A stretch of DNA of 64,000 nucleotides, from IMG/VR virus record IMGVR_UViG_3300035696_000034, positions 8,487 to 72,486 of that record; one strand, written 5' to 3'. Both the position numbers and the translations under genes were made by a program. How positions within the stretch are numbered: position 1 is the stretch's first letter; each line of letters begins with the position of its first letter. This document shows, piece after piece, positions 1 through 64,000 of this stretch. The stretch is from a virus (Duplodnaviria > Caudoviricetes). The notes under the pieces are model-generated. The model had not been told where the DNA came from. It was given only the letters and a program-made list of their open reading frames with translations, and did not search any database.

Positions 1-41
1 TTTATTTAGTAAGCCTTCTGACAAAAAAGTATATTACAGGT

Positions 42-257
42 ATGAACAAGTATTCTTCTTTTTCTGAACTTAGGTCTATCCGTGATGCTATGCTTGTTGA
101 GCAAGCAGAACGGTATGCTAAGCAAAAAGCCGAGCATAAAAGTACTTCCACAGTACCAGAGGATAATTGCCCTGAATGTCATGGAGCAGGAGTACTATCA
201 AATCAGGGAGCAGATGTTTGTTGCCCATTATGCCAGGGATGTGGCTACATTTTATGA
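42..257 (+). CDS. small zinc-finger protein (CxxCxGxG repeats)
   Basis: CPECHGAG and CPLCQGCG motifs; ATG 6 nt after a TATATT box (possibly leaderless). Confidence 0.6.
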   Translation: MNKYSSFSELRSIRDAMLVEQAERYAKQKAEHKSTSTVPEDNCPECHGAGVLSNQGADVCCPLCQGCGYIL

Positions 258-463
258 AAAGAGCAGTCGTTATCAATTTTAAAGATGGAACAAAAAAGGA
301 GCTTTTGTTGTCTAAGGCTACCTCTATACGTAATGAAGGCATAGACGCTGGTATGCTTCACCTGGACAGGCTTTTTGACGGTTCCTGGCGACTTACCTTC
401 ACCGATAGCATAGCGAAAGACTTTAGCTCTGTGGATTCATTAACGGTGTTAAGAGAGGACTAA
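254..463 (+). CDS. hypothetical protein
   Basis: ORF track 176..463; ATG at 254 overlaps the upstream TGA (ATGA coupling). Confidence 0.55.
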   Translation: MKRAVVINFKDGTKKELLLSKATSIRNEGIDAGMLHLDRLFDGSWRLTFTDSIAKDFSSVDSLTVLRED

Positions 464-558
464 AATGCTGTAGACTTTACATTAGGTTTTCAAACCGCCA
501 TAAGTTCACTTCTATTCAGTGTATCTGTATTTTAAACACAAACGAATAGGAGTAAACA

Positions 559-894
559 ATGACTAAGCTTCTGGAATTGAAACAGAACCTTAAGCAGTTG
601 GCGGATTCGATCCGAAAATCGAAGGCAGCGTATAAGCAGTGTCAGAGAGAACATAACGGTTGCGACGGCTATTGGGATAAAACTACGCCTTGGAAATGGA
701 TTGGTGGCTACACCTCAATCCTCAGCAAACTTAAAAAAGAGTTCAGACATAAGCATATAGCTTATTGCCTACTCAGAGGAGTCCCACGTGATGTTATCGA
801 ACATCCTGCAGAAGATAACAAACCTGACGAAAACCTTATTCGGGAGATCATCCATGCCTACACAGATGCGGATGTATGTGTTAGCAAGGCGTGA
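559..894 (+). CDS. hypothetical phage protein
   Basis: AGGAG RBS; 111 aa ORF overlapping the next gene. Confidence 0.7.
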   Translation: MTKLLELKQNLKQLADSIRKSKAAYKQCQREHNGCDGYWDKTTPWKWIGGYTSILSKLKKEFRHKHIAYCLLRGVPRDVIEHPAEDNKPDENLIREIIHAYTDADVCVSKA

Positions 895-1162
895 TCTCAG
901 CGAGACCTACCGTCTGGTGCAGGCGATGCATGCTCTAGCGCAATATGCCATAGAGTATCCTAAGGAATTTCATTTATGGAATAATACGACCATAACAGTA
1001 CTGGGAGTCAGGAATCTCATCGAGCTCAAGATATGGCATATGGAACTCCTGAAGAAAGAGAAGATTTTTTCATCTTTCTATGAGCCAGATCTTGATGGTC
1101 AAGTTACGGCCATAGCTTGCTATGACGATGGGAGGATCTTTAAGGATCTGAGACTGGCATAA
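866..1162 (+). CDS. peptidyl-tRNA hydrolase 2 (PTH2)-like protein
   Basis: MYVLARRDLS..VQAMHA...FYEPDLDGQVTAIA pattern typical of phage PTH2-like proteins; start moved to ATG 866. Confidence 0.65.
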   Translation: MRMYVLARRDLSETYRLVQAMHALAQYAIEYPKEFHLWNNTTITVLGVRNLIELKIWHMELLKKEKIFSSFYEPDLDGQVTAIACYDDGRIFKDLRLA

Positions 1163-1169
1163 GAGAATT

Positions 1170-1313
1170 GGATGCCTTTATACTTTAGATGCACGAAAGC
1201 AGATTGTTATCTGACCGAACGGGGGTAAGGTGCCTGGTTCTGTCTCCGTTTCGCAAGAGGTAGCTCCTCGGAGCTGGTAGTAGGGCAGTGTGCATTTAAA
1301 TATGAAGGCATCC
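1170..1313 (+). ncRNA. unclassified structured RNA candidate A
   Basis: closing helices GGATGCCTTTATA/TATGAAGGCATCC and TTTAGATGCAC/GTGCATTTAAA, internal hairpins, followed by TTTTT. Confidence 0.55.
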
Positions 1314-1359
1314 TTTTTAAAAGCAGAGAAAAAGAATTGAAACAGAACTGAGAAATATC

Positions 1360-1740
1360 ATGACTTCTTTAGAGTTACATCGCAAAGAACGAGAATTTTT
1401 AGAAGAATTATATTTATCCTTAAAAGTAGTGGATCGAGTTTTATCTAAATATCAAAAAACTCCACTAGAACCTGATTGTGTGAAAGAAGCTAGGAAACTA
1501 ATGATAGATAAGATAACTACTTTTACATCTAACATACCCGATAGATTAATCAGAGAAACAAAAGAAGAAGCTAAGGCTGAGTTAGACAAATGTCCTTGGA
1601 AAGATGATAAATATGGAGAATGCTTAAGCTGTAAAATTCGCAGAGAATTAGGTTATGATGACTATCACAGTTGTTGGGGTAATCCAAGTAACACACGACA
1701 TAATTTTTTATCACATCTTACGTGCACAGATGATCGATAA
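1360..1740 (+). CDS. hypothetical protein
   Basis: 126 aa ORF. Confidence 0.6.
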   Translation: MTSLELHRKEREFLEELYLSLKVVDRVLSKYQKTPLEPDCVKEARKLMIDKITTFTSNIPDRLIRETKEEAKAELDKCPWKDDKYGECLSCKIRRELGYDDYHSCWGNPSNTRHNFLSHLTCTDDR

Positions 1741-1742
1741 GT

Positions 1743-1841
1743 GGTGGCAAGATCTATAGGCTTAGCGGCTTGGCTCCGTAAGTGAACCGACACGATCACG
1801 CACTTGCGCCTGTTGCCCTCGTGAGCTGGCAGGTTGCCACC
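1743..1841 (+). ncRNA. unclassified structured RNA candidate B
   Basis: GC-rich island closed by GGTGGCAA/TTGCCACC then TTATTTT. Confidence 0.45.
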
Positions 1842-1874
1842 TTATTTTAAACCATTAATCCAAGGAGATGAATC

Positions 1875-2138
1875 ATGAAAGTAGTTACTGCTCAGCCAAC
1901 TAGAAAGTCAATAGAGCCATTCGAAATAATGCTAACACTTGAAACACCCAAAGAGATGCTTATGATGGCGGCAATATTTAACTCCTCAAAAATCGCAAAC
2001 GCAGGAGGCTTGTCTGACTCAAATAGCAGTGCTGCTTGTATACGGTACGCCATTACTGAGCATCTGAGGAAAAACGGAATCACAGACTATTACGGGGCAT
2101 TTACGGTTAGCGAAGTACCTGACTGGGCTAATAAATAG
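1875..2138 (+). CDS. hypothetical protein
   Basis: AAGGAG RBS, 87 aa ORF. Confidence 0.65.
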   Translation: MKVVTAQPTRKSIEPFEIMLTLETPKEMLMMAAIFNSSKIANAGGLSDSNSSAACIRYAITEHLRKNGITDYYGAFTVSEVPDWANK

Positions 2139-2143
2139 TAAAT

Positions 2144-2275
2144 ATAGGTGCCCTGCTGCGTCTTGCGCCCGGCCAAAGAGAAGGGCATATAGTAATATGC
2201 TTTAGGGAATAGCGCCCCTCGGTAAGCGCTACTGAGTGGAGTGGTGAAAGTCCACGGACGCAGCTGAGCATCTAT
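2144..2275 (+). ncRNA. unclassified structured RNA candidate C (multi-branch)
   Basis: ATAGGTGC/GCATCTAT and GCTGCGTC/GACGCAGC closing helices plus three internal hairpins. Confidence 0.55.
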
Positions 2276-2900
2276 GATTTATGTAGATAAATTAAAACGG
2301 TACTCAAGTAAAAGCTCCATGTGTCACATGTGGGCTGATACTGTCGAGGAACTTCACAAGTTTGCTGAAAGTATTTCTATAAAAAGATGTTGGTTCCACG
2401 GAGTTAGAAAAGGTCACCCACACTATGGTCTAACTCTTAGAAAGCGTAGTTTAGCCATTACTAATGGAGCGACAGTCACAGACTATCATAAATTCATAAA
2501 GGAGAAAAAGATGCATAAATACGAACTTTCTCAAGGCACTCCAGAGGGCACGGATTGGACTATAGATTTAGAACATGAAAAACTTTTTACTCAAGAAGAA
2601 TTTGCTAAAGAGATGGAAGATATAATTTGCGAAGCATTTGAAGAAGAACTGAAAGATCTAAATGCGTATGTTTTTAAATCTACTATGGATCGGAAAATAT
2701 TGACTGAAACTCTGAGAAAGCACGGATTTATATTAGATCTATCTGAACCTGATGCCCGGTATATTTATGAGCCTTTTTGCAGAGATTCTGATCCTGATAA
2801 TAAATTAGATGTTGTGCTGGATAAAGTTGAAGATAGACGCAAAAAGCGGCAAGAAGAAAGACGGAAAACCAGAGAATCAGAGAAAAGGATGACTTTTTGA
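2274..2900 (+). CDS. DUF4031-like domain protein, in frame with a second ORF
   Basis: MIYVD..MCHMWADTVEELHKFAESI..WF..HPHY pattern; internal AAGGAG RBS and ATG at 2511. Confidence 0.6.
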   Translation: MIYVDKLKRYSSKSSMCHMWADTVEELHKFAESISIKRCWFHGVRKGHPHYGLTLRKRSLAITNGATVTDYHKFIKEKKMHKYELSQGTPEGTDWTIDLEHEKLFTQEEFAKEMEDIICEAFEEELKDLNAYVFKSTMDRKILTETLRKHGFILDLSEPDARYIYEPFCRDSDPDNKLDVVLDKVEDRRKKRQEERRKTRESEKRMTF

Positions 2901-3421
2901 AAAAAATAAGCAATGCCGCAAGTACTGTAATATTCTCCACAAAAGGAGGGTGCCCTTGTTGGGACAAAGCCAACAGAACTTGTAGCGCCCCTAACGGTCC
3001 TGTTTACTGCGGAAACGATCCTCATTCCGGACCTTCTGGTCACTGTCCATATCCAGATGTCCCTGAAGACAAAAAACAACATGGAGTTCCTTCTAGCTAT
3101 AGCGTTCAAAACGGATGTTGGAACTGTCAGCACAAATATGTATGGATTCAACAAGATGAAGATGTTGTATATTACTGTCATGTAGACAAGTCAAAACGAC
3201 CTTTAAGTGACACCTATGACGAAAGTCATGTTACATATATGAAAAATAAAGGTCTAGTTTTTGGTAGAGGAAATAAAAAGAAAGATCAGCAGTATTATAA
3301 AGAAATGACAAGACTAGACAGACTTTGGCGGAATTGGGCTAAAAAACATCTTGTACAAGAATCGGGCATATGTTCTAAGCATCTCCCTATAGCTCAGTCT
3401 GGTCAGAGTAGGGCTCTCTAA
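2897..3421 (+). CDS. Cys-rich hypothetical protein; 3' end overlaps the suppressor tRNA
   Basis: 174 aa ORF; its stop lies in the tRNA anticodon loop. Confidence 0.6.
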   Translation: MKKISNAASTVIFSTKGGCPCWDKANRTCSAPNGPVYCGNDPHSGPSGHCPYPDVPEDKKQHGVPSSYSVQNGCWNCQHKYVWIQQDEDVVYYCHVDKSKRPLSDTYDESHVTYMKNKGLVFGRGNKKKDQQYYKEMTRLDRLWRNWAKKHLVQESGICSKHLPIAQSGQSRAL

Positions 3422-3456
3422 AAGCTTTTACCTGGGTTCGAATCCCAGTAGGGAGA
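3383..3456 (+). tRNA. tRNA-Sup (CUA anticodon, amber suppressor)
   Basis: CTCCCTA/TAGGGAG acceptor, GCTC/GAGT D stem, GGGCT/AGCTT stem with loop CTCTAAA, T arm CTGGG-TTCGAAT-CCCAG; no encoded CCA. Confidence 0.8.
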
Positions 3457-3484
3457 TTTGAAAACTATAAATTTTAAAATAGTC

Positions 3485-3513
3485 TTGGATTCTCTATTTC
3501 AAAAAAGTATATT
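3485..3513 (+). promoter_or_regulatory. sigma70-type promoter
   Basis: TTGGAT-17nt-TATATT; same AGTATATTA -10 context recurs across the window. Confidence 0.55.
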
Positions 3514-3534
3514 ACTCTTGGAAGGAAAATATTT

Positions 3535-3843
3535 ATGTTTGTGAAGATCCCAGTTTTTCTTTTACTCTGTATAGCTCTATCTTTTGCCTCTACGCCGGAA
3601 TGGTCAGACAGTCTGCCCAATCACACTTTGACTCCAGGCAGTGTGGACAAAAAGACGACACTTAACGACGGTCCAATTTTCGAAAGGGTTTCGATGTCAG
3701 CATTTCATCCCGTCGATAGTGAAGAGCCATTCAAAACTGCAAAAGAAGCTGAAAATGATTTTCTGTTACTGATGAAAGCTCAATGTATTTGTGTGAGTTC
3801 AATGAAAACGCTTAGCATCGCAGACATAGCACAAAGGAGATAA
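3535..3843 (+). pseudogene. chimeric ORF: N-terminus of a secreted HNH-like protein fused to unrelated sequence
   Basis: signal peptide and LPNHTLTPGS match LPSSSLTPGS of 13595..14047; similarity lost after ~3660. Confidence 0.5.
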
Positions 3844-3845
3844 AC

Positions 3846-4043
3846 ATGACAAAAACTGAGTTTGATAATCTTCAAAAAGGCGATACAGTCATCTCAAATG
3901 TTGTTCCTACAATAACGTACGATGTTGACAAAAAACAAAGAAATGGTTATAAAATTATACATTCTTCAATAATGACAAATCCGCAAGCCTGGGATATAGT
4001 CAAGAAAAAGAAAAGTTCAAAAACACGAACGAACAAACTTTAA
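3846..4043 (+). CDS. hypothetical protein
   Basis: AAGGAG RBS, 65 aa. Confidence 0.6.
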   Translation: MTKTEFDNLQKGDTVISNVVPTITYDVDKKQRNGYKIIHSSIMTNPQAWDIVKKKKSSKTRTNKL

Positions 4044-4051
4044 GGTGACAC

Positions 4052-4183
4052 ATGAAAATCGCAGCAGTCCAGCTTAACACAAACGTCGGTGACTTTGAGA
4101 GAAACAAGTCTAAAATATTTGAAAATATCATGCGTGCACATGATCAACAATGTGACATGACCAATAAAATTGGGTGGCAATGA
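4052..4183 (+). pseudogene. truncated nitrilase/glutamine-dependent NAD+ synthetase N-terminus
   Basis: MKIAAVQLNTNVGDFERNKSKI...AHDQQCD, then breaks off. Confidence 0.55.
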
Positions 4184-4367
4184 CAAAATCCTGAATCTAT
4201 GGCCTCAAAAAAGAAACTCATATTGGAGCCCTGAAAAGAAAAAGAAGCTCGCAGAACAGTTGTTATATGCCGTCTGTAGAGGTCAGCTTACACTAAAAGA
4301 AGCTCAGGAAGCTATAGCTAAAAACTGGATAGAGGCATATATAAAATATGTCAAAAACGCAGAATGA
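4161..4367 (+). pseudogene. C-terminal remnant of the secreted HNH-like protein
   Basis: PIKLGGNDKILNLWPQ...NWIEAYIKY aligns with PESLGGTDSLNNLWPL...NWVEAYKKY of 13595..14047. Confidence 0.6.
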
Positions 4368-4662
4368 GAAATGGAGGATTAAAATGGTTTTTGAACAATC
4401 TTATAGCATTAAGATTAAAGTTGTAGGCAAATCTACCATGCAGATGGAAATGTTCGAGGAGATGCTCCGCTCCATCGTAAAAGCATATAGTTATAAATCA
4501 AATGTAAAGATTATTCTGACCGACAGTAAAGGGAATGATGTTGTTGATGGTACTTATTCATTTGCTCGGTATTCAAATGGCTATCCTTATCCAGAAAACA
4601 AGACGGAATGTGTTCAAACTTTGTCGCTGGTTCAAACTTTGTCGCAGGATACGAATAGATAA
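4348..4662 (+). CDS. hypothetical protein
   Basis: ORF track; contains an in-frame 18-bp tandem duplication at 4612-4647. Confidence 0.5.
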   Translation: MSKTQNEKWRIKMVFEQSYSIKIKVVGKSTMQMEMFEEMLRSIVKAYSYKSNVKIILTDSKGNDVVDGTYSFARYSNGYPYPENKTECVQTLSLVQTLSQDTNR

Positions 4663-4681
4663 TAAAAATAGAAGATATCAA

Positions 4682-5512
4682 GTGACCAAAATACTCTGTC
4701 AAGGATCCAATAACACCATAGGCGATTTCTTCTTCAGCGCTGTTCCACTAGCTCACATCAAGAGTATAGAGCCTGACTGCGTCATAGATGTTATCCTGAC
4801 AAAAGAATCCAAGACTGATTATCTCTACGAGCAATGTAGATTTCTGAACTCTATTATAAAACTTGATGATGCCTCTGATAAAAGCGTATATGAATATGGA
4901 AGTAAGAACGCATATACGTCAGTATCTCTGTTGTTAAAGAGTTCCCATCTTTTAAAAAACATTCAGTTTCATGCTCTAAGGACTTGGTTTAAAACCGAAA
5001 ATCTGCCACCTCCAAACATACCGCAAGGAAGATACACACTGGTACATGTAACCAGTTCAACTAACTACAGCAGGCCAAGAATCCCTTTTTTATCTTCATT
5101 TTTGAGTTACATAACTGAATCAGGCATCCAACCCCTTTTTATCGGGACTAAGCAAGACGAAGAGTTGTTTAAACAAAGCTATCCGGACTGTACCTACTTC
5201 AATAATTTGGATCCTAGTTTGCTCAGATTTGGATTAGATAACGTTTTTCAAACTATGGCCAATATAGCAAGATGTGAGTCGGCTTTAGTCTTCAGTTCGT
5301 GGTCGGCATATGCGGCAGTACTACAAGGAGTACCTACAATAGAACTGTGGAACTATGAACAGCACAACTTTTTCAATCCTTATGTAAAATTAATGCTCGG
5401 AAACCCAGTGCATTTGTTACAAGACAGGTTTGATATAGCTCCTTCGCCTTTTCTTTTCTCACAGTGCTTACCACTGATGAAAAACTATGCGCAGCTTGTG
5501 TATGGTTGGTGA
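4682..5512 (+). CDS. glycosyltransferase family 9-like protein
   Basis: IGDFFFSAVPLAHIK..PDCVIDVIL N-terminal pattern of heptosyltransferase-like GTs; GTG start chosen. Confidence 0.5.
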   Translation: MTKILCQGSNNTIGDFFFSAVPLAHIKSIEPDCVIDVILTKESKTDYLYEQCRFLNSIIKLDDASDKSVYEYGSKNAYTSVSLLLKSSHLLKNIQFHALRTWFKTENLPPPNIPQGRYTLVHVTSSTNYSRPRIPFLSSFLSYITESGIQPLFIGTKQDEELFKQSYPDCTYFNNLDPSLLRFGLDNVFQTMANIARCESALVFSSWSAYAAVLQGVPTIELWNYEQHNFFNPYVKLMLGNPVHLLQDRFDIAPSPFLFSQCLPLMKNYAQLVYGW

Positions 5513-5571
5513 ATCTGATTTCTAATAATGTCCTAATAGCGTCTACTTTTATTGGGGCACAGGAAAAATAA

Positions 5572-6117
5572 ATGATTAAAAAAGTCGTAGTCCTATCACG
5601 GCAGTGGATCGAAAGATTCATTGATCAATTGAAAATAATACCTGACATAGAAGGTGGTTGGGCTATCATATCCATTTTCAGCAGCGACATCCTTTTGAAT
5701 CCGAAGAACATAGAGATACTTAAGAAACTCGGATGTCACGGCCACATAAGTTTACAGTTTGCAGATGTCACAAAAGAAAATTATGAAAGGGCCAAAGATT
5801 TCTACGATGAAAAGAATCTTTATCTGTTTAATGAAATGCACGCGAAAAGTATTTTAAATTTTATTGATGAAGTGCAGAAAAATGATAAGATTCAAACATT
5901 GGTCGTACATTGCTCTGCAGGCATAAGTCGGTCAGGGGCTATTGGCCTTTTCGCTAGTAGATATCTACATATAGACGAAAAAGAATTCTGGAAAATAAAC
6001 CCAAATCTTGCCCCCAATAGTTATGTACTTCATCTTTTACTGGAAACTTCTGGAATAAAAGATGATTATATAAGATTTTGGGAAAAACTTGATTTTGATC
6101 CAAAAAATATTTTTTAA
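5572..6117 (+). CDS. protein-tyrosine/dual-specificity phosphatase-like protein
   Basis: HCSAGISRS (CX5R) motif. Confidence 0.8.
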   Translation: MIKKVVVLSRQWIERFIDQLKIIPDIEGGWAIISIFSSDILLNPKNIEILKKLGCHGHISLQFADVTKENYERAKDFYDEKNLYLFNEMHAKSILNFIDEVQKNDKIQTLVVHCSAGISRSGAIGLFASRYLHIDEKEFWKINPNLAPNSYVLHLLLETSGIKDDYIRFWEKLDFDPKNIF

Positions 6118-6129
6118 TAGGAGGATTTT

Positions 6130-6657
6130 ATGGATAGAAAGGTGTTACTTGTAGTTTTGTTGGCTTGCGCATGTGCTTTTGCTTGGCATGGTGGAGACAG
6201 AGGAAATGTCCGTGAAGGATTTCATGGAGAATTCCGTGGATCTAACGGATATTACAGCGGATATTACCATCCGTTTTGGTTCCCAGGAGCTTTTGTTCCT
6301 TATCTCCCCTATTACACAATAGTCGTTGTAGGAGATGATTCATATTACTATTGTGATGGTACTTATTTCCTGTCGAGCCCAGGTGGATATGTAATTGTAG
6401 ACGATCCTATGGTATCCCCACCTGTGACTGTTCAGCCAGAGCCCACTCCAGCATCTAAACCTGCTCCAGTCGAAAAAGCCCAGGCTCCTGCTCAACAGAA
6501 GACTTCTGATACGATATCAATCAATGTCCCTAACTCAAAAGGCGGATACATTGCTGTGAAGCTTATAAAGCACAAAGACGGATATCTCGGTCCACAGGGA
6601 GAATATTATGCAGGTCATCCTACTGTGGCTGAACTTAAAGCTTTGTATGGTGACTAA
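6130..6657 (+). CDS. secreted Pro/Tyr-rich protein (DUF6515-like)
   Basis: signal peptide; YYYCDGTYF and YVIVDDP patterns. Confidence 0.55.
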   Translation: MDRKVLLVVLLACACAFAWHGGDRGNVREGFHGEFRGSNGYYSGYYHPFWFPGAFVPYLPYYTIVVVGDDSYYYCDGTYFLSSPGGYVIVDDPMVSPPVTVQPEPTPASKPAPVEKAQAPAQQKTSDTISINVPNSKGGYIAVKLIKHKDGYLGPQGEYYAGHPTVAELKALYGD

Positions 6658-7473
6658 ATGCCACTAAGATTCGTTTATGCGACGGACATCCACGGAGACC
6701 TCAGCAAATATGAAAAGGTGTATCAGTTCGCATTAGATCACGATATAAATCTGATACACCTAGGTGCTGATCTTTTGCCAAAAGGATCAGACATAGAAGT
6801 CAAACAAAAAAAGTTCATCAAGAAAGATTTTAAGAATTTCTACGAAACTTGCGAAGATAAAGGCATAAAAGTTCTCAGTTTTTTCGGGAACGACGATCTC
6901 TACCCGATGAAGAAATATTACAGAGAATATGCTGATCTTCTGGACGAAAGACCTTACACTCAAGACGGCTATGAATTCAAGGCTTACGGATATGTGCTCG
7001 ACTACCCGTTCGGATTGAAAACTGCATGTAAGCTTGACTATTCTGGGTGGAGATTCCCGGAGGAATACATAAGCGCTCCCTTTGAATACACTGAAAAAAA
7101 AGGTTGGGAAACTGTCAAGGATTTAGGAAAATATTTTGCTAAAAAAGGGACGATAGAGGATGATTTAAAAAAGATCCGTGCTACAGATAAAACCATTATG
7201 GCTATACACATGCCGCCACAATCCTTGAATCTAGATGTGTGCATAGATGGTCGGAGAGTGGGATCTAAAGCTGTATTGGACTGGGCTGTGAAAAATCAAC
7301 CACTTGTGCTCTTAACTGGGCACATTCATGAGAGCCCTTCTGTTACTGGTACATGGAAAGTAGCAGTAGGAAAAACCCTGGTCATTCAACCTGGTCAATC
7401 AGAACTTGATACTGTTTTAGTCCTAATCGAACTCGAGGAAGATGGCGTAAAAACTTACCTGGTCAAGCTTTGA
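6658..7473 (+). CDS. metallophosphoesterase (calcineurin-like)
   Basis: DIHG, GADL, GNDD, GHIHE motifs. Confidence 0.85.
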   Translation: MPLRFVYATDIHGDLSKYEKVYQFALDHDINLIHLGADLLPKGSDIEVKQKKFIKKDFKNFYETCEDKGIKVLSFFGNDDLYPMKKYYREYADLLDERPYTQDGYEFKAYGYVLDYPFGLKTACKLDYSGWRFPEEYISAPFEYTEKKGWETVKDLGKYFAKKGTIEDDLKKIRATDKTIMAIHMPPQSLNLDVCIDGRRVGSKAVLDWAVKNQPLVLLTGHIHESPSVTGTWKVAVGKTLVIQPGQSELDTVLVLIELEEDGVKTYLVKL

Positions 7474-7500
7474 TACTCAATTAATACCCTTTGCAATTTT

Positions 7501-7929
7501 ATGGCTTCAATACAAATACGCTCTGAGCGCAACTATGGGGGTGCGAAGTTCCTGGATTTCACCATGGACGGTAAAGAGTATGTAGCTGTCCCCAAGATAA
7601 ACGCAGATCAAAGTTGGCTGGATGAGTTTAAAAGCCTACTGGGATTTTCAGGTAAATATAACCTGAATCCCTTCGCTACTCCAATTAAAATGGATCCGGC
7701 TAAATCTCAAAAATATAAAAATATGCGAAGCTATGACAGAGTCCGCTACAGCTGGAATAAGGACGACACTATAAAGGCTAAGCCTCATCCAGGATTAAAA
7801 GATTACATAGACGTAGTCCCGAAAGCTGGGCTGGATCAATATCTCAAGGAAAGAGTAGTCCCAGAAGCAATACAAACTAAAATGGTCCTAGCAAGCATCA
7901 AAAAATATCTTCAAAGCTGTGAGCAATAA
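7501..7929 (+). CDS. hypothetical protein
   Basis: 142 aa ORF. Confidence 0.6.
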   Translation: MASIQIRSERNYGGAKFLDFTMDGKEYVAVPKINADQSWLDEFKSLLGFSGKYNLNPFATPIKMDPAKSQKYKNMRSYDRVRYSWNKDDTIKAKPHPGLKDYIDVVPKAGLDQYLKERVVPEAIQTKMVLASIKKYLQSCEQ

Positions 7930-7988
7930 CCTTTTCATATTTAAATTCGTTATATAGGTTTGTAAACAATCTTTAAAAGGAGCATATT

Positions 7989-8231
7989 ATGGCCGGAACA
8001 GATAGCACTTTTAGTGCTTATGGATCTGAACAGAGTAACACAGCCCAGGGGACAGTCTCTATGAAAGACCAGGGAAACGCAGGTCTGGGTAATCCTCAGG
8101 GTGACAGAGTCGTAAATACCGAAGGCGAGAACAAGCTTATCGAGGACGGATTCTTTGGAACGTTTCAACAGTCTACAAGACTGACGAACTCGATTCAATA
8201 CAACCCGGCGTCTCTTTATCCGAATAGCTAA
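7989..8231 (+). CDS. hypothetical protein
   Basis: AAGGAG RBS, 80 aa. Confidence 0.6.
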   Translation: MAGTDSTFSAYGSEQSNTAQGTVSMKDQGNAGLGNPQGDRVVNTEGENKLIEDGFFGTFQQSTRLTNSIQYNPASLYPNS

Positions 8232-8248
8232 GATAGCTAAAATAGTTC

Positions 8249-8277
8249 TTGCATATTTCTGCTTTCGGGTGTATATT
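8249..8277 (+). promoter_or_regulatory. promoter of tRNA array 1
   Basis: TTGCAT-17nt-TATATT; GTGTATATTTAGTA shared with the promoter at 20201. Confidence 0.75.
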
Positions 8278-8311
8278 TAGTAGGATTCAAAAAACAGGAG
8301 AGCTACTTTCA

Positions 8312-8407
8312 ATGACTTCTCGCACAATCATGACGATCATCAGTATGGCTATCATTAGTGATTTTGATAGCATGGATGATTTCATGTCTCAGCGGGAGTT
8401 TTTTTGA
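8312..8407 (+). CDS. attenuator leader peptide 1 (31 aa, MTSRTIMTIISMAIISDFDSMDDFMSQREFF)
   Basis: AGGAG RBS at 8296-8300; codons match the anticodons of the downstream tRNAs. Confidence 0.85.
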   Translation: MTSRTIMTIISMAIISDFDSMDDFMSQREFF

Positions 8408-8475
8408 TAAAGTAGCATAACACAGAATCAAAAAGAGGCTCCCGCCGAGAGATCGACGGAAGCCTCTTTTATTTT
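8390..8475 (+). terminator. attenuator 1: antiterminator/intrinsic terminator pair
   Basis: terminator AAAAGAGGCT..AGCCTCTTTT (8431-8470) plus U tract; GCGGGAG..TTTTTGAT can instead pair with ATCAAAAA..CTCCCGC. Confidence 0.85.
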
Positions 8476-8477
8476 AT

Positions 8478-8557
8478 GGCAATGTAGCTCAGTTTTGGTA
8501 GAGCGGTGCTCTCATAAGGCGCGTCAGTCGGCGGTTCGATCCCGCCCATTGCCACCA
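8478..8557 (+). tRNA. tRNA-Met or Ile2 (CAU)
   Basis: cloverleaf, loop CTCATAA, encoded CCA. Confidence 0.85.
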
Positions 8558-8575
8558 GGTAAAAAGAAGGTTTTT

Positions 8576-8821
8576 ATGAATAGCAACGAAAATCACACAC
8601 AATGCCTCTTAATAAGCGATGGAGGCATGCAACAGGTCGCCTGGATACCAACAGTACGGGCTAACCTGAAGAGGATTAGAATAGACGGTACAGTGTTTAA
8701 CGTGAAAGAGCGATACAGCACGGTACCGAGTCGGGAAGTCCTAGATGATAGTTCAGATTACAGAAGGCACAGGAAAGCGACTGATCTGGAAAGCGGGTCT
8801 TGGAAAAGATTACCAGAATGA
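8576..8821 (+). CDS. hypothetical protein
   Basis: in-frame ATG after AGAAGG within ORF 8495..8821. Confidence 0.55.
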   Translation: MNSNENHTQCLLISDGGMQQVAWIPTVRANLKRIRIDGTVFNVKERYSTVPSREVLDDSSDYRRHRKATDLESGSWKRLPE

Positions 8822-8828
8822 AAATTAA

Positions 8829-8901
8829 TGCGGGAGGCTAGGCCCTGTGGTCTGGGAACTCTCATAAGGTTCCAACCTACGTTCAACTCGTAGTCCCGCA
8901 A
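8829..8901 (+). tRNA. tRNA-Met (CAU), atypical D arm
   Basis: TGCGGGA/TCCCGCA acceptor, GAACT/GGTTC stem, loop CTCATAA. Confidence 0.7.
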
Positions 8902-8958
8902 ATTTTGTTATCAATAGCAGCTTTAATTTCAACAGCTATTAATAAAATATCAACTAAT

Positions 8959-9036
8959 AGCAGGGTCGTCTAGTCCGGTTAAGATACTGGGCTCATAACC
9001 CGGAGATCGTTCGTTCAAATCGAACCCCTGCAACCA
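8959..9036 (+). tRNA. tRNA-fMet (CAU), initiator type
   Basis: 1-72 mismatch, GGG/CCC anticodon stem, CCA. Confidence 0.9.
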
Positions 9037-9044
9037 CTCACAGC

Positions 9045-9111
9045 GGGAGACCGACGTCAGTAGCTTTAGTAAAGTATCCGGTAAAGGATCTCTATTGACC
9101 TTTCGTCTCCC
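9045..9111 (+). ncRNA. tRNA-sized structured RNA candidate inside array 1
   Basis: GGGAGAC(C)GA/TCGTCTCCC, GTCAGTAG/CTATTGAC and two small hairpins. Confidence 0.45.
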
Positions 9112-9122
9112 CATGAATTAAA

Positions 9123-9198
9123 GGGCGTATCGTCCAACGGTTTAAGATGCGAATCTGATAAGTTCGAGATCGTAGTTCAATTCTACGTACGCCCACCA
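9123..9198 (+). tRNA. tRNA-Ile (GAU)
   Basis: cloverleaf, loop CTGATAA, CCA. Confidence 0.9.
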
Positions 9199-9204
9199 TT
9201 TTAA

Positions 9205-9277
9205 GGCTGTTTAGCCTACGCGGTCACGGCGCTCGCCTGAAGAGCGAGATATTCCAGTTCGACTCTGGAAGCAGCCA
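9205..9277 (+). tRNA. tRNA-Phe (GAA)
   Basis: cloverleaf, loop CTGAAGA; no encoded CCA. Confidence 0.9.
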
Positions 9278-9294
9278 TTTTTTAAGTTTACAAG

Positions 9295-9381
9295 GGAGAG
9301 TTGGGTGAATGGTAAAACCACGAGTTTGCTAAACTCGCGTCCGTCAAGGACATGCAGGTTCGAGCCCTGCACTCTCCGCCA
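9295..9381 (+). tRNA. tRNA-Ser (GCU)
   Basis: long variable arm, loop TTGCTAA, G73, CCA. Confidence 0.9.
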
Positions 9382-9388
9382 GTTTTAC

Positions 9389-9465
9389 GGGTCTGTAGTT
9401 TAGTTGGTTAAAGCACCTGATTGTCGATCAGGATATCGGGAGTTCGAATCTCCTCAGACCCGCCA
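9389..9465 (+). tRNA. tRNA-Asp (GUC)
   Basis: cloverleaf, loop TTGTCGA, CCA. Confidence 0.9.
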
Positions 9466-9474
9466 TTTTATACA

Positions 9475-9549
9475 GGGTTGCTCGTTCAGCGGCTAGGACC
9501 TACGGTTGTCGACCGTATGACAGGAGTTCAACTCTCCTGCAGCCCGCCA
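9475..9549 (+). tRNA. tRNA-Asp (GUC), second copy
   Basis: cloverleaf, loop TTGTCGA, CCA. Confidence 0.85.
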
Positions 9550-9562
9550 TCTTAAAAATCCT

Positions 9563-9591
9563 TTGTATCCGCCTCTCCAAGATAGTATATT
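9563..9591 (+). promoter_or_regulatory. sigma70-type promoter (probably leaderless mRNA)
   Basis: TTGTAT-17nt-TATATT, ATG 5 nt downstream with no SD. Confidence 0.55.
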
Positions 9592-9596
9592 AGGGT

Positions 9597-10157
9597 ATGG
9601 CTCTCTTCCTTAAATCCTTCACGCTCAAGACCGAATACAACGGGATGAAACCATTTAAAATGGACTTCCACGATGGCCTCAACATAATAGTGGGCGAGAA
9701 CGGTTCTGGGAAATCCTCCCTGCTCCGTTTAATCACTACCGACCAAAAAGATCTACGCCTACTTTGTTATGTAAAAGCTGACCCTGTTAATTTTAGATTT
9801 CTGGATACTGAAAAGGATAATCCCCGACTAAAAGGGGACTTAAGTGATTCCAAAAACATAGCGTTTGATGTTGGCTCTCATTTTTGGTCTCATGGTGAGA
9901 CGATGCTGCCTCTGGTCTTGGCCACGAAAGAATTTGAAGGGATTGTTGTTCTTGTTGATGAGCCCGAATCTGGTATTTCCCTGACCAACCAAAAGAAGAT
10001 ATTTGATTCTTTTCAGGCATCTATAAAGAAAAACTGCCAGATAGTGGTGACTACCCATTCGTACGTCATCATAAAGAATTCTGACACTGTCTATTCTCTG
10101 GATAAGAAGGAGTGGGTGCCCTCTAAAGACTATTTGGACGGGATAGGGGTTGAATAA
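9597..10157 (+). CDS. short ABC/AAA-family ATPase
   Basis: GENGSGKS Walker A, VLVDEPE Walker B, TTHS H-loop. Confidence 0.85.
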   Translation: MALFLKSFTLKTEYNGMKPFKMDFHDGLNIIVGENGSGKSSLLRLITTDQKDLRLLCYVKADPVNFRFLDTEKDNPRLKGDLSDSKNIAFDVGSHFWSHGETMLPLVLATKEFEGIVVLVDEPESGISLTNQKKIFDSFQASIKKNCQIVVTTHSYVIIKNSDTVYSLDKKEWVPSKDYLDGIGVE

Positions 10158-10419
10158 CTTGTCAAAAACAAAAAGATTCATAATAAAATGTAAACTATTC
10201 ATTAGTGACGTAAAGTTTTATATAGGTTGGAGTCTCATAGAATTATTAGAAGAAAAAGATATATTCGAAAGAGTGTGCCTGTTATTTTTTAAATATCTAA
10301 ATCCGTTTTACATGGTCTGGTTTATTAAAAGGCATCATGCAATACTTAATAGTGTCCTTAAAGAAATGTTGGGCGTTGATATCTTAGATAAAGAAAGAGC
10401 AGAAGATGACAGACGTTAA
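10150..10419 (+). CDS. hypothetical protein
   Basis: 89 aa ORF coupled to the upstream gene. Confidence 0.5.
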   Translation: MNNLSKTKRFIIKCKLFISDVKFYIGWSLIELLEEKDIFERVCLLFFKYLNPFYMVWFIKRHHAILNSVLKEMLGVDILDKERAEDDRR

Positions 10420-10552
10420 ATATTGCACTCGCCTCACAATGCATAAGCATGTCTCCAAGCATAAACTCGATCCAGCTGTGAAGCGTATGCTATACAAAGT
10501 AACAACAAGAAAAGTCAAGCATCGTTGATTATTTAAAAAGGGATAGAATAAC

Positions 10553-11398
10553 ATGTCCGAAGTAAAATGGGTCATTGAGGATTTTGAGCCAGATAATAGC
10601 TTTGGCAAACTTGCCGAGGAAGTTAAGCGTCAGGGTATGGACTGTGAGACAATAAGATACCTGCCCATGCAAAGTGGGTCTTATGATGTTTTTCAGGACA
10701 ATTCCTGCGTCATATTTCAAGGTTCCATAGAGCTTGCCCTCCAGCTGCAAAAGCAAAAGAAGTGGATACCGGGATCATGGCTTACCCCTAAAAACTACGA
10801 GTGCACTACCTATTACACCCATTTCGGTAAGTATCTCTTCAACGATCCTTATATTTTTGTCACCAGTGGTGAACTATTAAGGAGATTTGAATGGTTGCAG
10901 AAGCAAGCTTTCGGAGGACTTAAGCAGTTTCTGTTCTTTCGTCCCAGCTCAGGCCTAAAACCCTTTGTAGCGTGTATACAGAACGTAGAATCAAAGGACG
11001 CCTTCAAGTCCTCCTGGTGGCCGTGGGTAGAGCAGTTCATGGAACCTTCTGATATTATCGTAGTCTCAACAGCCAAGGACATTCTCAAAGAGTGTCGGTT
11101 TGTGTGTGCCGAACATGAGATAATAACTGGATGCCAGTACCGAAAAGGCGAGAAATCCCAATACGATCCAGGTTATCCGGATGGAGCCAAAAAACTGGCA
11201 GATATGATAGCTCATGAAACATTTTCTCCAGATCCAATGTATATTATAGACATCTGCCAAGGAGCTGATTTAAATTACTATCTGCTCGAGATCAATAGTT
11301 TCTCTTGTGGAGGATTATATGCCTGCGAGATGGATCCCATCGTTAAAAGAGCTTCAGAGATAGCACTCAAAGAATGGACTAAAATAGGCGAAATCTGA
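10553..11398 (+). CDS. ATP-grasp domain protein (DUF4343-like)
   Basis: FFRPSSGLKPF, ECRFV, YIIDI..YYLLEINSFSCGGLY. Confidence 0.75.
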   Translation: MSEVKWVIEDFEPDNSFGKLAEEVKRQGMDCETIRYLPMQSGSYDVFQDNSCVIFQGSIELALQLQKQKKWIPGSWLTPKNYECTTYYTHFGKYLFNDPYIFVTSGELLRRFEWLQKQAFGGLKQFLFFRPSSGLKPFVACIQNVESKDAFKSSWWPWVEQFMEPSDIIVVSTAKDILKECRFVCAEHEIITGCQYRKGEKSQYDPGYPDGAKKLADMIAHETFSPDPMYIIDICQGADLNYYLLEINSFSCGGLYACEMDPIVKRASEIALKEWTKIGEI

Positions 11399-11406
11399 GG
11401 TAAATC

Positions 11407-11655
11407 ATGGCCAAGATTAGACAATGTAGCGCACACAAAACCTGCACACTGGAAGAAAATTGTGGACATGCAAAAAAACATTATGAAACGAAGTCTTGTT
11501 TAACCTCAGAAGGTAAATTGACAGAATGCCCTCGTCCTGCTCACGGTTGTTGTAAAGAGGTGCAATCTGAACCTAAGGAATCTGTGCACGTAGTCTGTTC
11601 TGAAATGTTTTCAGGTCTTGATCAATCTTTTGGAGACCGTTTTGTAGGGAGATAG
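11407..11655 (+). CDS. Cys-rich hypothetical protein
   Basis: 82 aa ORF. Confidence 0.55.
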   Translation: MAKIRQCSAHKTCTLEENCGHAKKHYETKSCLTSEGKLTECPRPAHGCCKEVQSEPKESVHVVCSEMFSGLDQSFGDRFVGR

Positions 11656-11657
11656 TT

Positions 11658-11945
11658 ATGGACTTTATGACATTCTTTAGATGGTTATTTCCGGGCATGT
11701 GTAGCAACAACATATTCCATAGATGGCATGATGATGGCTACGTACCTGTGGACTATTGTTACGATGGCATGAAAGAAATTGATCATTGTGATGAGAAAAG
11801 ACACAAGCGTCATTGTAAAAACTGTGGTATAAAAGAATATTACCGTACTGAAGGTAATATATACGGATGGTGGCCGGTACCTTTTATCAGCGAAGAGCAA
11901 AAGCAAAAAGATCTGGTTAGGGAAGTTTTAAAAGAATCGACATAA
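11658..11945 (+). CDS. hypothetical protein
   Basis: 95 aa ORF. Confidence 0.6.
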   Translation: MDFMTFFRWLFPGMCSNNIFHRWHDDGYVPVDYCYDGMKEIDHCDEKRHKRHCKNCGIKEYYRTEGNIYGWWPVPFISEEQKQKDLVREVLKEST

Positions 11946-11952
11946 GTAATAT

Positions 11953-12183
11953 ATGTTTCCTTTTTCCCACGTAAAACCATACATATTAACTAGCCCGTTA
12001 ATTGCAAAGCCCTATGTCATGTACCTCTGCAACAAGGATTGTGATTGCATAACCTACTGCAGCCTAGCAGAGATCAAAATATGCCCTCGGCACCATCCAA
12101 TAAAACACTGGATAAGCCGTATTTTCCCCAAAAAACCAAAGCCCCTTCTTAATCACGCAGTCCTGAGTGGAAAAAATGGATAA
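11953..12183 (+). CDS. hypothetical protein
   Basis: 76 aa ORF. Confidence 0.5.
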   Translation: MFPFSHVKPYILTSPLIAKPYVMYLCNKDCDCITYCSLAEIKICPRHHPIKHWISRIFPKKPKPLLNHAVLSGKNG

Positions 12184-12472
12184 AAGTTATTTAGAAGCCC
12201 TACGACTAATTTCTAACTGTATCCTTGCTCATGAAATGGGCGATAAGTGTGACAAGGAATTTTGGCCTGGGGTACAGAAATGGTTAGATGAGCATCTAGA
12301 GGTTTTTGCAACGAATGACAAAGAAGACAAGATAGTCCAAAAAATGTATGAAAAATTCGTTGAAGAATTTGACATAAAAGAAGCCTTACAGAAATTAGTT
12401 GATCCTAGCGATCCATACGGGTTTGTTCCCGTTGTCTATCCAAACAAACAATCTAAAAAGGATAAGAAGTAA
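12167..12472 (+). CDS. hypothetical protein
   Basis: 101 aa ORF. Confidence 0.55.
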   Translation: MEKMDKSYLEALRLISNCILAHEMGDKCDKEFWPGVQKWLDEHLEVFATNDKEDKIVQKMYEKFVEEFDIKEALQKLVDPSDPYGFVPVVYPNKQSKKDKK

Positions 12473-12473
12473 A

Positions 12474-12698
12474 ATGAGCTATACAGTACCAGAATTTTTC
12501 GAAGCTTATGATCGTGGCGATTTTGATAAGCTTGCACCAAAATGTGCCGACTGCAAACAACCTTTTAAAGAAGGCGAACCCTTAGGTCCCTACAAGACCA
12601 AAAGAGGTATGGTTTGTTCTGACTGCTACTTCAAGGTCTTCGGTGAAGAAGTAGAGAAGCATCCAATATGTGCACCTCGGAAAAGAGGGAAACATTAA
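12474..12698 (+). CDS. small Zn-finger protein, paralog of the next gene
   Basis: CADC...VCSDCYF. Confidence 0.6.
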   Translation: MSYTVPEFFEAYDRGDFDKLAPKCADCKQPFKEGEPLGPYKTKRGMVCSDCYFKVFGEEVEKHPICAPRKRGKH

Positions 12699-12699
12699 T

Positions 12700-12948
12700 A
12701 TGCCTCTATCATATGATGAGTTCTGTGAAAAAATGAAAGATCCCGCATTCCGGAATGCAGGAGCTGCCCGATGTGATAAATGTGGTGAGATCTTAGACGC
12801 TCTCGATCTCCAGGAGCCTCATGCAATAAAAGGAAAAGAAGTGTGCTCAGATTGTTATTTTGAAGAGTTCGGAAAGATGATTGACGAAGATGGTGGTATC
12901 GGAGGTCTCGGGACACATGGTCCTTTGACTGGTGGAGATATAGATTAA
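12700..12948 (+). CDS. small Zn-finger protein, paralog of the previous gene
   Basis: CDKC...VCSDCYF. Confidence 0.6.
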   Translation: MPLSYDEFCEKMKDPAFRNAGAARCDKCGEILDALDLQEPHAIKGKEVCSDCYFEEFGKMIDEDGGIGGLGTHGPLTGGDID

Positions 12949-12961
12949 AAAGGAGACCCAC

Positions 12962-13189
12962 ATGTTTTTACATTTTTTTGGTTTAGGTGTCTGTCTCTTT
13001 ATTTTGCTATGCATTATAACGATACTCACATTAGGAGCGCTAAACAAGCATCTACCGCGATGGTTCTGTGATAAAATGGGATGGCATTTAGCCCCGGAGT
13101 CAATAGGCTTTGATGGTTGTTCAATGAACGGTACCTGTCCTCGCTGTGGAGAGCATGTACTGCAAGATAGCCAAGGAAACTGGTTTTAA
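12962..13189 (+). CDS. membrane-anchored hypothetical protein
   Basis: AGGAG RBS, N-terminal hydrophobic helix. Confidence 0.6.
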   Translation: MFLHFFGLGVCLFILLCIITILTLGALNKHLPRWFCDKMGWHLAPESIGFDGCSMNGTCPRCGEHVLQDSQGNWF

Positions 13190-13203
13190 AGGAGAGAAAT
13201 AAA

Positions 13204-13485
13204 ATGAAATGGCTCGATCTACCATATAGACTTGAACAAATAGGTGTTTATTCTCCAGATACTGCATTTGATATAGTCAATAAGTTTGTTACCACGCCAG
13301 AATCATCGGCGACAATTAAATCCACAGATATAGACTCACAAAAGTTAAAAGCTGCAATTGCACATCTAAGAAAAATATTAGAGGAATATAATCGCCCGTC
13401 ATTTTCTCACGATGGTATACCCAAGATTTTTGATAAAATAATCAACGATGCAGACATTTGGTATGCACAACAGACAGATATTTAG
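13204..13485 (+). CDS. hypothetical protein
   Basis: AGGAG RBS, 93 aa. Confidence 0.55.
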   Translation: MKWLDLPYRLEQIGVYSPDTAFDIVNKFVTTPESSATIKSTDIDSQKLKAAIAHLRKILEEYNRPSFSHDGIPKIFDKIINDADIWYAQQTDI

Positions 13486-13594
13486 CAAACGATAAAAATC
13501 CGTCATTCCTTTTTAAAATCCCCATAATCTCCTCATATTTTATAATCTATAACAGGTTTATCCGCTATGATTTGTAATTACAAAAAGGAAAACT

Positions 13595-14047
13595 ATGTAC
13601 AGAATCTATATCGTTTTATTAGTGCTGCTTTCTATTTTCTCAATCGATGCATACGAGAATGAACTGCCCAGCAGTAGTCTAACTCCAGGTTCTTCTTATA
13701 ATAGGATTGATTTGATATGTGTATGCCATAAAGGATACATTAGCCATAAAACTATTTCTTTTGAGACGAGAAAAAAGGTATTGGAGAGATACAGTATACC
13801 TCTTTCCTGGGCTTCAGAATACAGAATTGATATGCTGATCCCAGAATCCCTTGGTGGAACGGACTCGTTGAACAATTTGTGGCCATTAAAGCTTAAAGGA
13901 AAGTGGAATTATGAAGCCAAACGTAGACTGGAAGAAAAGCTAGTTAAGCTTTCGTGTGACGGTATCATAGATCTTACTATGGCTAGATTCGAGATATCAA
14001 CGAACTGGGTAGAAGCCTACAAGAAGTATTTCGGAGATATTAGATAA
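13595..14047 (+). CDS. secreted HNH-like protein
   Basis: signal peptide, LTPG, YRIDMLIPESLGG..NNLWP (HNH-derived; the His of the typical DH appears replaced by Met). Confidence 0.6.
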   Translation: MYRIYIVLLVLLSIFSIDAYENELPSSSLTPGSSYNRIDLICVCHKGYISHKTISFETRKKVLERYSIPLSWASEYRIDMLIPESLGGTDSLNNLWPLKLKGKWNYEAKRRLEEKLVKLSCDGIIDLTMARFEISTNWVEAYKKYFGDIR

Positions 14048-14051
14048 GGAT

Positions 14052-14506
14052 TTATCTTTCGCCTCTAGTGAGAAGATGTACTTCCATCTTTTTGGCCTCA
14101 AAGTATTCTTCAGTAAACTTAGCCGCTTTGTCTGGATCGAAATAATCACAGAAAAAGATGTCAAAGTAGATACTATTGTGTCAAAGTAGATACTATTGTT
14201 ATCCTCAATAAAATGGCCAGTAATACTCGAGGTAGTGACTAACTGAGTAAAGGACCAACCGTAGAGTCTTTTTTCTTTTCCGATCTTGGCGATAGTTGGT
14301 GGACCGTATAGATGGCAGTCTATTATTTTGCTTAACTCTTTGATATACTTCTCGATGGCTTCTTTGCTTCTGACTTTCTCCGGACTGCAATCAAAAAGAT
14401 TGATGGATTCTAGATATCCCCATGCATCCTTCCTATCAAAATCAAGTTTTTTGTCTTGGATCTTTTTAGCGGATTCGTGGAGATGCTCCGCGATACACTT
14501 AAACAT
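14052..14506 (-). pseudogene. speD: S-adenosylmethionine decarboxylase-like gene frameshifted by a 20-bp tandem duplication
   Basis: WGYLESINLFDC...GWSFTQLVTTSSITGHF..NSIYFD; removing one copy restores IFFCDYFDPDKAAKFTEEYF and a 144 aa ORF. Confidence 0.75.
14159..14198. repeat. perfect 20-bp tandem duplication TGTCAAAGTAGATACTATTG x2
   Basis: read directly from the sequence. Confidence 0.95.
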
Positions 14507-14558
14507 TTTAATACCTCTTTGTAATATAAAAGGTATTAAAAAGTTATTAGATGAAGGA

Positions 14559-15176
14559 CTATCTTAAGTTGTAGAAATAAAGTAGTGCTGCCCAGCCGGA
14601 TGGCAAACATGTTGGAGCCTCTTTCAGCTTTCGGCCATACTTGACTGCCACCTCTAAAAAATACTTAGCATGAAAGAAAGCCTCAAGCATAGGTCTGGTG
14701 TGCTTTTCCCAGTTATTGTTGTGACGTATATTAAAAATTTTTCCTGTACCTTCTTTGTAGATATCTTCAAACGTGCTATTAAAAGTAACTCCTTCTGGCG
14801 CTAATTTTTTCAAAGCATCTACTATGTCCATAGTTAATGTTTGAATAAAATAAGTCTTAAAAGATGCGTGATAAAATCTATAGACACAATCCTCCATAAA
14901 CCAGTGTCCGTTTACCGTCTCAAGAAGCTTTTCAAGTTCTGGTAGATTCTTTTTGATGTTGTCCAAAAGGACCCCATGTAATTCCTGGATTTTTCCAAAG
15001 TGATTCTCCAGCCTTTGAAAATTAGAAGGATACATATTTTTATTCGCGTTAACTGTATCCAACGTCATAACAGGTACTTTAATCAATTTTTTTGATTTGG
15101 GTTGATCAAGAAAATCCGAAACACTACCTATTTTCCATCCCTTTTTCTCAAGTTTTTCTTGTTTTTTCTTATTCAT
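14559..15176 (-). CDS. conserved hypothetical protein
   Basis: 205 aa; YRFYHASFK, TRPMLEAFFHA, LPSGWAALLY segments. Confidence 0.7.
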   Translation of the reverse strand: MNKKKQEKLEKKGWKIGSVSDFLDQPKSKKLIKVPVMTLDTVNANKNMYPSNFQRLENHFGKIQELHGVLLDNIKKNLPELEKLLETVNGHWFMEDCVYRFYHASFKTYFIQTLTMDIVDALKKLAPEGVTFNSTFEDIYKEGTGKIFNIRHNNNWEKHTRPMLEAFFHAKYFLEVAVKYGRKLKEAPTCLPSGWAALLYFYNLR

Positions 15177-15194
15177 TTCTTCTCCTTTAAAAAT

Positions 15195-15230
15195 AAAAAG
15201 AGCTATATCTACTATAATATAGCTCTTTTT
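15195..15230. terminator. bidirectional intrinsic terminator
   Basis: AAAAAGAGCTATAT/ATATAGCTCTTTTT hairpin downstream of hsp20. Confidence 0.75.
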
Positions 15231-15254
15231 CCTACTGAATTTAAAGTAAAATAT

Positions 15255-15689
15255 TTATTCTATTTTCACCTCGATCTGTTTGGGCTTTGCTTTCTCACTC
15301 TTCTTCAACGTGAGCTCGAGTACGCCATTGGTATACTTGGCGTCGACTTGCTCTGGATCTACCTCTTCCGGAAGGCGGAACTGTCTTTCAAAAGAGCCAT
15401 ACGAGCGTTCAAAGTGATAATAACGATCCTTGTCTTTGTCGTACTTCTCTTCTTTCTTCTCTCCGGATATCAAAAGGACTCCATTGGAGACTTCAACCTT
15501 CAGATCCTTTTTGTCGATGCCCGGGATGTCCGCTGTGATCTTATAGGAGTCTTTATCCTCGATCACGTCTACTTTTGGAGACAATGTAGTCGGAAGAGAC
15601 TTTTCCCACGGATCCCAGCCACTAAACAGTTCATCAAACCAACTAGAAACAGCAAGAGCAGGACTCTGATAACGAATAAGACCACTCAT
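15255..15689 (-). CDS. Hsp20/alpha-crystallin small heat-shock protein
   Basis: PKVDVIE..ADIPG..ERSYGSFERQFRLP..AKYTNGVLELTL; GGAGGT RBS. Confidence 0.92.
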   Translation of the reverse strand: MSGLIRYQSPALAVSSWFDELFSGWDPWEKSLPTTLSPKVDVIEDKDSYKITADIPGIDKKDLKVEVSNGVLLISGEKKEEKYDKDKDRYYHFERSYGSFERQFRLPEEVDPEQVDAKYTNGVLELTLKKSEKAKPKQIEVKIE

Positions 15690-15751
15690 AAGAAACCTCC
15701 TGTTATGGGTTAATGTTAAATAATACTTTAAATATCTGCAAAGGATATGCC

Positions 15752-15788
15752 AAACAAAACCCCCTAAATCTGTTTGATCTAGGGGGTT
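15752..15788 (-). terminator. intrinsic terminator
   Basis: AACCCCCT/AGGGGGTT hairpin with U-rich tail on the minus strand. Confidence 0.6.
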
Positions 15789-15818
15789 GTGATGCAAAAT
15801 CGTTTTAATTTAAATCAG

Positions 15819-16457
15819 TTAAGGTTTCATTATGATACCTTCTATTTTGGGCTTGATGGAAGGAACCGTATAAGCGGTTTTTTCAGCGTGGTTGACCATT
15901 ATCCCCCATTTCATTCGGAGTTTATTTTTGTACTCGATAGACATCTTGTTGTACATGTAAATGAATCTCGTTACAGTGCATGGGACCGGACTGAGAAACC
16001 AGGATTTTAAAAACCTATAATGAGGCTCAGAGATCAACTTCAGAAGATATGGATTTCTGATGTAAAGCGACATGATTTCGGCTATCTCTTCATCATAGTC
16101 TTCGTTGGCCGCATCATATTTTGTGATGATGAATCTGTTCTCGGGGAATGCCTCAAGATAGTTTTTCTGAAAATCAACGAAATACGTCATTGACAGGAAG
16201 TGACTGAATTCGTGCATGATAATACCAAAAATAGTGCTATCTTCGATATAAACATAAGAGGATGGATTTTCATCACAAATCCAAGGATTTATTTTCAAGA
16301 CATCAGGCTCGTTTGGGTTATATAATCCGGCATCTTTTAAATGATAGTCCAATTGAAGGCGTAGATCGTAGGTAAATTTATTCTTCTTCTTGATAGTCTC
16401 TATCAGGGACATAGCGATCTTTATCTGGCTAGGCGGGTTGACGATCTCGAGCTGCAT
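15819..16457 (-). CDS. hypothetical protein with HEXXH motif (possible zincin)
   Basis: IMHEFSHF and a downstream EEIAE. Confidence 0.55.
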   Translation of the reverse strand: MQLEIVNPPSQIKIAMSLIETIKKKNKFTYDLRLQLDYHLKDAGLYNPNEPDVLKINPWICDENPSSYVYIEDSTIFGIIMHEFSHFLSMTYFVDFQKNYLEAFPENRFIITKYDAANEDYDEEIAEIMSLYIRNPYLLKLISEPHYRFLKSWFLSPVPCTVTRFIYMYNKMSIEYKNKLRMKWGIMVNHAEKTAYTVPSIKPKIEGIIMKP

Positions 16458-16481
16458 ATGTCCCTCATGAAGTTGTATTGA

Positions 16482-16673
16482 TCACTGAATAAATCCCTCT
16501 ATCTGTTCCTCACACGAATCGTAAAACTCCTTTAAAACTGAAATTGCATTTTTAATCCGCTCAGCATCTTTTTTATCGACGCATATTTCATCTGGATTTA
16601 GATATCCACCATCAGTTAAATCGTACCAAAAATCATTCTTTATCCAAGCCTCACAATCCTTTTTTACTTTCAC
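16482..16673 (-). CDS. hypothetical protein
   Basis: 63 aa ORF. Confidence 0.55.
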   Translation of the reverse strand: MKVKKDCEAWIKNDFWYDLTDGGYLNPDEICVDKKDAERIKNAISVLKEFYDSCEEQIEGFIQ

Positions 16674-16685
16674 ATCATTTCCTTT

Positions 16686-17759
16686 CTATAACCAAAAATC
16701 CGTTCTATCAAATTCAGAGTGCTTAGGGTGACAAAACCAGGCAGCTTGTGACGGTCTGGCATGCCTCCCATTTTTGTGATCATAGGCATCGGTACCACTT
16801 ACGCTTCCACCTATCCAATAAAAAGGATGTGCCAGCGGAGCATGCCAATGTCCCATGATAACTTTATGGAACTTATTGCAATCTGGACCATTCATCCTTT
16901 TTAAAGCCTCTCTTGAAACTTTTCGCTCAATCCCATAGTACGGAAAACCGGACCAGCCCATGATCCCGTGACCATGGCATAAAAGGTATCTCTGTCCGCT
17001 TACTTGTACTGAGGCTTCATATTGAGGGTAGATATTGAAAGTAACATTAGACAATCTTGAAGCTCTTTCTTTCGCTATAAATCCAATCACATAGTTGTAG
17101 CTGTTTATACCAGCCTCTTTAGCCTGGGGCTTTTTTGTTAATCGGGAATGATTGTCTTCAACAAGGAACTCTACTCGTATTTTTGGAAAATGCTGGGACA
17201 ACATTAAAATCTGTTCTGATAAAACAGTGCTTGCCTCTACTATCTGTACCGGAACAGGGAAAGCGTTAGTAACCCTGAGTTCATCGTGGATATCTCCGCT
17301 AATAAGATCTCCAAGCACTAACACGACGCACTCATCGACTGTATAGGCCGTTCTGTGCACGTCCACCCATTCGATGACTTTCTTAATGAAACTTAGTTGT
17401 CTATTTCGGCAGATCTCCGGATCAAATTCCCCGAAGCCTTCTATCTCACTGGCTCTTTGAACAGCCCCCATATGAGCATCGCATACCTGAACCACAACAG
17501 AGCAAGGGCTGTCCACCATGACTCTGCCAGCTCTCGGTTTATAGAGAACAGGCACAGGATTTATAGCTTCTACGTGCTCTTTTAAATCCCTGAAGAAGGA
17601 TTCCAGAACACCGTGCTCCGCTTTGTAATTCTCAAGGATAGTCTCTTTTTGTTTGATAGTCTTCTTGAGATTGTTAACCTCTTCATTGACCAAGAGCTTC
17701 AGTTCAGATTCGGTTTTTCCCACTTTTGTTATGTCTTTTGTGAATTCGTTCTCGCTCAT
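16686..17759 (-). CDS. phage metallophosphoesterase/nuclease
   Basis: CDAHMG, LGDLISG, EDNHSR, CHGH, MGHWH motifs. Confidence 0.8.
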   Translation of the reverse strand: MSENEFTKDITKVGKTESELKLLVNEEVNNLKKTIKQKETILENYKAEHGVLESFFRDLKEHVEAINPVPVLYKPRAGRVMVDSPCSVVVQVCDAHMGAVQRASEIEGFGEFDPEICRNRQLSFIKKVIEWVDVHRTAYTVDECVVLVLGDLISGDIHDELRVTNAFPVPVQIVEASTVLSEQILMLSQHFPKIRVEFLVEDNHSRLTKKPQAKEAGINSYNYVIGFIAKERASRLSNVTFNIYPQYEASVQVSGQRYLLCHGHGIMGWSGFPYYGIERKVSREALKRMNGPDCNKFHKVIMGHWHAPLAHPFYWIGGSVSGTDAYDHKNGRHARPSQAAWFCHPKHSEFDRTDFWL

Positions 17760-18217
17760 TGGAAAACCCCGCTTTCTTTAAGTCTTTTAATATTTTCAGG
17801 CCTGGCCCAGTAGATGACACCGTCTGCAATAAGTTTGTACTTTTCAAATTGGGGAAGATCCGCTTTACTCCGGTATTTGTTGGCATTAATCTGACAGAAG
17901 AATTCCCTGAACTCAGAATCAGGAATATATTTATCCGAAGGTATTTTTTTCACTGCAGTTTCTATCTTGTAGATAATATCACATCTAGATCTCAATTCGT
18001 CTTCGCTCAAACCCACTGTCTCCGGTACAGAGTCAGAATCTCTCATCGTTTTAAGTTTTATCTCTTTAACCTTCCGTACGACCTGATCTCTTGTGACACC
18101 CAAAACTCTCACACATTCAGCGATGAGCTCCTCTTTTTCAGGATACTTGTCGTAATTTTGCTGGTACCACTCTCTGACTGTCTGCTTCACTAAACCACCC
18201 ATAGGACCTCCCAACAT
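17756..18217 (-). CDS. hypothetical protein (possible HTH)
   Basis: 153 aa ORF coupled to the downstream gene. Confidence 0.6.
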   Translation of the reverse strand: MLGGPMGGLVKQTVREWYQQNYDKYPEKEELIAECVRVLGVTRDQVVRKVKEIKLKTMRDSDSVPETVGLSEDELRSRCDIIYKIETAVKKIPSDKYIPDSEFREFFCQINANKYRSKADLPQFEKYKLIADGVIYWARPENIKRLKESGVFQ

Positions 18218-18368
18218 ATTATATTATATAGACTTAAGTATTCGCGCCATCGGCGCTATATCTGCATTCCTTATGAATACCTTATTACGCGGATTTACGA
18301 AAGATAGATTTTCCCCTTTAGTAAATTATACTATCGCGCCATTTTTAAATTAAAGTAAAAAATCCCTT

Positions 18369-18397
18369 TTGATTCAGTCATTCCATGATAGTATATT
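18369..18397 (+). promoter_or_regulatory. sigma70-type promoter
   Basis: TTGATT-17nt-TATATT at a strand switch. Confidence 0.6.
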
Positions 18398-18486
18398 ATT
18401 CTACAGGGCAGATTTTGATACTCTACTAATTTTGATTGGTTTTGTAGGGAAAGAGAAAAATTTACAAACAACAAGAAAGGCCGATC

Positions 18487-18705
18487 ATGAGCAAGACTAT
18501 CAAGTATTACTGCCTCAAGGACGATCTCTCAATTAAGCTGATGCACTCGGAAGCCAGAGTAAAGAATGCAAAGATAATAATCCAGAAGAACATGAGATAT
18601 CCAGGTATAGAAAAAACAGACACTGAAGTAACACTCTATATTCACGAGCATACTGTCATAATTGAAGTAGATGTGCCAATCTCTGAAGTAATAGAAATAA
18701 ATTAA
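18487..18705 (+). CDS. hypothetical protein
   Basis: 72 aa, RBS. Confidence 0.55.
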   Translation: MSKTIKYYCLKDDLSIKLMHSEARVKNAKIIIQKNMRYPGIEKTDTEVTLYIHEHTVIIEVDVPISEVIEIN

Positions 18706-18763
18706 ATAGAACATTAACAAGAAAGGAGGCCAGATATGTAACTACCTTAACAAGGAGAATTAC

Positions 18764-18991
18764 ATGTCTAGGTCATACAAGAAGAATCTTATTCTCACGA
18801 ACTCTGGAACCGGTTGGAGAAGATTCGCCAAGTTTTATTCCAATAGGGTCGTACGTCGCACAGAAGATATCCCTAGTGGCGGAGCCTACAAAAAAATCAT
18901 GGGTAGCTGGTACATTAGTGACACAGGGGGAAGCATGTGGTACCCCAGCTACGAGTCCTGGTGGCCCAAGTGGAAAGCTAGGATGAAATAA
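18764..18991 (+). CDS. hypothetical basic phage protein
   Basis: AAGGAG RBS, MSRSYKK start. Confidence 0.65.
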   Translation: MSRSYKKNLILTNSGTGWRRFAKFYSNRVVRRTEDIPSGGAYKKIMGSWYISDTGGSMWYPSYESWWPKWKARMK

Positions 18992-19003
18992 AATACATAT
19001 AAC

Positions 19004-19474
19004 ATGGAGGTAATTATGCCAGAAAAAGAAAAAGACAATGTTCGTCCAACTGAAAAAGAAGGCGAATTTCAAGAAATCCTGCAAAAAGCTAAAGAAGAAA
19101 GAAACGCCAAAACAGGGAAGCTGACAGAAGAAGCCCTTCTGGATAGTTTTATAAAACATGTTGTTCTTACTCTGTTTGTGGAATACTGCAACAAACAAGA
19201 AAAACCGAAAGAAACTGCCAGCGCTCTTTTAAAACAATGGTCTGATACAGCTAGCTCTGGCTCGACAAAAGCTTTTGAAGAGTTGGATGAAGAAAGAAAA
19301 AAAGAATCTGAAACATTTCCGAATATAAATTCACTTTTCAGCGGTATCTTCGGGCTTAATGATAAAACTGAATTGGATGAGTACAGTGACATTTTTAAAA
19401 AAGCTTTGGGTACTGTTGTTACTGAAATAAACACAATAATAAGCACTCTTCCGGAAACAAAGGGAACAAAATAA
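19004..19474 (+). CDS. hypothetical protein
   Basis: 156 aa ORF; GGAGG RBS suggests start at 19016. Confidence 0.65.
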   Translation: MEVIMPEKEKDNVRPTEKEGEFQEILQKAKEERNAKTGKLTEEALLDSFIKHVVLTLFVEYCNKQEKPKETASALLKQWSDTASSGSTKAFEELDEERKKESETFPNINSLFSGIFGLNDKTELDEYSDIFKKALGTVVTEINTIISTLPETKGTK

Positions 19475-19496
19475 TCTCTTTAAAAGGAGACTATCC

Positions 19497-19721
19497 GTGG
19501 ACGAAGGCCTTAACTTCACTCCCGAAGAGGATGAGATAGTAATTAAAAAAGCTAAACTCTTAATTGAGCAGTCCAAGACAAAAGAACAACTTAAGACGAC
19601 CAAAAATTTCATAGAACTTTTTACAAGAGATTCCGAAAGCAAGAAAGAGATAAAAGAAGAACTCATACGCCTGTGGCTTGATAAGGATAAGTTACTTTTT
19701 CCATATGAAGCATTACCGTGA
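19497..19721 (+). CDS. hypothetical protein
   Basis: AAGGAG RBS, GTG start. Confidence 0.6.
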   Translation: MDEGLNFTPEEDEIVIKKAKLLIEQSKTKEQLKTTKNFIELFTRDSESKKEIKEELIRLWLDKDKLLFPYEALP

Positions 19722-19924
19722 CGACTTCTATACTGTCATTTTCTTTGGAACCTAATCAGAGTGAAGCAATAGAGATCACTCTGAAGACCGGTGAAGTTGT
19801 CCGTGGAGCATTGCTCAGATTTAATGAAGGTACAATGACTCTTAAGATCTGTGATGCACAGGATAATTTTTCTGGAGAAGAAAGAGTAATTAAAGATAAG
19901 GAATGGATCAAGGGGATAGATTAA
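19718..19924 (+). CDS. hypothetical protein (possible Sm-like fold)
   Basis: ITLKTGEVVRGALLRFNEG. Confidence 0.5.
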   Translation: MTTSILSFSLEPNQSEAIEITLKTGEVVRGALLRFNEGTMTLKICDAQDNFSGEERVIKDKEWIKGID

Positions 19925-19937
19925 TGAGGGGGTTACG

Positions 19938-20204
19938 ATGTCCTCCCAGTTATCTGACTTTGAGAAAAAGACATACGTAGAACGAAGAAAAATAGAGACA
20001 GACCGTTTTGATGAGGGTATGAGACGACAGCACGATCCCAGGAATGATGGGGATTATGATCTAGATTGGGTCATAAGAAATGCTGCCGATTTCAACAGAC
20101 AGTGGAAAAATTGTATCTGTAAAAATTGCAAGAACGTTAAAGAGTGCGGTTTCAAATTAGCTACGGATTGTGCACATTTTGTTGAAGAAAAAAATAATAG
20201 TTGA
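19938..20204 (+). CDS. hypothetical protein
   Basis: 88 aa, RBS. Confidence 0.6.
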   Translation: MSSQLSDFEKKTYVERRKIETDRFDEGMRRQHDPRNDGDYDLDWVIRNAADFNRQWKNCICKNCKNVKECGFKLATDCAHFVEEKNNS

Positions 20205-20229
20205 CATTTCTTTGTTTTGCGTGTATATT
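20201..20229 (+). promoter_or_regulatory. promoter of tRNA array 2
   Basis: TTGACA-17nt-TATATT. Confidence 0.85.
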
Positions 20230-20257
20230 TAGTACAAAGGAAAAATGGTAAAGTCAT

Positions 20258-20383
20258 ATGGATCGTAAAATCTCTATAACCCTAACATCGTCCGCGCTCT
20301 GTTTGTGCGCAACTGCACAGACATGGGCCGGATTACGCTCACATCTGTATCTTACAGGGCGTAAAAGGCGGGGTTTAGAGTAA
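20258..20383 (+). CDS. attenuator leader peptide 2 (41 aa, MDRKISITLTSSALCLCATAQTWAGLRSHLYLTGRKRRGLE)
   Basis: codons match all 17 downstream tRNA species; weak SD, and an overlapping 7-aa uORF starts at 20245. Confidence 0.8.
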   Translation: MDRKISITLTSSALCLCATAQTWAGLRSHLYLTGRKRRGLE

Positions 20384-20444
20384 AGATACACTCTAATTGG
20401 CAAACAAAAACCCCGCCGAAGAAGTTCAGCGGGGTTTTTGTTTG
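20367..20444 (+). terminator. attenuator 2: antiterminator/intrinsic terminator pair
   Basis: terminator CAAACAAAAACCCCGC/GCGGGGTTTTTGTTTG (20401-20444); GGCGGGGTTT (20367-20376) pairs perfectly with AAACCCCGCC (20408-20417). Confidence 0.88.
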
Positions 20445-20499
20445 TAATAAAGTATTAATAATAAAACCACCTGTATACTATATTCCCGGGGGTTTTATT

Positions 20500-20955
20500 A
20501 TGAAGACTAAAGAAAGACTAATAGCAAGAGAACTACGTCAAAAAAAAGGAATGTCTTTACGAAATATTTGCAAAAAATTAAATATAGCTAAAAGTACGGC
20601 TCGTGCTTGGACTAAAGATATAAAGATAACTGAAAAACAAAAAGAGAACCTTAGAAAGAACGTAACAAATAGCCAGTTTACTACTAAAATTCAAGACAAA
20701 GATTTGTTTGTTTGTCCCTGTTATGTAAACAGAAAATGTATAAAAAAAAGAATTTTAAAAAAGGCCCTCATTCCATATATATGCGCGCTTTGTAGTAGAC
20801 CTCCTATATGGGAAGGACAAAAACTAGTTCTTATACTAGATCATATAAACGGAAACAATCTTGATTACAGGTTAAGCAATATAAGATTTTTGTGTCCTAA
20901 TTGTAATAGCCAACAAGAAACGTTTTGTAGAAATAAAAAGGTTAAAAATGTTTGA
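20500..20955 (+). CDS. HNH homing endonuclease with N-terminal HTH
   Basis: CALC..LILDHINGNNLDYRLSNIRFLCPNCNSQ. Confidence 0.85.
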   Translation: MKTKERLIARELRQKKGMSLRNICKKLNIAKSTARAWTKDIKITEKQKENLRKNVTNSQFTTKIQDKDLFVCPCYVNRKCIKKRILKKALIPYICALCSRPPIWEGQKLVLILDHINGNNLDYRLSNIRFLCPNCNSQQETFCRNKKVKNV

Positions 20956-21127
20956 ATACATCATAATGATCAGAATACCTTTCGAAGCAGGGGATGATCC
21001 AGATGCCCGAAAGAGGGCTCAAGATCTTCTGAAATACGATGTCAGTATCAATGTCCCTGAAGCCACTATGAAACTTCAGAGACTTGAGAAGGGTAAGGCA
21101 CCTGAAGGAATAGCTTTGTTTACGTAG
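20948..21127 (+). CDS. small hypothetical protein (59 aa)
   Basis: read by hand: MFEYIIMIRIPFEAGDDPDARKRAQ...; overlaps the upstream stop. Confidence 0.55.
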   Translation: MFEYIIMIRIPFEAGDDPDARKRAQDLLKYDVSINVPEATMKLQRLEKGKAPEGIALFT

Positions 21128-21129
21128 GT

Positions 21130-21198
21130 GCAGTTGTGCTTCCCCACCATGGTCGTCGTGGGGCGGAGCAGAGACCATAAAAATATGGGCGCAATTGC
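21130..21198 (+). ncRNA. structured RNA candidate D with possible pseudoknot
   Basis: GCAGTTGTGC/GCGCAATTGC closing stem; CCCCAC/GTGGGG hairpin whose loop ATGGTC is complementary to GACCAT. Confidence 0.5.
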
Positions 21199-21304
21199 TT
21201 TTTAAATGTTCTTTGACATTTCGGTAATACTCAAAAAGCACATGTGTGAAATTAACATGTATGCTTAGGACATACAACAGTATGGTCTAACCGTACATTC
21301 AAAA

Positions 21305-21380
21305 GACGGTGTAGCCAAGTGGTAAGGCGGCTCGTCCGCAAAACGATGCCATTGGGGTTCGACTCCCCACACCGTCTCCA
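21305..21380 (+). tRNA. tRNA-Cys (GCA), C33
   Basis: loop CCGCAAA, U73, CCA. Confidence 0.8.
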
Positions 21381-21388
21381 TATACCCC

Positions 21389-21445
21389 GGTATGTCGGAG
21401 AAGATCGGTTGACAGAGTATCGTTAGCTATCAACTCCGATGTGCC
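21389..21445 (+). ncRNA. small structured RNA candidate between tRNAs
   Basis: 12-bp GGTATGTCGGAG/CTCCGATGTGCC stem plus GTTGA/TCAAC. Confidence 0.35.
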
Positions 21446-21450
21446 TTTAA

Positions 21451-21528
21451 GCCCTGGTGTTGGAATGTAGACAAGCACGCCTTAGAAGCGTGTGCGAAAG
21501 CGTGAGAGTGCGAGTCTCTCCCGGGGCA
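21451..21528 (+). tRNA. tRNA-Leu (UAG)
   Basis: loop CTTAGAA, variable arm, A73. Confidence 0.88.
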
Positions 21529-21625
21529 TTTTTTTATCCATGTAAAAACAATTTATAATAACCTCTTAATAAAATTAGCATACTTGAAAGTACTTGTGTT
21601 TAAGTGTATGCTATTTTAACAGGAG

Positions 21626-22522
21626 GTGGGTATGAGGAGCAAAAAGTTTGATGAAAAAAAAGAAGAGATATTACAATGGGTTAAAGAAAATAGAAGCAAA
21701 GCTTTTATATGCAAAGAAATGGATTGTAGACCCAGCACTTTGGATCACTATTTCAAAGAAATAAGTATAATTTATGCGGGAAACATGGGGTGTAAAGGCT
21801 ACAGAAGACCAGCTCATAAAATACCTGTTAAAGAATATCTAGGTACAGGAAAACTTATAAGGTCTCATGCATTAAAATTAAAACTAATAGAAGAAGGAGT
21901 CAAAGAGAAGAAGTGTGAGAGGTGTGGTTTAGAAAAGTGGCTTAGCAAAGACATTCCCCTTGAATTACATCATATTAATCAAAATAGATTTGACAACAGA
22001 CTAGAAAATTTAGAAATTCTCTGTTCAAATTGTCATGCTTTAGAAAACAGCAAAATAAAAAGAAGGATAGATATCTTAGAAAGATTTTGTTTGAATTGTA
22101 ATAAAAAAATTGAAGTAAAAGATAGTCATTACAGAAAGTATTGTTCTAATGAGTGCATAAAAGAAGCAAAAAGAAAAATTAAAAAAATAAGGTTTTGTTT
22201 GAGTTGCAGTAATGAATTTAGTGGTAGAAATAAAAAATTTTGTTCAGAACTATGTAAAAAAGAACACGATAAAACATTAAGAAAATTTGAAATAGAAAAA
22301 GATGTATTAGAAAAGCTAGTTAACTCCGTATCAACTTCTAAAATTGCTAGAATACTAGGAGTTACAGACAATGCTGTTTCTCATAGATGTAAACGATTAG
22401 GAATAAAAAAACCTCCTAGAGGTTTTTGGGCAAAAAAGTGCTCAGGAAAATCTCCAGACATCACAAAAATAGACAAAAATTTAATAGATTACTTACAGAA
22501 GAAAGGCTATAGAATAGATTAA
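21626..22522 (+). CDS. HNH homing endonuclease with Zn-ribbon repeats
   Basis: CERCG..LELHHINQNRFDNRLENLEILCSNCH; repeated CxxC..KxCSxxC. Confidence 0.85.
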   Translation: MGMRSKKFDEKKEEILQWVKENRSKAFICKEMDCRPSTLDHYFKEISIIYAGNMGCKGYRRPAHKIPVKEYLGTGKLIRSHALKLKLIEEGVKEKKCERCGLEKWLSKDIPLELHHINQNRFDNRLENLEILCSNCHALENSKIKRRIDILERFCLNCNKKIEVKDSHYRKYCSNECIKEAKRKIKKIRFCLSCSNEFSGRNKKFCSELCKKEHDKTLRKFEIEKDVLEKLVNSVSTSKIARILGVTDNAVSHRCKRLGIKKPPRGFWAKKCSGKSPDITKIDKNLIDYLQKKGYRID

Positions 22523-22534
22523 GATTTATTTTGT

Positions 22535-22621
22535 GCGGATGTGGCGTAACTGGAAGCCGCGCAAGCCCGAGGCGCTTGTGGGAGAAGTCCCGTGCTGATT
22601 CGAATTCAGTCATCCGCACCA
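22535..22621 (+). tRNA. tRNA-Leu (GAG), C33
   Basis: CAAGC/GCTTG stem, loop CCGAGGC, CCA. Confidence 0.85.
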
Positions 22622-22658
22622 CTTCAATAATAGCTTCCCACAATGTTATATTATACAC

Positions 22659-23252
22659 ATGGATCTCTACATTGAAACTCGTGATCGCATGCTGGCTAAA
22701 GACAGGGATATATGGCTATGGTGCATGAACAACAAATGTGTTTACCTAAATATCGGATGTGGAGATAGCGTTTACGCAGGAGCGATAAACATAGACAAAT
22801 ATGTCAGAAGAAAAGATGTCTTACCTGCAGATGCCCTCTATCTTCCATTTAAAGATAACAGCGTGGATTTCATATATTCAGCCCATTCTCTGGAGCATTT
22901 GACTATAAGGGATGGAAAAAAGGCTCTAAAGGCCTGGTATAAGGCTTTAAAGCCAAACGGAAGACTTATAATAGAGTTGCCCGACTTAGAATGTATCTGT
23001 CGCAATGTCCTTAATTCTATATATCCTAAACAGCTACAATGGAACATTTATACTCTTTTTGGATATCAAATCGATCCTCGAAATTCAGACAGTTTAGATG
23101 CCAAAGCAGATCCTGGTCAATTTCATATGAGTGGATATACCCAAACAAGTCTATGCTTGGAACTTGCTATGTTAGGATTCGAGATAAAAGAGTTCCTGCA
23201 TACTGATGGTTATGGGACTCCCAACATGCATGTAGACGCCTTCAAAAGATAA
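22659..23252 (+). CDS. class I SAM-dependent methyltransferase
   Basis: LNIGCG, DALYLPFKDNSVDFIYSAHSLEHL, LKPNGRL. Confidence 0.85.
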   Translation: MDLYIETRDRMLAKDRDIWLWCMNNKCVYLNIGCGDSVYAGAINIDKYVRRKDVLPADALYLPFKDNSVDFIYSAHSLEHLTIRDGKKALKAWYKALKPNGRLIIELPDLECICRNVLNSIYPKQLQWNIYTLFGYQIDPRNSDSLDAKADPGQFHMSGYTQTSLCLELAMLGFEIKEFLHTDGYGTPNMHVDAFKR

Positions 23253-23256
23253 TCCT

Positions 23257-23340
23257 GCGGGTATGGGGAAATTGGCAGACCCAGTAGGCCCAGATCCTAC
23301 CGAGAGTAATCTCATTTCAGTTCAAGTCTGAATACCCGCA
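23257..23340 (+). tRNA. tRNA-Leu (CAG), C33
   Basis: GTAGG/CCTAC stem, loop CCCAGAT. Confidence 0.85.
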
Positions 23341-23360
23341 TTTCCTACATATCAATTTAT

Positions 23361-23446
23361 TGTGTGGTGGCAGAGCGGCCAATTGCACCTGACTGTAGAT
23401 CAGACGCCTGTAATGGGCTACGGAGGTTCAAATCCTCCCCACACAA
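23361..23446 (+). tRNA. tRNA-Tyr (GUA)
   Basis: loop CTGTAGA, long variable arm, A73. Confidence 0.88.
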
Positions 23447-23469
23447 CTCTTTTATAATCAACTAATTAT

Positions 23470-23544
23470 GGTGGCATTAGTGTAGTGGTAGCACAAGTGG
23501 CTGTGGCCCACTTAGAGCGAGTTCGATTCTCGTATGTCACCCCA
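23470..23544 (+). tRNA. tRNA-His (GUG)
   Basis: G-1:C73, loop CTGTGGC, CCA. Confidence 0.9.
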
Positions 23545-23572
23545 ATTTTAACTTTACAGAAAGGATAATCCC

Positions 23573-23904
23573 ATGCGAAAGGCAAGCCTACCTTAACGGT
23601 TACAGGTGAAACCGAAGATGGAAAATTAGTTGTATCAGGTGTCTTTGAACTCATGTCCTCTGTACTCGGAGTCCCCTTAGAGTTTCTCCTCGAGATGTTA
23701 AAAGAGAGAAACATTCTAGTAAGTTGGACTCACTTCTATAACTCCTCTGTAGAACATCTCTGGAGTTATAAGACAACAAGGGAGAGAGTGAGTACAGCTG
23801 TGTTTGAGGTTTACGGCCCGGAGTACAGAGATGAGGTGATGAAGAGGTTGGATTATTATCATAGGAGCGTATCAGACAGGTCTCCAAAACCTGATTTACT
23901 GTAA
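23573..23904 (+). pseudogene. hypothetical protein with apparent 1-nt deletion just after the start codon
   Basis: AAAGGA RBS and ATG 23573 are out of frame with the AKGKPTLTV... ORF; adding one G gives MAKGKP. Confidence 0.5.
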
Positions 23905-23944
23905 TTGGGTGAAAATGGGGGTTCGACTCCCTCCGCTCCTGCCA
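23863..23944 (+). tRNA. atypical tRNA-Trp (CCA): no D arm, long variable arm
   Basis: AGGAGCG/CGCTCCT, CAGGT-CTCCAAA-ACCTG, GGGGG-TTCGACT-CCCTC, G73-CCA; only 7 nt between acceptor and anticodon stems. Confidence 0.7.
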
Positions 23945-23981
23945 CCCATAAATTATCTGTTAATAGGTTTCGAATCTTAAT

Positions 23982-24057
23982 GCCGGTGTATCTCAATTAG
24001 TAGAGGGCCTCACTTGTAATGAGGAAGTTGGGGATGCAAGTTCCTCCACCGGCCCCA
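23982..24057 (+). tRNA. tRNA-Thr (UGU)
   Basis: loop CTTGTAA, CCA. Confidence 0.88.
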
Positions 24058-24064
24058 TTTTTTC

Positions 24065-24138
24065 GCTTCTGTAGTTTAAAGGTAGAATGCGCCCTCGGTA
24101 AGGGTGAGGAGCTTTCGGTTCGATTCCGGCCAGCGGCT
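24065..24138 (+). tRNA. tRNA-Thr (GGU), C33, degenerate acceptor stem
   Basis: CGCCC/GGGTG stem, loop TCGGTAA; one acceptor mismatch. Confidence 0.6.
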
Positions 24139-24145
24139 TTTTTCT

Positions 24146-24174
24146 TTAGGAATCAATTGTCTAGATAGTATATT
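24146..24174 (+). promoter_or_regulatory. possible promoter
   Basis: AGATAGTATATTA -10 motif; weak -35. Confidence 0.4.
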
Positions 24175-24258
24175 ATTATAGACCCAAACCTCATTGAAAG
24201 GAGCACATAATGGCATCCACCACCATGCGGTAGCGAGTACCGCTAGAAGGGATCCATT

Positions 24259-24531
24259 ATGTCTCATCCGAAGGATCGTCATGAACGCTTCCTCATCGGC
24301 AAAAAGCTTGGGGAAAAACGAGGGTACAGGTATTGGAATGGGTTTAAATTCATCCGGGACGAAGAGCAGAGGAAAGAAGATCTCAGAATAGCCTCTTTTA
24401 AAAGACGAGATACCACCAAACTTTGTTCTTGCATGATGTGTGGAAATCCTCGCAGGATGTCCTCAAAAAAAGATGTTAAGCTTACTATGCAAGAAAGAAA
24501 ACTTCCAGATTGGAAGAAGGAGGCAGAATGA
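24259..24531 (+). CDS. hypothetical basic protein
   Basis: 90 aa; CSCMMCGNPRR. Confidence 0.65.
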   Translation: MSHPKDRHERFLIGKKLGEKRGYRYWNGFKFIRDEEQRKEDLRIASFKRRDTTKLCSCMMCGNPRRMSSKKDVKLTMQERKLPDWKKEAE

Positions 24532-24716
24532 CTCGAGCTGCAGCAGGTCTTAAAAAACATTATTGGAATTGCGTAACAAAAGTATGGATGGCTGGTAATA
24601 CTAAACTATCCGCAGAGATGGTTTGTGCAGTTACCGGAACTCCTGATAAAAAATTGAATTTTAATAAAGTACGGATGCTACTGAAAGAAGCAGAAGACTA
24701 TATAAAAAATCTTTAA
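24528..24716 (+). CDS. hypothetical protein
   Basis: GGAGG RBS, ATGA coupling. Confidence 0.55.
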   Translation: MTRAAAGLKKHYWNCVTKVWMAGNTKLSAEMVCAVTGTPDKKLNFNKVRMLLKEAEDYIKNL

Positions 24717-24730
24717 CTAAAGGAGAACAT

Positions 24731-24988
24731 ATGCCTCAATTATCCGGAGACCTAAAGTCATATAGTGGAATAACTTTGATGGAACGAACAAAAAGTATGC
24801 TTGAAAAAGCCACAAAGCTAGGATTTACAATTCTCCCTTCCGTTTACAGAGATAAAACAACCAGTGAAAAGATCTATAATGTCTTCAAATGCTACAACGG
24901 TAAAGAAGAAGCCTATGCTCTTATAGTCAAAGACTGGATAAAAGGATTCCCGCGAATCGATTCTAAAGGGAATATCAAAGCAAAGTGA
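24731..24988 (+). CDS. hypothetical protein
   Basis: AGGAG RBS. Confidence 0.6.
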   Translation: MPQLSGDLKSYSGITLMERTKSMLEKATKLGFTILPSVYRDKTTSEKIYNVFKCYNGKEEAYALIVKDWIKGFPRIDSKGNIKAK

Positions 24989-25010
24989 TTTTATACGGGA
25001 AAGGTTTCTC

Positions 25011-25550
25011 ATGTACGTAATGGTTGATATCGAAGCGGATGGTCCGATCCCAGGGGATTATTCGATGATCTCGTTCGGGGCGGTTTTGATCGACAGATCA
25101 CCTTTAGCTATATCGACTAACAAGGAAAAATTCGATACTACCTTTTTTGGGAAGCTCCATCCCATATCTGATCAATTCGTTCCGGAAGCTCTGGCAGTTT
25201 CTGGTTATACCAGAGAAGAGACTATGACATTCCCCGATCCCCTCAAGGTTGTGCAGAATTTTGATCTATGGCTGCACGAGCATAATCGGGAGCAGCCAAA
25301 GTTTATTTCCGATAATAACGGATTCGACTGGATGTTTATGTGTTGGTATTTTTGGCATTTTCTCCATAAGAATCCATTCGGTCACAGTTCTACAAATTTA
25401 GGGTCATTTTATAAGGGCATCGAGAGGAGTTTTAAAAGAAATTTTAAACATCTTCGGAAGACCAGGCACTCGCATAATCCTATGGAAGATTCAATCGGTA
25501 ATGCAGAGGCATTTTGCACGATTATTCAGAACAATCATGTCGAGTATTAA
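25011..25550 (+). CDS. DEDDh 3'-5' exoribonuclease (Rv2179c-like)
   Basis: VDIEADGP, DNNGFDW, HNPMED. Confidence 0.8.
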   Translation: MYVMVDIEADGPIPGDYSMISFGAVLIDRSPLAISTNKEKFDTTFFGKLHPISDQFVPEALAVSGYTREETMTFPDPLKVVQNFDLWLHEHNREQPKFISDNNGFDWMFMCWYFWHFLHKNPFGHSSTNLGSFYKGIERSFKRNFKHLRKTRHSHNPMEDSIGNAEAFCTIIQNNHVEY

Positions 25551-25622
25551 GGGGCTGTAGATTAGTGGGAAATCGGGACACCGGCAGTGTTCAGAGCGTC
25601 AGTTCGACCCTGACCAGCTCCA
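25551..25622 (+). tRNA. tRNA-Ala (GGC), C33
   Basis: G3.U70, loop CCGGCAG, A73. Confidence 0.85.
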
Positions 25623-25637
25623 CTTTTAAGGATCATT

Positions 25638-25853
25638 GTGAATAAAGAAGAGTTCTACGAATACATGGACGATCAGAATAACTATGAGAGGGTCGTCCTG
25701 GGAATCGACATAGCAGTTATGCATGTTGGATTTGAAGCTGTCTACGATGCGAGCATACAGTGCGGCAGAGCTAAAGATGTTGAGGCTATGCAGTATATCA
25801 TAAATAACCATATAAACACAAACATGCTTGCAAAAATATCGGGGCTGCATTGA
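25638..25853 (+). CDS. hypothetical protein
   Basis: 71 aa, GTG start. Confidence 0.5.
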   Translation: MNKEEFYEYMDDQNNYERVVLGIDIAVMHVGFEAVYDASIQCGRAKDVEAMQYIINNHINTNMLAKISGLH

Positions 25854-26035
25854 AATACCCAAAGAACTTTATCAACTATTGGGACGAAGGTCAGAAAATC
25901 AGGCATCTGAACTGGAATCTAAAAAGAAACAGCACGCAGATTGTTAAAAGGCTGGGCATTGTTAGATGGTATAAAAAAGGATTCTGGAAGAGATATTTCA
26001 GGAAAAAGATGACGAGAGAGGCACTATGGGAATGA
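25850..26035 (+). CDS. hypothetical basic protein
   Basis: 61 aa, coupled. Confidence 0.45.
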   Translation: MKYPKNFINYWDEGQKIRHLNWNLKRNSTQIVKRLGIVRWYKKGFWKRYFRKKMTREALWE

Positions 26036-26292
26036 TAAAAGTCGGTGATTACTTTAAGACCAAAACTGGAGCTTTAGGTGTCGTTGTAATCCTCATAGGA
26101 GGAGGCACTCCTCGGGAACTCTACGGGGACATGGCTCCAGGAGCCGAGAGCGGCTATGAGTATTTCACACTGTACGTTGACAAAAATCTAAGATACGGAA
26201 GATCGAAGGTACAGCTGATGCCCCTCAATAGATATGCTATCGGGGATGTCACAAAGATCAGCAAACGAGAATACAATCAATTGTTGAGGTGA
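26026..26292 (+). CDS. hypothetical protein
   Basis: 88 aa. Confidence 0.55.
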   Translation: MGMIKVGDYFKTKTGALGVVVILIGGGTPRELYGDMAPGAESGYEYFTLYVDKNLRYGRSKVQLMPLNRYAIGDVTKISKREYNQLLR

Positions 26293-26558
26293 ATATGCTC
26301 CTTCCATCATCAACAACTGTAATGCGGATACCGTCTTACTTTCTTAGGGTAAAAAAGACTGGTATGATTAGTATAGCTTATGAATGTCATCCAGATGGCA
26401 TCCACCTTCACTTAGAGAGAGATTTACACGCATACACCTTGGAAGATCTGGAACCTGCAACTGAAGAAGAATATCAAGATCAAATAAGACGCATTAAAAA
26501 TACTCACACTGAAAAAGAATACAACGAACTTTTAGAAAATTTTAAAAAAAGACTGTAA
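26289..26558 (+). CDS. hypothetical protein, paralog of 28003..28257
   Basis: shared MLLP..VM.IPSY.L.VKKTG..DGIHL.LERDL..LEP.TEE.Y.DQI. Confidence 0.7.
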   Translation: MNMLLPSSTTVMRIPSYFLRVKKTGMISIAYECHPDGIHLHLERDLHAYTLEDLEPATEEEYQDQIRRIKNTHTEKEYNELLENFKKRL

Positions 26559-26574
26559 CTCAGCCGGAATAGAA

Positions 26575-26757
26575 ATGAACCTCTACAAATTTGGTGTTTT
26601 ATTGTTTTGGATTGGTGTAGTATTAGGCATCGCGGTGATTATCGGGAGCATATGGTGGCCACAATATACAATAACAACTTTAGGTGGAATTGTCGTATGC
26701 ATAGCAACATCCTCAATGGTTTCTGGAGTTTTTGTACTAATAATGTTAGAGGGATGA
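26575..26757 (+). CDS. small two-TM membrane protein
   Basis: two hydrophobic stretches. Confidence 0.55.
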   Translation: MNLYKFGVLLFWIGVVLGIAVIIGSIWWPQYTITTLGGIVVCIATSSMVSGVFVLIMLEG

Positions 26758-26761
26758 TTAA

Positions 26762-26953
26762 ATGGCACTAACAGCAGGACTCGCAAAAGTGATGGGTTGG
26801 AAGCTAGATCACCCCAACGGTCTTGATGACACGCCTTGGGTGATGCCTGTAGAATACAGAAAAGTCCCGACATTAGCAGATGTTATTAAACATGGCTTTG
26901 AGTTCTCAAGAAAAATTGAGCGGGATCTTAAAAAATTGAAGAGAAAGAAATAG
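26762..26953 (+). CDS. hypothetical protein
   Basis: 63 aa. Confidence 0.5.
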   Translation: MALTAGLAKVMGWKLDHPNGLDDTPWVMPVEYRKVPTLADVIKHGFEFSRKIERDLKKLKRKK

Positions 26954-26956
26954 TTT

Positions 26957-26978
26957 GGGGCTGTAGCACAGTTGGGAA
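26957..26978 (+). pseudogene. 5' fragment of a tRNA-Ala
   Basis: GGGGCTGTAGCACAGTTGGGA then breaks off. Confidence 0.6.
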
Positions 26979-27011
26979 TGTGTTTATAGGTATATATAAA
27001 GGAGTTTTTGT

Positions 27012-27605
27012 ATGAGCATGATTTCAATTGATTCAGAGTGGATTTGTGGAAACTCAATTCCAAGTGAATCATTCGTTTGTGGTTTTTGTAATGTAAGAAT
27101 TTCTTCGGCAAAAGGATTCAAATTGTTTTCAAAACAAATACGCGGTCATTCAAGATCTAAAACAAGAGGCGGTATATACATCTGCGATAATTGCAACGGC
27201 CCAACTTTTATTTCAGAAGCCGGGCATCAATATCCATTACCTGCTTTTGGGAGTTCTGTTAAAAATGTACCCCAAAACATAAACACACTTTATGAAGAAG
27301 CAAGAAACGGCACCAAAGCAAAAAATTATACGAGCTCAGTTTTATTGTGTCGAAAAATATTAATGCACATTGCAGTAGAGAAGGGTGCTGAACCAGGTTT
27401 ACCCTTTATTGGGTATGTGAATTTTCTAGAAGAAAATCATTACGTTCCGCCTGATAGTAGAAGTTGGGTTGATCGTATCAGAGTAAGAAGTAATGAGGCT
27501 AACCATGAAATTGAAATTATGACTCAAACAGACGCAGAGAATCTAATTACTTTTATTGAAATCATACTAAGGTTTCTGTATGAAACACCTAGTTTGATTA
27601 GATGA
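27012..27605 (+). CDS. DUF4145 domain protein
   Basis: CGFC..CDNC Zn ribbon; LYEEAR..SSVLLCRKILMHIAVEKGA..DRIRVRSNEANH. Confidence 0.8.
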   Translation: MSMISIDSEWICGNSIPSESFVCGFCNVRISSAKGFKLFSKQIRGHSRSKTRGGIYICDNCNGPTFISEAGHQYPLPAFGSSVKNVPQNINTLYEEARNGTKAKNYTSSVLLCRKILMHIAVEKGAEPGLPFIGYVNFLEENHYVPPDSRSWVDRIRVRSNEANHEIEIMTQTDAENLITFIEIILRFLYETPSLIR

Positions 27606-27611
27606 AAATTT

Positions 27612-27682
27612 GGGGCTATCGTCCAGTGGGAAGACTCTTGCCTTGCACGCAAGAAACGGCAGTTCGAATCTGCCTAGCTCCA
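27612..27682 (+). tRNA. tRNA-Ala (UGC)
   Basis: G3.U70, loop CTTGCAC, A73. Confidence 0.9.
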
Positions 27683-27709
27683 TTTAAATATTTATCAGAA
27701 AGGAACCTT

Positions 27710-27985
27710 ATGGGATCTAAATTTACCGTACCTCTTGAAAGAATTCCCTGGCCGGAAGAAATCAGCCGATGGGTTATTGCAATGATGCTTAAGAACAAAA
27801 CGGAAAAAGTAGAAATGACCTATAGGGAAGTTGATGAAGCTTCTAAAAATTATGAGTTAGTTGTAGCGGACAAACTTCTTCCAGATTCAGGTCTAAATGA
27901 AAAAACGGATCTTGGCAAAGCCGAAGTAATATTTTCATTAAGAAAAGTGGAAAAAGAATTAAGAAAACCTTTTTGGGAAGTTTAG
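27710..27985 (+). CDS. hypothetical protein
   Basis: AAGGA RBS, ATG 27710. Confidence 0.6.
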   Translation: MGSKFTVPLERIPWPEEISRWVIAMMLKNKTEKVEMTYREVDEASKNYELVVADKLLPDSGLNEKTDLGKAEVIFSLRKVEKELRKPFWEV

Positions 27986-28002
27986 CTTAAAAGGAGAGAA
28001 CC

Positions 28003-28257
28003 ATGCTTCTTCCAGGATCATTAATGACTGTAATGCAAATACCATCTTATTATCTTAAGGTAAAAAAGACTGGTAGGATTGGTATAGCTGATGAACCCCA
28101 CCACGACGGTATCCATCTTCGTTTAGAAAGAGATTTATATTGGTATTCGCTGAATGAACTAGAACCTTCAACTGAAGAAACTTATCTAGACCAAATAAAA
28201 CTCATCAAAAGTGCGCGTACAGATGAAGAGTATAAAGAAGTTCTTAAGGGGATATAG
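28003..28257 (+). CDS. hypothetical protein, paralog of 26289..26558
   Basis: AGGAG RBS; shared motif. Confidence 0.7.
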   Translation: MLLPGSLMTVMQIPSYYLKVKKTGRIGIADEPHHDGIHLRLERDLYWYSLNELEPSTEETYLDQIKLIKSARTDEEYKEVLKGI

Positions 28258-28306
28258 CTCAGCTGGGAGAGCACTACGTTCGCATCGTTCCCGATCATCT
28301 CCACCA
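28248..28306 (+). pseudogene. tRNA-Ala (CGC) with internal deletion
   Basis: intact acceptor, D arm, TTCGCAT loop and ACCA end; 3' anticodon stem, variable loop and most of the T arm missing. Confidence 0.7.
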
Positions 28307-28325
28307 AAATCGCAAAGGAATATTT

Positions 28326-28937
28326 ATGAAATCAAATTTTCCCACAGTTCCTGATTTAATTGCAAACGCAAAAGCTATTAAGAAGTTTAAAAGAGTGATA
28401 CACGAAAAATTAAATGTAGGTGAGATGCCGATATATGATATAAAAGCAGGTGACAAAGCTTTAAGTTACGATCCTTATAATCAAGGTTGGTATTTTGCCC
28501 CAACACTTAATGCTGAAATTGGTGACGATAATAACAGAGACGAGCGTTATACTAATACAGACCGAAGATGCTACACGTGTGGGTCTTTTGCAATTGATGA
28601 TCTTCAGGCATTTGAAGATTGTTGTAAAAATCTTGAGGATTGCAGTGGTAGAGAATTATTAATGATTACGTGGGGCGACAGATATGACGAATTTGCAATG
28701 ATAATTAAAGACATATATGAGAACAACCCGAAATATATCCTTACATCTTTAGAGCAGCGCTACAAAATAGCAGTCAATGCTTTAATCAATATTGTTAAAG
28801 GTGGATGTTTTTATCCCAACAAGAAAGAAGCTAAAACAGCCCTACAAAGACTTATTTATAAAACAGCGGATGAAGATAAGTCTATAACTCTTGGTCCTGA
28901 TTTTAAAAAAGAACTCATGAAAATATTAGCAGAATAA
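28326..28937 (+). CDS. hypothetical protein
   Basis: 203 aa. Confidence 0.65.
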   Translation: MKSNFPTVPDLIANAKAIKKFKRVIHEKLNVGEMPIYDIKAGDKALSYDPYNQGWYFAPTLNAEIGDDNNRDERYTNTDRRCYTCGSFAIDDLQAFEDCCKNLEDCSGRELLMITWGDRYDEFAMIIKDIYENNPKYILTSLEQRYKIAVNALINIVKGGCFYPNKKEAKTALQRLIYKTADEDKSITLGPDFKKELMKILAE

Positions 28938-29058
28938 AATAGGAATTATATATTTTGCTACCCAGGAGATAAATCTATGAAAAATTTATTATTTTTCATC
29001 AAGCATCCTTTATTCAGTATAAAACAACGAATACTTTTCATATGGTATTGGAAAATAA

Positions 29059-29289
29059 ATGGTAGAAAAACCTATGAAGAACTTAAAAAACATAAATAAA
29101 ATATTCTTACGCATAATCGGCTGGTGTCCATACTGCCGTACGATTTTTCATTATCCCAAAAAAAGGCGTATGAATACCCAATATGCCAAAGAAGAATCCA
29201 ATTGGGTTACTTGTTGCAAACCTCAATTTGATGAAATCCAAGAATACTGGAAAGAACGTTGGGCTGATTACTGGTCAGGTTGTCTATAG
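29059..29289 (+). CDS. hypothetical Zn-finger protein
   Basis: WCPYC..TCC. Confidence 0.55.
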   Translation: MVEKPMKNLKNINKIFLRIIGWCPYCRTIFHYPKKRRMNTQYAKEESNWVTCCKPQFDEIQEYWKERWADYWSGCL

Positions 29290-29301
29290 AAGGACAGTCT
29301 T

Positions 29302-29616
29302 ATGAAATCTTTAATCATGCGAGAACATGATGCTATGAAAAATAAAATGGGTCTTCGCTATTATAAAGATCCAGAAGGGGGCTATTCGAATTCCCCTATA
29401 ACGCCGCACTCAGAGGTAAGCCTGGGCTATGATTGGACTATCACGGTTGAATCTTTGGGCGTGAAACACAAATATAAACTTACCAGTAAATCTGGTATGA
29501 TATCTACCGCTGAAATAATTGCAGTCCTTTGTAAAAATACTGATTTAAAAATATTATTTACAGCGGAAGATAAGGCAAAATTCGAGCGTGCTTGGAAAAG
29601 AAAGTTTGGAAAATAA
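29302..29616 (+). CDS. hypothetical protein
   Basis: 104 aa, RBS. Confidence 0.6.
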   Translation: MKSLIMREHDAMKNKMGLRYYKDPEGGYSNSPITPHSEVSLGYDWTITVESLGVKHKYKLTSKSGMISTAEIIAVLCKNTDLKILFTAEDKAKFERAWKRKFGK

Positions 29617-29622
29617 TTTTTA

Positions 29623-29732
29623 GCTCGGGTGGCGAAATTGGTATACGCTGGGGTCTTAACGGGTAGAAGATTTTATTTCTATCCTTTAAACCCTTGGGGA
29701 AACCCATGAGGATTCGAGTTCCTCCCTGAGCA
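29623..29732 (+). tRNA. tRNA-Leu (UAA) with 28-nt hairpin insertion in the anticodon loop
   Basis: Leu-type D and variable arms; GGGGT/ACCCT stem; CTTAA-[29660-29687]-AA. Confidence 0.75.
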
Positions 29733-29761
29733 CTTTAAAATTTTTTATTTAAAGGTATAAA

Positions 29762-30079
29762 ATGTTAAGCCAAAAATTTAAAGACCAGCTTGCTGCTGTT
29801 GCTAAAAAATATAGAAAAAAGCGTATAGATTGTTGTGCAGCATGCTCCCTTGTTAAAGATAAGCAACATTGTAAATACTGTATCATGGAAAAAATCGATA
29901 TGTTTTGCGGTCGTCCAGTTGTCAAAGTATACGAACCCGCTCATTCTGTCTGGATGGTTCGTGAAACTCCTATTACTTATGAAGATGTGCTTAGGCTCTA
30001 TTCTGCACTAGAACTTTCAAAAGACATTTCTGATATAATTTATGATGATGATTGGGACAACGGCTATAAAAGCTGTTAA
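29762..30079 (+). CDS. hypothetical protein
   Basis: 105 aa. Confidence 0.55.
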   Translation: MLSQKFKDQLAAVAKKYRKKRIDCCAACSLVKDKQHCKYCIMEKIDMFCGRPVVKVYEPAHSVWMVRETPITYEDVLRLYSALELSKDISDIIYDDDWDNGYKSC

Positions 30080-30105
30080 ACATTCTACAGGTAAAAACAT
30101 TAAAT

Positions 30106-30339
30106 ATGTCATATGAACTTGGTCATTGCAATAAATGTGGTTGGAAGGGTGACATAGACAAAGCCGACCAAAGGACTGAGGATGAGCTTTTATATCTCTA
30201 CTGTCCAAAAGGTTGCGACGAAGAAGTAGCCCCTCGGAGACCTGTGAATGCTTCCAAGGATTATTTCGTGAACATGTTTCAGAATCTATTTAAAGAGAAA
30301 AAAGACGGATATGAATTTGATCCTGATGGGAAAAAATAA
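30106..30339 (+). CDS. hypothetical Zn-ribbon protein
   Basis: CNKCG..CPKGC. Confidence 0.55.
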   Translation: MSYELGHCNKCGWKGDIDKADQRTEDELLYLYCPKGCDEEVAPRRPVNASKDYFVNMFQNLFKEKKDGYEFDPDGKK

Positions 30340-30342
30340 TAC

Positions 30343-30436
30343 GGCGAGATGCCAGAGCCTGGTTTATCGGGCTAGTCTTGAAAACTAGTGTGGAGTTAAA
30401 AGGCCACCGCAGGTTCAAATCCTGCTCTCGCCGCCA
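30343..30436 (+). tRNA. tRNA-Ser (UGA)
   Basis: loop CTTGAAA, long variable arm, G73-CCA. Confidence 0.9.
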
Positions 30437-30444
30437 ATATGAAG

Positions 30445-30532
30445 GGAAGAGTGTCCGAGTGGTTTAAGGAGCACGCCTCGAAAGCGTGTGTGCAGAAATG
30501 TACCCTGGGTTCAAATCCCAGCTCTTCCGCCA
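30445..30532 (+). tRNA. tRNA-Ser (CGA)
   Basis: loop CTCGAAA, long variable arm, G73-CCA. Confidence 0.9.
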
Positions 30533-30549
30533 TCAAAGAAAAGTCCTTT

Positions 30550-30699
30550 ATGCCGAACGAATTAAAACGGTGTCCTTGTTGTGGTGGTGAAGCCCAGCGT
30601 TCATCCGATGGAGGATGTAGAAATTTTACTATTTTTTGTACCTCATGTGGATTAGACATCGTCGATTATGGCTCCCGTGAATATGGAAAAGAGTATTGA
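30550..30699 (+). CDS. Lar-family restriction alleviation-like protein, possibly truncated
   Basis: LKRCPCCGGEA..IFCTSCG. Confidence 0.55.
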   Translation: MPNELKRCPCCGGEAQRSSDGGCRNFTIFCTSCGLDIVDYGSREYGKEY

Positions 30700-30744
30700 T
30701 TATATTTGAGCTGAAGAGTTTATTATCATAGATTTGTAAAAATT

Positions 30745-31860
30745 ATGAAACTCATCCGTTCTTCCAAATGTAGCTTAAAATTCGCTACAACCTCCAAACT
30801 CTCTAAGCTTCGTAAGGTGCTTTCTGAATGTGGCCGAGTCTGTAACATCTTTATTGATTACTTTTGGAAAAGTGGCACTCCCTCTAAATCTGAACTCTTA
30901 AAAGAAATAGTAGACATCCCACAAGGCACTTGGCTGACCGCTCGGCTTCGTAAAATAGCCGCCCGGGAAGCTATAGACATGATTAATGCTGTGAGAGAGA
31001 GGTGGAAGGATAAACCTTGGAAGATCTCTATGCCCATACATAAGGGCAAGAGAGCTTACGTCTCCTGTACCATAGCGGATCTTCAGGAAAAAGGTGGTTC
31101 TAAGGAATTTGATGCCTGGCTTCATTTGTCCTCTGTCGGGAAAGAGACAATCCTGGACCTTCCTATTAAATTTCATAAACATTATAATAAATTAGCTCTT
31201 CAAGGAAAACGCTTGAATTCCTACATCCTTACAAATAAATATGTCCAGTTTTCATTTGAAATAGATGTAGGTGAGAAGAAAAATGGCGCTAACGCTATAG
31301 GCATAGATACTGGGATCAAAGCCCTTGCCTCTTTAAATAACGGCGCTCAATTCGGTTTAGATATTGAAACCCTTATCGAGCGTATCAAACGCTGTCAGCA
31401 TGGCTCTAATGGTCAGAAACAAGCCCGGAAAGCCTTTAAACAGAGGATAGATGAAGCCGTCAAAGAGGTAGTTAAACATTTTGAGCATATAGATTTGGTC
31501 GTGGTAGAAGCATTAAAAAACATGAATTACAAGAGTAAACTCAAACGTCGCTTGAGTAAAAATATGCGGCGTTCTATCGGCACTTGGGCGTATAGGTACT
31601 GGTTAAAAAGGCTGGAGCAAGCCTGTGAGACTAACCGTGTTAGTTTTCGCACCGTGGCTCCTTTTTATACCAGCCAAACATGTCCGAGCTGTGGTCATGT
31701 CGATAGGGGGAATAGAGTAGGACAAATGTTCCGGTGCCTAGTATGTGGTCACACAGGTAACGCAGATATTATTGCAGCCAGGAACATATTGACTCGATTT
31801 CTTACGGGACTCTACGGTGCCCGTTACAAACCATACGAAACTATATTTAATATTTCATAG
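30745..31860 (+). mobile_element. tnpB: TnpB/Cas12f-like RNA-guided endonuclease (IS200/IS605 family), no tnpA nearby
   Basis: RuvC motifs IGIDTG, VVEAL, TSQTCPSCG..CLVCG..NADIIAARNI; 3' hairpins at ~31804-31864. Confidence 0.88.
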
Positions 31861-31948
31861 TTTCAGAGGAACGGTGCTCCTTCTAATGATTGACTAACCA
31901 AAACCGAATAATTAACTAATAAGTTTCTCCTAAAAAAGAGGAGAAACC

Positions 31949-32230
31949 ATGTATAAACAGCAGGTCACAATACTGAACAAAAATGGGTTGCACGCTCGTC
32001 CAGCGGCTGAGATAGTACAGGAAGCCTCAAAATACGAGTCTGAGATAAAAATCATTAACATAAAAGAAAGTATTACAGTCAGTGCAAAAGTAGTTATGGA
32101 GCTGTTGTTACTCGGGGCTTTTTGTGGGACGGAGCTTCTTATAGAGGCGACAGGCAAAGATGAAGAGGAAGCCGTCAAAAACATAGCCAACAGAATAGCG
32201 GGATTCTCATCAATGGATGAAGGAGATTAA
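31949..32230 (+). CDS. ptsH: phosphocarrier protein HPr
   Basis: NGLHARPAA, SAK..M.LL.LG, A.GKDEEEAV. Confidence 0.9.
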   Translation: MYKQQVTILNKNGLHARPAAEIVQEASKYESEIKIINIKESITVSAKVVMELLLLGAFCGTELLIEATGKDEEEAVKNIANRIAGFSSMDEGD

Positions 32231-32231
32231 T

Positions 32232-32444
32232 ATGAACAAACAATCTTTAGAAGAAAAGGTAAACAATATCCTTCGTAATCATACAATCAGCGTCCTTAAT
32301 AACAATGTTGTTAATGTCCCTAAAAAAGGACCGGTGTCGGAAAGTTTTATCAATGAGATTAAAAAAAGCAGAGAGAACATCTTAGAAGAAGAAAAACGTA
32401 CTTCCAAGAAAATACTAGCACTTCTAAAGACAAGGCAATCATGA
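32232..32444 (+). CDS. hypothetical protein
   Basis: AGGAG RBS. Confidence 0.55.
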   Translation: MNKQSLEEKVNNILRNHTISVLNNNVVNVPKKGPVSESFINEIKKSRENILEEEKRTSKKILALLKTRQS

Positions 32445-33298
32445 ACTCTGTTAAAACTAAAAAGAGCTCTTACACGGACAATTCGACCGAAGAGAAGATC
32501 CTGACTCAATATATGGAAGATGTTGGGAGATACAAACCCTTAAGTTCGGTAGAAGAGCACGAATTGGCAAAGCGTATACGCAAAGGGGACAAGAAAGCAG
32601 CGGAGAAATTAATCAGGGCGAATCTTACTTTTGTGATAACGGTAGTCAACAATTACAAAAATCAAGGATTGCCGCTTTTGGATCTTATTAATATCGGTAA
32701 CATGGGACTTATACGAGCAGCCAAAAAATTTGATGAAAGAAAAAACTATAAATTCATATCCTATGCAGTGTGGTGGATACGTCAGGCTGTCTTAGGAGCC
32801 CTAGCGGATCAGTCTAGAGCTCTGAGGATCCCTATGCATTGTGTTTCTCAGATCGTGAGTATGAGAAAAATAAAAGAAAAGATTGAGAGAGAAAAACAAA
32901 GAGAAGCTTATCCAGAAGAGATTGAGGCAGCACTAGCTCTTAAGCGCCCTACAGCCTTGAATAAATTGATATCGATAGATACTCCTCATTTATCTCTCGA
33001 TACCTCCTCTTTTGATAACGGAGCGCCTTTGGTGGAGCTTATGGAAGGTGAGAGCGACTCTCCGGAAGATTTAGTTTTAAAATTGTCAGAAAAGGAAGAT
33101 ATTAAGAGAAAGCTAGGTTGTCTGACAACGATGGAAAAAAAAGTTATCTGTGAATACTACGGTATAGATAAAGAGGACGCCAAGACTCTTGCAGATATTG
33201 GTAAAAAGTTTAGACTCACGAGAGAGCGCGTGCGTCAGATTAGAGAGCAAGCTCTAAAAAAGCTACGAGCCTGTTACAAAAACAGTTGCAGGGAGTAA
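32441..33298 (+). CDS. RpoD/SigA-family sigma-70 factor lacking region 1.1
   Basis: LIRANL.FV, DLI..GN.GLIRAAKKFD, FISYAVWWIRQ, LTRERVRQI. Confidence 0.93.
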   Translation: MNSVKTKKSSYTDNSTEEKILTQYMEDVGRYKPLSSVEEHELAKRIRKGDKKAAEKLIRANLTFVITVVNNYKNQGLPLLDLINIGNMGLIRAAKKFDERKNYKFISYAVWWIRQAVLGALADQSRALRIPMHCVSQIVSMRKIKEKIEREKQREAYPEEIEAALALKRPTALNKLISIDTPHLSLDTSSFDNGAPLVELMEGESDSPEDLVLKLSEKEDIKRKLGCLTTMEKKVICEYYGIDKEDAKTLADIGKKFRLTRERVRQIREQALKKLRACYKNSCRE

Positions 33299-33305
33299 AC
33301 ATAAT

Positions 33306-33524
33306 ATGGAAGACTCTAATGATTTTAGTGTCCCCGGTATGATGAGGGGTGATTTCTCTGAAGAATTCCTAAAAAAGCTCGGTTTTAAAAAAGCAGTCAT
33401 AGACGAAAGCTGTTTATTCGATGGCAAAGACATCCACAGAGTAATGGCGCTTCCTGATGGTCCAGTCGGTTTGAAGTTTTTCGAAAGATACATAAAGAAT
33501 CAAGAAGAGCATCCAGAAATATAA
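33306..33524 (+). CDS. hypothetical protein
   Basis: 72 aa. Confidence 0.55.
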   Translation: MEDSNDFSVPGMMRGDFSEEFLKKLGFKKAVIDESCLFDGKDIHRVMALPDGPVGLKFFERYIKNQEEHPEI

Positions 33525-33607
33525 GCCCAGGTGGTGAAATTGGTATACACGCAGGTTTCAAAAACCTGTGGGAAACCATGAGCGTTCAACTCGCTCCCTG
33601 GGCACCA
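33525..33607 (+). tRNA. tRNA-Leu (CAA)
   Basis: loop TTCAAAA, variable arm, A73-CCA. Confidence 0.9.
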
Positions 33608-33629
33608 CTTTAAACTGAAGAGTAAAAAC

Positions 33630-33839
33630 ATGCTCAAAATTATTAACCGTCCACTCCCACAGGCTTGCTGTAGCTCGTGTGGCGGTAAAATTGGTGACCC
33701 CTTTCACGATGATAACTGCCTAGCGTATCAGAGTAGCCAGCACCCTATTAGAGAAATTTTATTTTCATTTTTACGTGTAAGTATATTAAGTTCAGTACTA
33801 ACATTTATTACAGTGTTGTTAAACGGAGGCGTACGCTAA
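33630..33839 (+). CDS. hypothetical protein
   Basis: 69 aa; end overlaps tRNA-Ser. Confidence 0.4.
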   Translation: MLKIINRPLPQACCSSCGGKIGDPFHDDNCLAYQSSQHPIREILFSFLRVSILSSVLTFITVLLNGGVR

Positions 33840-33914
33840 CTGGTAAGCGACAACATTGGAAATGTTGCGTCCTTTAAAATGGACTTGGGCGTTCGAGCCG
33901 CTCCGCCTCCGCCA
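33825..33914 (+). tRNA. tRNA-Ser (GGA)
   Basis: loop TTGGAAA, long variable arm, G73-CCA. Confidence 0.88.
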
Positions 33915-34068
33915 TTAAATTGAGTATTACCGAAATGTCTTTATAAGGAAATCTTTATGAAGAAAAATTTGATGCGCTGGTACCTCTTCTGTCGGTGTGA
34001 CAAGTGTCATAGCAAGGATGCTACTGACTTCAGTGCCCCTGCTATTTCCATTTTTCTTCATTTTTATT

Positions 34069-34098
34069 TTGATACAGTCTATTCCAAAAAAGTATATT
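34069..34098 (+). promoter_or_regulatory. sigma70-type promoter
   Basis: TTGATA-18nt-TATATT. Confidence 0.55.
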
Positions 34099-34117
34099 AT
34101 AAGTAGATGAAAGGAGT

Positions 34118-34753
34118 GTGGTCCACGTGAGTGTCATAGTCTTAACCGCCACTGGATATTTCTGGGATGAAGTGTCTGACTTGAGAAGGGTCCTTAGGTG
34201 GATGCTGAACGACAAAATTGAAGTACTGAGGTACGACGAGAATCATGTCTATCAGAGTGCGGGAGATTTTGGCCGTGAAGGTACCGTTTTGAGGATTAAG
34301 ATACCTCTTGTCGTGCGTCTTCTGAAATTCGCTGGATGTAAAATAAAGGATGAAATAATAGCCTATTCCAGTGATGCTGTATACGATAGGGACAGGGACA
34401 TTTGTCAATATCTTCACGAATATGTCCTTGACGAAGATGGAAATGCTACTCCTTGTGCTCCTTACAAGTATAGGTGCACTGAAGACGAAAAGTCAATTGA
34501 CCATATTATCCCTATATCTAAGGGAGGTAAGACTGATTTCTTGAACTGTGTTACAGCATGTAAATACTGTAATGAAATTTTGAAGAGGAATCATCTCCCT
34601 AAAGAAGCTGGTCTGAAATTAATTCGTCAGCCTTTCATACCAACCAGGAAGGTTGGAGAGTTATGGATGCCGAAGTTCACCTATAATCCTCATAAGATAG
34701 CTCACAAGGCTTTCTTTGAGCTTATGGGCTGGGAGTTCAGTCACAAGGCATAG
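34118..34753 (+). CDS. HNH endonuclease (McrA-like)
   Basis: VYDRD..CQY..SIDHIIPISKGGKTDFLNCVTACKYCN. Confidence 0.85.
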   Translation: MVHVSVIVLTATGYFWDEVSDLRRVLRWMLNDKIEVLRYDENHVYQSAGDFGREGTVLRIKIPLVVRLLKFAGCKIKDEIIAYSSDAVYDRDRDICQYLHEYVLDEDGNATPCAPYKYRCTEDEKSIDHIIPISKGGKTDFLNCVTACKYCNEILKRNHLPKEAGLKLIRQPFIPTRKVGELWMPKFTYNPHKIAHKAFFELMGWEFSHKA

Positions 34754-34766
34754 ATATTTGTTCTTT

Positions 34767-34932
34767 GAAAGGCAATTGCGTTTGGCGGAATCGAGACGCT
34801 GCTCTTATGAGGTGTGACCCTTAACTGGGAATGCCGAGTCGGAAGGCGACCAACATAAGCTAAGATTATAGTGGAGCTGAATCCACGCGGCCCACCTGTT
34901 GTTCTGTTGAAGCGGGAACGCAATTGCTTTTC
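34767..34932 (+). ncRNA. unclassified structured RNA candidate E
   Basis: 16-bp closing helix GAAAGGCAATTGCGTT/AACGCAATTGCTTTTC; several internal hairpins. Confidence 0.55.
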
Positions 34933-34963
34933 TTATAATCATATAACATGAAGGATACTTATT

Positions 34964-36133
34964 ATGAAAGAAGCCATCTACGCAGCCTCCCTTGATCCCA
35001 TAACCTATGGACATGTAAATATCGTAGAACGGGCTCTGAATGTCTTTGACCATATCCTTGTGGCGATAGGAGTCAATGAGACCAAGGAGTCCTTATTCTC
35101 GCTCGAGGAACGGGAAATACTGGCCAAAAAAGAACTAGCCCGTTTCGGTAATCGAGTGAGAGTAAAATCCTTCAAAGGTATGCTCTCGGATTTCGCCTAC
35201 GGAAATGACATCAAGACAGTAATAAGAGGCGCTAGAAGTACTCCCGATTTCGATTATGAAAAGCTGCTCAGCGATATTAATCGCTACAGTGGTGTAGATA
35301 CGATCATATACACCACCATCCCCAGGCTCGCTCATGTAAGCTCAAGCGCAGCCAAAGCGATTACGCTCAATGCTGGCAAGAACATCCTTGATTATGTTTC
35401 CATGACTGTTAAACATCGTCTGGAAGAGAAGCTACTATATCAATATCGAATCGGCGTTACCGGTGTGATTGGATCTGGAAAGTCTTATATCACAGAACTC
35501 TTTCGAAATTACGTAATAAACAAAAGACCACTATGGTGTCAGCCACATGTGATAGATATGGATAAGATCGGTCATTATATCCTTAAAACGAGTGCCGAAC
35601 CTATCCACAAAAAAGTTCGAAAAGAAGTGTGCAAGCTTCTCAAAATAAAAGAGTCCAATAAAGGCGTGGATCTTGGAGAGCTTAGAAAGAAAATATTTGA
35701 CGACTCATATAGTCCAAACAGGGATAGTTTTAATAATTTGATGCGTGAGCCTATGATGTATGAATTAAGAAAATTCTTGTTGGAGAATAAAGGGAATATA
35801 GGCTGGAACAGCGTTGTTCTTATCGTGGGAGCTCTTTTAGTCGAAATGAAGGGTCTTAGCGAATTCAATAATAATTTACTTATGGTCGATTGCCCAAAAG
35901 ATTTAATCGTCAGCCGTTTGAAAAAATCGCGGGGATACAGTGACAAGGATATCGAAATACGCTTAGCAGCTCAAAACTCCTTGAGCATTAAAGGAAAACG
36001 TCTTGATGAAAAAATGCACGATGATGGATACGGTCACGGATGGCTAGTAGAAAATGACAAGACATTAATGCAAGATGAGCTACTTTCAACGTTTGATAAG
36101 ATATTAAAAGAAATGGGGATTTGGAATGGATAG
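34964..36133 (+). CDS. coaD: fused phosphopantetheine adenylyltransferase / dephospho-CoA kinase (CoaD-CoaE)
   Basis: SLDPITYGH, IRGAR..DFDYE, VSSS (CoaD); IGVTGVIGSGKS, IDMDKIGH, RL.AQ (CoaE). Confidence 0.85.
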   Translation: MKEAIYAASLDPITYGHVNIVERALNVFDHILVAIGVNETKESLFSLEEREILAKKELARFGNRVRVKSFKGMLSDFAYGNDIKTVIRGARSTPDFDYEKLLSDINRYSGVDTIIYTTIPRLAHVSSSAAKAITLNAGKNILDYVSMTVKHRLEEKLLYQYRIGVTGVIGSGKSYITELFRNYVINKRPLWCQPHVIDMDKIGHYILKTSAEPIHKKVRKEVCKLLKIKESNKGVDLGELRKKIFDDSYSPNRDSFNNLMREPMMYELRKFLLENKGNIGWNSVVLIVGALLVEMKGLSEFNNNLLMVDCPKDLIVSRLKKSRGYSDKDIEIRLAAQNSLSIKGKRLDEKMHDDGYGHGWLVENDKTLMQDELLSTFDKILKEMGIWNG

Positions 36134-36782
36134 AGGTGTTGAATTCATTCAAGTTATAAAAGATCTCCTTAACTGTGTGAACCATGGGGGCATAATACAT
36201 GTAGCCCAGATGGTTTATGACATCACGAATTCATACGGGGAAAGTTTCAGACACTATCATACCCTTGAACATATAGCAGACTGCTTCGAAGAATACGAAG
36301 AGGTGAAAAAGCATTTCAGGAAGCCTATTTTTGTCAAGTTTGCTTTATTGTACCACGACATAGTCTATATACCTGGATATGACGGTAACGAAAGGGCGAG
36401 TGCTGCAAGGGCAGCGTTAGATGCCTACAAGTTAGGTTTAGGAGAGGAGCAACGTAAATACATAATGGACTGTATTGAGGCAACTGCGCGGCCTGCTGGT
36501 AGTATACTCATGTGCTCAAAAGACCATGAGTACGTTCATGACATTGATTATAGTATTTTAGGTCAGGATAAAGAGACATTTATACAGTACGAGAACGCCA
36601 TACATAACGAATTTTCCATATCATATGACGACGATAAATATCGCCACGGAAGACTCATGTTTTTAAATAAACTGTTAAACTTAAATAGCATATATTTTAC
36701 TGATCATTTCTGTAAGAAATATGAGAAAAAGGCAAAAGAAAATATAAGGTACGCCATAAATGTACTTAATAGAGGAAAGTAA
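36126..36782 (+). CDS. HD-domain metal-dependent phosphohydrolase
   Basis: RHYHTLEHI, LYHDIVY..NERASA, DIDYSILG. Confidence 0.85.
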   Translation: MDRGVEFIQVIKDLLNCVNHGGIIHVAQMVYDITNSYGESFRHYHTLEHIADCFEEYEEVKKHFRKPIFVKFALLYHDIVYIPGYDGNERASAARAALDAYKLGLGEEQRKYIMDCIEATARPAGSILMCSKDHEYVHDIDYSILGQDKETFIQYENAIHNEFSISYDDDKYRHGRLMFLNKLLNLNSIYFTDHFCKKYEKKAKENIRYAINVLNRGK

Positions 36783-36783
36783 A

Positions 36784-37386
36784 ATGGATGCTTGGCTGAC
36801 TGCAGATACTCACTTCGGATATACTGTTAAGGATACAGACGGAGGTATTGAAAGGCCTAAGGATTTCTCTGAAAAGCTTTTCAAAGGGCTTCAGAGATCT
36901 CTTACACCTTACAGCACGCTCATACATCTTGGAGATTTATGCTACAGGGATGACGAAATCTGGAATAAAAGATTAGCAGAACTTCCAGGTAAAAAGTGGC
37001 TTATTATCGGGAACCACGATAAAAAGTCGATCACATGGTATCTTGATAATGGGTGGGATTTTGCAGGTCATACTATATCCCTGATAGCTTTTGGTAAAAA
37101 TATATTGTTTTCGCATATACCAATGATGACGGATAATCTTTGTGCCGGTCCAAAAGGCTATTCAGAGCATAGATTTGATATAAATATTCACGGGCATTTT
37201 CACGATTTTCCAGCAGAGAAAGTGAAAGAGAAAGAGCCCGAGATATATAAAATACTGAATAAAAAACATTTTCTTATCTCTATGGAAAAGCTCAATTATC
37301 AGCCTATAAAACTGAAAAGGATAGTCGAACTTTTCAACACTGGAAAGTACCATGGACTCGAAAATGCCCTTACTCCTAACCCGTGA
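36784..37386 (+). CDS. calcineurin-like phosphoesterase
   Basis: ADTHFG, HLGDL, GNHD, SHIP, HGHFH. Confidence 0.85.
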   Translation: MDAWLTADTHFGYTVKDTDGGIERPKDFSEKLFKGLQRSLTPYSTLIHLGDLCYRDDEIWNKRLAELPGKKWLIIGNHDKKSITWYLDNGWDFAGHTISLIAFGKNILFSHIPMMTDNLCAGPKGYSEHRFDINIHGHFHDFPAEKVKEKEPEIYKILNKKHFLISMEKLNYQPIKLKRIVELFNTGKYHGLENALTPNP

Positions 37387-38407
37387 TGACTTCCGAGAGA
37401 AAGTCTTCGAGAGAGACTCTCATAAGTGCGTATTGTGCGGGGTGGAGGCTGCAGATGCCCACCATATCTTAGATCGCTCTCTCTTCGATGATAGTGGTTA
37501 CTATGTCGAAAATGGAGTTTCACTCTGTACTTTTCATCACCTTGAAGCAGAGAAAACCCACATAACTTGTGATGAGCTCAGGGAAGCTGCTAAAATTAAA
37601 ACCAGGTGCATGCCTGAACACTTCTATCTTGATGAGAATTATGATCACTGGGGAAACATTGTGTTGCCCAACAAGATGAGACTTAAAGGTGAGCTGTTTG
37701 GTAATGAGAATGTTCAGAAGATACTTAAAGAAGCTGATGTTTTGGATTTATTCCAAAAATACATTAAGCAGTCCCGAACATTCCACCTTCCTTGGAGTGA
37801 GAACCTTCAGAATGATGATCGTAAACATGAGAATGTAGAATTCCTTTTGAATAAGCCTGTTGTAACTACCTTGAAGATGGACGGTGAGGGATCCAGTTTG
37901 TGTTCTGACCACATGCATGCTCGGTCTATTAACTCTGGACACCACCCATCTAGAAGCTGGTTAAAAGCCCTTCATGGTCAAATAGCACAGGACATACCAA
38001 AAGGATTTCGTGTGGTAGGAGAGAATGTTTATGCTAAGCACTCAATTTATTATCAACATCTCAAGACCTATTTTTATGTATTTTCTATATGGAATGAAAA
38101 CAATATAGCTTTGAGTTGGGATGAAACTCATGAGTATGCCGAACTGCTAGGATTAACTATGGTACCTGAAATTTGTTTCGGGACCTATAAGACCATAGAG
38201 GAAATGAGAAGTGATATAGAGACAAACCTTGAAAAATATTCGAAAATCTGCAAAGACGAAATAGAGGGTTATGTCGTTAGGTTAGCCGATAGGATACCCT
38301 ATAAGGATTGGAGGATATCTTCGGGAAAGTTCGTAAGAAAAAATCATGTACAAACTTCAGAAAATTGGATTACACAACCAGTAATTCCTAATAAGCTTGA
38401 GGAATAG
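37352..38407 (+). CDS. RNA ligase with N-terminal HNH domain
   Basis: FERDSHKCVLCG..DAHHI..NGVSLC..HH (HNH); KMDG motif I, GEN, EGYVVR, KFVRKNHV. Confidence 0.85.
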   Translation: MDSKMPLLLTRDDFREKVFERDSHKCVLCGVEAADAHHILDRSLFDDSGYYVENGVSLCTFHHLEAEKTHITCDELREAAKIKTRCMPEHFYLDENYDHWGNIVLPNKMRLKGELFGNENVQKILKEADVLDLFQKYIKQSRTFHLPWSENLQNDDRKHENVEFLLNKPVVTTLKMDGEGSSLCSDHMHARSINSGHHPSRSWLKALHGQIAQDIPKGFRVVGENVYAKHSIYYQHLKTYFYVFSIWNENNIALSWDETHEYAELLGLTMVPEICFGTYKTIEEMRSDIETNLEKYSKICKDEIEGYVVRLADRIPYKDWRISSGKFVRKNHVQTSENWITQPVIPNKLEE

Positions 38408-38410
38408 TCT

Positions 38411-39304
38411 ATGCGTACGATACATTTTTTCCGGGGATTGCCTGGCTGCGGGAAGAGCACTGAAGCTCTCAAGATGCTTGAGGAGCATCCAGACAGGTAT
38501 CGCAGGGTAAATAAAGACTCCATAAGAACTATGCTTATTGGACCTAGAGTAGCTTTCTATGCTGAAGCTATGGTCGAAAGTATCCAAAATCACTGCATGG
38601 AGATAGCTTTGGCCAAGGGTTTTGATGTCATCTGTGACAACACCAATCTCAAAGAGAAGTATTATCTGGATGCGTGTGCTGTAGCTAAACGAGTAGGAGA
38701 TGTCCAGATCATTGAGCGTTATTTTGATGTTCCTTTGGAAGAGTGTTTAAAGAGAAATGCAGGAAGACCTAACCCTGTCCCTGAAGATGTGATAAGAGGT
38801 ATGTGGGAGAAAAATATTAAGGGGAAGATTGTTTCCCAAAGGACGGAGTATTTTCCTCCTGTAATAAGAACATTTGAAAAAGATCCAAATCTACCGGATG
38901 CCATAATTTCGGATGTTGACGGGACTGTGGCTCTCAATCAGGCTGGGAGAAGCTATTATGATTTTACTCGAGTCCTGGAAGACTTGGTAAATGTCCCTGT
39001 CGCCAATCTCATAAGAGACTACAAGAAAAAGGGAGTCACAATAATCATTGTATCGGGAAGAGATGATGTCTGTCAGGCAGACACTGAAACCTGGTTCAAG
39101 TGCAATGATATCCCTTTTGATGCGCTTTATATGAGAGTTACTGGTGATAAAAAGAAGGATAGTGCCCTCAAAGAAGAAATCTATAACAAGTATATTAAGG
39201 GGAAGTACAACGTCCTTTTTGTTTTGGACGATAGACAAAAAGTCGTAGATAAATGGCGTGAACTTGGCCTTACTTGTCTGCAGGTAAATAGCGGAAATTT
39301 CTAA
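38411..39304 (+). CDS. pseT: polynucleotide 5'-kinase / 3'-phosphatase (T4 PseT-like)
   Basis: GLPGCGKST P-loop; DVDGT HAD motif; VLDDRQKVVDKWR.LGL. Confidence 0.9.
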   Translation: MRTIHFFRGLPGCGKSTEALKMLEEHPDRYRRVNKDSIRTMLIGPRVAFYAEAMVESIQNHCMEIALAKGFDVICDNTNLKEKYYLDACAVAKRVGDVQIIERYFDVPLEECLKRNAGRPNPVPEDVIRGMWEKNIKGKIVSQRTEYFPPVIRTFEKDPNLPDAIISDVDGTVALNQAGRSYYDFTRVLEDLVNVPVANLIRDYKKKGVTIIIVSGRDDVCQADTETWFKCNDIPFDALYMRVTGDKKKDSALKEEIYNKYIKGKYNVLFVLDDRQKVVDKWRELGLTCLQVNSGNF

Positions 39305-39811
39305 ATGAAAGAAATAGTCTCCGAAAAACATCTGAAGTCAATAGTTAAGAATTTGGCCAGCCAAATAAATCTTGATTATTTGCATGCCGACGGGTTTATT
39401 ATAATAGGACTCTTAAAAGGCTCATTCATTTTTTTGGCAGATTTGATACGACAGATCGAACTCCCTGTTAAGGTGGATTTCATATCAGTCTCAAGCTATA
39501 AAGATAATACTCAAGGATCTGAAATAAAAGTAAATATGAATTTAAGTGTTTCAATCGCTGACAAAGATGTTTTGGTTGTTGAAGATATTGTTGACTCTGG
39601 AAAGACTCTTTCAACAGTACTGAATTTGCTAGCACAAAAAAATCCAAAGTCTTTAAGGACGTGTGTCCTGTTAAACAAGAAACGACCTAGAGTTATCGAT
39701 ACGCACATAGACTATTGTGGCATGGAAATTCCAGATGTTTATCCTTTTGGTTATGGTTTGGATGATGATGAGTTTTTAAGAGGACTCCCTTTCATTGCTT
39801 ATAATAAATGA
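39305..39811 (+). CDS. hpt: hypoxanthine phosphoribosyltransferase
   Basis: LKGSFIFLADL, VLVVEDIVDSGKTL, GYGLD. Confidence 0.92.
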   Translation: MKEIVSEKHLKSIVKNLASQINLDYLHADGFIIIGLLKGSFIFLADLIRQIELPVKVDFISVSSYKDNTQGSEIKVNMNLSVSIADKDVLVVEDIVDSGKTLSTVLNLLAQKNPKSLRTCVLLNKKRPRVIDTHIDYCGMEIPDVYPFGYGLDDDEFLRGLPFIAYNK

Positions 39812-39820
39812 GAACCAAAC

Positions 39821-41077
39821 ATGTATGATGTAGTTATTATAGGATCTGGACCTGCTGGACTCGGGGCTGCATTTCATCTCTCTGAGCATTCAACCAAATC
39901 AATTCTGCTTATAGATAAATCAAAACTAAGCTCTGGTGGCCTTCGTAATGACTGCAAACAAAATTATAAATATCCGATAGGGTTTCCAACTGAACTTTGG
40001 AGTGAACAGCTTAGTACAAAACTATTAGAGGTCGTGGAAGAGCACCTAAAACCCGATATCATACCCTCCTCGGAGAAAATTAACATCTATAAACAAAGGG
40101 CACAGAAGCTTAATACGAATCTCATAGAGATAAGGCAAGCTCACGTTGGAACTGATAAATCAGCTACATTGATTAGTGACTTGATAAATCAATTACAGAA
40201 AAACGGTGTGGAGATATGTCTAGATAAAGCTGTAGGTTCGTTCAGTGACGGAAAAGTTGTTTTAGATACCTCTTTTGAAGAAATAAAATGTAAAAACATA
40301 ATCGTGGCTCCAGGAAGGGCAGGATCAGGCTGGCTTAGAGAGTGCATGAAGAGATTAGATATTAGCTTTGTCGACAATGTCGTTGATATAGGAGTTAGAG
40401 TTGAAGCGAAAGAGCAGTACTACCCAATAGTAAAAGATTACTATGATCCCAAGTTCATGTTTCCGGACGATGTCAGAACTTTCTGCACCAACTCAGGAAA
40501 TGCTCACGTGGTAAAAGAAAAATATCCATCATATTTCTCCGTAAACGGTCACTCATTTTCGAACTCAATGAAATCAAACGGTCTAGTCAATTTTGCCCTA
40601 TTAAAAACAATTAAATTGACCGATCCGGTAGTCAGCGGTTATGATTTTGCAGAAATATTGGGAAAAGCTGCAATGAGTCTCAGCAACGGAAAACCTTTAA
40701 TGCAAAGAGTTGGTGATTTTAGATTGGGAAAAAGATCAAAAAAAGAAACATTCAATAACGATCTTTACGATTTCCTACCTACTTTAAGAGATGCTACCCC
40801 GGGGGATATTGGTTTAGCAATACCAGCAAAGATTTTGAGGCATATTTGGAAATCGATGAAAACCCTGGATACCATTATTCCAGGGATATTATACCCCTCA
40901 ACTATCATGTATTATCCAGAAATAAAGACATATGCAAATAAACCCAAATTTATTGATGATTATTTCAGGGTTAAGAATAATATTTTTATGATTGGGGATG
41001 GTGCTGGGGTAAGTAGGGGCATAACCGCAGCCTGGGCCTCTGGAATAAGAGCTGCAAAAGGAATTTTGTTAGATTAG
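39821..41077 (+). CDS. NAD(P)/FAD-dependent oxidoreductase
   Basis: IGSGPAGL, GDGAG.SRGI..A.ASG. Confidence 0.85.
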   Translation: MYDVVIIGSGPAGLGAAFHLSEHSTKSILLIDKSKLSSGGLRNDCKQNYKYPIGFPTELWSEQLSTKLLEVVEEHLKPDIIPSSEKINIYKQRAQKLNTNLIEIRQAHVGTDKSATLISDLINQLQKNGVEICLDKAVGSFSDGKVVLDTSFEEIKCKNIIVAPGRAGSGWLRECMKRLDISFVDNVVDIGVRVEAKEQYYPIVKDYYDPKFMFPDDVRTFCTNSGNAHVVKEKYPSYFSVNGHSFSNSMKSNGLVNFALLKTIKLTDPVVSGYDFAEILGKAAMSLSNGKPLMQRVGDFRLGKRSKKETFNNDLYDFLPTLRDATPGDIGLAIPAKILRHIWKSMKTLDTIIPGILYPSTIMYYPEIKTYANKPKFIDDYFRVKNNIFMIGDGAGVSRGITAAWASGIRAAKGILLD

Positions 41078-41195
41078 TTTTAAAACAAGGAATATGTCCT
41101 TGAAAAGAAATCATGGGTGGTTGTGAAAATTTGAAACAGCTATAAAAAGTTTCTAATAATCTAGTAATACATTTTAGATGTATAAAAGGAGCCTT

Positions 41196-41336
41196 ATGAA
41201 CAGAACACAGATATATCTAACGGACAAAGAACAAAAAAATCTTAAAAAAGAAGCCGATGAAATAGGCATATCAAAAGCCGAGCTTGTAAGAAGAATCCTT
41301 GATAAGCACATAGAAGAAAAGAAAAAATGTATATAA
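41196..41336 (+). CDS. CopG/ribbon-helix-helix regulator (46 aa)
   Basis: MNRTQIYLTD....L...A...GISKAELVRRILD; ATACAT/ATGTAT palindrome upstream. Confidence 0.8.
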   Translation: MNRTQIYLTDKEQKNLKKEADEIGISKAELVRRILDKHIEEKKKCI

Positions 41337-42556
41337 GTATACCAGCAACCATCCATGACGGAGACTTTGAAGTTCTCAAGCAACTTATGAGAGACTGGTC
41401 TTCTTGTAAAAGATATGCTTATCAACGGATACACAAAGATAAGCTGGCTGGCAATAATGTTAAAAAAGCCTGTAAACCTATTTATATGTCTAAACTTAAC
41501 GCCAGATATATAGCAGATGCCGTTTTAGAGGCTCAAAAAATAAATCAAGATCATGCCATATTCGGTAGCAAAAAACTATGGAATAAACTTATTTCAAAAC
41601 TAATAACCAAAAAAGAGTGGCAGGAAGTAAGAGACTCAGAATTATATTCGAGGGGAGAACGTTCTAAAAAAGGTAACGCAAATATACGTGTCTTCAATAC
41701 TCCCGAAGGATATAAGCTTAGAATAGGACTTTCAAAAGCCTATGCATTTACAACATTTACTCTCTATATACCTGAAGGACACAAGAAAAATCAAAAAAAT
41801 TATAAGAGTATGTTCGACTTGTATTCGGACTGCTATGATATAAGAATCAAATATAAATCAGGTAAGTTTTATGCTCAGATAGGTTTAGATGTTCCAGAAG
41901 TAAAACCCATTTATCTGTGTAAAAATGGAGTCGTTGGAGTAGACACTAACCCCGATGGTTTTGCTATCATTGAAACAAACTTTGATGGAAATCTTTTACA
42001 CCACGAGTATTTAAAAAATGACAGGCTTCAATATGCTAGTCATAATAAGAGAAAAAGTGATATAGAGGCTTTAGCTATTCTGGTAGTGAATAAAGCCATC
42101 CTATCGAATAAAGGTATAGCCTTGGAAGATTTAAAATTCAGTGAAGGAAAAAACAGGTACAAAAAATTTAATAGGATGAAACATAATTTTATATATCGTC
42201 AACTCTTATTAGCCGTTGAACGCAGGGCTATTAAAGACGGGGTTGAAGTCAGGAAAGTAAATCCTGCTTTTACTTCTATTGCAGGGATCCTCAAATACCA
42301 AGAGCAGTACTCGTTGAATCGTCATACTGCAGCAGCATTTATAATAGGCCGTCGCGGTTTAGGGATCGTGGAAAAGATAAGGGTTAGGCTGGAGCCGTTA
42401 AAGAACAAGAAGCTGAACCTTGCAGGAAGAGGTTTCAAGATTGCTTTGACGGTGAAGGCTTACTCCTATTTCAAGAAGCTCTATAATATCCTTGAAGTTA
42501 AAACGCCAGGGCTCACAGCCCCGTGCCTTACTCCCTTGTCGGGGAATACGGCATAA
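41327..42556 (+). CDS. tnpB: IS200/IS605 TnpB-related RuvC nuclease (no Zn finger)
   Basis: VGVDTN, IALEDL, VNPAFTS, HTAAAFIIGRRG. Confidence 0.85.
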   Translation: MYISIPATIHDGDFEVLKQLMRDWSSCKRYAYQRIHKDKLAGNNVKKACKPIYMSKLNARYIADAVLEAQKINQDHAIFGSKKLWNKLISKLITKKEWQEVRDSELYSRGERSKKGNANIRVFNTPEGYKLRIGLSKAYAFTTFTLYIPEGHKKNQKNYKSMFDLYSDCYDIRIKYKSGKFYAQIGLDVPEVKPIYLCKNGVVGVDTNPDGFAIIETNFDGNLLHHEYLKNDRLQYASHNKRKSDIEALAILVVNKAILSNKGIALEDLKFSEGKNRYKKFNRMKHNFIYRQLLLAVERRAIKDGVEVRKVNPAFTSIAGILKYQEQYSLNRHTAAAFIIGRRGLGIVEKIRVRLEPLKNKKLNLAGRGFKIALTVKAYSYFKKLYNILEVKTPGLTAPCLTPLSGNTA

Positions 42557-42763
42557 GCTAATCCGTAGGGCAGTAATGCCTTAGAGTTAGTGGTAATCGG
42601 ACTCTATTTCTAGTCGAGTCCGTATGAGGTCTAAGGATCTCAGATAGGAGTTGAAAGGACTCCTTTAAAAAATCTGCTTAAAATAAATTTTGACAGATTT
42701 TCTAAACTAGGGAAACCTATGATGCAAAGGGTCGATGGTTTTAAAAAATAAAAAAGAAACATC
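42540..42763 (+). ncRNA. putative omegaRNA/reRNA scaffold
   Basis: series of hairpins (GGCA/TGCC, GGACTC/GAGTCC, AGGAGT/ACTCCT, AAAATCTG/CAGATTTT) 3' of tnpB. Confidence 0.5.
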
Positions 42764-42844
42764 GGGACCAGTAGAGGAGTCACAGCGGCATGGGCTTCAG
42801 GGATCAGAGCTGCGATAGGGATTTTATTAGAAAAGGGGATTTAA
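42764..42844 (+). repeat. orphan original 3' end of the oxidoreductase gene
   Basis: encodes GTSRGVTAAWASGIRAAIGILLEKGI*; its TAA overlaps the next ATG (TAATG). Confidence 0.85.
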
Positions 42845-43107
42845 TGAAACGAAAAGGTTATTTGATCTTCACCACACACGACGGGGACGAGCTCGATGCT
42901 AGATTCGTTACAGATGAGAAGCTCTTCAAAGCTTTCAACAACTGTAAAGATAATGACGAAGCCATCGACGTTTGGGACAAATGGATCGACAAAAACGAAG
43001 TTAATGAAAAAGATGAATGGTATGTCATGACTCTTGGCAGGACTATAACCGAATGGAATTTCAACGATATTGAGGTTCTTGGAACATACTATTTTGAGGT
43101 CTATTAA
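42844..43107 (+). CDS. hypothetical protein
   Basis: ATG 42844 in ORF 42790..43107. Confidence 0.65.
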   Translation: MKRKGYLIFTTHDGDELDARFVTDEKLFKAFNNCKDNDEAIDVWDKWIDKNEVNEKDEWYVMTLGRTITEWNFNDIEVLGTYYFEVY

Positions 43108-43119
43108 AAAGGAGTTTTT

Positions 43120-43722
43120 ATGCCCGAAGCAGTCTGTGCAGCAGCTGTTGCGACTCCAGTCTGTGACAAACCTATACATATACTGGCTAAGAAAAAGTTA
43201 TTATTTTTAGGACCTAAATTCAAGTGCGTTTATTTTGACGAACTGCCCACCGGTTGTCTTCCTATCTATGATTATAATAATGAAAAATATCATTTTTGCA
43301 ATAAATATCAAAGTGGAATAGACATTCCATACACACTCAAATATCTAAATAGCGAAAGCTTTGATTTTAATAAAAATGAAGAACTTTTATTACTTGTTGC
43401 AAAAAATGTTTTTGGATGCACCCCTCCAGAAGGTCAAAATAGAGTTTATTTACATTTAATGTACATTAACACTATTGAACAAGTACAAGAAATGTCTAAA
43501 GTAATTACAAATTTAGATAAAGATTTTTGTGCAGAAAGAGAGATGATTGTAGGTTATCGAGATGATGATTTTCCCCAGTTGGGTATTCTTATCAGGAAAC
43601 CTTTGGTAATCACCCATCCTAACATATATAAAGAATCTTTTGCACAAGCACCATGGAATAAACAGCCCTGGTACAAAAAACTTATAAATCGTAAAAATAA
43701 ACAAACAAAATCAGCCACATGA
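43120..43722 (+). CDS. hypothetical protein
   Basis: AAGGAG RBS, 200 aa. Confidence 0.6.
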   Translation: MPEAVCAAAVATPVCDKPIHILAKKKLLFLGPKFKCVYFDELPTGCLPIYDYNNEKYHFCNKYQSGIDIPYTLKYLNSESFDFNKNEELLLLVAKNVFGCTPPEGQNRVYLHLMYINTIEQVQEMSKVITNLDKDFCAEREMIVGYRDDDFPQLGILIRKPLVITHPNIYKESFAQAPWNKQPWYKKLINRKNKQTKSAT

Positions 43723-44060
43723 ACTTATCTTCTTTAGTTGGTGCAGCCCACAATCATTATGGAAAAGATTGTGATCGTGAGTTATATGGATCCGGAGGAG
43801 GAGAAATAGATGCTGGTGATATAGTTAAATTACCCAAAAATATTTACACCTATCCTTCTTCTATTCGAGGTAGGGTAGGTAGGATAACAAGTGTAAACAC
43901 CTATTTCTCACAATGTGGGGATTGTAGGATAAGACTGAATGATGGCCGCTTAATAAGGGCAGATACCGCAGATCTCGACCTTATAAAAAAAGCTAAAAAG
44001 ATTCCTAAAAGCAGACGGGTGTGGGATTATAAAAAGAAGAATCTCTCAAATCCTATATAA
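43719..44060 (+). CDS. hypothetical protein (SH3/KOW-like)
   Basis: GDIVKL..GRVGRI. Confidence 0.5.
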   Translation: MNLSSLVGAAHNHYGKDCDRELYGSGGGEIDAGDIVKLPKNIYTYPSSIRGRVGRITSVNTYFSQCGDCRIRLNDGRLIRADTADLDLIKKAKKIPKSRRVWDYKKKNLSNPI

Positions 44061-44681
44061 TTTTAGACCCCTCTTTGTCCTATCATATCTCAAGGTAATT
44101 ATACCTCTTTTTTTAAGCTCTCCAAGCACGAAATTCTGATAGTGGGAGCACATCGTTATCGGCTGTACCTCCTGGTAGTGCCCCAGATGCAGATTTAGCT
44201 TGAAAAATAGCTCATATTTCATGATTTGACCCAAAATATCATGCTTTCCTTCTCCTGTTTTGACCTCTAAAGGATACACAGTTATGTCATCCCTATAGAC
44301 TACGTCTATAACTCCGTAGGGAGGGCAAGGATGCTCGATGTTATAGAGGTATAGGGTACCAGTAGGGTGTAGGATACCCTCGATTTGACTGAGTCCTAGA
44401 TGGATCTCCTTAACGAGCTGTTTTTGGTCGTTTTTCTGCTTCAAATCTGGAGGGGTATTCGCCTCATTATTTAGGGGGTCTCCCCAGGCCATTTCGGGTA
44501 TTTTCCTGGTTTTTATGGCTTCCCTGACCATTTTGAGGGTTTTGAGCTGGATAGGGGTTAGGGCATGCCTGTCTTGGCGCTCTCTGAACTCCTCTTTAAG
44601 GAACTCATAATACATTTCGGAGTCTGGAAGGTTACCCTTGAGGAAGGCGTAATAGCAGTGGTAAAATAGGCTTGTAATCAA
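44046..44681 (-). CDS. PD-(D/E)XK nuclease-like protein
   Basis: GVIDVVY..PLEVK..LGQIMKY. Confidence 0.6.
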   Translation of the reverse strand: MITSLFYHCYYAFLKGNLPDSEMYYEFLKEEFRERQDRHALTPIQLKTLKMVREAIKTRKIPEMAWGDPLNNEANTPPDLKQKNDQKQLVKEIHLGLSQIEGILHPTGTLYLYNIEHPCPPYGVIDVVYRDDITVYPLEVKTGEGKHDILGQIMKYELFFKLNLHLGHYQEVQPITMCSHYQNFVLGELKKRGIITLRYDRTKRGLKLYRI

Positions 44682-44735
44682 AGAAATACCCCATATAGGA
44701 TGTTATCTGTATAGGGTAAAAATATGAGGAGATAA

Positions 44736-45440
44736 TTAATACGCTATTGGGGGTTGTCCTACCTTAACTTTTGTAGCTTGTCCCCCTAGCTCGATACTTA
44801 GCATTTTATTTACTTTCTTTTTTGCTTCTTCTTGGTTATCCGCATATATACCCATCTCACCAGTCTGTCCTGTTGCGGTTATATAGGATACATTAAAGTA
44901 ATCGTTTAGATTTTTGGTCATCGGGAACAACGAACCTTTTAGATCTGCTTCCAAAACTCTCTCCTTTGATAGTTCGGCCACTTCTCTTTGTGAACCTATG
45001 GCTATTTTCTGCAAAAACGGTATTAACTCTTCCCTACTTTTACTGACGCCACTAGGTATCAACTTCTCTTGGCCTGTTGTTTCGTCTTGTCTTACAAGAT
45101 AGATCCCGAAAGGTCTTTTCAGTGTTTCCTTTGATATACTTCTGACAGGTCCACCAAGAGTCTGACTCACATGAACTTTTGCACCGGTTCTAAACTCGAT
45201 CTCGTAGTATGTGGCGTCGTGTGCTATGTTTACTTGTCCTTTGATTTTAGTCCCAGGGATCTTGCTTTGTATTTCTGCGATCAGTCTTTCCTTCTCGCTC
45301 TCCTCCGTCTGATAGAGAGGCATGAATTTACCTATATCAGCACAGAGGGATCTTATTTTTGAAGCTTTGATAAAATAAGATTTATCCTCTAGGACTTGAG
45401 CCACTTTCATAAGTCTCTTGGTAATACTTTGAAAATCCAT
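44736..45440 (-). CDS. hypothetical, probably virion-associated protein
   Basis: N-terminal RLMKVAQVLEDKS motif shared with neighbours. Confidence 0.6.
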   Translation of the reverse strand: MDFQSITKRLMKVAQVLEDKSYFIKASKIRSLCADIGKFMPLYQTEESEKERLIAEIQSKIPGTKIKGQVNIAHDATYYEIEFRTGAKVHVSQTLGGPVRSISKETLKRPFGIYLVRQDETTGQEKLIPSGVSKSREELIPFLQKIAIGSQREVAELSKERVLEADLKGSLFPMTKNLNDYFNVSYITATGQTGEMGIYADNQEEAKKKVNKMLSIELGGQATKVKVGQPPIAY

Positions 45441-45509
45441 GCTATGCCTCCAAATTATTGAAACCTTTTAACTTGCAAACTGTAATAGTAGCTTATTAGA
45501 AAATCTTTT

Positions 45510-47276
45510 TTACCCAAAATAGGAAGACAAAACATTCCTGACAGAGGAATTTCTTATCTTAAAAAAATCTCCGCTTTTTCGGTCTTCTGCACTGGACTTT
45601 ATCAAAGCCTCAAAAGCATTTTTATCTTTTAAGATAGACTCTATTAATTTTTTGGCTTCTTCTTTTCTTTTGCTTATATCCGGATCCCCCATACGGCCTT
45701 CCATCATCAGCTTTTTCAATCTGGCTATAACCGCTCCCAAAGCTTCTTTATCTATGCCGTACTGGTCCCTTATCTCGTCTCCAGACAGCGGAGGGACATA
45801 TTCATATTTATCTCTTTTGATTAAAAGTCCGTTCTTCTTGTCTTCTTCCACTAGCTTCTTTATTTTAGCTTCCAGATTTTCTACTTTTTTTATTCCTGCT
45901 TGATCTTTAGCGTCGGCTTTCAAAATAGCTATCGCATCATCCAAGTCATCGTGGAGTTTCTCTATGTATATCCTCATCGTCCTTTGTTGAGTGCTGGGTT
46001 TTTGACCCTCGAAATCCTTAAATCCCATATGGGAATGTACGATATTTTTTACGGAGTTGATAGTCTTGCTGTCAAAAGTAAGCTCTCTCATTATTTTTTC
46101 CGTTAATGCGGCACTAGCTTTTTCATGACCTATAAATTGTACACGCTGTCTACCCTCTTTGTCCACCTTTTCCGTCTTGGTAGCGATTTTACCTACATCA
46201 TGGAATAAAGCCGCAAGACGAGCCTTAAGCGTTGGCGGAGTCTTACTCATGACTTCCATGGTATGATCCCAGACAGATTCGCCTTTATGGAAGACTTTGT
46301 CGTGGTAGACGGTAAGAAGCTTATCAAACTCAGGCGAAAGGTATTTCAGGAACCCAAGCTCCTTCATAAGATTGAGGCCTTGAATAACCTTATTAGAATC
46401 GGGGAAGACCAGTATCTGCTCGAGCTCATCTCTGATACGCTCTTTAGAGAGCCTGCTGGAGATGTTCTTGTGACCCTCAGGGCTGTTTACGAACTGTTTA
46501 ATAGTTTCTTTGGTCTGAGGATCTATCTTGAAATCTGGTAGCTTCCCCTCGAACCGAATTAATCGCATTATTCTTAATGGATCTTCCTCATATATCTTCT
46601 GGATGCCTTCAGGATGCTCGGGTGGCTTGAGCTTTTTATTTTGAATATCCTGTATGCCTCCAACAAAATCTTTGACCTCACCAGTAACGATATTCTGATA
46701 GAGTGCGTTTATCGTAAGATCTCTTCTCCTACTATCGTCCTCCAGAGAAGTATAATCGACACGAGAAGGGGCTCGTTTCATTTCATCATAAGGTCCTTCT
46801 TTTCGTGGAGGAGTGATCTCTATGACATAGCCAGTCACATCGACTCCGTCTGTTATATAAGCTTGTCTGTTGCTCTCGGCATGATCTTGATGGGGATTAA
46901 GAAGAACAACTCCCCATATACCAAAAGCTTCTTTAAGAGGATGAGGATTATTTGGGGTAGTAATACCTAGAGCTTGTGTGAGTTTTTTGGCGAAGACTTC
47001 TGCAGCTTTCATCCCTTGCTCGGGATCATCGATAACCAGATCGAGATCTTTCGGGTTTCTTCCCAAAAGACGGTCCCTAACAAACCCACCCGTACTATAT
47101 ACTTTGTCTTTGTAGCTTGGAAATTCGGAGACTATGGTATCCTTAACGAGCTTTTCAACGGCATTGGTTTGTCTGGTTAATTCCTCTTTGGACTTTATTT
47201 CGTCCGGGACTTTAAACGCAGCTCCAGCTTCTCTCTCGTTCAGGAATGAGGAGACTACTCTTAGTTTTGAAACCAT
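45510..47276 (-). CDS. cca: CCA tRNA nucleotidyltransferase (class II) with HD domain
   Basis: GGFVRD.LLG..PKDLDL, DDSRRRDLTINAL, EDPLRIMRL.RF, SKERIRDEL, HT..V..LAALFHDVGK. Confidence 0.9.
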   Translation of the reverse strand: MVSKLRVVSSFLNEREAGAAFKVPDEIKSKEELTRQTNAVEKLVKDTIVSEFPSYKDKVYSTGGFVRDRLLGRNPKDLDLVIDDPEQGMKAAEVFAKKLTQALGITTPNNPHPLKEAFGIWGVVLLNPHQDHAESNRQAYITDGVDVTGYVIEITPPRKEGPYDEMKRAPSRVDYTSLEDDSRRRDLTINALYQNIVTGEVKDFVGGIQDIQNKKLKPPEHPEGIQKIYEEDPLRIMRLIRFEGKLPDFKIDPQTKETIKQFVNSPEGHKNISSRLSKERIRDELEQILVFPDSNKVIQGLNLMKELGFLKYLSPEFDKLLTVYHDKVFHKGESVWDHTMEVMSKTPPTLKARLAALFHDVGKIATKTEKVDKEGRQRVQFIGHEKASAALTEKIMRELTFDSKTINSVKNIVHSHMGFKDFEGQKPSTQQRTMRIYIEKLHDDLDDAIAILKADAKDQAGIKKVENLEAKIKKLVEEDKKNGLLIKRDKYEYVPPLSGDEIRDQYGIDKEALGAVIARLKKLMMEGRMGDPDISKRKEEAKKLIESILKDKNAFEALIKSSAEDRKSGDFFKIRNSSVRNVLSSYFG

Positions 47277-47300
47277 AGCTATAATATACTTTTTGAATAA

Positions 47301-47603
47301 TTAAGATCCCCAAACTTTCTTTGGAGCAAGAGGTCCCAGACTTCTTTGTGTTATCGTATTTCTCATGAATTCTTCAAGCTTACCTGGTTCTGTTACACTT
47401 ATGCCTCTTCTTCTTGCATCATCAACAAGAGCCGTCAAATAAGCTTTCGTATCTGGGTCAGGGGTCTTTTTCATGAGTTCCAGAAGAGACCCCTGTTCAA
47501 GAGTATTACTTATTATATCTATGACATAAGCGTATTTCATAAGTCCTTTTTGCTCCAAAGCAGAAGCTAGTTTGTCCAAAATAAATACACATTCTTTAAT
47601 CAC
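47301..47603 (-). CDS. hypothetical, probably virion-associated protein
   Basis: LDKLASALEQKGL motif. Confidence 0.6.
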   Translation of the reverse strand: MIKECVFILDKLASALEQKGLMKYAYVIDIISNTLEQGSLLELMKKTPDPDTKAYLTALVDDARRRGISVTEPGKLEEFMRNTITQRSLGPLAPKKVWGS

Positions 47604-47608
47604 TGATA

Positions 47609-48376
47609 TTATTCCTCTGGTTCGAACTTTTCTTTTTCTACTTCCATCTTAGGAAACTTTGATTCCACTGCCTTTACCACAGCAGATTTAAGCTCTTCCA
47701 AAGACCCATCATACCAGGAAGGGACAGAGGAGTACTGATTTACTCTTGCTAGCGCATTTTGACCATGCCCCGAATCCGGTATAGGAAAATGATCTTTTTT
47801 GTCAAGTACTTTTGGGCTCTCTTTTGGAAATACAGGAGCCGGGCGATCTTTTGTGTGTGGGAGCTCAGCAGACTCCACCGGTCTGCCATATCTGTCACAA
47901 GCTTGAGCCTGAGCAGCTGCTTCCATCTCTTTTTTCTTCCCATGTAGGGCAAAAAACATTGACCCCATCCCTCTGACGCTCGGATCTTCCGACCTCAAAG
48001 CCCTACGCGCAGCTTGGGACATAGATTCGCCTTCATGTCTGTACTTACCAAGTCTTCCTTTTTGAAGCTTAATTCCTTTAATCCATTTTTTCTTTTTTTG
48101 TTTAGCAGCTTCCAATTCCATTTCTGCAGCTTCCAATTCTTGCATAGCTTCATCGACATAATACCGAGAAGCGGCTATCATCTCTTCTGCTCCATTGACC
48201 TCCGTAAAATCCTCAGTCCCCTCAACAGTAACATCTGACATAACCGCGTCTACGGTCTCTGATGCCTCTACATCTAAAGCGTTGGACACTTCATCAATTT
48301 CAGCAGCCTCTTTTACAAGTCCTTTACCTTCGAGGCTATTTGAGACTTTGTCTAATTTCTGTGCCAAGGGATGCAT
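47609..48376 (-). CDS. hypothetical, probably virion-associated protein
   Basis: LDKVSNSLEGKGL motif; AAGGAG RBS. Confidence 0.7.
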   Translation of the reverse strand: MHPLAQKLDKVSNSLEGKGLVKEAAEIDEVSNALDVEASETVDAVMSDVTVEGTEDFTEVNGAEEMIAASRYYVDEAMQELEAAEMELEAAKQKKKKWIKGIKLQKGRLGKYRHEGESMSQAARRALRSEDPSVRGMGSMFFALHGKKKEMEAAAQAQACDRYGRPVESAELPHTKDRPAPVFPKESPKVLDKKDHFPIPDSGHGQNALARVNQYSSVPSWYDGSLEELKSAVVKAVESKFPKMEVEKEKFEPEE

Positions 48377-48378
48377 AG

Positions 48379-49044
48379 TTACTCCTTTTTTGAAATTATT
48401 GTATTAGCTATTTTTCTTAGTTTATCTGAAACCATGAATGAAGCCTGTATCTCTTTCTGCCAATCCTTGTCCCTTTTATAAGGTCCGCCTTTTTTGAGCG
48501 GTATCGCTTTCTGAGGCCTTCCACCTCTTACGCCTTTAGCTATCCATGGTTTAATCTGTCTTGGTTGCTGAGGAGCCATAGCCGCGTCCTTGTCTCTTTC
48601 CATTATCTTTTTAACTTTATCTAAAGTAGTCTCTGCGTCTTTATGCAGGATGCCTATACCACCGGCATCTTCCCATTTCTTTATGTTCTTCTCACGATCA
48701 TCTATTAATATGCTATCCTTATCCGCATATTTTTGTTTCTTATGTTCGATTATATAGGGGACATCAGGAAGATTCTCCTTGAGCCATTCCTTTTTGCCTT
48801 CAATCGAACTCGGATGATTGGTGGGAGAAGAAAGTATGGTAGGTTCGTATTTCTTTAAACCTTCCCACAGCTCTTTTCCATCAGGCATCCATTCCATAGA
48901 ATTCCAAAAACTCTTACCTCTTCTGTTTATGATAGCCCATATCTTAGGATCTTTAAACTCTTTTTCAACAGGTCTTCCCAAGACCTCAGAAAGCTTTTTA
49001 GTAAAATCGGTAAGAGTATTGTCAAGATCTACATATAATGTCAC
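48379..49044 (-). CDS. 5'(3')-deoxyribonucleotidase-like HAD hydrolase with C-terminal extension
   Basis: YVDLDNTL.DF, ILSSP, ILIDDREKNI..W..AGG.GILH. Confidence 0.8.
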   Translation of the reverse strand: MTLYVDLDNTLTDFTKKLSEVLGRPVEKEFKDPKIWAIINRRGKSFWNSMEWMPDGKELWEGLKKYEPTILSSPTNHPSSIEGKKEWLKENLPDVPYIIEHKKQKYADKDSILIDDREKNIKKWEDAGGIGILHKDAETTLDKVKKIMERDKDAAMAPQQPRQIKPWIAKGVRGGRPQKAIPLKKGGPYKRDKDWQKEIQASFMVSDKLRKIANTIISKKE

Positions 49045-50008
49045 TTGTCAATCTCCATATAAAATTATTTAAAATGTTTGTTTTACTTTTACCGTTTATA
49101 ATATCATATATAAATCTTCTTTTAATATCAAAGTTTCTTTCTATTTCTAGTGCAGAATTCCATTTTTTTATAAAGTTACCAGACAAATCAAACTGATAAA
49201 TTTCTTTTGCGTGGTGTGGTTTGAGTCTCTGATAGTTTAGCTGTTCTATGTCTTTTAATTTGTTGTTTTCTATTATAGTCGTTTCAACACGCCTCCAATA
49301 ACAATTACCAACAAGATGTGGTTTTTTAAGAGAAGCCCATATATTATATTTTGAAAGTTTTAACTCTCTGGCCGCTGCTGTCATAGAAGACCATTTTCTA
49401 ACTATATTTCCTTCTGTACTAATTTGATATACAGGTTTAGATCTAGCAATATTATATTTTTTAAGGTAGCTATCTTCACTACTAAGATATTTCTTCCATT
49501 TTTTAGTGTGATAATATGGAGGGCGCTTTTTACGAGCATCTGATATTAGCTTTATAGATTTTTTTGAATGCTTTCTTCCGAACATATAATTACCAGTACC
49601 CCTTACTCTCATGCTAATGGCTTCTCTTTGTTTTTTAGTAAATATTCTTCCTGATACTCCTTCTCCTCCCTCGGTAAGATTAGTTAAACTCCCTGTTTTT
49701 AAATCTCTCCTGCCATATAGTTTTATCAACTCTTTTTCTTTATTTAACGCTTCAACTTCATTTAATGTTTTAAATACAATTTTTATAATAGGCGTGCTAC
49801 CTTGAGATATTATCTTAACTATTCTATTAAGTTTATGTCTATTGTTATCCTTTGTGTTTTTTGTCCCTATGGCTTTCTTTATATGATCAAATGGTCTGTT
49901 ATTTTCTTTGCACTTATTTGGATAGTTTTTACCTTTACCAACATAAAAAGGTTCTTTTTTAGTAGGATCCCACAACTCATAAACGTAAAATTTGAAACTC
50001 ATATACAC
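49022..50008 (-). CDS. GIY-YIG-type homing endonuclease with NUMOD repeats
   Basis: FYVYEL.DP..EPFYVGKG, LTNLTEGGEG, NYMFGRKHS, KPVYQ..G..V..W.S. Confidence 0.85.
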   Translation of the reverse strand: MYMSFKFYVYELWDPTKKEPFYVGKGKNYPNKCKENNRPFDHIKKAIGTKNTKDNNRHKLNRIVKIISQGSTPIIKIVFKTLNEVEALNKEKELIKLYGRRDLKTGSLTNLTEGGEGVSGRIFTKKQREAISMRVRGTGNYMFGRKHSKKSIKLISDARKKRPPYYHTKKWKKYLSSEDSYLKKYNIARSKPVYQISTEGNIVRKWSSMTAAARELKLSKYNIWASLKKPHLVGNCYWRRVETTIIENNKLKDIEQLNYQRLKPHHAKEIYQFDLSGNFIKKWNSALEIERNFDIKRRFIYDIINGKSKTNILNNFIWRLTSDIICRS

Positions 50009-50093
50009 AGCCTCACGACCAAGGCCCTATCAATGAAACTATCTCATTAAATAAATCTAATATACTTTAGAGTTACATATAATACTATAGTAC

Positions 50094-53000
50094 TTATATC
50101 TGCAGCTCCCATTTAAGTAAATCTTTTATAGTAGCCTGCATTGTTGATCCATAAAGTATTCTAGGGTTAAAAAGTTTATGATTCCTGTAAGAAGAACTTT
50201 CTATTGACCACTCCCCTTTACTGAGCTCTTTTTCTAGAGACGCAATAAGACTTTCAGCTCTTGCCACGGTTTTATCAACGTCCTCCTTAAAAGACGGAGT
50301 AAACTTGGATTTTTCTACCGTGGTCAGCATATTATCGACTTCAGACGATACTGCCTTTGCAGCTTTCTCTTCTTTCGTCTTCGTCGGCAGTTCTTCTATC
50401 AATTCCTGGTCTTCTTTGTCCTTTGCATATGCTTTCATTTTATCTCTAAGGCTTGCACGTATCTTAGAGATATAGCTCAGTTCAGCCCCTTCAAGCATTT
50501 TATCAAAAACTTTATCTACGACTCTCTCTTTTTTCTTCATGGACGCTATAAGCCCGTTAAGTTCCTGGATATCTTTATTCTTCTCAGGATCCAATCCCAA
50601 CTCTCTAACACCTCTCTCAAGTTCTTCTTTTCGCTTTTCTAGCTGTTGAGATTTAAGGAACATACCTTTTATCTCAAACTCTCCGCCAGGTGTATCTTTT
50701 GCTCTAATATCGGCTTTTACAAGATTCATAAAATTCATGAGTCTTCTGTTGCTTTTCACACCACTAAAATCTTTATAGGCTCTCCACACATTGTTGTAAT
50801 ACTCGCTGTCTCTTGGTCCCATGGAAGGCATTATCTGGGCAGGTATTTGAGCCCAGAGGTCATCCAGAGATCTATACAGTTGCCTTAAGAATAGTCTCTT
50901 GAGCATGTCCTTTTCTTGGTCTGTAAAGTCTATGAATTCCCCGGTTTTTGGATTAATGAACTCTTCTAGTCCCCTAATCTTATTCAAAGTTCCTTCGTAT
51001 TTTTTTGCCTCATCTTCCAGGCGGTTTTTGATCTTTACGTTTTCAGAAGAATACTCCTGCATCAAATTTTCCAGAGTAGGGACAGCGTCTTCAAGGGTTG
51101 TTATTATATTTCCTGTGCCTCCTGGTATCTCAACTTGTTGCTTGAGTAGAGCTTTGAGTCCAGGAATAATTTCTTCTCTGAGAGCCTTAATATAAGAAGG
51201 GACATCTTTAGATATCTCATCAAAATATTTAAATGAATCAGAAGGCCCTTCTTTCAAGACCTTCTTGAAATAGCTTATTGTTTTTTCTATCTTCTTATAC
51301 AGCTCAGGCTTGTCTTTTACTATAAGGTCTTCTTTTCCTGGGCGTTCCTCTAAAGCTCTTTCATAAGGACTCATTTGAGCATATTCACCATAGGGATCCG
51401 TTACTGGGGCTGCTTTCTTTTCGATATCCCTTTTCTTAGTGGGGATAGTCTGCTCCTGAACAGTAAGCATGACTTCTTTGTCATGTTCTATTACTTTCTT
51501 ATAATCTTCCTGGAACTTTTTCACCTCTTCTATAATCGATCTTAAATCTGTAAATTTAGGATCTAAAACCTTAGCAAGTTCCTTGGATTCCTGATAGGTT
51601 CTGCCACGTTTAATAAGATCCGATATGCTCTTCAAAAAATCTGCAGAGTTTTCATAAGCCCTAGCAGCCATGTCATCTACAACTTTTTTGGATTTTTCAA
51701 TTTCCGAATAATAGTAGGATATATTGGCATTTATTTTGTTGAGAACATTTTCCTGTTCTTTCTCCATTTTGAATTTTTCAGATATGTCTCCTCCTGCAGG
51801 AGTAGCCCTAGCCCTCTCCTCATAGAAATTTTTCAAGTTGTTATACTGAGTAATGAGTCCTTCTTTTGCTTCTTGCATTATTCCAATAGAATCTTTTGCA
51901 GCTAAAATAGCATTTAACGGTTGTATTACTGAAACTTTAAAATTCCTAATATTCAAAGCTTCTGGTTTTGGAACATTGATTTTTTTTTCTGCTGGGCTTC
52001 TGTAGTCGATAACAGGACCGGCTTTGGGTACATTTTCTAACATAGCTTTTGTAGCTGCCAGCTGCTCATCAAACTGTGCCTTTATACGAGAAACAGGTAC
52101 TTTTTTGACCCTGTTTATATGCTCATTTTTTTCATTCAAGATGGAAACGATATTAGATTTTAGGCTATCTACTCCAGTTTTGTATTTCTCATCATCATCG
52201 ATTGGTTCCGTTACTCCTTTAAGGAGGTTCTCAATCCATCTCGTCTTATGACGACTTCTGTCTTTTTGTAGTTCTTTGTACCAACGGCTACTGGTAACAT
52301 CAGAGGGCATCTTTCTAACTTCTTTTTCTACTTCCTTCGGCATCTCTTTAAGAGATTTCAAAGCCTGTTCTTTGGATTTTATGAACTTTGAAAGATCCAA
52401 AGGAGTTCCCTCTATAACCTTCCAATGGTCTTCGATATCTTTTTTGGAAGGTAATTCTTTAAAACTTGTCCCAGCTATCTCATTAAACTTATCTATGAAT
52501 GTTTTGTCATCTTCTTTATCTTTTGCTACAGATCCTTTTAGCTCATTGTTAACAAAACGATTCAGATCTTTCCTCATCTCAGCCCAAGGAGGAAGATCGG
52601 TATACTTTGTCCCGAATTTGTCATTGTAGGATTTTAAGAAAGCAGATATGTCACCCTGGCGCTTTCCCTCTTTTAGACCAACAATAACCTCATTGTTATT
52701 TGGTTCTTTTGCCCAAGCTGCCACTTCTTCTTGAATTGATTCTTTTGTTCTCTTAAGATCAGGATTAACAATCCTCTCCATTACACTTATGCCTTTGGAG
52801 TTTTTCTTATTCTCTGACCATGTAATTAGATCTTTCAGTGTAGAAATTTTGGCTTCTTCCGCTTTTTGAGCTCCTGGTAACTTTGCTTTTTCCCCAGCTA
52901 CCGATTTTTCAAGTTTTTCCAGAGGATCCAAAACAAATTCCAAAGCACCTTCGATCTGTTTGATATGCTTATCTCTTAAAGTTTGCAGTTTGTCACGCAA

Positions 53001-55538
53001 TCCTTCTTCAACCGGTTTTTCAGTTTCATCAGTTTTGCCTGCCATCGACTTCTCTATCTTAACAAGTTCTTCTCTAGCCTTTTTGAGTTCAGTATCATTC
53101 AGGAATCTTCGTCTGGTTTCGTTAGCCAGATAATCTCCTAGTTTACCAGGGATCCTTAGAGATTTCTTTATTCCCTCATCTACTTGTCTTGAAACATCTG
53201 CATCGGGATTGCTAATCATATCCGGAAGACCTTCTTTTTCCAAATATTCCAGATATCTTTCGACAAGTCTATTCGTATCCTGCTTCAAAAATCCAGGGAA
53301 TGCTCTAGGTCCTAAAGGTGTCTCTCTCTTCTTAGGGAAAGCTATATCATACATCAATGTTTTGTTTGAAGGAGCTTCCATTCTTTCTGCAGCTGATTTC
53401 AATATAGATTCCGAGAAGTCTCTTAATTTGGAAGCTGCATCAAACATGAACGTGGCATTTTTCTCTATTTCACCTTTTGGAAGTTCTACAAATAGTCCGG
53501 GCATATACAAGTTGTCAAAAAATTCCTTAACTTTTTCAATTTCTTTATCAAGGTCGTATTTATCCAATTTCTTTACAAGCTCATTTAATATCGCCTTCAT
53601 CTCATCAAGAGAAGGACCCCATCCACCATAAGGATTATCTTTGTTTGACGGCCCCTCTTCTATTATACTTTTCAATTTTAATTCTAGTGTTGCAGCCACA
53701 TCGGAAACTTCGTCTTTCAAACTAGCGATAGCGTCTGCATCGCCCATAAACTTTTCATAAGCTTTTTGATATTTCTCTGTCTTCATGGAGAGTTTAGTTT
53801 GAAATTCAGGTTCTTTTTTAGCCTGTCCAATCTCCCTTGCTTTAGCCTGGGCTGCTGATTCTGACTCAGGAAAATCTTTCCCAAGCTCTTTAATTCTTTT
53901 TTTATCTTCTGGACTTTCTGGAGTAGGAACAGACGGTCTGTTCCAACGAATCCTAAATTCTTCCTCACGCATCAAATCCGTAAAATGATTGTTGAGCTCC
54001 TTGATGTTATCCCCAATCATCTTTACATTTCTACGTGCTTCCACAGTATCTCGCTGATAGGTTGCTAGAGCATCTTTTTTTGACTTTATGTAATCTATGT
54101 ATCTTGTAACTGTGGCTTTTACGCCCTTCAGATTTAACTTACGAAGTTTTAGGAGACGAACAGCAATAGATCGATTATCTGAAATAGCTTTCTTCAATGC
54201 GTCTTGTTTTGTTTTATCCCCTTCTTTTTTAAGGGAATCAATAAGTCTCTTGTCTCTGTCCATAAGATTTTTTATTTCAAGATTTTCAAGACGAGGCTTG
54301 TATATTCCATCTTCAACATTCAAAATGAGAGGCAGATCCGCTGAGGAGATGTCCATACCTTCAAGAGTTTTCTCTATATTTTCTACATATTCCTGCATTT
54401 CTCCCACAGGAGGAATAACAGACTTCAAGGATTTTGCAAGTCTGTCCATCTCTACTTGCCAATTCGTTTTTCTCAGATTATCCTTCAACCTTGTAACTTG
54501 GAGTAATCCTGCACGGACTACTTCAGATACTCTTTGAAATTCTTCAGGTTTTGCATGTTGTTTGAGATAATCTTGTCTTCTGAACTCTTTACGCTCTTCT
54601 TCAGTAAGGGGCTCTTGTCCTTCTTGAAACTCTATACGTGTTTTTGGACGGACTTCAGCCTCAAAATATTTATCAAGTTTAGTTTTATCCAACCACTGTT
54701 CTTCGTATTTATTAAGGCCACCGTGTGCTTTTATTTTTTTATCTCTTATAGTATTGAATAATTTCGTAAGTAAGTCTTTTTTGATAGATGGATCCAATCT
54801 TTTTTTATGTAGCGATTGGGCTATTTCAAAAGCCGTATCCTGGTTTATTTCAGGATGGATCTCGTTGAGACTTTGAAGAGGTCTATCTCTAAACTTAAAG
54901 AATTTCAAATCTGCCTGATCGAGCATATCCTCTTTGACTTTTACAGCATTTTTAAAAGTTTCCCTGAACCTATCTATGAAGTTGCTCTTTTCAGCTATAG
55001 ACATGTTTCCAGCAGCTTCAGAATTGTTAAAGGCTTTTATGGCCTCATAATAACTATCTCTCGTAGCAGAGGGGGATATTTTACCTTGTTCAAAACCGAA
55101 AAGTTTCAACTCTTCCGGAGAAAGAAATCCAGTTTTTTTGGTTGTTTCTGTAACAGGGGCAGCTGGTTGCGTGGCTTTGAGAGATTTTTCGAAAGCTCCC
55201 ATTATATTTTCAGCAGCGCTCGAAGGAGTTGAGAGTAAAGCTGTTTTTGTTTCCTCATTAGTTACATCTTTAGCCATAACTTCTAAAGAATGGTACAGCT
55301 GACGGAGAGTATTATCCGTACCCTTTGCTCTATCTGTATCGACCATAGCTTTAAATTCTGGGTTGGTCTGATACATATCCTTAAGGATTTTTACGGTTTC
55401 TGCAAAAAAACCTGCCAGCGGCAAATTACCTATGGTTCTAATGACCGGTTTAGTAAAACCCAATTGCTCCGGCTTTACTGGCATCATTGTATGAGGCTTA
55501 ACTCTCTCCAACAGTTCTTTATAGGTAGGTTTTGCCAT
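50094..55538 (-). CDS. very large K/E-rich helical protein (1814 aa), probably virion internal
   Basis: uninterrupted ORF, no recognisable catalytic motif. Confidence 0.8.
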   Translation of the reverse strand: MAKPTYKELLERVKPHTMMPVKPEQLGFTKPVIRTIGNLPLAGFFAETVKILKDMYQTNPEFKAMVDTDRAKGTDNTLRQLYHSLEVMAKDVTNEETKTALLSTPSSAAENIMGAFEKSLKATQPAAPVTETTKKTGFLSPEELKLFGFEQGKISPSATRDSYYEAIKAFNNSEAAGNMSIAEKSNFIDRFRETFKNAVKVKEDMLDQADLKFFKFRDRPLQSLNEIHPEINQDTAFEIAQSLHKKRLDPSIKKDLLTKLFNTIRDKKIKAHGGLNKYEEQWLDKTKLDKYFEAEVRPKTRIEFQEGQEPLTEEERKEFRRQDYLKQHAKPEEFQRVSEVVRAGLLQVTRLKDNLRKTNWQVEMDRLAKSLKSVIPPVGEMQEYVENIEKTLEGMDISSADLPLILNVEDGIYKPRLENLEIKNLMDRDKRLIDSLKKEGDKTKQDALKKAISDNRSIAVRLLKLRKLNLKGVKATVTRYIDYIKSKKDALATYQRDTVEARRNVKMIGDNIKELNNHFTDLMREEEFRIRWNRPSVPTPESPEDKKRIKELGKDFPESESAAQAKAREIGQAKKEPEFQTKLSMKTEKYQKAYEKFMGDADAIASLKDEVSDVAATLELKLKSIIEEGPSNKDNPYGGWGPSLDEMKAILNELVKKLDKYDLDKEIEKVKEFFDNLYMPGLFVELPKGEIEKNATFMFDAASKLRDFSESILKSAAERMEAPSNKTLMYDIAFPKKRETPLGPRAFPGFLKQDTNRLVERYLEYLEKEGLPDMISNPDADVSRQVDEGIKKSLRIPGKLGDYLANETRRRFLNDTELKKAREELVKIEKSMAGKTDETEKPVEEGLRDKLQTLRDKHIKQIEGALEFVLDPLEKLEKSVAGEKAKLPGAQKAEEAKISTLKDLITWSENKKNSKGISVMERIVNPDLKRTKESIQEEVAAWAKEPNNNEVIVGLKEGKRQGDISAFLKSYNDKFGTKYTDLPPWAEMRKDLNRFVNNELKGSVAKDKEDDKTFIDKFNEIAGTSFKELPSKKDIEDHWKVIEGTPLDLSKFIKSKEQALKSLKEMPKEVEKEVRKMPSDVTSSRWYKELQKDRSRHKTRWIENLLKGVTEPIDDDEKYKTGVDSLKSNIVSILNEKNEHINRVKKVPVSRIKAQFDEQLAATKAMLENVPKAGPVIDYRSPAEKKINVPKPEALNIRNFKVSVIQPLNAILAAKDSIGIMQEAKEGLITQYNNLKNFYEERARATPAGGDISEKFKMEKEQENVLNKINANISYYYSEIEKSKKVVDDMAARAYENSADFLKSISDLIKRGRTYQESKELAKVLDPKFTDLRSIIEEVKKFQEDYKKVIEHDKEVMLTVQEQTIPTKKRDIEKKAAPVTDPYGEYAQMSPYERALEERPGKEDLIVKDKPELYKKIEKTISYFKKVLKEGPSDSFKYFDEISKDVPSYIKALREEIIPGLKALLKQQVEIPGGTGNIITTLEDAVPTLENLMQEYSSENVKIKNRLEDEAKKYEGTLNKIRGLEEFINPKTGEFIDFTDQEKDMLKRLFLRQLYRSLDDLWAQIPAQIMPSMGPRDSEYYNNVWRAYKDFSGVKSNRRLMNFMNLVKADIRAKDTPGGEFEIKGMFLKSQQLEKRKEELERGVRELGLDPEKNKDIQELNGLIASMKKKERVVDKVFDKMLEGAELSYISKIRASLRDKMKAYAKDKEDQELIEELPTKTKEEKAAKAVSSEVDNMLTTVEKSKFTPSFKEDVDKTVARAESLIASLEKELSKGEWSIESSSYRNHKLFNPRILYGSTMQATIKDLLKWELQI

Positions 55539-57936
55539 TATAAGCTTCCTTGTTCTTCAAGAAATAATAAGTTGATTTTATAAACTCCAGACACGAGGCT
55601 TTCTTGGTAAAATCTCTAACATATGCTTTTTGTAAACGCTCCTCTATGAGTTTTTTAATGACTTCTTCCAAATATCCTTTAGCTTCCGGAACAGATAAAT
55701 CTATCCGCTCTTTTTTAATAGATTTTTCCTTTAGAGCATTTATTTTTTTATTTGTCTCTTCCAATTCCAGATTTAGATCAGGATCTTCTTCTACCTGTTC
55801 TTCTTTTTCTTTTTCCAGGTGCCTCTTATCCTCCTCCAATTCAGTCAACTCATCTTCTATGCGAGGATCTGTTTCTTTATATTCTCTTACTATTTTTGCT
55901 TTAAGGGCTTCATCCATCGTGACTGGGCTTGGATCATCCCCTTCTAATATTCTTTCCAACTTCGTCTGCAAAGTTTTTCCATGAGCGATATCAGCCCATG
56001 TACGGAGTCTGCTGAAGAATGTCTTGAATGCCGGAGAGTTCTCATTTTTAGATATGGCTTTTTTAATAGCCTTATTAAGATCTTCTGTGACAAAGGCGAA
56101 ATTTTGCTCTTTCAAAAATGAACCAACATCTTCAATGCTGTATTTCGAAGTTATTTCATCCCAGCTAGAATCTCTCATAGCTGTAGTAAGAGCGGCTCTA
56201 TTCTTCCCCTCTGATTTTTTAAGGTCTCTAAATAGCAAGGCTTTAATAGCCATCACAAACTCATCAGATTGCAGCCCTTGAGTAAGGATATAATTTTTAA
56301 TTAAAACTCTCCAAGCATTCTCTCCTTGAGGAGTTCTTTCGTCAAAAATGAATTCCAATGTTTTTTCTGCTACTTCTTTTGTATTTATTAGATTAGCAAA
56401 GCCAACTCTGAGTTCACCGGCCTTTATCCTCAACGTCACATCTTTAATGGTTGGAAGTGTTTCAGTCCTAACTATTGCTTCTCTCATAGCCTTACCATCT
56501 TCTGGGGAAATGTTGAATAGATAAGCTTGTATCTTATCCCCCCACATATCTTTTACTTTTTGCAATTTTTCCGCTATCTCTTTATCTTGTTGTTTGTATT
56601 TTTCTATTGTTTTTTCAGGTTTATATGTAGATTTCAGTTCTTCTTTAGTAACCTGTTCTCCACCATACTCCTGAAGTTCTCCAAGATCCTCAGCTGTTGA
56701 TATGGTTTTTGTATCTCTTTTAGGATCCATTTTATCTCTAACTGATATTTTTCCACCCAGTTCAGAAATAAGAGTATCCAAATCTTTAGCATTCCTTATT
56801 GTGGCTTGACCATAATATCTAACCGCTACTTGTACGAGTCTTTGATAAGAGGCTTTGTCCGTAAATCCTAGAATTTTAAATACCTGAGATGTGTTCTCCT
56901 CCCAAGCCTTGTACACTTCAGTAAAACGAATAGCCAAACCCTTATCACTAGAATACTGCACAGTTACCGGATGCTTTTTATTTTCTCTTCCTAAAGGTCC
57001 CATATTAGCTGGCAATTTTTTACGGAAAAGGATATCATCATATATAACTGGTCTGGCTTTCGCCAGTTCAGGTATGAAAAAAAGTATTGAGGTAGTCGGC
57101 AGACTCTCTCTAGTATCCATTGCTATGTCTTTATCTTTTACTTCAATATTGAATTTCTTGAGACCGTCCAAAATTCTGATAGCATATGGATCAGCTTTGC
57201 CTTTATAGATTCCCATAGCCTCAGGAGTCGTAATTTCGTCTTTTCCTTCTCTTTGTGCTCTCTGACGAAGACCCTCTCTATTATCTGCTATATACTTTTT
57301 ATATTTTGCATAGAGCTCATCAGAGACTATAGGAGTAAACCAAGTTTCTCCCGGTTTTGTCTCATATCTTTTTCCGCCTGTATCTTTTCTTGCAGGAGAA
57401 AATGCAAAATTTATCACTTTTTCAAAATTTTCTGGATTCTTCTTGTAATAGTCAAGCATTTTGATTATTTCAGAATCAACAGACTCATCTTCTAGGACTA
57501 TATCCCCAGTGTTTAGTTTATAGCCCTCTCTTTTAGCTTTATCCCCCAGTATCTCTATTATTTTGTGTTGCATAGCATTGAATAGATTGTCCGGCAACTC
57601 CTGAAACATCTCATTTCTAACTTTAAAAGTGTCCCTTTTTCCAGCTTCAAAATATCCTATAGGCATATAAGGTTTAAGGAAATTGATAAAAGCTTCCCGT
57701 ATGGCATTTTTTACTTGTGGTTTTGACCTTGCATCTATCTCCATTGCGGCTTCTTTAGTCTGTTCCTCTGGAGCGGGAGCCGATTCTTGTTTGGGCTTTA
57801 GAGAGATACCGAGGAAATTAGCAAAATTCTGGAAGCGGCGTTGATCACCCTCTGCAGCAGCTTTGAAAATGGAGACAACTGCAAGACGCATACGGCTTGG
57901 GATGTTCATGATAAAAATCTTTCTTAAATGAGACAC
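55519..57936 (-). CDS. large hypothetical protein (~800 aa), probably virion internal
   Basis: uninterrupted ORF; start may be ATG 57909. Confidence 0.8.
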   Translation of the reverse strand: MSHLRKIFIMNIPSRMRLAVVSIFKAAAEGDQRRFQNFANFLGISLKPKQESAPAPEEQTKEAAMEIDARSKPQVKNAIREAFINFLKPYMPIGYFEAGKRDTFKVRNEMFQELPDNLFNAMQHKIIEILGDKAKREGYKLNTGDIVLEDESVDSEIIKMLDYYKKNPENFEKVINFAFSPARKDTGGKRYETKPGETWFTPIVSDELYAKYKKYIADNREGLRQRAQREGKDEITTPEAMGIYKGKADPYAIRILDGLKKFNIEVKDKDIAMDTRESLPTTSILFFIPELAKARPVIYDDILFRKKLPANMGPLGRENKKHPVTVQYSSDKGLAIRFTEVYKAWEENTSQVFKILGFTDKASYQRLVQVAVRYYGQATIRNAKDLDTLISELGGKISVRDKMDPKRDTKTISTAEDLGELQEYGGEQVTKEELKSTYKPEKTIEKYKQQDKEIAEKLQKVKDMWGDKIQAYLFNISPEDGKAMREAIVRTETLPTIKDVTLRIKAGELRVGFANLINTKEVAEKTLEFIFDERTPQGENAWRVLIKNYILTQGLQSDEFVMAIKALLFRDLKKSEGKNRAALTTAMRDSSWDEITSKYSIEDVGSFLKEQNFAFVTEDLNKAIKKAISKNENSPAFKTFFSRLRTWADIAHGKTLQTKLERILEGDDPSPVTMDEALKAKIVREYKETDPRIEDELTELEEDKRHLEKEKEEQVEEDPDLNLELEETNKKINALKEKSIKKERIDLSVPEAKGYLEEVIKKLIEERLQKAYVRDFTKKASCLEFIKSTYYFLKNKEAYNGKTYL

Positions 57937-58072
57937 TTATTCCATTGTAAGAGGCATAGCTACACCAATAGCCTCACTCCAGGTAAGACCCTTCTAGATA
58001 GTTGGGCTGATTAATAGATTATTCCAAAAAGTCTTTAAAGTTGTATTGGCTAGATAGTATATTATTACAACG

Positions 58073-58194
58073 ATCCTCATGAACAGGAACCCTATGTACC
58101 GACCGGGATTAAAAATTGCTGACCAGCTTCAGCAAAACGCATGACCAGTGGTACGCGCACTGGAGATATCCTGGTCGGTTTTTTAACAGAGGAT
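58073..58194 (+). ncRNA. structured leader or small RNA candidate (three-way junction with U tract)
   Basis: ACCGACCGGGAT/ATCCTGGTCGGT, TGCTGA/TCAGCA, CCAGTG/CACTGG, TTTTTT; just downstream of AGATAGTATATTA -10 at 58058. Confidence 0.5.
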
Positions 58195-58223
58195 TAGATT
58201 ACCTATATCATTAGGAGGTCTTC

Positions 58224-58481
58224 GTGGACACTTACATAGAATCAGCCATAAGAGTGCTGAATGAATTCACAAACGAGCGTGACTTATCCGATGAAGATTT
58301 AATTGCAAAGTACAATGAAAATCAATTGAAAGAAGCCATACAAGCTCTTCTGGGATCATCCATCACAGATCTGTTGAAAACAGAAAACGCAATCTCAAAG
58401 CATCGAGTGTCCATTACAGATTTGCAGACGGATCTGCGGTATCTGGTGATTACCATAAAGAGGTGTCAGTTTCGTGTCTGA
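58224..58481 (+). CDS. hypothetical protein
   Basis: AGGAGGT RBS, GTG start. Confidence 0.6.
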   Translation: MDTYIESAIRVLNEFTNERDLSDEDLIAKYNENQLKEAIQALLGSSITDLLKTENAISKHRVSITDLQTDLRYLVITIKRCQFRV

Positions 58482-58641
58482 GGGAGCAGGAAAAGGCGAC
58501 GACCCTAGGCCTATTGTTAAAAAAGTCTGGGATGCAAATTTCGAGAAGATATTCAAAGATAGCCGAAAACCAGAAGACTTTCAGAAAGATCGTCTTCATA
58601 TAAAAGAAATCATTAAATATCCTAAAAAAGAGATTAACTAA
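58474..58641 (+). CDS. small hypothetical protein (55 aa)
   Basis: read by hand: MSEGAGKGDDPRP...WDANFEKIF; TAATG coupling. Confidence 0.5.
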   Translation: MSEGAGKGDDPRPIVKKVWDANFEKIFKDSRKPEDFQKDRLHIKEIIKYPKKEIN

Positions 58642-59111
58642 TGGATGCCCTACAGCTATCGCTTCCTATACCCACAAGCATGGACGAAATGTACATAGAT
58701 CAGGCTATGTTTCAAACGGCAACCGATGAAGGCTTTCGTTGTTTCTCTGCATATACACCATATGGGATAAAGCAGATCGATCATTCTTTTTGTAGAAGGA
58801 TACAGGCCTTCCAAAGAGATCCAAAAGATATAAGAAGAGAAATCCTTTTCGAGTATCTCATTGAAAGAAAGCGTATTCAAAAAGAATTCCCAAAATTCTG
58901 GAGAAAAGACATCAAATTGAGCAGACTTCATACGCTTAGGTGGGACACCTGGAAAAAACTATCCTATATAGGCGAAGATCCCAAAAAATTAAAAGATGAA
59001 ATACTCGACAATACTCACCTTCATGCGTGCATAAAGCAAAATCTTATAGAGAATCTGGACAGGATATTAATAGAGCTCGGTTTGAGCGTAGAATTGAGCC
59101 CCTGCAGATGA
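58641..59111 (+). CDS. hypothetical protein
   Basis: 156 aa. Confidence 0.55.
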   Translation: MDALQLSLPIPTSMDEMYIDQAMFQTATDEGFRCFSAYTPYGIKQIDHSFCRRIQAFQRDPKDIRREILFEYLIERKRIQKEFPKFWRKDIKLSRLHTLRWDTWKKLSYIGEDPKKLKDEILDNTHLHACIKQNLIENLDRILIELGLSVELSPCR

Positions 59112-59809
59112 AGCCCCTTTTTATTTATCTGATACGCCATGGAGAGTCTGAGGGGAATATAGATTCCGTACTCTATGAACACATCCCGGACTGGAAAATA
59201 AATCTTACAGAAAAAGGTAAACAACAAGCTATAGAAGTGGGTAAAAGACTTCTTGCAGATTACCAATCTTCTATATCAAAATTATCTTTAGAGACCTCAA
59301 TGAACTTGTTATTTAGACCTGATTTTATTATCTACAGTTCACCCTGGTACAGAGCACGAGAAACTACAGCCTTAATAGGAAATTCGATTAAGGCAAAAAT
59401 TCGAGAAGATCCTCGCCTTCGGGAACAAGAATGGGGCAATTACGCTGAGGATCATTTAAAAAGAAAAATAAAACTAGAACGAAAAGAGTTTGGAACATTC
59501 TTCTACCGTATGCCCTATGGGGAATCTGGGGCAGATGTTTATGACAGAATAACTACTTTTATAGATACAATGCACAGGGATTTTGAGAAAAAATTATATC
59601 CGGTAGCCACAATCATTGTAAGCCACGGATTAACTATAAAAGCTTTTTTTACAAGATTTTTTCATTGGAGTTTTGAACAGTTTGATGGATATAAAAATCC
59701 TGAAAACTGTGAGATATTTAAAATGGAGTTAGATGATAGCCTAAATAAATATGTTTTGAAAACCCCAATGAAACTAAGAGTTGAATTTAAAAAAGACATT
59801 AGTAAATGA
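59108..59809 (+). CDS. histidine phosphatase (phosphoglycerate mutase family)
   Basis: LIRHGESEGN, SSP..RA.ET, LREQEWG, GESGADV, VSHG. Confidence 0.9.
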   Translation: MKPLFIYLIRHGESEGNIDSVLYEHIPDWKINLTEKGKQQAIEVGKRLLADYQSSISKLSLETSMNLLFRPDFIIYSSPWYRARETTALIGNSIKAKIREDPRLREQEWGNYAEDHLKRKIKLERKEFGTFFYRMPYGESGADVYDRITTFIDTMHRDFEKKLYPVATIIVSHGLTIKAFFTRFFHWSFEQFDGYKNPENCEIFKMELDDSLNKYVLKTPMKLRVEFKKDISK

Positions 59810-60501
59810 TAATTTACTGCGCCGAAAACAGAATTAACGGTAAAAAATATGTCGGCCAAACAGCTAAGTCTTTGTATCAAAGAATAAAAAAGCATGAAAA
59901 ATGTATAAAGCGGAATTCAAAAAGTCCGTTTTATAGAGCTCTATATAAATATGGAAAAGAATCTTTTGATTGGTACGTTTTAAAAAGATGTAGCGATAAA
60001 AAAGATTTAAATGAGAGTGAAATTTATTTCATAAATAATCTAAAAACAACTGTGCCAAACGGATACAACATATCTTTAGGAGGCACAGGCGGGGCTATCA
60101 GGTATGGCCCCCACACATTAAAAACAAAGAAAAAAATAAGCAAATCAGTGTATAAAGCAATGCACGATGTAATCGTAATACAGAGGAAAAAACAGGGGTG
60201 GGATAATTATTTGCTTCTACATCGAGATGAAGTAAAACAGAGGGTGAAGAAACAGTGGAAAAACCGAAAATTTAGATTAAAAGCAAAAGACAGACTTAGG
60301 AAAAGATGGTCTATAAAAAAGAACAAAAAAATTCAAAGCTTGAGGAGTAAGAGATTTTGGAAGAATAAACAAAATAGAATCATACACAGTCTTAAAATGA
60401 AAAGCCTGTGGAAGGATAGAGCTTATATAAAAAAGGCAAAATTAGGAATGCATAAATATTGGAAGTCTTATGAAAAGCAGAAAAACCAAACTGGAGCATA
60501 G
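59806..60501 (+). CDS. GIY-YIG homing endonuclease (Seg-like)
   Basis: IIYCAENRINGKKYVGQT, NGYNISLGG. Confidence 0.88.
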   Translation: MIIYCAENRINGKKYVGQTAKSLYQRIKKHEKCIKRNSKSPFYRALYKYGKESFDWYVLKRCSDKKDLNESEIYFINNLKTTVPNGYNISLGGTGGAIRYGPHTLKTKKKISKSVYKAMHDVIVIQRKKQGWDNYLLLHRDEVKQRVKKQWKNRKFRLKAKDRLRKRWSIKKNKKIQSLRSKRFWKNKQNRIIHSLKMKSLWKDRAYIKKAKLGMHKYWKSYEKQKNQTGA

Positions 60502-60506
60502 GAAAT

Positions 60507-61229
60507 ATGATAGATAACGACGAACTTGAAAAACTGACTAGAAATATCTCCGTCAAGGTAGACTACAATCGAACAGAAGTTTGGAAAAGTCTTCTTGATA
60601 TTAATCCTATGTCCGACGATGATTTTATCCTCAAGAGAGCTATCCTCGGAGCAGCTGGACAGTTTAATTACTGGGAAGAAGATGGAAAAATAGTTTGGCC
60701 AGCCATAAGCTCGGATGACTGGTTTAAAGTCGTCACCGGAAAAAAACCAATAACCGAAATGAATCTATGTTTAAAGCGTACGGAAATTTATGTAACCGTT
60801 TCTGATTTTCTCAAGAATAATCAAATATGTGTCATGGATCCAGTATGGTGGGATTCCCTATCATTTGTGTTCGGGGGAGATCCTTTAAGAAAACGCGAGA
60901 CCTTGCTTTGGATTATGCTGACAGACTTGGGATATGAAAATCTACCGGCCCAAAAAAAGGGCTGCATCGATTATAATATCATGCTGTTTCTAAGGTTCAG
61001 CGGCGTTATTAAAGAGTACGGTGGCAATATCTTTAATTTATACGAAGAAACCAAACTACGGACTGAATGCCTTGAAGTCATAGAGAGGATACTGGATAAA
61101 AGAAAAGATTTAACTATCCAGAAGTTAGACTCTTTCCTATATTTTTCCGGCAAAGAAGTAAGACACATTATGGACATGCATTTTTGGGAGCCATATTTCT
61201 GTTATAGACTTGGCTGCTTCTTCTATTAA
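60507..61229 (+). CDS. queuosine salvage (DUF2419/QNG1-like) N-glycosylase candidate
   Basis: FNYW, FGGDPLRKR, IDY, E..LR, LDS.LY and C-terminal ..FFY pattern recalled from the family. Confidence 0.5.
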   Translation: MIDNDELEKLTRNISVKVDYNRTEVWKSLLDINPMSDDDFILKRAILGAAGQFNYWEEDGKIVWPAISSDDWFKVVTGKKPITEMNLCLKRTEIYVTVSDFLKNNQICVMDPVWWDSLSFVFGGDPLRKRETLLWIMLTDLGYENLPAQKKGCIDYNIMLFLRFSGVIKEYGGNIFNLYEETKLRTECLEVIERILDKRKDLTIQKLDSFLYFSGKEVRHIMDMHFWEPYFCYRLGCFFY

Positions 61230-61243
61230 GGAGAAAATAAATC

Positions 61244-61897
61244 GTGGACGACACAGTTTTAATCCCAGCCTCGATAGATATAGAAACAACAGGCTTGGAT
61301 CCGGACTATCATGAGATAGTCCAAGTGTCCGTGGTCACTTTTGACAAGCATTATAAGCCTTTGGAAGCCTTTACGGAGTACATCAAACCTGATCACCCAG
61401 AGCGCATGACCAGAGAAGCCCTGGAAATCAACAAAATAGACCCCAAAACCATAACAGAGGATAAGTCAAAAGATGCCATAAAAAACAAGCTGATAAGCTG
61501 GATAGAGGACCAAAACTGCGATATTAAGGTCAAACTAGCCCCTTTAGGGCATAATTATAGCGTTTTTGATCTAATTTTCCTGAAAAAATGGCTCCAAGGA
61601 GACTATAACAAAAATTTCGATTATCACATAATAGATACCTATCAAATTGCCAATATATTGCGGGATGCAGGGATCATAGATGTGGAGAGCTGCAGTTTAG
61701 CTAGCCTTTGTTCTTATCTAAAGATAGAAAATCCAGGCAAACATAACGCTTATTACGACGCTCTGTATGCTTTGGAAGTTTACCAAAGATTGATAAAGAA
61801 ATTCAACATGGCCAATCTTATAAAACGCGCTTTAGTCAGGGATATGTCTAAACTATTAACGGAAGGACATAAACTATTATGGAATTGGAAGCTCTAA
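61244..61897 (+). CDS. DEDDh 3'-5' exonuclease (DnaQ-like)
   Basis: DIETTGLD, GHN..FD, HNAYYDA. Confidence 0.88.
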   Translation: MDDTVLIPASIDIETTGLDPDYHEIVQVSVVTFDKHYKPLEAFTEYIKPDHPERMTREALEINKIDPKTITEDKSKDAIKNKLISWIEDQNCDIKVKLAPLGHNYSVFDLIFLKKWLQGDYNKNFDYHIIDTYQIANILRDAGIIDVESCSLASLCSYLKIENPGKHNAYYDALYALEVYQRLIKKFNMANLIKRALVRDMSKLLTEGHKLLWNWKL

Positions 61898-62364
61898 ACG
61901 AAAGAAACAACAAGATAGCGTTTTTGTACACATCCAAGCCGAAGATAAGTACCCTTATTGATTCACTAGCCCTTTATTCGGAAAAGGAAATACTTAATAA
62001 AATAGACATTTCAAAGCTTCCAGACAAGCTTCTAAAGAAAGCAGCACTATCTTTCTGGCTCACTGGAGAAGCTTTTTTTACGATAACAGTATCTTCGGAA
62101 GGAAATAATCCTCCCACACCAATCGCACAGGTCTATGATCCCGATAAAATACGCGTTACACCGGTGGCGGGATCGTCTGATAGGATTTATGAACAAAAAG
62201 ATAAAGACGGTAATTTTGCCGCAATTGAAAACTGTATATGTTTAGCTCGTCTGACGGATCCAAAAGAAATCAGGGGTGTTCCTATCATAAACTCGGACGG
62301 AACAGTAAAACTTTTCAATAAAAACCATTTCATAGAACTATTCCTTGAAAAAGTCAAACTGTGA
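61879..62364 (+). CDS. hypothetical protein (weak portal-fragment resemblance)
   Basis: GEAFF..DPDKIRV..RGVPII. Confidence 0.4.
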   Translation: MELEALNERNNKIAFLYTSKPKISTLIDSLALYSEKEILNKIDISKLPDKLLKKAALSFWLTGEAFFTITVSSEGNNPPTPIAQVYDPDKIRVTPVAGSSDRIYEQKDKDGNFAAIENCICLARLTDPKEIRGVPIINSDGTVKLFNKNHFIELFLEKVKL

Positions 62365-62376
62365 GAGGACAACACC

Positions 62377-62841
62377 ATGACAACTAAAGAAGATCTTGTG
62401 AAAAGGGTTCTATTCAAAATAGTTTCCGAATCTACAGGTATTCCAACCAATAAAATAGCTTTTGAGTCCAAATTCGTACAGGATTTAGGGTATGACTCTA
62501 TCGATACACTGGAAACTGTAATGGCTCTAGAAGTCGGACTTAAAATAGAGATAGATGATAATCAAATCGAAAAATTGAAAACGGTAAAAGATGCTTATGA
62601 TTACCTGTTGACATGTCCGACAAATCCACAAGAGGAAATCCCGTCCGTTAAACAATTTTTTACCGGCACTCTCATAGATGATTATTTTGACGGATCTGGG
62701 TGCGCTGAGATAGACTGTGGAAACGACATAACTGTATCAATAAACAGATATGACAATCATATGAGTGATACTGTTTTTCCAGAAATACTGGAAAACTTTA
62801 AAGACAAAAAAGTCTTGATAACCATTGAGTTGGCCAAGTAG
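62377..62841 (+). CDS. acpP: acyl carrier protein with C-terminal extension
   Basis: F..DLGYDSIDTLE.VMALE..I.IDD..EKLKTVKDA.DY. Confidence 0.8.
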   Translation: MTTKEDLVKRVLFKIVSESTGIPTNKIAFESKFVQDLGYDSIDTLETVMALEVGLKIEIDDNQIEKLKTVKDAYDYLLTCPTNPQEEIPSVKQFFTGTLIDDYFDGSGCAEIDCGNDITVSINRYDNHMSDTVFPEILENFKDKKVLITIELAK

Positions 62842-62852
62842 GAGTAAAACAG

Positions 62853-63089
62853 ATGTTGTGCTGGTCTTGTATGATAAACAAAAACTATGCTTTTGAAATA
62901 TCCGGACTGCACAAAATCCGTAATTTCAGAGATGGGGTTACTGTTATAGATCCGTACATATCTCTGGATTTATATAAAGGTGACCATAATCCTAAGTTCA
63001 CGATATTACTTATATTTATGAATTTCAAGCTCATAGAGATAGGCGTATATAATATCCATCATCAAACAACGGATAAGGAAATCCTGTGA
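62853..63089 (+). CDS. hypothetical protein
   Basis: 78 aa, RBS. Confidence 0.5.
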   Translation: MLCWSCMINKNYAFEISGLHKIRNFRDGVTVIDPYISLDLYKGDHNPKFTILLIFMNFKLIEIGVYNIHHQTTDKEIL

Positions 63090-63370
63090 AACGATATCGT
63101 TTGAAAAAAGAACAGACTGTTTTTTTTCCTCTGCACTGGGGTGGAAATGGCTTTCCGACATCTGCTAAAGATCTTCTACCGGGCTATTCGGCCATAAGCA
63201 TAAAAAATATGACTCGATTTGACTGGTTTTACGGAGAAGAGGGGGGATGCGTTGATATTTTTTTAGAGAGAGGAGAACCTTGTATTGTTTTGCATATCCC
63301 ATATGTATTACCGTACGTAGAGTTTCTAGTTGCGGTTTCTAAAGATGCAGTAGAAGAGATCCCCGAATGA
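63086..63370 (+). CDS. hypothetical protein
   Basis: 94 aa, coupled. Confidence 0.5.
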   Translation: MKRYRLKKEQTVFFPLHWGGNGFPTSAKDLLPGYSAISIKNMTRFDWFYGEEGGCVDIFLERGEPCIVLHIPYVLPYVEFLVAVSKDAVEEIPE

Positions 63371-63533
63371 AAACAAAGCAAGAAATAAAAGAAGCAAAAG
63401 GATTTTGTGACGATGCACGTGGAAAGCACGATCCAAAATTGTGCCCTCTTTGGGGTAAGCCAGACTCAACGGTTCTGTACTGCGCTTATTGTAATTTCAC
63501 TACAACTCTAGCCTGGATATTAGAGGAAAACAA

Positions 63534-63881
63534 ATGAAAGTCTACAAACTGACGACACAAAACAACACTACATTCAACGGTTTTAAATGGATCCCTGGCA
63601 GATGGAAAAAGACGTCTGGTATAGGTCCATTATGCACTGAGGGTTGGTTACATGCTTATAGCGATCCCTTAGTTGCAGTTTTCATGAATTATATACATGC
63701 TTCTATAGATAATCCTAAACTATGGGAAGCTGAAGGAAATGGGGAATTCAAAGATGACAGGGGAACAAAATGTGGATTTTCAAGAATGAGAATAATAAAA
63801 AAGCTCCCTTTGCCAAAAATATCTCTGGAGGACAGAATAAAAATAGCCATAACTTTCGTTATCCTGTCCGGTTATTGCTGA
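63534..63881 (+). CDS. hypothetical phage protein, possibly truncated
   Basis: VYKLT..LCTEGWLHAY.DPL.AVF; C-terminus may be a junction. Confidence 0.55.
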   Translation: MKVYKLTTQNNTTFNGFKWIPGRWKKTSGIGPLCTEGWLHAYSDPLVAVFMNYIHASIDNPKLWEAEGNGEFKDDRGTKCGFSRMRIIKKLPLPKISLEDRIKIAITFVILSGYC

Positions 63882-64000
63882 CATAGCATCCGGACTTGCT
63901 TCGTCTCAACCTGATCCAGGTCCTTCTGATTTTGGATCTTCATCCTCAGGTTCGGATTTGGGATCATCGTCTTTTGATTAATAGAGCAGAGGATGAAAAA

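Follow-up and report, generated by a model that had tools for sequence, protein, structure and literature searches.

The window analysed here is a stretch of 64,000 nucleotides that forms the 3′ part of a 72,486-bp phage contig, and the positions given below refer to the window unless stated otherwise. The contig carries 31 tRNA genes as well as many small open reading frames (ORFs), and it derives from peat metagenomes; the sequencing runs listed as containing its sequence are two peat metagenome DNA runs, with no RNA run among them. Among the closest protein relatives of its metallophosphoesterase (6658-7473) is P0002, with 72% identity, and relatives of the enzyme occur on contigs of 440–590 kb. 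Therefore, the contig is regarded as a fragment of a giant-phage genome. Downstream of the gene of an 80-residue protein (7989-8231) lies a compact leader unit (8249-8475), which is directly followed by an array of eight tRNA genes (8478-9549).

The unit opens with a predicted sigma-70-type promoter (8249-8277), in which the −35 hexamer TTGCAT (8249-8254) is separated by a 17-nt spacer from the −10 hexamer TATATT (8272-8277). The transcription would start near position 8284. The extended promoter motif TATATTTAGTA occurs three times in the whole contig, each time before a leader unit. The Shine-Dalgarno sequence AGGAG (8296-8300) is placed 11 nt 5′ of an ATG codon. Both elements were already named in the preliminary description of this region and are present in the sequence. 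The leader ORF reported there is also present, with 31 codons and a TGA stop, and only its numbering was one base off: the ATG lies at 8312, so that the ORF covers 8312-8407, and the TGA (8405-8407) is followed by an in-frame TAA. The sensing core of the ORF spans codons 6-25 (8327-8386), and a recount gave the same composition as first noted, namely 18 of the 20 codons being ATG, ATC/ATT, AGT/AGC, GAT or TTT/TTC. Further downstream, an intrinsic terminator (8431-8475) is formed by the stem 8431-8448/8453-8470, with a free energy of −23.0 kcal/mol, and a U tract at 8467-8475. It ends 3 nt 5′ of the first tRNA gene.

The composition of the array was predicted by ARAGORN and agrees with the three Met, one Ile, one Phe, one Ser and two Asp tRNAs expected from the first inspection. 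All genes are located on the plus strand, in the order tRNA-Met(CAU) (8478-8557), tRNA-Met(CAU) (8829-8901), tRNA-Met(CAU) (8959-9036), tRNA-Ile(GAU) (9123-9198), tRNA-Phe(GAA) (9205-9277), tRNA-Ser(GCU) (9295-9381), tRNA-Asp(GUC) (9389-9465) and tRNA-Asp(GUC) (9475-9549). The Rfam tRNA model matches seven of the eight. The first two tRNA-Met genes are separated by an ORF of 81 codons on the same strand (8576-8821), which matches no Pfam family.

Alternative folds of the leader RNA

The 197-nt leader RNA (8284-8480) compared with its shuffled versions gives a folding energy z-score of −5.7. Its minimum-energy fold in the absence of a ribosome combines two elements. The first is a protector (segment 1:2, 8297-8421), in which the start of the ORF is paired with its end (8297-8323 with 8392-8421) and which sequesters segment 2 and encloses two inner hairpins, 8329-8341/8375-8386 and 8348-8357/8362-8371. 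The second is the terminator (segment 3:4). The alternative to both is an antiterminator (segment 2:3, 8387-8450), formed by pairing of 8387-8408 with 8427-8450. The complementarity between the 3′ end of the leader ORF and the 5′ arm of the terminator, on which the original proposal was built, is borne out by the sequence, where GCGGGAG (8392-8398) and TTTTTGAT (8401-8408) face ATCAAAAA (8427-8434) and CTCCCGC (8439-8445). When segment 1 is removed, the antiterminator becomes the minimum-energy fold (−26.9 kcal/mol vs −23.0 kcal/mol for the terminator). Its pairing exceeds that obtained with shuffled upstream sequence (z = −6.0), and none of 300 shuffles was as good. The stop codon (8405-8407) lies within the 5′ strand of the antiterminator, which is the geometry expected if the ribosome finishing the leader causes termination.

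The influence of translation on the choice between these folds was modelled by placing a ribosome on successive codons. The ribosome footprint was taken to extend from 15 nt upstream to 14 nt downstream of the first base of the A-site codon, and pairing across the ribosome was forbidden. With the ribosome on codons 13-22, the predicted probability of the terminator is 0.00–0.11, and it rises to 0.90–0.98 with the ribosome on codon 23 through the stop codon, which sets the switch at codon 22/23. The terminator is also predicted for a ribosome on codons 9-12 (0.72–0.90), because of a partial alternative fold. Given this modelled termination, some of the 20 presumed sensing codons may be ineffective. 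An alternative model, in which the footprint was masked and pairing across the ribosome was allowed, gave termination at most positions; it was superseded by the model described above.

The same equilibrium modelling was applied to three further leaders, namely the ortholog in the related locus L011 and the two other leaders of the contig, A and C, which are described below. Only the leader at 8312-8407 switches, and the other three favour the terminator at every ribosome position. For these leaders a kinetic argument is therefore needed, in which the antiterminator forms before segment 4 has been made.

Related units and the match between leaders and arrays

The relatives of the locus were gathered through alignment of phosphoesterase homologues, which gave 4 viral and 80 metagenome loci, and one true ortholog of the leader unit was found, that of L011. 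The gene order of L011 is the same as in the contig: a suppressor tRNA, the phosphoesterase, the 80-residue protein (60% identical to the protein encoded at 7989-8231), and then tRNAs in the order Met-Met-Met-Ile-Phe-Ser. Between the 80-residue gene and the first tRNA-Met, L011 carries the promoter-like sequence TTGACT-17-TATATT, a GAGG motif in the place of AGGAG, and an ORF of 30 codons (L011:5108-5200); the stretch CTTTCAATGA is conserved. Codons for Ile (ATY), Ser (predominantly AGY), Asp, Phe and Met also make up the L011 leader, in a different residue order, and its peptide is much less hydrophobic than that of the leader at 8312-8407. In the fold of L011, too, the two ends of the ORF are paired with each other (z = −6.8), and both the antiterminator and the terminator are kept. 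The unit's own covariation is limited to three pairs. The antiterminator pair 8396-8441 is G-C in the contig and A-T in L011, which is a compensatory change, and the terminator pairs 8435-8466 and 8436-8465 are changed on both sides in a compensatory manner.

Several other searches were made. A search of viral and genome contigs with an alignment of the 80-residue upstream protein brought up no additional relatives, the phosphoesterase used as a single query protein gave no matches, and the conserved-terminator pattern was without matches in viral contigs. The scan of viral contigs with the promoter pattern returned one unrelated phage, which lacks tRNAs, and the phage GenBank collection was matched at the level of tRNAs only.

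A structure-first search, in which a strong terminator near a tRNA was required together with a short ORF ending just upstream, yielded 15 units in 11 distinct related giant-phage contigs. All 15 units retain the ORF, the antiterminator and the terminator. In each of them, the 5′ arm of the terminator is paired with the final codons of the ORF (z from −1.8 to −6.7), and the paired sequences themselves vary. The content of the leaders follows that of the arrays. In four units an Asn/Gln/Pro array is headed by a leader of these three amino acids (with runs such as NNNQPNNPQP), and in two units a Thr/Met/Gly/Val(/Ala) array is headed by a leader of Thr, Gly, Val and Ala. Five units have leaders of Phe, Lys, Cys, Leu, Ser, Met, Tyr, Ile and His before arrays of just those tRNAs. 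One further unit combines an Arg leader with a pair of Arg tRNAs, Arg(ACG) and Arg(UCG). The tracking is imperfect in the paralogues; for example, the Thr/Gly/Val leader of L002 includes Ala codons, and its visible array contains no Ala tRNA.

The alignment of the five units of the Phe/Leu/Lys/Ser type allowed covariation to be evaluated. In the antiterminator, five pairs are changed on both sides, a number reached in 7 of 500 shuffles, and 81% of the cells are paired, compared with 38–61% when the register is slid. In the terminator, three pairs are changed on both sides and 84% of the cells are paired. A single column of segment 3 shows covariation with each of the two partners between which it alternates. 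The N-termini are alike between the B-type leaders (the leader at 8312-8407 and its L011 ortholog) and those of the Thr/Gly/Val type, which suggests that the units are paralogues with rewritten sensing cores.

The Arg unit lies on the minus strand of L040 (1223-1328 of the reverse complement) and is a single-amino-acid version of the attenuator device: a 16-codon leader is followed by the antiterminator/terminator and by the tRNAs Arg(ACG) and Arg(UCG). All four Arg codons of this leader are CGN, set against a background Arg usage of 69% AGR that was taken from the contig of the window (G000).

Two sister units are present in the contig of the window. Leader A (genome 2558-2638, 5.9 kb before the window) precedes a Pro/Asn/Gln array and ends on TAG; it contains nine consecutive Asn/Pro/Gln codons. 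Leader C (20258-20383 of the window, plus strand) precedes an array of 15 tRNAs for Cys, Leu, Tyr, His, Thr, Ala and Ser(TCN). Its core uses each of the six Leu codons once. TTA appears twice in leader C, although array C is without Leu(UAA). Each of the two leaders is the top window of the contig for the codons of its own array. Scored against their own arrays, the contig's three leaders reach 9/25, 20/30 and 22/40 codons, whereas comparison with each other's arrays gives 1–7.

For the leader at 8312-8407, the codons readable by the array amount to 18 of the 20 in the core and 20 of the 30 after the start codon. Among all 56,082 open 20-codon windows in the six frames of the contig (mean 4.08, standard deviation 2.02), the leader ranks at the top with its score of 18, and all windows scoring at least 14 fall within it. 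A binomial test on the whole ORF, which involves no picking of windows, gave P = 9.5e-9 against a background of 18.5%, defined as the share of the nine array-read codons in the long ORFs of the phage. Over 743 kb of related DNA, this codon set is best matched by two windows, the leader and its L011 ortholog, and the remaining high windows are Phe-rich reading frames of T-rich sequence. For the long leaders of the Phe/Leu/Lys type the binomial test is weak, since about 40% of all codons are readable by their arrays.

The match extends to synonymous codons. In the two B-type leaders, all 11 Ile codons are ATY (ATC or ATT), whereas ATA is the commonest Ile codon in the long ORFs of the phage (680 of 1,403, 48%). 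The Ser codons of the core are AGT, AGT and AGC, which are read by Ser(GCU), and AGY accounts for 9 of the 14 Ser codons in the two leaders, compared with a background of 33% (P = 0.017). Where the synonymous choice is informative, 20 of 25 codons in these leaders are array-readable vs 10.6 expected. Pooled over all units, the codon-level test gave z = 2.2, a value distorted by the doubtful tRNA Ser(ACU) in array C. This ARAGORN call (23863-23944, plus strand) has an odd D-arm and anticodon region and is of uncertain identity, and it distorts the codon-set statistics of array C. Together, the exclusive use of ATY, the bias toward AGY and the CGN-only Arg paralogue argue that the leaders report particular tRNAs rather than amino acids.

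Proposed mechanism and its alternatives

The architecture contains every element by which leader-peptide attenuators are recognized at the sequence level: the promoter, the codon-enriched ORF, the terminator, the antiterminator, the protector and the covariation. With a probability of about 0.8, the unit is a ribosome-mediated (leader-peptide) transcription attenuator, which gates a phage tRNA operon by reading the decoding speed of the codons of its own tRNAs. The attenuation logic set out in the preliminary description gains support from the fold modelling, from the architecture conserved in L011 and 13 paralogous units, and from the tracking of arrays by leaders.

In the proposed mechanism, transcription would start at the promoter 8249-8277, and a ribosome would load on the 31-codon leader while RNA polymerase proceeds. 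The outcome would then depend on the rate of decoding. A ribosome that meets no delay at the Met, Ile(AUY), Ser(AGY), Asp and Phe codons should reach the tandem TGA-TAA and cover segment 2 (8392-8408), which would leave segment 3 to pair with segment 4 and end the transcription at the U tract (8467-8475). Shortage of even one of the corresponding aminoacyl-tRNAs would instead make the ribosome stall within codons ~6-22 and keep the 5′ part of the ORF off segment 2. The antiterminator 2:3 could then form, allowing readthrough into the eight tRNA genes. The new tRNAs would relieve the stall and the operon would be turned off again, which would make the unit a negative-feedback sensor of tRNA supply that answers to any of five species. 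A leader that is not translated would adopt the protector fold, in which the terminator acts. The translation of the leader and the conditional character of the termination are deduced here from the sequence and the fold models. According to this scheme, the eight tRNAs are probably made only when ribosomes read the matching codons slowly.

The physiological signal is likely to be the abundance or integrity of tRNAs rather than the supply of amino acids, since an increase in tRNA would do nothing against amino-acid starvation and the match is specific for isoacceptors. In the opposite assignment, the leader would report a shortage of Met, Ile, Ser, Asp or Phe through uncharged tRNA and not the shortage or damage of the tRNA itself. 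The physical event is identical in both cases, an A site left empty for want of aminoacyl-tRNA, the multivalent ilv and thr leaders operate in this way, and the sequence offers no direct separation of the two inputs. However, additional tRNA is useless without its amino acid, so that the output would not answer the signal. A sensor of amino acids would also leave the isoacceptor-level match unaccounted for, with ATA avoided and AGY preferred over TCN, and Ser is divided among the arrays by codon box in a manner that the leaders follow. We regard starvation sensing as an unlikely function of the unit. Under the preferred assignment, in which tRNA supply is sensed, possible triggers of the shortage include host shut-off, codon-usage mismatch and tRNA-cleaving defences.

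Another explanation dispenses with regulation altogether and takes the hairpin for a plain terminator closing the transcript of the upstream gene, or for a structure directing tRNA 5′ processing, preceded by a chance ORF that is not translated. The hairpin does resemble a good constitutive terminator (−23 kcal/mol with a U tract), and it is found 240 nt downstream of the gene at 7989-8231. Yet the predicted promoter stands between that gene and the hairpin, and a constitutive terminator placed 3 nt before the array would silence it. Chance is also hard to reconcile with a codon match that is unequalled in 743 kb, and with 15 units in which the ORF has been preserved, at similar length and still paired to the arm of the terminator, with covariation. 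This explanation is considered very improbable. It is scarcely credible that the ORF encodes a functional small protein, e.g., a membrane peptide whose function dictates the richness in Met, Ile, Ser, Asp and Phe. The hydrophobic N-terminal and acidic C-terminal halves of the peptide speak for such a protein. Against it stand the L011 ortholog, which keeps the composition and not the residue order and is much less hydrophobic, the paralogous leaders, which differ widely in composition and each match their own array, and the synonymous codons, which are biased toward the anticodons of the array.

Turning from the single unit to the family, we lean, with less confidence than for the unit itself, toward the view that giant phages possess modular and fast-evolving "codon-census" attenuators, in which the leader of each array is rewritten to list the codons of its tRNAs. 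Such devices would make tRNA production demand-driven and self-limiting, and they would allow the loss of host tRNAs through shut-off, codon mismatch or tRNA-cleaving antiphage defences to be detected and repaired array by array. Direct control of tRNA genes by the speed at which their own codons are decoded would be the first case of its kind.

Known systems and the gene content around the arrays

The enterobacterial leader-peptide attenuators comprise the multivalent leaders of ilvGMEDA, ilvBN and thr, as well as those of trp, his, leu and pheA. The multivalent ilv and thr leaders are the closest in architecture, and the closest in logic is the pheST attenuator. Similarly to the former, the phage unit joins a promoter and a short leader rich in regulatory codons to the alternative protector, antiterminator and terminator structures; several amino acids are represented in one leader, and the stop codon is positioned so that a finishing ribosome would block the antiterminator. 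The phage unit differs in its predicted target, which is tRNAs and not biosynthetic enzymes, and in addressing five tRNA species at the level of isoacceptor codons. Its product, the tRNA, would relieve the stall directly and not through metabolism. The pheST attenuator of Escherichia coli (pheM leader) uses stalling of the ribosome at cognate codons to control part of the translation machinery, which is the arrangement proposed here. That system is cellular, controls an aminoacyl-tRNA synthetase and senses one amino acid.

A different way of reporting the state of a specific tRNA is employed by the T-box, which binds the uncharged tRNA directly, through the specifier codon and the acceptor end, and without translation. 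It resembles the phage unit in using transcription attenuation for the control of translation-related genes, whereas the phage unit would sense through a translated ORF and has no T-box fold. The T-box riboswitch was rejected as a candidate, as Rfam cmscan over 8150-9650 (E <= 1) gave no T-box match. In this search no Rfam leader family was assigned to the unit, and the only non-tRNA match was a sub-threshold PyrG_leader, with 26 bits vs the gathering threshold of 65.

The tRNA genes are generally thought to be controlled at initiation, by growth rate, the stringent response or repressors, and we know of no account of how phages time and dose their own tRNAs. Full-text searches of the literature did not retrieve any description of tRNA genes, phage or cellular, under leader-peptide attenuation. 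The closest parallel is the trn operon of Anabaena sp. PCC 7120, a long tRNA array which is silent and becomes induced when translation is impaired (PMC8421152). The induction of a tRNA array under translational stress is shared with the proposed phage system, but the Anabaena operon is controlled by the transcriptional repressor TrcR (PMC10272220), and the 2021 description of the operon makes no mention of a leader, attenuation or a terminator (PMC8421152). On the sequence comparisons presented above, the phage units are strongly supported as a new application of a known mechanism, ribosome-mediated attenuation, to phage tRNA arrays through leaders that list the codons of the array.

Such an attenuator on tRNA genes would represent the shortest possible feedback loop of translation, in which the ribosome measures a tRNA on a test message written in the tRNA's own codons. 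The leaders would predict which tRNAs are, from the standpoint of the phage, limiting in the host, and they would link the tRNA arrays of phages to current research on bacterial immunity directed against tRNAs. They could also offer synthetic biology a natural and compact sensor of the availability of single tRNAs. As the leaders are rewritten when the arrays change, the family provides a clean system for the evolution of attenuators.

The gene content around the arrays gives further observations. The phage encodes a CCA-adding enzyme with nucleotidyltransferase head, RNA-binding and HD domains (45510-47276, minus strand), which is consistent with the maintenance of a tRNA pool by the phage itself. 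A sigma-70-family factor with regions 1.2, 2, 3 and 4 (32441-33298, plus strand) is encoded inside the operon of the third tRNA array and could recognize the promoters of the form TTGACA-17-TATATTTAGTA that precede the three leaders. Amid the long tRNA array, there are also mobile-element genes, namely a strongly matching HNH endonuclease gene (34118-34753, plus strand), two HNH endonuclease matches just below the Pfam cut-off (20500-20955 and 21626-22522, plus strand), and a TnpB/Cas12f-like protein (30745-31860, plus strand). The same region holds a methyltransferase (22659-23252) and an RNase T-like exonuclease just below the Pfam cut-off (25011-25550). The interspersed protein genes indicate that the attenuated operons mix tRNAs with protein genes.

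Two tRNAs with anticodons to stop codons were also noted. The contig encodes an amber-suppressor tRNA (anticodon CUA; 3382-3457, plus strand), which is kept in relatives (L011:1648, L052:9171 and L054:4209). A leader with amber codons was looked for before this gene and not found; the tRNA lies directly 3′ of a protein gene and lacks a leader unit of its own. TAG is still the stop codon of 13 of the 83 long ORFs in the contig, so that reassignment of TAG is not obvious. The second, a tRNA with the anticodon UCA (L003:8313-8411), opal-suppressor or SeC-like, is located inside the attenuated array of a relative.

Follow-up and report, generated by a model that had tools for sequence, protein, structure and literature searches.

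An uncultured large-phage contig of 72.5 kb, about 29% of its genome, carries three blocks of tRNA genes, each headed by a short leader ORF and a terminator switch. This arrangement raises the question of whether the phage adjusts the transcription of each tRNA set to the reading of the codons that this set serves. The stretch analysed here, called the window, is 64,000 nucleotides long and is preceded by 8.5 kb of the contig; positions refer to the window unless the contig is named.

Layout and promoters of the tRNA units

The units, A, B, and C, have a common anatomy in which a promoter is followed by a short ORF, a terminator, and tRNA genes.

Contig 2428-8151, outside the window: unit A, promoter, leader, terminator, and tRNA genes
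8249-9549, + strand: unit B, promoter, leader, terminator, and array B
20201-33914, + strand: unit C, promoter, leader, terminator, and array C
8249..8282, + strand: unit B promoter, -35 TTGCAT (8249-8254), 17-nt spacer, -10 TATATT (8272-8277), then TAGTA
20201..20234, + strand: unit C promoter, -35 TTGACA, 17-nt spacer, -10 TATATT, then TAGTA

Leader 1 and array 1 of an earlier note on this DNA belong to unit B, leader 2 and array 2 to unit C, and unit A lies upstream, outside the window. The note had reported that the promoters of leaders 1 and 2 share GTGTATATTTAGTA, and the window indeed contains this string at two places only, 8269 and 20221. The unit A promoter, TTGACATTTC followed after 13 nt by TATATTTAGTA, differs from the note's 14-mer at two bases and is of the same class as those of B and C, with which it aligns without gaps. 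Exact TATATTTAGTA has three occurrences only in the 72.5-kb contig, all at leader promoters, and the unit C promoter is the top sigma-70 match (11/12) in its 20-kb stretch. By their motifs, the leader promoters belong to one shared, predicted host-type sigma-70 class (TTGACA or TTGCAT, 17 nt, TATATT, TAGTA).

Units B, C, and A

Unit B is built as follows.

8312..8407, + strand: leader ORF B, 31 codons, with AGGAG at 8296-8300, 11 nt before the ATG
8327..8386, + strand: control block B (codons 6-25), Met, Ile (ATC/ATT), Ser (AGY), Asp, and Phe, 18/20 codons cognate to array B
8392..8400, + strand: region 2, GCGGGAG plus Us, pairing with region 1 or the terminator 5' arm
8431..8475, + strand: intrinsic terminator B, stem 8431-8470, then a U tract
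8478..9549, + strand: array B, Met(CAU) x3, Ile(GAU), Phe(GAA), Ser(GCU), and Asp(GUC) x2 (ARAGORN, Rfam tRNA model)

Array B reads 20 of the 30 codons counted in leader B, where the background share is 0.18 (binomial P = 5e-9), and the best segment contains 16/17 cognate codons (P = 3e-9). The core Ser codons are AGT, AGT, and AGC, while two TCT codons (codons 3 and 26) both lie outside the core. Leu, Cys, Trp, His, and Tyr are missing from the ORF at 8312-8407, as the earlier note had stated along with the use of AGY Ser in the core; the chance of their missing from 30 codons is P = 2e-3. Region 2 has two alternative pairing partners, region 1 (8315-8323) and the terminator 5' arm (CUCCCGC), and the minimum free energy fold of the leader region stands out from shuffles with z = -6.0. 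The first tRNA gene begins 3 nt after the terminator U tract, and the eight tRNA genes run to the array end without a complete protein-coding ORF. The sole syntenic relative, L007, stops short of the leader B position.

Unit C is larger and its leader longer.

20258..20383, + strand: leader ORF C, 41 codons, ribosome-binding site weak or atypical
20282..20356, + strand: control block C (codons 9-33), 22/25 codons cognate to array C (segment P = 6e-6)
20367..20376, + strand: region 2 (codons 37-40), GGCGGGGTTT, a perfect 10-nt complement of the terminator 5' arm at 20408-20417
20401..20444, + strand: intrinsic terminator C, 17-bp stem plus U tract
20500..20955, + strand: HNH endonuclease-like ORF between terminator and first tRNA gene, with weak Pfam HNH and HTH matches
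21305..33914, + strand: array C, 17 tRNA genes over 12.6 kb with ORFs interspersed
23863..23941, + strand: atypical tRNA gene with CCA (Trp) at the anticodon position (Infernal alignment, 35 bits)
29623..29732, + strand: class II tRNA gene whose anticodon loop carries a hairpin insert of about 28 nt (Infernal, 37.6 bits)

Array C reads 24 of the 40 codons counted in leader C (background 0.31). The control block contains all six Leu, all four TCN Ser, and both Cys codons, as well as three Ala, two Thr, and His, Tyr, and Trp codons; a third Thr codon, ACC, is codon 8, and four core codons (ATA, CAG, GGA, and CGC) have no reader tRNA in array C. Each of TCT, TCG, TCC, and TCA occurs once. In agreement with the earlier note, the ORF at 20258-20383 uses TCN Ser and is devoid of Phe, internal Met, and AGY codons (P = 3e-2 for such an absence from 40 codons). 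The leader covers 14/14 sure isoacceptors of its array, which 0 of 300,000 random ORFs matched, and 16/16 when the two atypical tRNA genes are counted, which 0 of 100,000 random ORFs matched. Its leader region has the most extreme fold (z = -8.5 against shuffles). The start lies in a poor Shine-Dalgarno context, the nearest GGA being 16 nt upstream, and is overlapped by a 7-codon mini-ORF (20245-20268).

Array C holds tRNAs for Cys, Leu (UAG, GAG, CAG, AAG, CAA, and probably UAA), Tyr, and His, then a Trp-like tRNA and those for Thr(UGU), Ala (GGC, UGC), and Ser (UGA, CGA, GGA). An ARAGORN call of Ser(ACT) at 23863 was rejected on alignment to the tRNA model, which places the Trp anticodon CCA at the anticodon position; the D arm of this gene is nearly absent, and it has an extra region of 20 nt. 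The gene at 29623-29732, an addition to the array 2 of the earlier note, is probably Leu(UAA), although ARAGORN in intron mode (-i) labels it Lys(UUU). Array 2 of the note is thus not compact, its 12.6 kb including many ORFs between tRNA genes: two HNH endonuclease-like proteins, TnpB, a sigma factor, a methyltransferase, and an RNase T-like exonuclease. Because about 860 nt, including the HNH-like ORF (probably a mobile insertion), lie between the terminator and the first tRNA gene, and because terminator-like sites follow tRNA-Leu at 21529 and 24138 within this long array, we infer control of the distal tRNAs by leader C from the codon match alone.

Unit A has a leader of 26 codons with nine consecutive Asn/Pro/Gln codons (NPNNNQPQP) as its control block. 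Its array of seven tRNA genes, for Pro, Asn, and Gln, starts about 50 nt past the terminator and reads 9/25 leader codons (best-segment P = 4e-8). The leader's Pro codons are CCT, CCA, and CCG, with CCC unused, and the array's Pro tRNAs are Pro(UGG) and Pro(CGG), with Pro(GGG) absent. The terminator has an alternative 12-bp antiterminator, and the leader region folds better than shuffles (z = -5.7).

Codon match within and beyond the contig

The match between leaders and arrays is resolved to isoacceptors. The leader-by-array table is strictly diagonal (A-A 9/25, B-B 20/30, C-C 24/40), and none of the off-diagonal cells is significantly above background (P >= 0.15). The leader codon sets are disjoint: Asn, Pro, and Gln in A; Met, Ile, Ser-AGY, Asp, and Phe in B; and Leu, Ser-TCN, Ala, Thr, Cys, His, Tyr, and Trp in C. 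The three blocks could thus be switched independently, and leader C, in which almost all synonymous codons appear once each, would react if any one isoacceptor were lost. Serine is divided as the earlier note had proposed, with AGY codons and Ser(GCU) in unit B and TCN codons and Ser(UGA/CGA/GGA) in unit C (P about 0.008).

From the absence of Arg, Gly, Lys, Glu, Gln, Asn, Pro, and Val tRNAs in the window, which we confirm, that note had predicted a further leader-array unit for these amino acids. Unit A bears out the prediction for Asn, Pro, and Gln, but Arg, Gly, Lys, Glu, and Val tRNAs are absent from the contig, which covers about 29% of the genome; these five are unaccounted for because the contig is a genome fragment. 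With the diagonal table and the third unit in hand, the broader proposal of a modular, isoacceptor-resolved tRNA supply system is supported in silico. A scan of the arrays found no additional leader-like ORF within them.

When 119 other viral tRNA loci were sampled blind, chosen solely for adjacent tRNA genes, independent codon-matched leaders were found at five (L043, L055, L093, L038, and L074/G003), each a codon-matched short ORF with a hairpin after it whose tail is U-rich. At the strictest cut-off (P <= 1e-4), 5/91 arrays pass, three of them outside this contig, compared with 0/758 controls made with foreign codon sets. One unrelated phage has its three Ser tRNA types together in a single array, and there the leader mixes AGY and TCN codons. 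By these sequence criteria, the same design appears to recur independently in unrelated viral contigs, with other amino-acid sets.

The contig also encodes proteins that the earlier note had regarded as helpers of the tRNA supply.

37352-38407, + strand: RNA ligase (Pfam RNA_ligase, 9e-24)
38411-39304, + strand: polynucleotide kinase/phosphatase (HAD_PNKP, 1e-48, with AAA_33)
45510..47276, - strand: CCA-adding enzyme-like protein with PolyA_pol head, RNA-binding, and HD domains

Pfam domains uphold these three, and an RNA ligase with a PNKP is the T4-type tRNA repair pair, but the "PTH2-like" protein had no Pfam match and is only a "hydrolase" in PHROGs.

Proposed attenuation mechanism

We propose, with a probability of roughly 0.75, that the three units are ribosome-mediated (leader-peptide) transcription attenuators, one heading each tRNA block, that would sense decoding speed and act by negative feedback. 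Each tRNA set is probably made only during slow reading of its codons, in the style of the trp operon. Transcription would start at the shared-class sigma-70 promoter and produce a short ORF with a central block of array-cognate codons. During fast decoding the ribosome would cover or pass region 2, the terminator (3:4) would form, and the tRNA genes would stay off. If cognate charged tRNA were scarce, possibly through a mismatch between host supply and phage codon use, host shut-off, or a tRNA-cleaving defence, the ribosome would stall in the control block, region 2 would pair with the terminator 5' arm (2:3), and RNA polymerase would enter the array. Since the operon product is the sensed molecule, each unit would constitute a negative-feedback supply loop. 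Leader translation, stalling, and read-through are what the sequence anatomy, the codon statistics, and in silico pairings point to.

Constrained folds, in which the ribosome footprint was forced single-stranded at stall or stop-codon positions, are consistent with this proposal. With the ribosome stalled in the control block the 2:3 antiterminator forms, its complements being exact over 7 to 12 bp, and with the ribosome at the stop codon the terminator 5' arm becomes free in units B and C. The stop codon of unit A is 16 nt beyond region 2, and in the simple footprint model a ribosome there leaves region 2 uncovered, so termination would need the 1:2 hairpin to re-form or would depend on kinetics.

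Such a sensor is unable to distinguish a missing tRNA from a missing amino acid, and real attenuators might therefore report general translation capacity or amino-acid starvation, the codon match being a side effect. Translation-stress sensors of this kind exist, the erm-type leaders being an example, and in the constrained folds any slowdown in the leader would favour 2:3 pairing. Anabaena is moreover known to have accessory tRNA arrays that general translational stress switches on (PMC8421152, PMC10272220). We nevertheless consider this reading unlikely, as a general sensor would need neither disjoint codon sets in three leaders, each fitted to its own array, nor the AGY/TCN split of serine, nor one codon per isoacceptor in leader C, and the match recurs in independent phages for other sets of amino acids.

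A somewhat less probable reading has the attenuators controlling mainly the protein genes in the arrays, with tRNA genes using unrecognised promoters of their own. It draws on array C, where many same-strand ORFs (those named above, homing endonucleases among them) stand between the tRNA genes, the HNH-like ORF is the first gene past the terminator, and terminator-like sites follow two tRNA-Leu genes. The short distances from terminator to first tRNA in units B and A and the lack of complete protein-coding ORFs in array B argue against it, as do the codon match, which points to the tRNAs, and the failure to find a further shared-class promoter in the contig or an internal leader in the arrays. 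That the leaders are chance ORFs and the hairpins ordinary terminators or insulators before strong tRNA-gene promoters, with nothing sensed, is very improbable: short ORFs are abundant (755 of 20-60 codons in the contig), the ribosome-binding site of leader C is weak, and leader translation is deduced, but the segment P values hold for each leader's own array only, foreign-codon-set controls never reach P of 1e-4, the 2:3 complements are exact, and the terminators sit downstream, not upstream, of the shared promoters, whose own transcripts they would stop.

Comparison with known systems

In the literature searched we found no published account of attenuator-controlled tRNA genes, and the proposed attenuators are best compared with systems that share some of their parts. 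Enterobacterial leaders can be multivalent, as in thr (Thr and Ile codons) and ilvGMEDA (Ile, Leu, and Val), and others precede his, trp, leu, and phe. Like the phage units, amino-acid operon attenuators have a promoter, a short ORF with clustered regulatory codons, 1:2, 2:3, and 3:4 pairings, and an intrinsic terminator, and in both a stall at hungry codons leads to read-through, which in the phage units is predicted. They regulate biosynthetic enzymes, however, whereas the phage units regulate tRNA genes, so that the sensed molecule would be their own product; moreover, one phage leader can sample as many as eight amino acids and almost all synonymous codons, and the phage units, as a set, divide codon space among them. 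On the phage leaders the Thr_leader and His_leader models reach 25-31 bits against cut-offs of 49-55, and the leaders are not members of these families.

Aminoacyl-tRNA synthetase leaders are similar in that a leader peptide controls a translation component serving the same codons. E. coli pheST is preceded by the pheM leader, and hisS paralogs in bacilli have a His leader (PMC2965389). What these leaders control is a protein enzyme serving a single amino acid, whereas the phage units would control the tRNAs themselves, for many amino acids together. T-box riboswitches likewise sense tRNA charging and choose between terminator and antiterminator. They bind a single tRNA directly through a specifier codon, with specificity given by the anticodon and no translation needed, whereas the phage units carry an ORF instead, and T-box models matched nowhere in the window, nor in the stretches that a relaxed-threshold search covered.

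The trn operon of Anabaena sp. PCC 7120 resembles the phage units in being an additional tRNA array, silent until impaired translation turns it on. It is controlled by TrcR, a transcriptional repressor, in papers that do not mention attenuation, a leader, or a terminator (PMC8421152, PMC10272220), and unlike the phage units it is a single array without codon-resolved sensing. Three further papers describe phage tRNAs as a counter-defence against tRNA-cleaving host systems (PMC10264068, PMC11555353, PMC11464382); as far as they were covered, they concern tRNA function, and no account of a cis-acting sensor controlling phage tRNA transcription was found in the counter-defence literature searched. 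A counter-defence role gives a reason for a phage to top up particular tRNAs on demand, and this phage also has the RNA ligase and PNKP.

Three leader-array units on one contig

Our results show that the source contig, a 72,486-base IMG/VR viral record with a CheckV completeness of 29%, of which the window takes in bases 8487-72486, carries three tRNA arrays, each preceded by a promoter, a short leader ORF and a terminator. ARAGORN places 24 tRNA genes in the window, on the + strand throughout, and, as had been read from the sequence by eye, none of them serves Arg, Gly, Lys, Glu, Gln, Asn, Pro or Val. The 8.5 kb in front of the window were also examined (L005, contig coordinates) and hold unit A, while units B and C lie within the window:

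Contig 2448 region, + strand: unit A promoter (TTGACATTTC, 13 nt, TATATTTAGTA)
Contig 2558-2638: leader A, an ORF of 26 codons, nine consecutive ones reading NPNNNQPQP
Contig 2659-2697: unit A terminator, strong, preceding array A
Contig 2748-8151: array A, seven tRNA genes, Pro(UGG), Asn, Asn, Pro(UGG), Gln(UUG), Pro(CGG), Gln(CUG)
Window 8312-8407: leader B, an ORF of 31 codons behind the first GTGTATATTTAGTA copy
Window 8431-8475: unit B terminator
Window 8478-9549, + strand: array B, compact, Met(CAU) x3, Ile(GAU), Phe(GAA), Ser(GCU), Asp(GUC) x2 (ARAGORN)
Window 20258-20383: leader C, an ORF of 41 codons behind the second GTGTATATTTAGTA copy
Window 20401-20444: unit C terminator
Window 21305-33914, + strand: array C, loose, Cys, Leu x5, Tyr, His, Thr, Ala x2, Ser(UGA), Ser(CGA), Ser(GGA), one doubtful (ARAGORN)

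The earlier note had described units B and C, with a promoter sequence common to both, and had predicted a further unit for the amino acids that they leave out. The shared 14-mer GTGTATATTTAGTA indeed occurs exactly twice in the window, at 8269 and 20221, and allowing two mismatches brought up one extra occurrence of the promoter motif on the + strand, at contig 2448, which is 6 kb upstream of the window. This search of the remaining contig bore out the prediction for Asn, Pro and Gln, which unit A serves, and yielded no unit for Arg, Gly, Lys, Glu or Val in this 29%-complete fragment. The 11-mer TATATTTAGTA has exactly three occurrences in 72.5 kb, one per leader promoter, and an ungapped alignment of the three promoters takes in an A-rich stretch upstream.

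The sequence TTGACATTTC, which forms the -35 region in units A and C, has a third exact copy at 21213-21222, after an HNH-like ORF and 90 nt before tRNA-Cys. It has no usable -10 hexamer and was therefore left out of the promoter count; it may be a remnant from the insertion of the endonuclease gene.

The codon table is divided among the arrays, with Asn, Pro and Gln in A, with Met, Ile, Ser-AGY, Asp and Phe in B, and with Leu, Ser-TCN, Ala, Thr, Cys, His, Tyr and Trp in C. Ser is the sole amino acid common to two arrays, and tRNAs and leaders alike divide it by codon family. Two atypical genes of array C bear on this inventory. The gene at 23863-23941, with a nearly absent D arm and a 20-nt extra region, was called Ser(ACT) by ARAGORN, a call contradicted by alignment to the Rfam tRNA model, which puts CCA in the anticodon position and so makes the gene Trp-like. 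Infernal found an additional class II tRNA gene at 29623-29732 with a hairpin insert of about 28 nt in its anticodon loop, a length below that of a group I intron. The loop resembles an anticodon loop at either end, CUUAA.. (Leu-UAA) and ..CUUUAA (Lys-UUU), and the gene is probably a Leu(UAA) tRNA, although the intron mode of ARAGORN reports Lys(UUU). Leader C contains TGG once and TTA twice, and the two atypical genes thus improve its match. An RNA ligase and a polynucleotide kinase/phosphatase are encoded 8 kb downstream of the insert-bearing gene, which prompts the question whether this tRNA passes through a cut-and-rejoin step as it matures.

Two other tRNA-like features were seen outside arrays B and C. 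A lone amber-suppressor-type tRNA gene (anticodon CUA, 3382-3457) lies between arrays A and B and has no leader of its own. Directly after a tRNA-Asn gene of array A, at L005:4104-4176, there is a degenerate tRNA-like sequence whose anticodon loop and T arm are unusual and which leads into a U tract, and this may be a decayed tRNA gene that now serves as a terminator within the array.

Each leader matches the codons read by its own array

With background codon usage taken from the long ORFs of the contig and standard wobble rules applied, array B reads 20 of 30 leader B codons against a background share of 0.18 (binomial P = 5e-9), and 18 of 20 at codons 6-25. Array C reads 24 of 40 leader C codons against a background of 0.31, and 22 of 25 at codons 9-33. 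Best segments found by dynamic programming were 9/9 codons for A (P = 4e-8), 16/17 for B (3e-9) and 22/25 for C (6e-6). The table of leaders against arrays is strictly diagonal (A-A 9/25, B-B 20/30, C-C 24/40), and none of the off-diagonal cells is significantly above background (P >= 0.15). Clustered regulatory codons that match what the operon supplies, by which attenuators are recognized, are therefore present in all three units, and no further leader-like ORFs were found before sub-clusters inside the arrays, as noted for arrays A and C.

Composition follows the same division, as the earlier note had proposed. Leader B is devoid of Leu, Cys, Trp, His and Tyr, and its three core Ser codons are all AGY, with two more Ser codons, both TCT, outside the core at positions 3 and 26. 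Leader C lacks Phe, internal Met and AGY, and uses TCT, TCG, TCC and TCA once apiece. The Ser split, AGY with unit B and TCN with unit C, is mirrored in tRNAs and leaders (P ~0.008). Leaders A and B use a small set of codons repeatedly, while leader C samples nearly all synonymous codons of eight amino acids once, so that it would open if any single isoacceptor became scarce. It contains a cognate codon for all 14 securely called array C isoacceptors, which none of 300,000 random 40-codon ORFs achieved.

Switch anatomy and proposed mechanism

In all three units an ORF with a start codon and a ribosome-binding site lies between promoter and terminator. The site is GGA 6 nt upstream of the ATG in unit A and AGGAG 11 nt upstream in unit B; it is weak in unit C, where a 7-codon mini-ORF in another frame (20245-20268, GGA nearby) overlaps the leader start, and leader C may be started by re-initiation instead of from its own site. 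In unit A the leader ORF is preceded by some 95 nt of 5' untranslated sequence that form two stable hairpins (L005:2462-2557), a feature that has no counterpart in units B and C.

In the intrinsic terminators a hairpin, of -20 to -23 kcal/mol or with a 17-bp stem, runs into a U tract, and the leader transcripts fold far better than shuffled sequence (z = -5.7 for A, -6.0 for B and -8.5 for C). In every unit the minimum free energy fold combines the terminator hairpin with an upstream helix that buries region 2, the complement of the terminator 5' arm:

Contig 2609-2620: region 2 of unit A, a 12-mer pairing with 2663-2674
Window 8392-8398: region 2 of unit B, GCGGGAG against CUCCCGC
Window 20367-20376: region 2 of unit C, a perfect 10-mer against 20408-20417

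Stalled ribosomes were modelled by keeping a 31-nt footprint single-stranded and folding the transcript up to the terminator loop. In these constrained in silico folds a ribosome stalled anywhere in the control block, the cognate-codon core of the leader, gives the 2:3 antiterminator in A, B and C, and a ribosome at the stop codon leaves the terminator 5' arm free in units B and C. The stop codon of unit A lies 16 nt past region 2, and the simple footprint model consequently does not reproduce terminator release in that unit. As predicted by these models, the alternation of 1:2, 2:3 and 3:4 pairings is that of the classical trp, his, thr and ilv leaders.

This anatomy and the codon statistics are observed directly, and from them we infer leader translation, stalling and regulated read-through. 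In the proposed mechanism, host RNA polymerase would initiate at the shared promoter and a ribosome would translate the leader; fast decoding would lead to termination, while slow decoding of any control codon would permit read-through into the tRNA genes, and the newly made tRNAs would speed up decoding and close a negative-feedback loop. The view put forward in the earlier note, of a modular tRNA supply resolved to the level of isoacceptors, is supported in silico by the anatomy, the codon statistics and the third unit.

Array C, mobile genes and supporting enzymes

Unit C is not compact. An HNH endonuclease-like ORF and a small ORF, together about 860 nt, separate its terminator from the first tRNA gene, and the array spreads over 12.6 kb with interspersed ORFs for two HNH-like endonucleases, TnpB, a sigma-70-like factor, a methyltransferase and an RNase T-like exonuclease. 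Terminator-like sites directly follow two of its tRNA genes. Given this gap, spread and internal termination signals, it is the codon match that points to control of the distal tRNAs by leader C. Mobile-element genes were found among the tRNA islands generally, namely three HNH endonuclease-like ORFs, TnpB and, just before unit A, a GIY-YIG/NUMOD3 endonuclease:

Window 20500-20955, 21626-22522, 30745-31860 and 34118-34753; L005:1412-2242: mobile-element genes

Insertions of endonuclease and TnpB genes have probably stretched arrays that were formerly compact. The sigma-70-family factor (32441-33298, between Ser(CGA) and Leu(CAA)) is complete, with regions 1.2, 2, 3 and 4, and co-transcription with the array would place it, too, under the control of leader C.

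Among the enzymes proposed to support the tRNA supply, Pfam confirmed the RNA ligase (37352-38407), the polynucleotide kinase/phosphatase (38411-39304) and the CCA-adding enzyme (45510-47276, minus strand). The proposed PTH2-like protein was not confirmed, as it has no Pfam match and PHROGs assigns 788-1162 only to a 'hydrolase' family.

Relatives and recurrence in unrelated viral loci

The lineage is rare: a set of 5.8 billion proteins contains only 2-4 homologues for two proteins of the window. Searches of 50,697 isolate phage records by megablast and blastn returned generic tRNA-Asp matches only and no relative, and protein-based scans of IMG/VR with the metallophosphoesterase, a 276-aa protein (5-member alignment) and a 796-aa protein (3-member alignment) gave no relative either. 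A metagenome scan found two, at 57% (L007) and 38% identity (L008). The closer one is syntenic with window 250-7470 and its contig stops 1.7 kb further on, short of the position of leader B; the other holds no tRNAs in the part examined. The shared promoter pattern had one match in IMG/VR, on an unrelated contig without tRNAs.

Recurrence was sought in 119 viral loci, sampled by the sole criterion of two tRNA T-arms 60-90 nt apart and holding, with this contig included, 1,264 called tRNA genes. For the 91 clusters with at least three tRNAs and upstream DNA present (two from this contig), the best short ORF within 400 nt upstream was scored for codons read by the cluster, and the same ORFs scored with the codon sets of other clusters served as control. 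At P <= 1e-4 there were five such clusters, two of them units A and B, against none of 758 controls. At P <= 1e-3 the count was 4 of 58 informative clusters, a lower bound since many clusters are cut by locus ends, and most sampled arrays had no such ORF. The codon-matched leader design is recurrent, not universal. Matched leaders lie in five unrelated IMG/VR records:

L043:370-515
L055, about 330-430 nt before 3329
L093, before 930
L038, after 3853, minus strand
L128:2353-2570

The 19-codon ORF of L043 has a 13-codon block with codons for each of the ten downstream tRNAs (Ser x3, Leu x4, Phe x2, Tyr), and a 21-bp terminator immediately precedes the first tRNA. AGY- and TCN-reading Ser tRNAs share this array and the leader mixes AGY with TCN codons, whereas both are split in our contig, which supports matching at the level of isoacceptors. 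The L055 leader carries Met, Leu(TTA), Glu, Gln, Pro and Cys codons ahead of Cys, Gln, Gln, Pro, Glu, Glu, Leu(UAA) and Met tRNAs, and its terminator arm behaves as expected in stall folds. An ORF rich in Leu, Gln, Pro and Trp codons lies upstream of Leu, Pro, Trp and Gln tRNAs in L093, and a weaker case, L038, has Ser, Cys, Trp and Pro codons ahead of Trp, Pro, Ser and Cys tRNAs. In L074/G003, a contig that ends inside a minus-strand array, ten consecutive codons are all cognate to a 17-gene block for Leu, Tyr, Arg, Ser, Phe and Thr (P = 8e-5). Class II tRNAs (Leu, Ser, Tyr) tend to cluster in leader-gated arrays.

The record that holds L093, 43.7 kb long, is classified as a complete provirus, and the design would therefore not be limited to giant phages; judged by sequence, it appears to occur in these and in at least one candidate from a provirus record.

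Significance

The purpose of phage tRNA genes has been debated for fifty years, with codon compensation, replacement of degraded host tRNAs and evasion of anticodon nucleases as proposals. Our results lead us to propose, with a probability of about 0.6, that codon-matched leader attenuators are a widespread and undescribed class of phage module, in which each block of tRNA genes has its own sensor of decoding speed, the codon table is divided among the sensors and tRNAs are made on demand. A cis-acting sensor per array would show that the phage gauges decoding speed codon by codon and supplies tRNAs accordingly, and would be direct genetic evidence that tRNA shortage is the selective problem. 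With such a system built in, the phage could also detect and counter the depletion of host tRNAs or defences that cleave tRNAs. The leaders, which are small and portable, might be used as natural biosensors that report how well single isoacceptors are supplied, and they provide a simple annotation rule for phage tRNA islands together with a prediction of which tRNAs are co-regulated.

Comparison with known systems

A T-box riboswitch is ruled out, as the covariance model had no match across the window at the gathering threshold and none at E <= 1 in 20000-34500 or in the 8.6 kb holding unit A. Membership in known leader families is rejected likewise, with 25-31 bits against cut-offs of 49-55: Thr_leader (RF00506) scored 24.9 bits in unit C and 25.1 bits in unit A, below its gathering threshold of 55, and His_leader (RF00514) scored 31.2 bits, on the wrong strand, below its threshold of 49.

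No description of tRNA genes controlled by leader-peptide attenuation turned up in full-text literature searches. The nearest published accessory tRNA array with conditional expression is the Anabaena trn operon, whose regulator is the repressor TrcR; attenuation or a leader is mentioned in neither of the two papers on it (PMC8421152, PMC10272220).

The proposed mechanism is one that the phage units would have in common with leader-peptide attenuators. In formal terms they come closest to the multivalent leaders of thr and ilvGMEDA and to leaders ahead of synthetase genes, such as those of pheST and of the hisS paralogs in bacilli (PMC2965389). The units would be an extension of known attenuation, simple, recurrent and apparently unpublished, which carries the textbook mechanism of amino-acid operons over to a loop that senses the product of its own operon. 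Known attenuators regulate protein-coding operons for amino-acid biosynthesis, synthetases, transport or resistance, whereas the phage units would regulate tRNA genes. Unlike in every described leader-peptide attenuator, the regulated gene would encode the very molecule that is sensed, the tRNA, and the phage units differ from all of them as well in the breadth of the sensor, in its codon resolution and in the partitioning of the codon table among several units.

Follow-up and report, generated by a model that had tools for sequence, protein, structure and literature searches.

A predicted leader-peptide transcription attenuator of tRNA genes in a huge phage, one of at least three paralogous units

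The window analysed here, a stretch of 64,000 nucleotides within a 72-kb record from a huge peat-soil phage, carries at positions 20201-20445 of the plus strand a compact unit, hereafter unit C, in which a promoter, a short open reading frame and an intrinsic terminator follow one another. The promoter (20201-20234) is of the sigma-70-like type, with TTGACA (20201-20206) and TATATT (20224-20229) separated by 17 nt; it scores 11/12 and is the top promoter-like site within 17-36 kb. Its extended motif, GTGTATATTTAGTA, is common to another unit of the record, unit B, and a 14-mer promoter motif has two exact copies in the 64-kb window. The leader ORF (20258-20383), which is not annotated as a gene, comprises 41 codons (MDRKISITLTSSALCLCATAQTWAGLRSHLYLTGRKRRGLE), and its stop closely precedes the terminator (20400-20445), giving the order promoter, short ORF, terminator. 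Codons 6-33 are nearly all for Leu, Ser (UCN), Ala, Thr, Cys, Trp, His or Tyr, and 21 distinct cognate codons of the tRNAs encoded downstream are used. The terminator has a 17-bp stem, formed by a 5' arm at 20400-20416 and a 3' arm at 20429-20445 (region 4), and a U-tract; a simple scanner overlooked it because its loop is longer than 8 nt, and an A-tract upstream gives it a bidirectional look. The promoter, the unannotated ORF and the strong terminator are therefore as described in the initial annotation of the sequence, which had also cautioned about the start of translation. The ribosome-binding site ahead of the ATG at 20258 is weak (GGTAAAG, 4-nt spacing), and the better Shine-Dalgarno-like sequence, AAAGGA, belongs to a 7-codon mini-ORF read from the sequence (MVKSYGS and a stop; 20245-20268, plus strand), which overlaps the start of the leader ORF, so that coupling or competition between the two starts is possible.

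The predicted RNA contains several elements that compete for pairing. Its initial 19 nt are unpaired. In the minimum free energy (MFE) fold, region 1 (CUCUAUAACCCU, 20272-20283) pairs with region 2 (GGCGGGGUUUAGAG, 20367-20380, codons 37-41) as an anti-antiterminator that closes a three-way junction, within which two internal hairpins of the ORF (20290-20333 and 20334-20363) are candidate pause or structure elements; a role in pausing may be supposed for them. The alternative partner of region 2 is region 3, whose core AAACCCCGCC (20408-20417) lies in the 5' arm of the terminator, and the pairing of the two would constitute the antiterminator. Comparison with known families gave little: the 41-aa peptide has no homologue in a set of 5.8 billion proteins, where it is not a called protein either, and no match in PHROGs, while Rfam His_leader (RF00514; 31.2 bits against a gathering threshold of 49, minus strand) and Thr_leader (RF00506; 24.9 bits against 55) matched below threshold, and these matches are driven by the terminator. 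Among the sequencing runs listed as containing the unit C stretch there is none of RNA; two peat DNA runs contain it with zero variants, and there is therefore no microdiversity at this stretch.

Downstream on the same strand lies tRNA array C (21305-33914), in which tRNA genes for Cys-GCA, Leu-UAG, Leu-GAG, Leu-CAG, Tyr-GUA, His-GUG, Trp-CCA, Thr-UGU, Thr-GGU, Ala-GGC, Ala-UGC, Leu-UAA, Ser-UGA, Ser-CGA, Leu-CAA and Ser-GGA are interspersed with protein genes. The initial annotation had counted 17 tRNA genes, but the sole candidate for the additional Ala-CGC (26741-26826), which came from ARAGORN with the threshold set very low, has neither a credible acceptor arm nor a credible T arm; Ala-CGC is thus unconfirmed, and the array is therefore taken to hold 16 genes. 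Of the two atypical genes, Trp-CCA (23863) is backed, as is Thr-GGU (24065), by Rfam covariance alignments against the ARAGORN labels, and Leu-UAA (29623) is unusual because an insert of ~28 nt interrupts its anticodon loop. In what follows, the strict set denotes the 13 clean ARAGORN anticodons, and the 17-anticodon set is that of the initial annotation. The array spans 12.6 kb and its protein genes include those for HNH, methyltransferase, RNase T-like, TnpB and sigma factor proteins, so that internal promoters or terminators may uncouple the distal tRNAs. From the leader to the end of the array, every gene points in the same direction. The first tRNA gene, tRNA-Cys, is 860 nt beyond the terminator, and the gap holds an HTH-HNH endonuclease gene (20500-20955, plus strand; the HNH and HTH matches are both below Pfam cut-offs) with its own Shine-Dalgarno sequence. 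Because the first tRNA genes of the sister units A and B lie only 2-46 nt after their terminators, this HNH gene is probably a mobile insertion.

Each of the 16 anticodons of array C has at least one cognate codon in the leader, as had been claimed for the array as a whole. The further claim that 23 of the 26 codons from 8 to 33 are read by the array was reproduced with the 17-anticodon set, while the count becomes 19/26 with the strict set and 22/26 when Trp-CCA and Thr-GGU are added to the latter. Over the whole leader, the 17-anticodon set reads 25 of 41 codons, with 17/17 anticodons served and 21 distinct cognate codons. When the leader was tested against dinucleotide shuffles, these values were jointly matched in 0 of 20000 shuffles, and the joint p was ~4e-4 with the strict set. 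About 1 in 10,000 of the 41-codon open windows sampled from six frames of the record attains the values of the leader, and the match belongs to its frame, since each of the five remaining frames of this stretch contains 12-16 array-read codons, against 20 (strict) or 25 (17-anticodon set) in the ORF frame. The set of array C covers as many as 25 of the 61 codons, however, and at the amino-acid level the leader reaches 23 against 21 for the next short ORF, and unit C by itself is therefore moderate evidence. Moreover, the isoacceptors are sampled once or twice each, unlike the control-codon runs of classical attenuators, and the sensitivity of the unit is therefore uncertain.

The alternative pairings provide a second line of evidence. 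GGCGGGGTTT (20367-20376, codons 37-40) is a perfect 10-nt complement of the region 3 core, as the initial annotation had noticed, and shuffling the upstream sequence produces such a complement in only 0.055% of cases (p=5.5e-4). The 1:2, 2:3 and 3:4 pairings are mutually exclusive. In the nascent RNA before region 4, the 2:3 fold is computed at -61.4 kcal/mol and the 1:2 fold at -55.6 kcal/mol, the latter being weaker by 5.8, while the full transcript (20236-20445; -82 kcal/mol, z=-7.45) favours the terminator state, in which the 1:2 pairing is present. Folding with and without a ribosome footprint, a check suggested at the outset, revealed a switch: regions 3 and 2 pair with a probability of 0.84 as long as the A site is at codons 2-33; this value falls to 0.76 at codon 34 and is 0.25 from codon 35 onward. 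In unit B the antiterminator drops after codon 24, and in unit A it forms only at codons 7-15. Given that the cognate codons occupy positions 6-33 in unit C, 6-25 in unit B and 6-14 in unit A, they sit where a stalled ribosome is predicted to permit antiterminator formation (Fisher p of 0.007, 0.076 and 7e-5 for units C, B and A, respectively). When no ribosome is included, the nascent RNA at equilibrium likewise prefers the antiterminator, and therefore the default of an untranslated transcript may be readthrough, unlike that of trp.

The decisive evidence for attenuation is the internal replication by units A and B. Unit B (8249-8476, plus strand) consists of the promoter TTGCAT-17-TATATT, the Shine-Dalgarno sequence AGGAG, the leader ORF 8312-8407 (MTSRTIMTIISMAIISDFDSMDDFMSQREFF) and a terminator at 8430-8475; in its leader, which reads ..IMTIISMAIISDFDSMDDFM.., 18/20 codons specify Met, Ile, Ser (AGY), Asp or Phe, and tRNA-Met, 2 nt past the terminator, opens array B (8478-9549, plus strand), which contains three Met, one Ile-GAU, one Phe-GAA, one Ser-GCU and two Asp-GUC tRNA genes. 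The leader of unit A, MIFVVNPNNNQPQPRIIDSLGGEIIH (..NPNNNQPQP..), is likewise followed by a terminator and then by tRNA genes for Pro, Asn, Asn, Pro, Gln, Pro and Gln. The motif TATATTTAGTA occurs exactly in just three places of the 72-kb record, all at the leaders of units A, B and C. When the leaders are compared with the arrays at the amino-acid level, the matrix has a diagonal of 9/20/24 and off-diagonals of 1-7 for units A, B and C, and the leader-by-array count matrix is also diagonal (8/7/3, 1/20/5, 1/2/20). Each leader ranks first among 755 short ORFs for the amino acids of its own array, and 0 of 20000 shuffles attain the observed windows. In addition, the three arrays have zero amino-acid classes in common, whereas shuffles share 6.7 on average and 0 of 200000 give zero.

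From these results we predict, at a probability of roughly 70%, that the stretch 20201-20445 acts on tRNA genes as a transcription attenuator of the leader-peptide type, mediated by ribosomes, and that it belongs to a set of three or more paralogous units, each governing one amino-acid-sorted tRNA block, and the tRNAs of each block would then probably be made only when ribosomes run short of them. The layout of attenuation seen in the initial annotation is thus borne out by the exclusive pairings, by the switch after codon 33 in the masked folds and by two sister units that match their own arrays. Computation gave the parts and pairings of unit C, the codon-anticodon match and its significance, the place where the cognate codons fall with respect to the switch, and the three-fold replication; translation of the leader ORF, stalling, readthrough and co-transcription of the whole 12.6-kb array are what we infer from them. 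In the proposed mechanism, the strong promoter would produce a transcript with an A-rich unpaired 5' end, and ribosomes would enter the 41-codon ORF. If decoding is prompt, the ribosome would be found at codons 35-41 or at the stop, covering region 2; region 3 would then be free for region 4, and the terminator would halt RNA polymerase. A stall at any of codons ~6-33, where each of the 16 isoacceptors is sampled at least once, would leave region 2 exposed to pair with region 3 as soon as the latter is made, and no terminator would form. Polymerase would then continue through the inserted HNH gene into the genes for those tRNAs that decode the codons at which translation is limited, and the amount of usable tRNA would thereby be under negative feedback.

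Other explanations deserve consideration. The unit might have originated as a tRNA attenuator that was uncoupled by the HNH insertion and by internal promoters, and that now controls the HNH gene only or nothing at all. The 860-nt gap with its HTH-HNH ORF, in comparison with the short distances in units A and B, and the recurrence of a TTGACATTTC box at 21213, upstream of tRNA-Cys, agree with such a relic or re-targeted attenuator. However, unit C retains an intact promoter, ORF, 10-nt antiterminator and terminator, leader and array are co-directional throughout, and the leader still matches all 16 anticodons, including those of tRNAs 13 kb away, which argues for ongoing selection; we consider this history unlikely. 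A stand-alone gene for a structured small RNA of ~205 nt, comparable to the stable RNAs of the T4 tRNA region, with a 41-codon frame that is open by chance, seems slightly less likely again. It would account for the very stable fold flanked by a promoter and a terminator, for an ORF that has no homologue and was not called as a gene, and for the weak ribosome-binding site, and 16% of shuffles do retain an open frame over the leader; it leaves unexplained, however, the frame-specific codon-anticodon match, the fact that the cognate codons fall within the stall window, and the existence of sister units whose leader peptides are clear and, in one case, preceded by a strong Shine-Dalgarno sequence, nor does the locus match an Rfam family.

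The two remaining explanations are highly improbable, and to the same degree. If the three-way junction (P1, 20272-20283/20370-20380, with P2 and P3) bound a ligand or a tRNA in the manner of a riboswitch or T-box, stabilization of P1 would free the terminator without translation, and both the compactness of the junction with its z value and the overlap of the 3' strand of P1 with the antiterminator recall the architecture of OFF-riboswitches. Yet no riboswitch or T-box model of Rfam matched 19000-35000 at E<=1, units A and B fold differently while following the same peptide logic, and the codon match is specific to one frame. Alternatively, the ORF might encode a small membrane or secreted peptide or belong to a type I toxin-like gene, given its charged N terminus (MDRK), its 20-residue core rich in Leu, Ser, Ala, Thr and Cys that ends in ATA|Q, and its basic tail (GRKRRGLE). 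A strongly folded mRNA with its own promoter and terminator also recalls type I toxin loci, and the opposite strand shows a weak, sub-threshold resemblance to the Rfam family ohsC (E=0.56) as well as a weak promoter-like site at 20504-20477 of the minus strand. Against such a peptide, none of Val, Ile, Phe and Met, residues that membrane segments often contain, occurs in the core, and near-exhaustive use of synonymous codons (21 distinct among 25) is not expected from selection on peptide function; furthermore, the peptide has no homologues in the set of 5.8 billion proteins or in PHROGs, and the sister leaders are not hydrophobic.

Searches for relatives were carried out from several starting points. 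The adjacent 88-aa gene has three relatives (P0002-P0004, 67-73% identity). Neither this gene nor its alignment detected relatives among viral contigs and metagenome contigs, an exact DNA word of the leader found none among viral contigs, and the methyltransferase neighbour used as a query gave no relatives. The RNase T-like neighbour led to three distant records (G001, G002 and G003), in which blastn detected no leader and no tRNAs were located nearby; no units resembling the leader/terminator arrangement were seen in the tRNA region of the 429-kb G002, nor in G001 and G003. Promoter-pattern scans of viral and metagenome contigs returned only unrelated loci without tRNAs. By blastn against INPHARED, unit C had no match, and unit B with its array had only generic tRNA-Asp/Phe similarity.

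Attenuation through leader peptides is well known in enterobacteria, where a ribosome that stalls on control codons promotes the antiterminator and one that arrives at the stop promotes termination; some leaders sense a single amino acid (trpL, hisL, leuL and pheL), and others are multivalent, such as those of ilvGMEDA (Ile/Val/Leu) and thr (Thr/Ile). The phage unit shares with them the promoter, the short leader with control codons, the 1:2, 2:3 and 3:4 hairpins and the intrinsic terminator, and unit C resembles the multivalent leaders in that it would sense several amino acids. It differs from them in that its predicted targets are tRNA genes, together with the HNH gene, and not biosynthesis or synthetase genes, which is the point of novelty and not a counter-argument to the mechanism. 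It also samples eight amino acids and 16 isoacceptors about once each instead of in runs, and the phage units form a phage-encoded set that partitions codon space and has no sequence or Rfam membership among the enterobacterial attenuators. The pheM leader attenuates the aminoacyl-tRNA synthetase operon pheST, and the T-box binds uncharged tRNA directly, without translation. As in these two systems, the supply of charged tRNA would control the decoding machinery through a choice between terminator and antiterminator, but their targets are synthetases, whereas those of the phage unit would be tRNAs, and unit C has no T-box motif. The initial annotation knew of no such arrangement for phage tRNA clusters, in agreement with our literature searches, which found no published account of leader-peptide attenuation controlling tRNA genes. 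A further comparison is offered by Anabaena sp. PCC 7120, whose trn operon, an accessory tRNA array spread by horizontal transfer, is silent until translation is impaired, whereupon it provides additional tRNAs (PMC8421152), and is controlled at the promoter level by direct repeats and the repressor TrcR (PMC10272220). That operon is cellular and promoter-controlled, and its paper mentions no attenuator, leader or terminator, in contrast to the leader/terminator organization of the phage unit. Caulobacter phage phiCbK, which has no sequence similarity to the present phage, possesses units that share the layout of units A-C: annotated gp083 (45 aa, 23/44 Pro/Lys/Leu/Ser) and an annotated terminator precede tRNA genes for Pro, Pro, Lys, Lys, Leu (three) and Ser (two), and in a second unit a leader (..QFVRQIQVVRNI..) and a terminator precede those for Phe, Val, Ile, Ile, Val, Gln, Gln and Gly. 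These analogous units in a cultured phage offer an experimental system.

Codon compensation and escape from tRNA-targeting defences have been put forward as reasons for phage tRNA genes (PMC10264068, PMC11464382), while the control of their expression has hardly been addressed so far. If the attenuation proposed here is real, the phage would measure decoding directly and feed the result back on tRNA supply, by which a classic regulatory mechanism would be extended to a new class of targets and the sorting of tRNA genes into blocks by amino acid would be accounted for. The physiological trigger might be a mismatch with, or a loss of, host tRNAs, possibly via tRNA-cleaving defences; the connection of unit C with anticodon nucleases is speculation. 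Attenuation of this kind would also tie the depletion of tRNAs to the counter-measures of the phage in a way that can be tested directly. With a compact design of ~210 nt, the unit may also be reusable as a sensor of specific tRNA shortages. We would give an even chance to the broader proposal that the phage operates a distributed homeostat of the tRNA pool, in which codon-partitioned leader attenuators test nearly every isoacceptor, one codon each, and switch on only the failing tRNA block. Three units were found in 29% of the phage genome, and the proposal predicts one more, for Arg/Gly/Lys/Glu/Val. Such a homeostat would replace host-rare or defence-cleaved tRNAs without the cost of constant overproduction, and unit C would be its extreme case, a census of 16 isoacceptors in a single 41-codon leader.

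Unit C, at 20201–20445 of the window, consists of a promoter, a 41-codon leader ORF and a strong terminator, all lying where the initial annotation had placed them. The promoter (TTGACA-17-TATATT, 20201–20229) scores 11/12 and is the top sigma-70-like site within 17–36 kb, and transcription is predicted to start at about 20236, with an A-rich, unpaired 5′ end. The leader ORF occupies 20258–20383, and the RNA ends in a terminator composed of a 17-bp stem and a U-tract (20400–20445). The caveat raised earlier about the translation start is justified, as the better SD-like sequence, AAAGGA, precedes the ATG of a 7-codon mini-ORF (20245–20268) and the leader ORF has only a weak GGTAAAG upstream. 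Folding of the complete RNA gives −82 kcal/mol (z = −7.45); region 1 (20272–20283) pairs with region 2 (20370–20380) and thereby closes a three-way junction that contains two inner hairpins. The complementarity proposed between the ORF end and the terminator was also recovered: extended region 2, GGCGGGGTTT (20367–20376), perfectly complements the terminator 5′ arm, AAACCCCGCC (20408–20417), and a perfect complement of that length arises in 0.055% of shuffles. Rfam gave no family in unit C, only sub-threshold leader-like matches, which appear because the terminator drives them.

The window (G000:C1:8487-72486) belongs to a 72.5-kb IMG/VR viral record with a CheckV completeness of 29%, and the phage genome is therefore about 250 kb. 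The stretch is present in two peat metagenome runs, both of DNA, and in no listed RNA run; neither of the two contains sequence variants of it. Both runs also hold other contigs (1.9 and 2.2 kb) with look-alikes of the unit C promoter (9 differences in 56 nt, against 20191–20246) and terminator (6 differences in 42 nt, against 20402–20443; contig depth 34), which may be other loci of the same phage, other phages or the host.

Array C, the tRNA genes at 21305–33914, was described as containing 17 tRNAs. ARAGORN finds 15 and Rfam one more (29623–29732), while the proposed Ala-CGC tRNA is unsupported, so the array has 16 genes; the claim that every anticodon has a cognate leader codon stands for these, each of the 16 anticodons having at least one. 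For two disputed identities, Rfam covariance alignments agree with the initial annotation. The gene at 23863–23944, mislabeled Ser-ACU by ARAGORN, is read as an atypical tRNA-Trp(CCA)-like gene whose D-arm is replaced by 4 nt and whose variable region carries a 20-nt insert, and the 74-nt gene at 24065–24138, labeled “Leu-AAG” by ARAGORN, is read as Thr-GGU with C at position 33, although its anticodon register is ambiguous. The tRNA-like gene at 29623–29733, labeled Lys-UUU with a 16-nt intron by ARAGORN, has a long variable arm of Leu type, and about 28 nt are inserted into its anticodon loop (CUUAA..AA); it looks like Leu-UAA with this insertion. The array extends over 12.6 kb and is interspersed with protein genes, including a TnpB-like gene (Cas12f1-like TNB domain, OrfB_IS605; 30745–31860) and a gene for a complete sigma-70 family factor (regions 1.2, 2, 3 and 4; 32441–33298). 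Three HNH endonuclease genes (20500–20955, 21626–22522 and 34118–34753) lie among the tRNA genes. The first of them, an HTH-HNH gene, separates terminator C from the array and, together with a 59-codon ORF, fills the 860-nt gap before tRNA-Cys; this region is probably a mobile insertion, because the first tRNA follows the terminator by 2–46 nt in the two sister units described below. The −35-type box TTGACATTTC recurs a fourth time at 21213–21222, 90 nt upstream of tRNA-Cys but without a convincing −10; this copy could be a remnant or serve as an internal promoter. Elsewhere in the window, a tRNA with anticodon CUA (amber suppressor; “Pyl” in ARAGORN) lies at 3382–3457, and such tRNAs also occur in the distant relatives G001 (locus L015, 4093–4252) and G002 (16553–16621 of the reverse complement of 320001–390000), so that TAG might be recoded in part of the genome.

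The reported 23 cognate codons among the 26 of codons 8–33 were reproduced with the 17 anticodons proposed initially, which read 25 of all 41 codons (21 distinct); the strict set of 13 clean ARAGORN anticodons reads 20 of 41 (17 distinct). Such values are matched by about 1 in 10,000 sampled 41-codon open windows from six frames of the whole record, and the other five frames of the leader stretch contain 12–16 codons read by array tRNAs, whereas the ORF frame contains 20 (strict set) or 25 (17 anticodons). Randomization of leader codons by dinucleotide shuffling upheld the match, with P = 0.04 (count), 0.01 (all anticodons matched), 0.001 (distinct codons) and jointly about 4e-4 for the strict set, and with 0 of 20,000 shuffles reaching the joint values for the 17 anticodons. 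When only amino-acid classes are considered, the lead of unit C over the next short ORF is narrow, 23 to 21, because its set spans 25 of 61 codons. Each isoacceptor is sampled just once or twice. Taken alone, unit C would be suggestive, not compelling. Its particular weaknesses are the poor RBS with a competing mini-ORF, the 860-nt gap before tRNA-Cys, the dispersed array, the box at 21213 and the sparse sampling of isoacceptors.

The decisive evidence comes from two sister units in the same record. Unit A (record 2429–2702, locus L010, outside the window) has the promoter TTGACA-17-TATATT, the ORF MIFVVNPNNNQPQPRIIDSLGGEIIH and a terminator, followed by tRNAs Pro-UGG, Asn, Asn, Pro-UGG, Gln-UUG, Pro-CGG and Gln-CUG (array A). 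Unit B (window 8249–8476) has TTGCAT-17-TATATT, the SD AGGAG, the ORF MTSRTIMTIISMAIISDFDSMDDFMSQREFF and a terminator, two bases past which array B begins (Met ×3, Ile-GAU, Phe-GAA, Ser-GCU and Asp ×2). The three promoters align, and the 72-kb record contains TATATTTAGTA at exactly three sites, one at each unit. Arrays A, B and C read 8, 7 and 3 codons of leader A, 1, 20 and 5 of leader B, and 1, 2 and 20 of leader C, a diagonal matrix, and of the record's 755 short ORFs each leader ranks first for the amino acids of its own array. The cognate windows (9/9 in A, 18/20 in B and 22–23/26 in C) were reached by 0 of 20,000 shuffles. When the Ser codon boxes are counted separately, the arrays have no amino-acid class in common, whereas shuffles share 6.7 on average and zero in 0 of 200,000. 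These are evidence that the units form one set, and this three-fold internal replication is the main in silico support for reading unit C as a leader-peptide attenuator, to which we assign a probability of roughly 0.7.

The geometry of the switch was examined by folding nascent RNA, with region 4 not yet made, while masking the ribosome footprint at each A-site position. In unit C, region 3 pairs with region 2 with p = 0.84 at codons 2–33; the value is 0.76 for codon 34 and only 0.25 between codon 35 and the stop. The antiterminator begins to drop after codon 24 in unit B and forms only at codons 7–15 in unit A. Array-cognate codons occupy 6–33, 6–25 and 6–14 in units C, B and A, and their agreement with the antiterminator window gives Fisher p values of 0.007, 0.076 and 7e-5, respectively. 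These computations show the anatomy, the codon statistics and the geometry; translation of the leader, stalling, readthrough and the trigger are inferred. Rapid decoding of all 41 codons would let the ribosome cover region 2 and the terminator form, while a ribosome delayed on any of the sensing codons would leave region 2 available for pairing with region 3, and RNA polymerase would continue into the very tRNA genes that read those codons. Nascent unit C RNA prefers the 2:3 fold (−61.4 kcal/mol) to the 1:2 fold (−55.6), and the full transcript prefers the terminator (−82), so that readthrough must depend on kinetics, which is also true of classical attenuators. The default without translation may be readthrough rather than termination.

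Scans of viral and metagenome contigs by neighboring genes, leader DNA and promoter pattern yielded no useful relative with this leader, and no comparable unit was found in the distant 429-kb relative. The extended promoter TTGACATTTC-N12-14-TATATTTAGTA also precedes ordinary protein genes on unrelated viral and metagenome contigs (L017 3696–3729, L020 1412–1445 and L021 4236–4268), and is probably a strong host-type promoter unspecific to tRNA leaders. Full-text literature searches found no description of leader-peptide attenuation of tRNA genes, in line with the novelty suggested initially. The nearest published case is the trn operon of Anabaena, which is inducible and under the control of promoter repeats together with the repressor TrcR; no attenuator, leader or terminator is mentioned in its paper (PMC8421152, PMC10272220). 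The mechanism class is known, while its target, tRNA genes, and the census design are new. In phiCbK (JX100813), short ORF-plus-terminator units at 41–270 and 1842–2003 of the locus L019 precede tRNA blocks, and their composition leans to the amino acids of the block: annotated gp083, in which Pro, Lys, Leu and Ser make up 23 of 44 residues, and an annotated terminator are followed by tRNAs Pro, Pro, Lys, Lys, Leu ×3 and Ser ×2, and a second ORF (..QFVRQIQVVRNI..) with its terminator by Phe, Val, Ile, Ile, Val, Gln, Gln and Gly. As a cultured Caulobacter phage, phiCbK might offer an experimental system.
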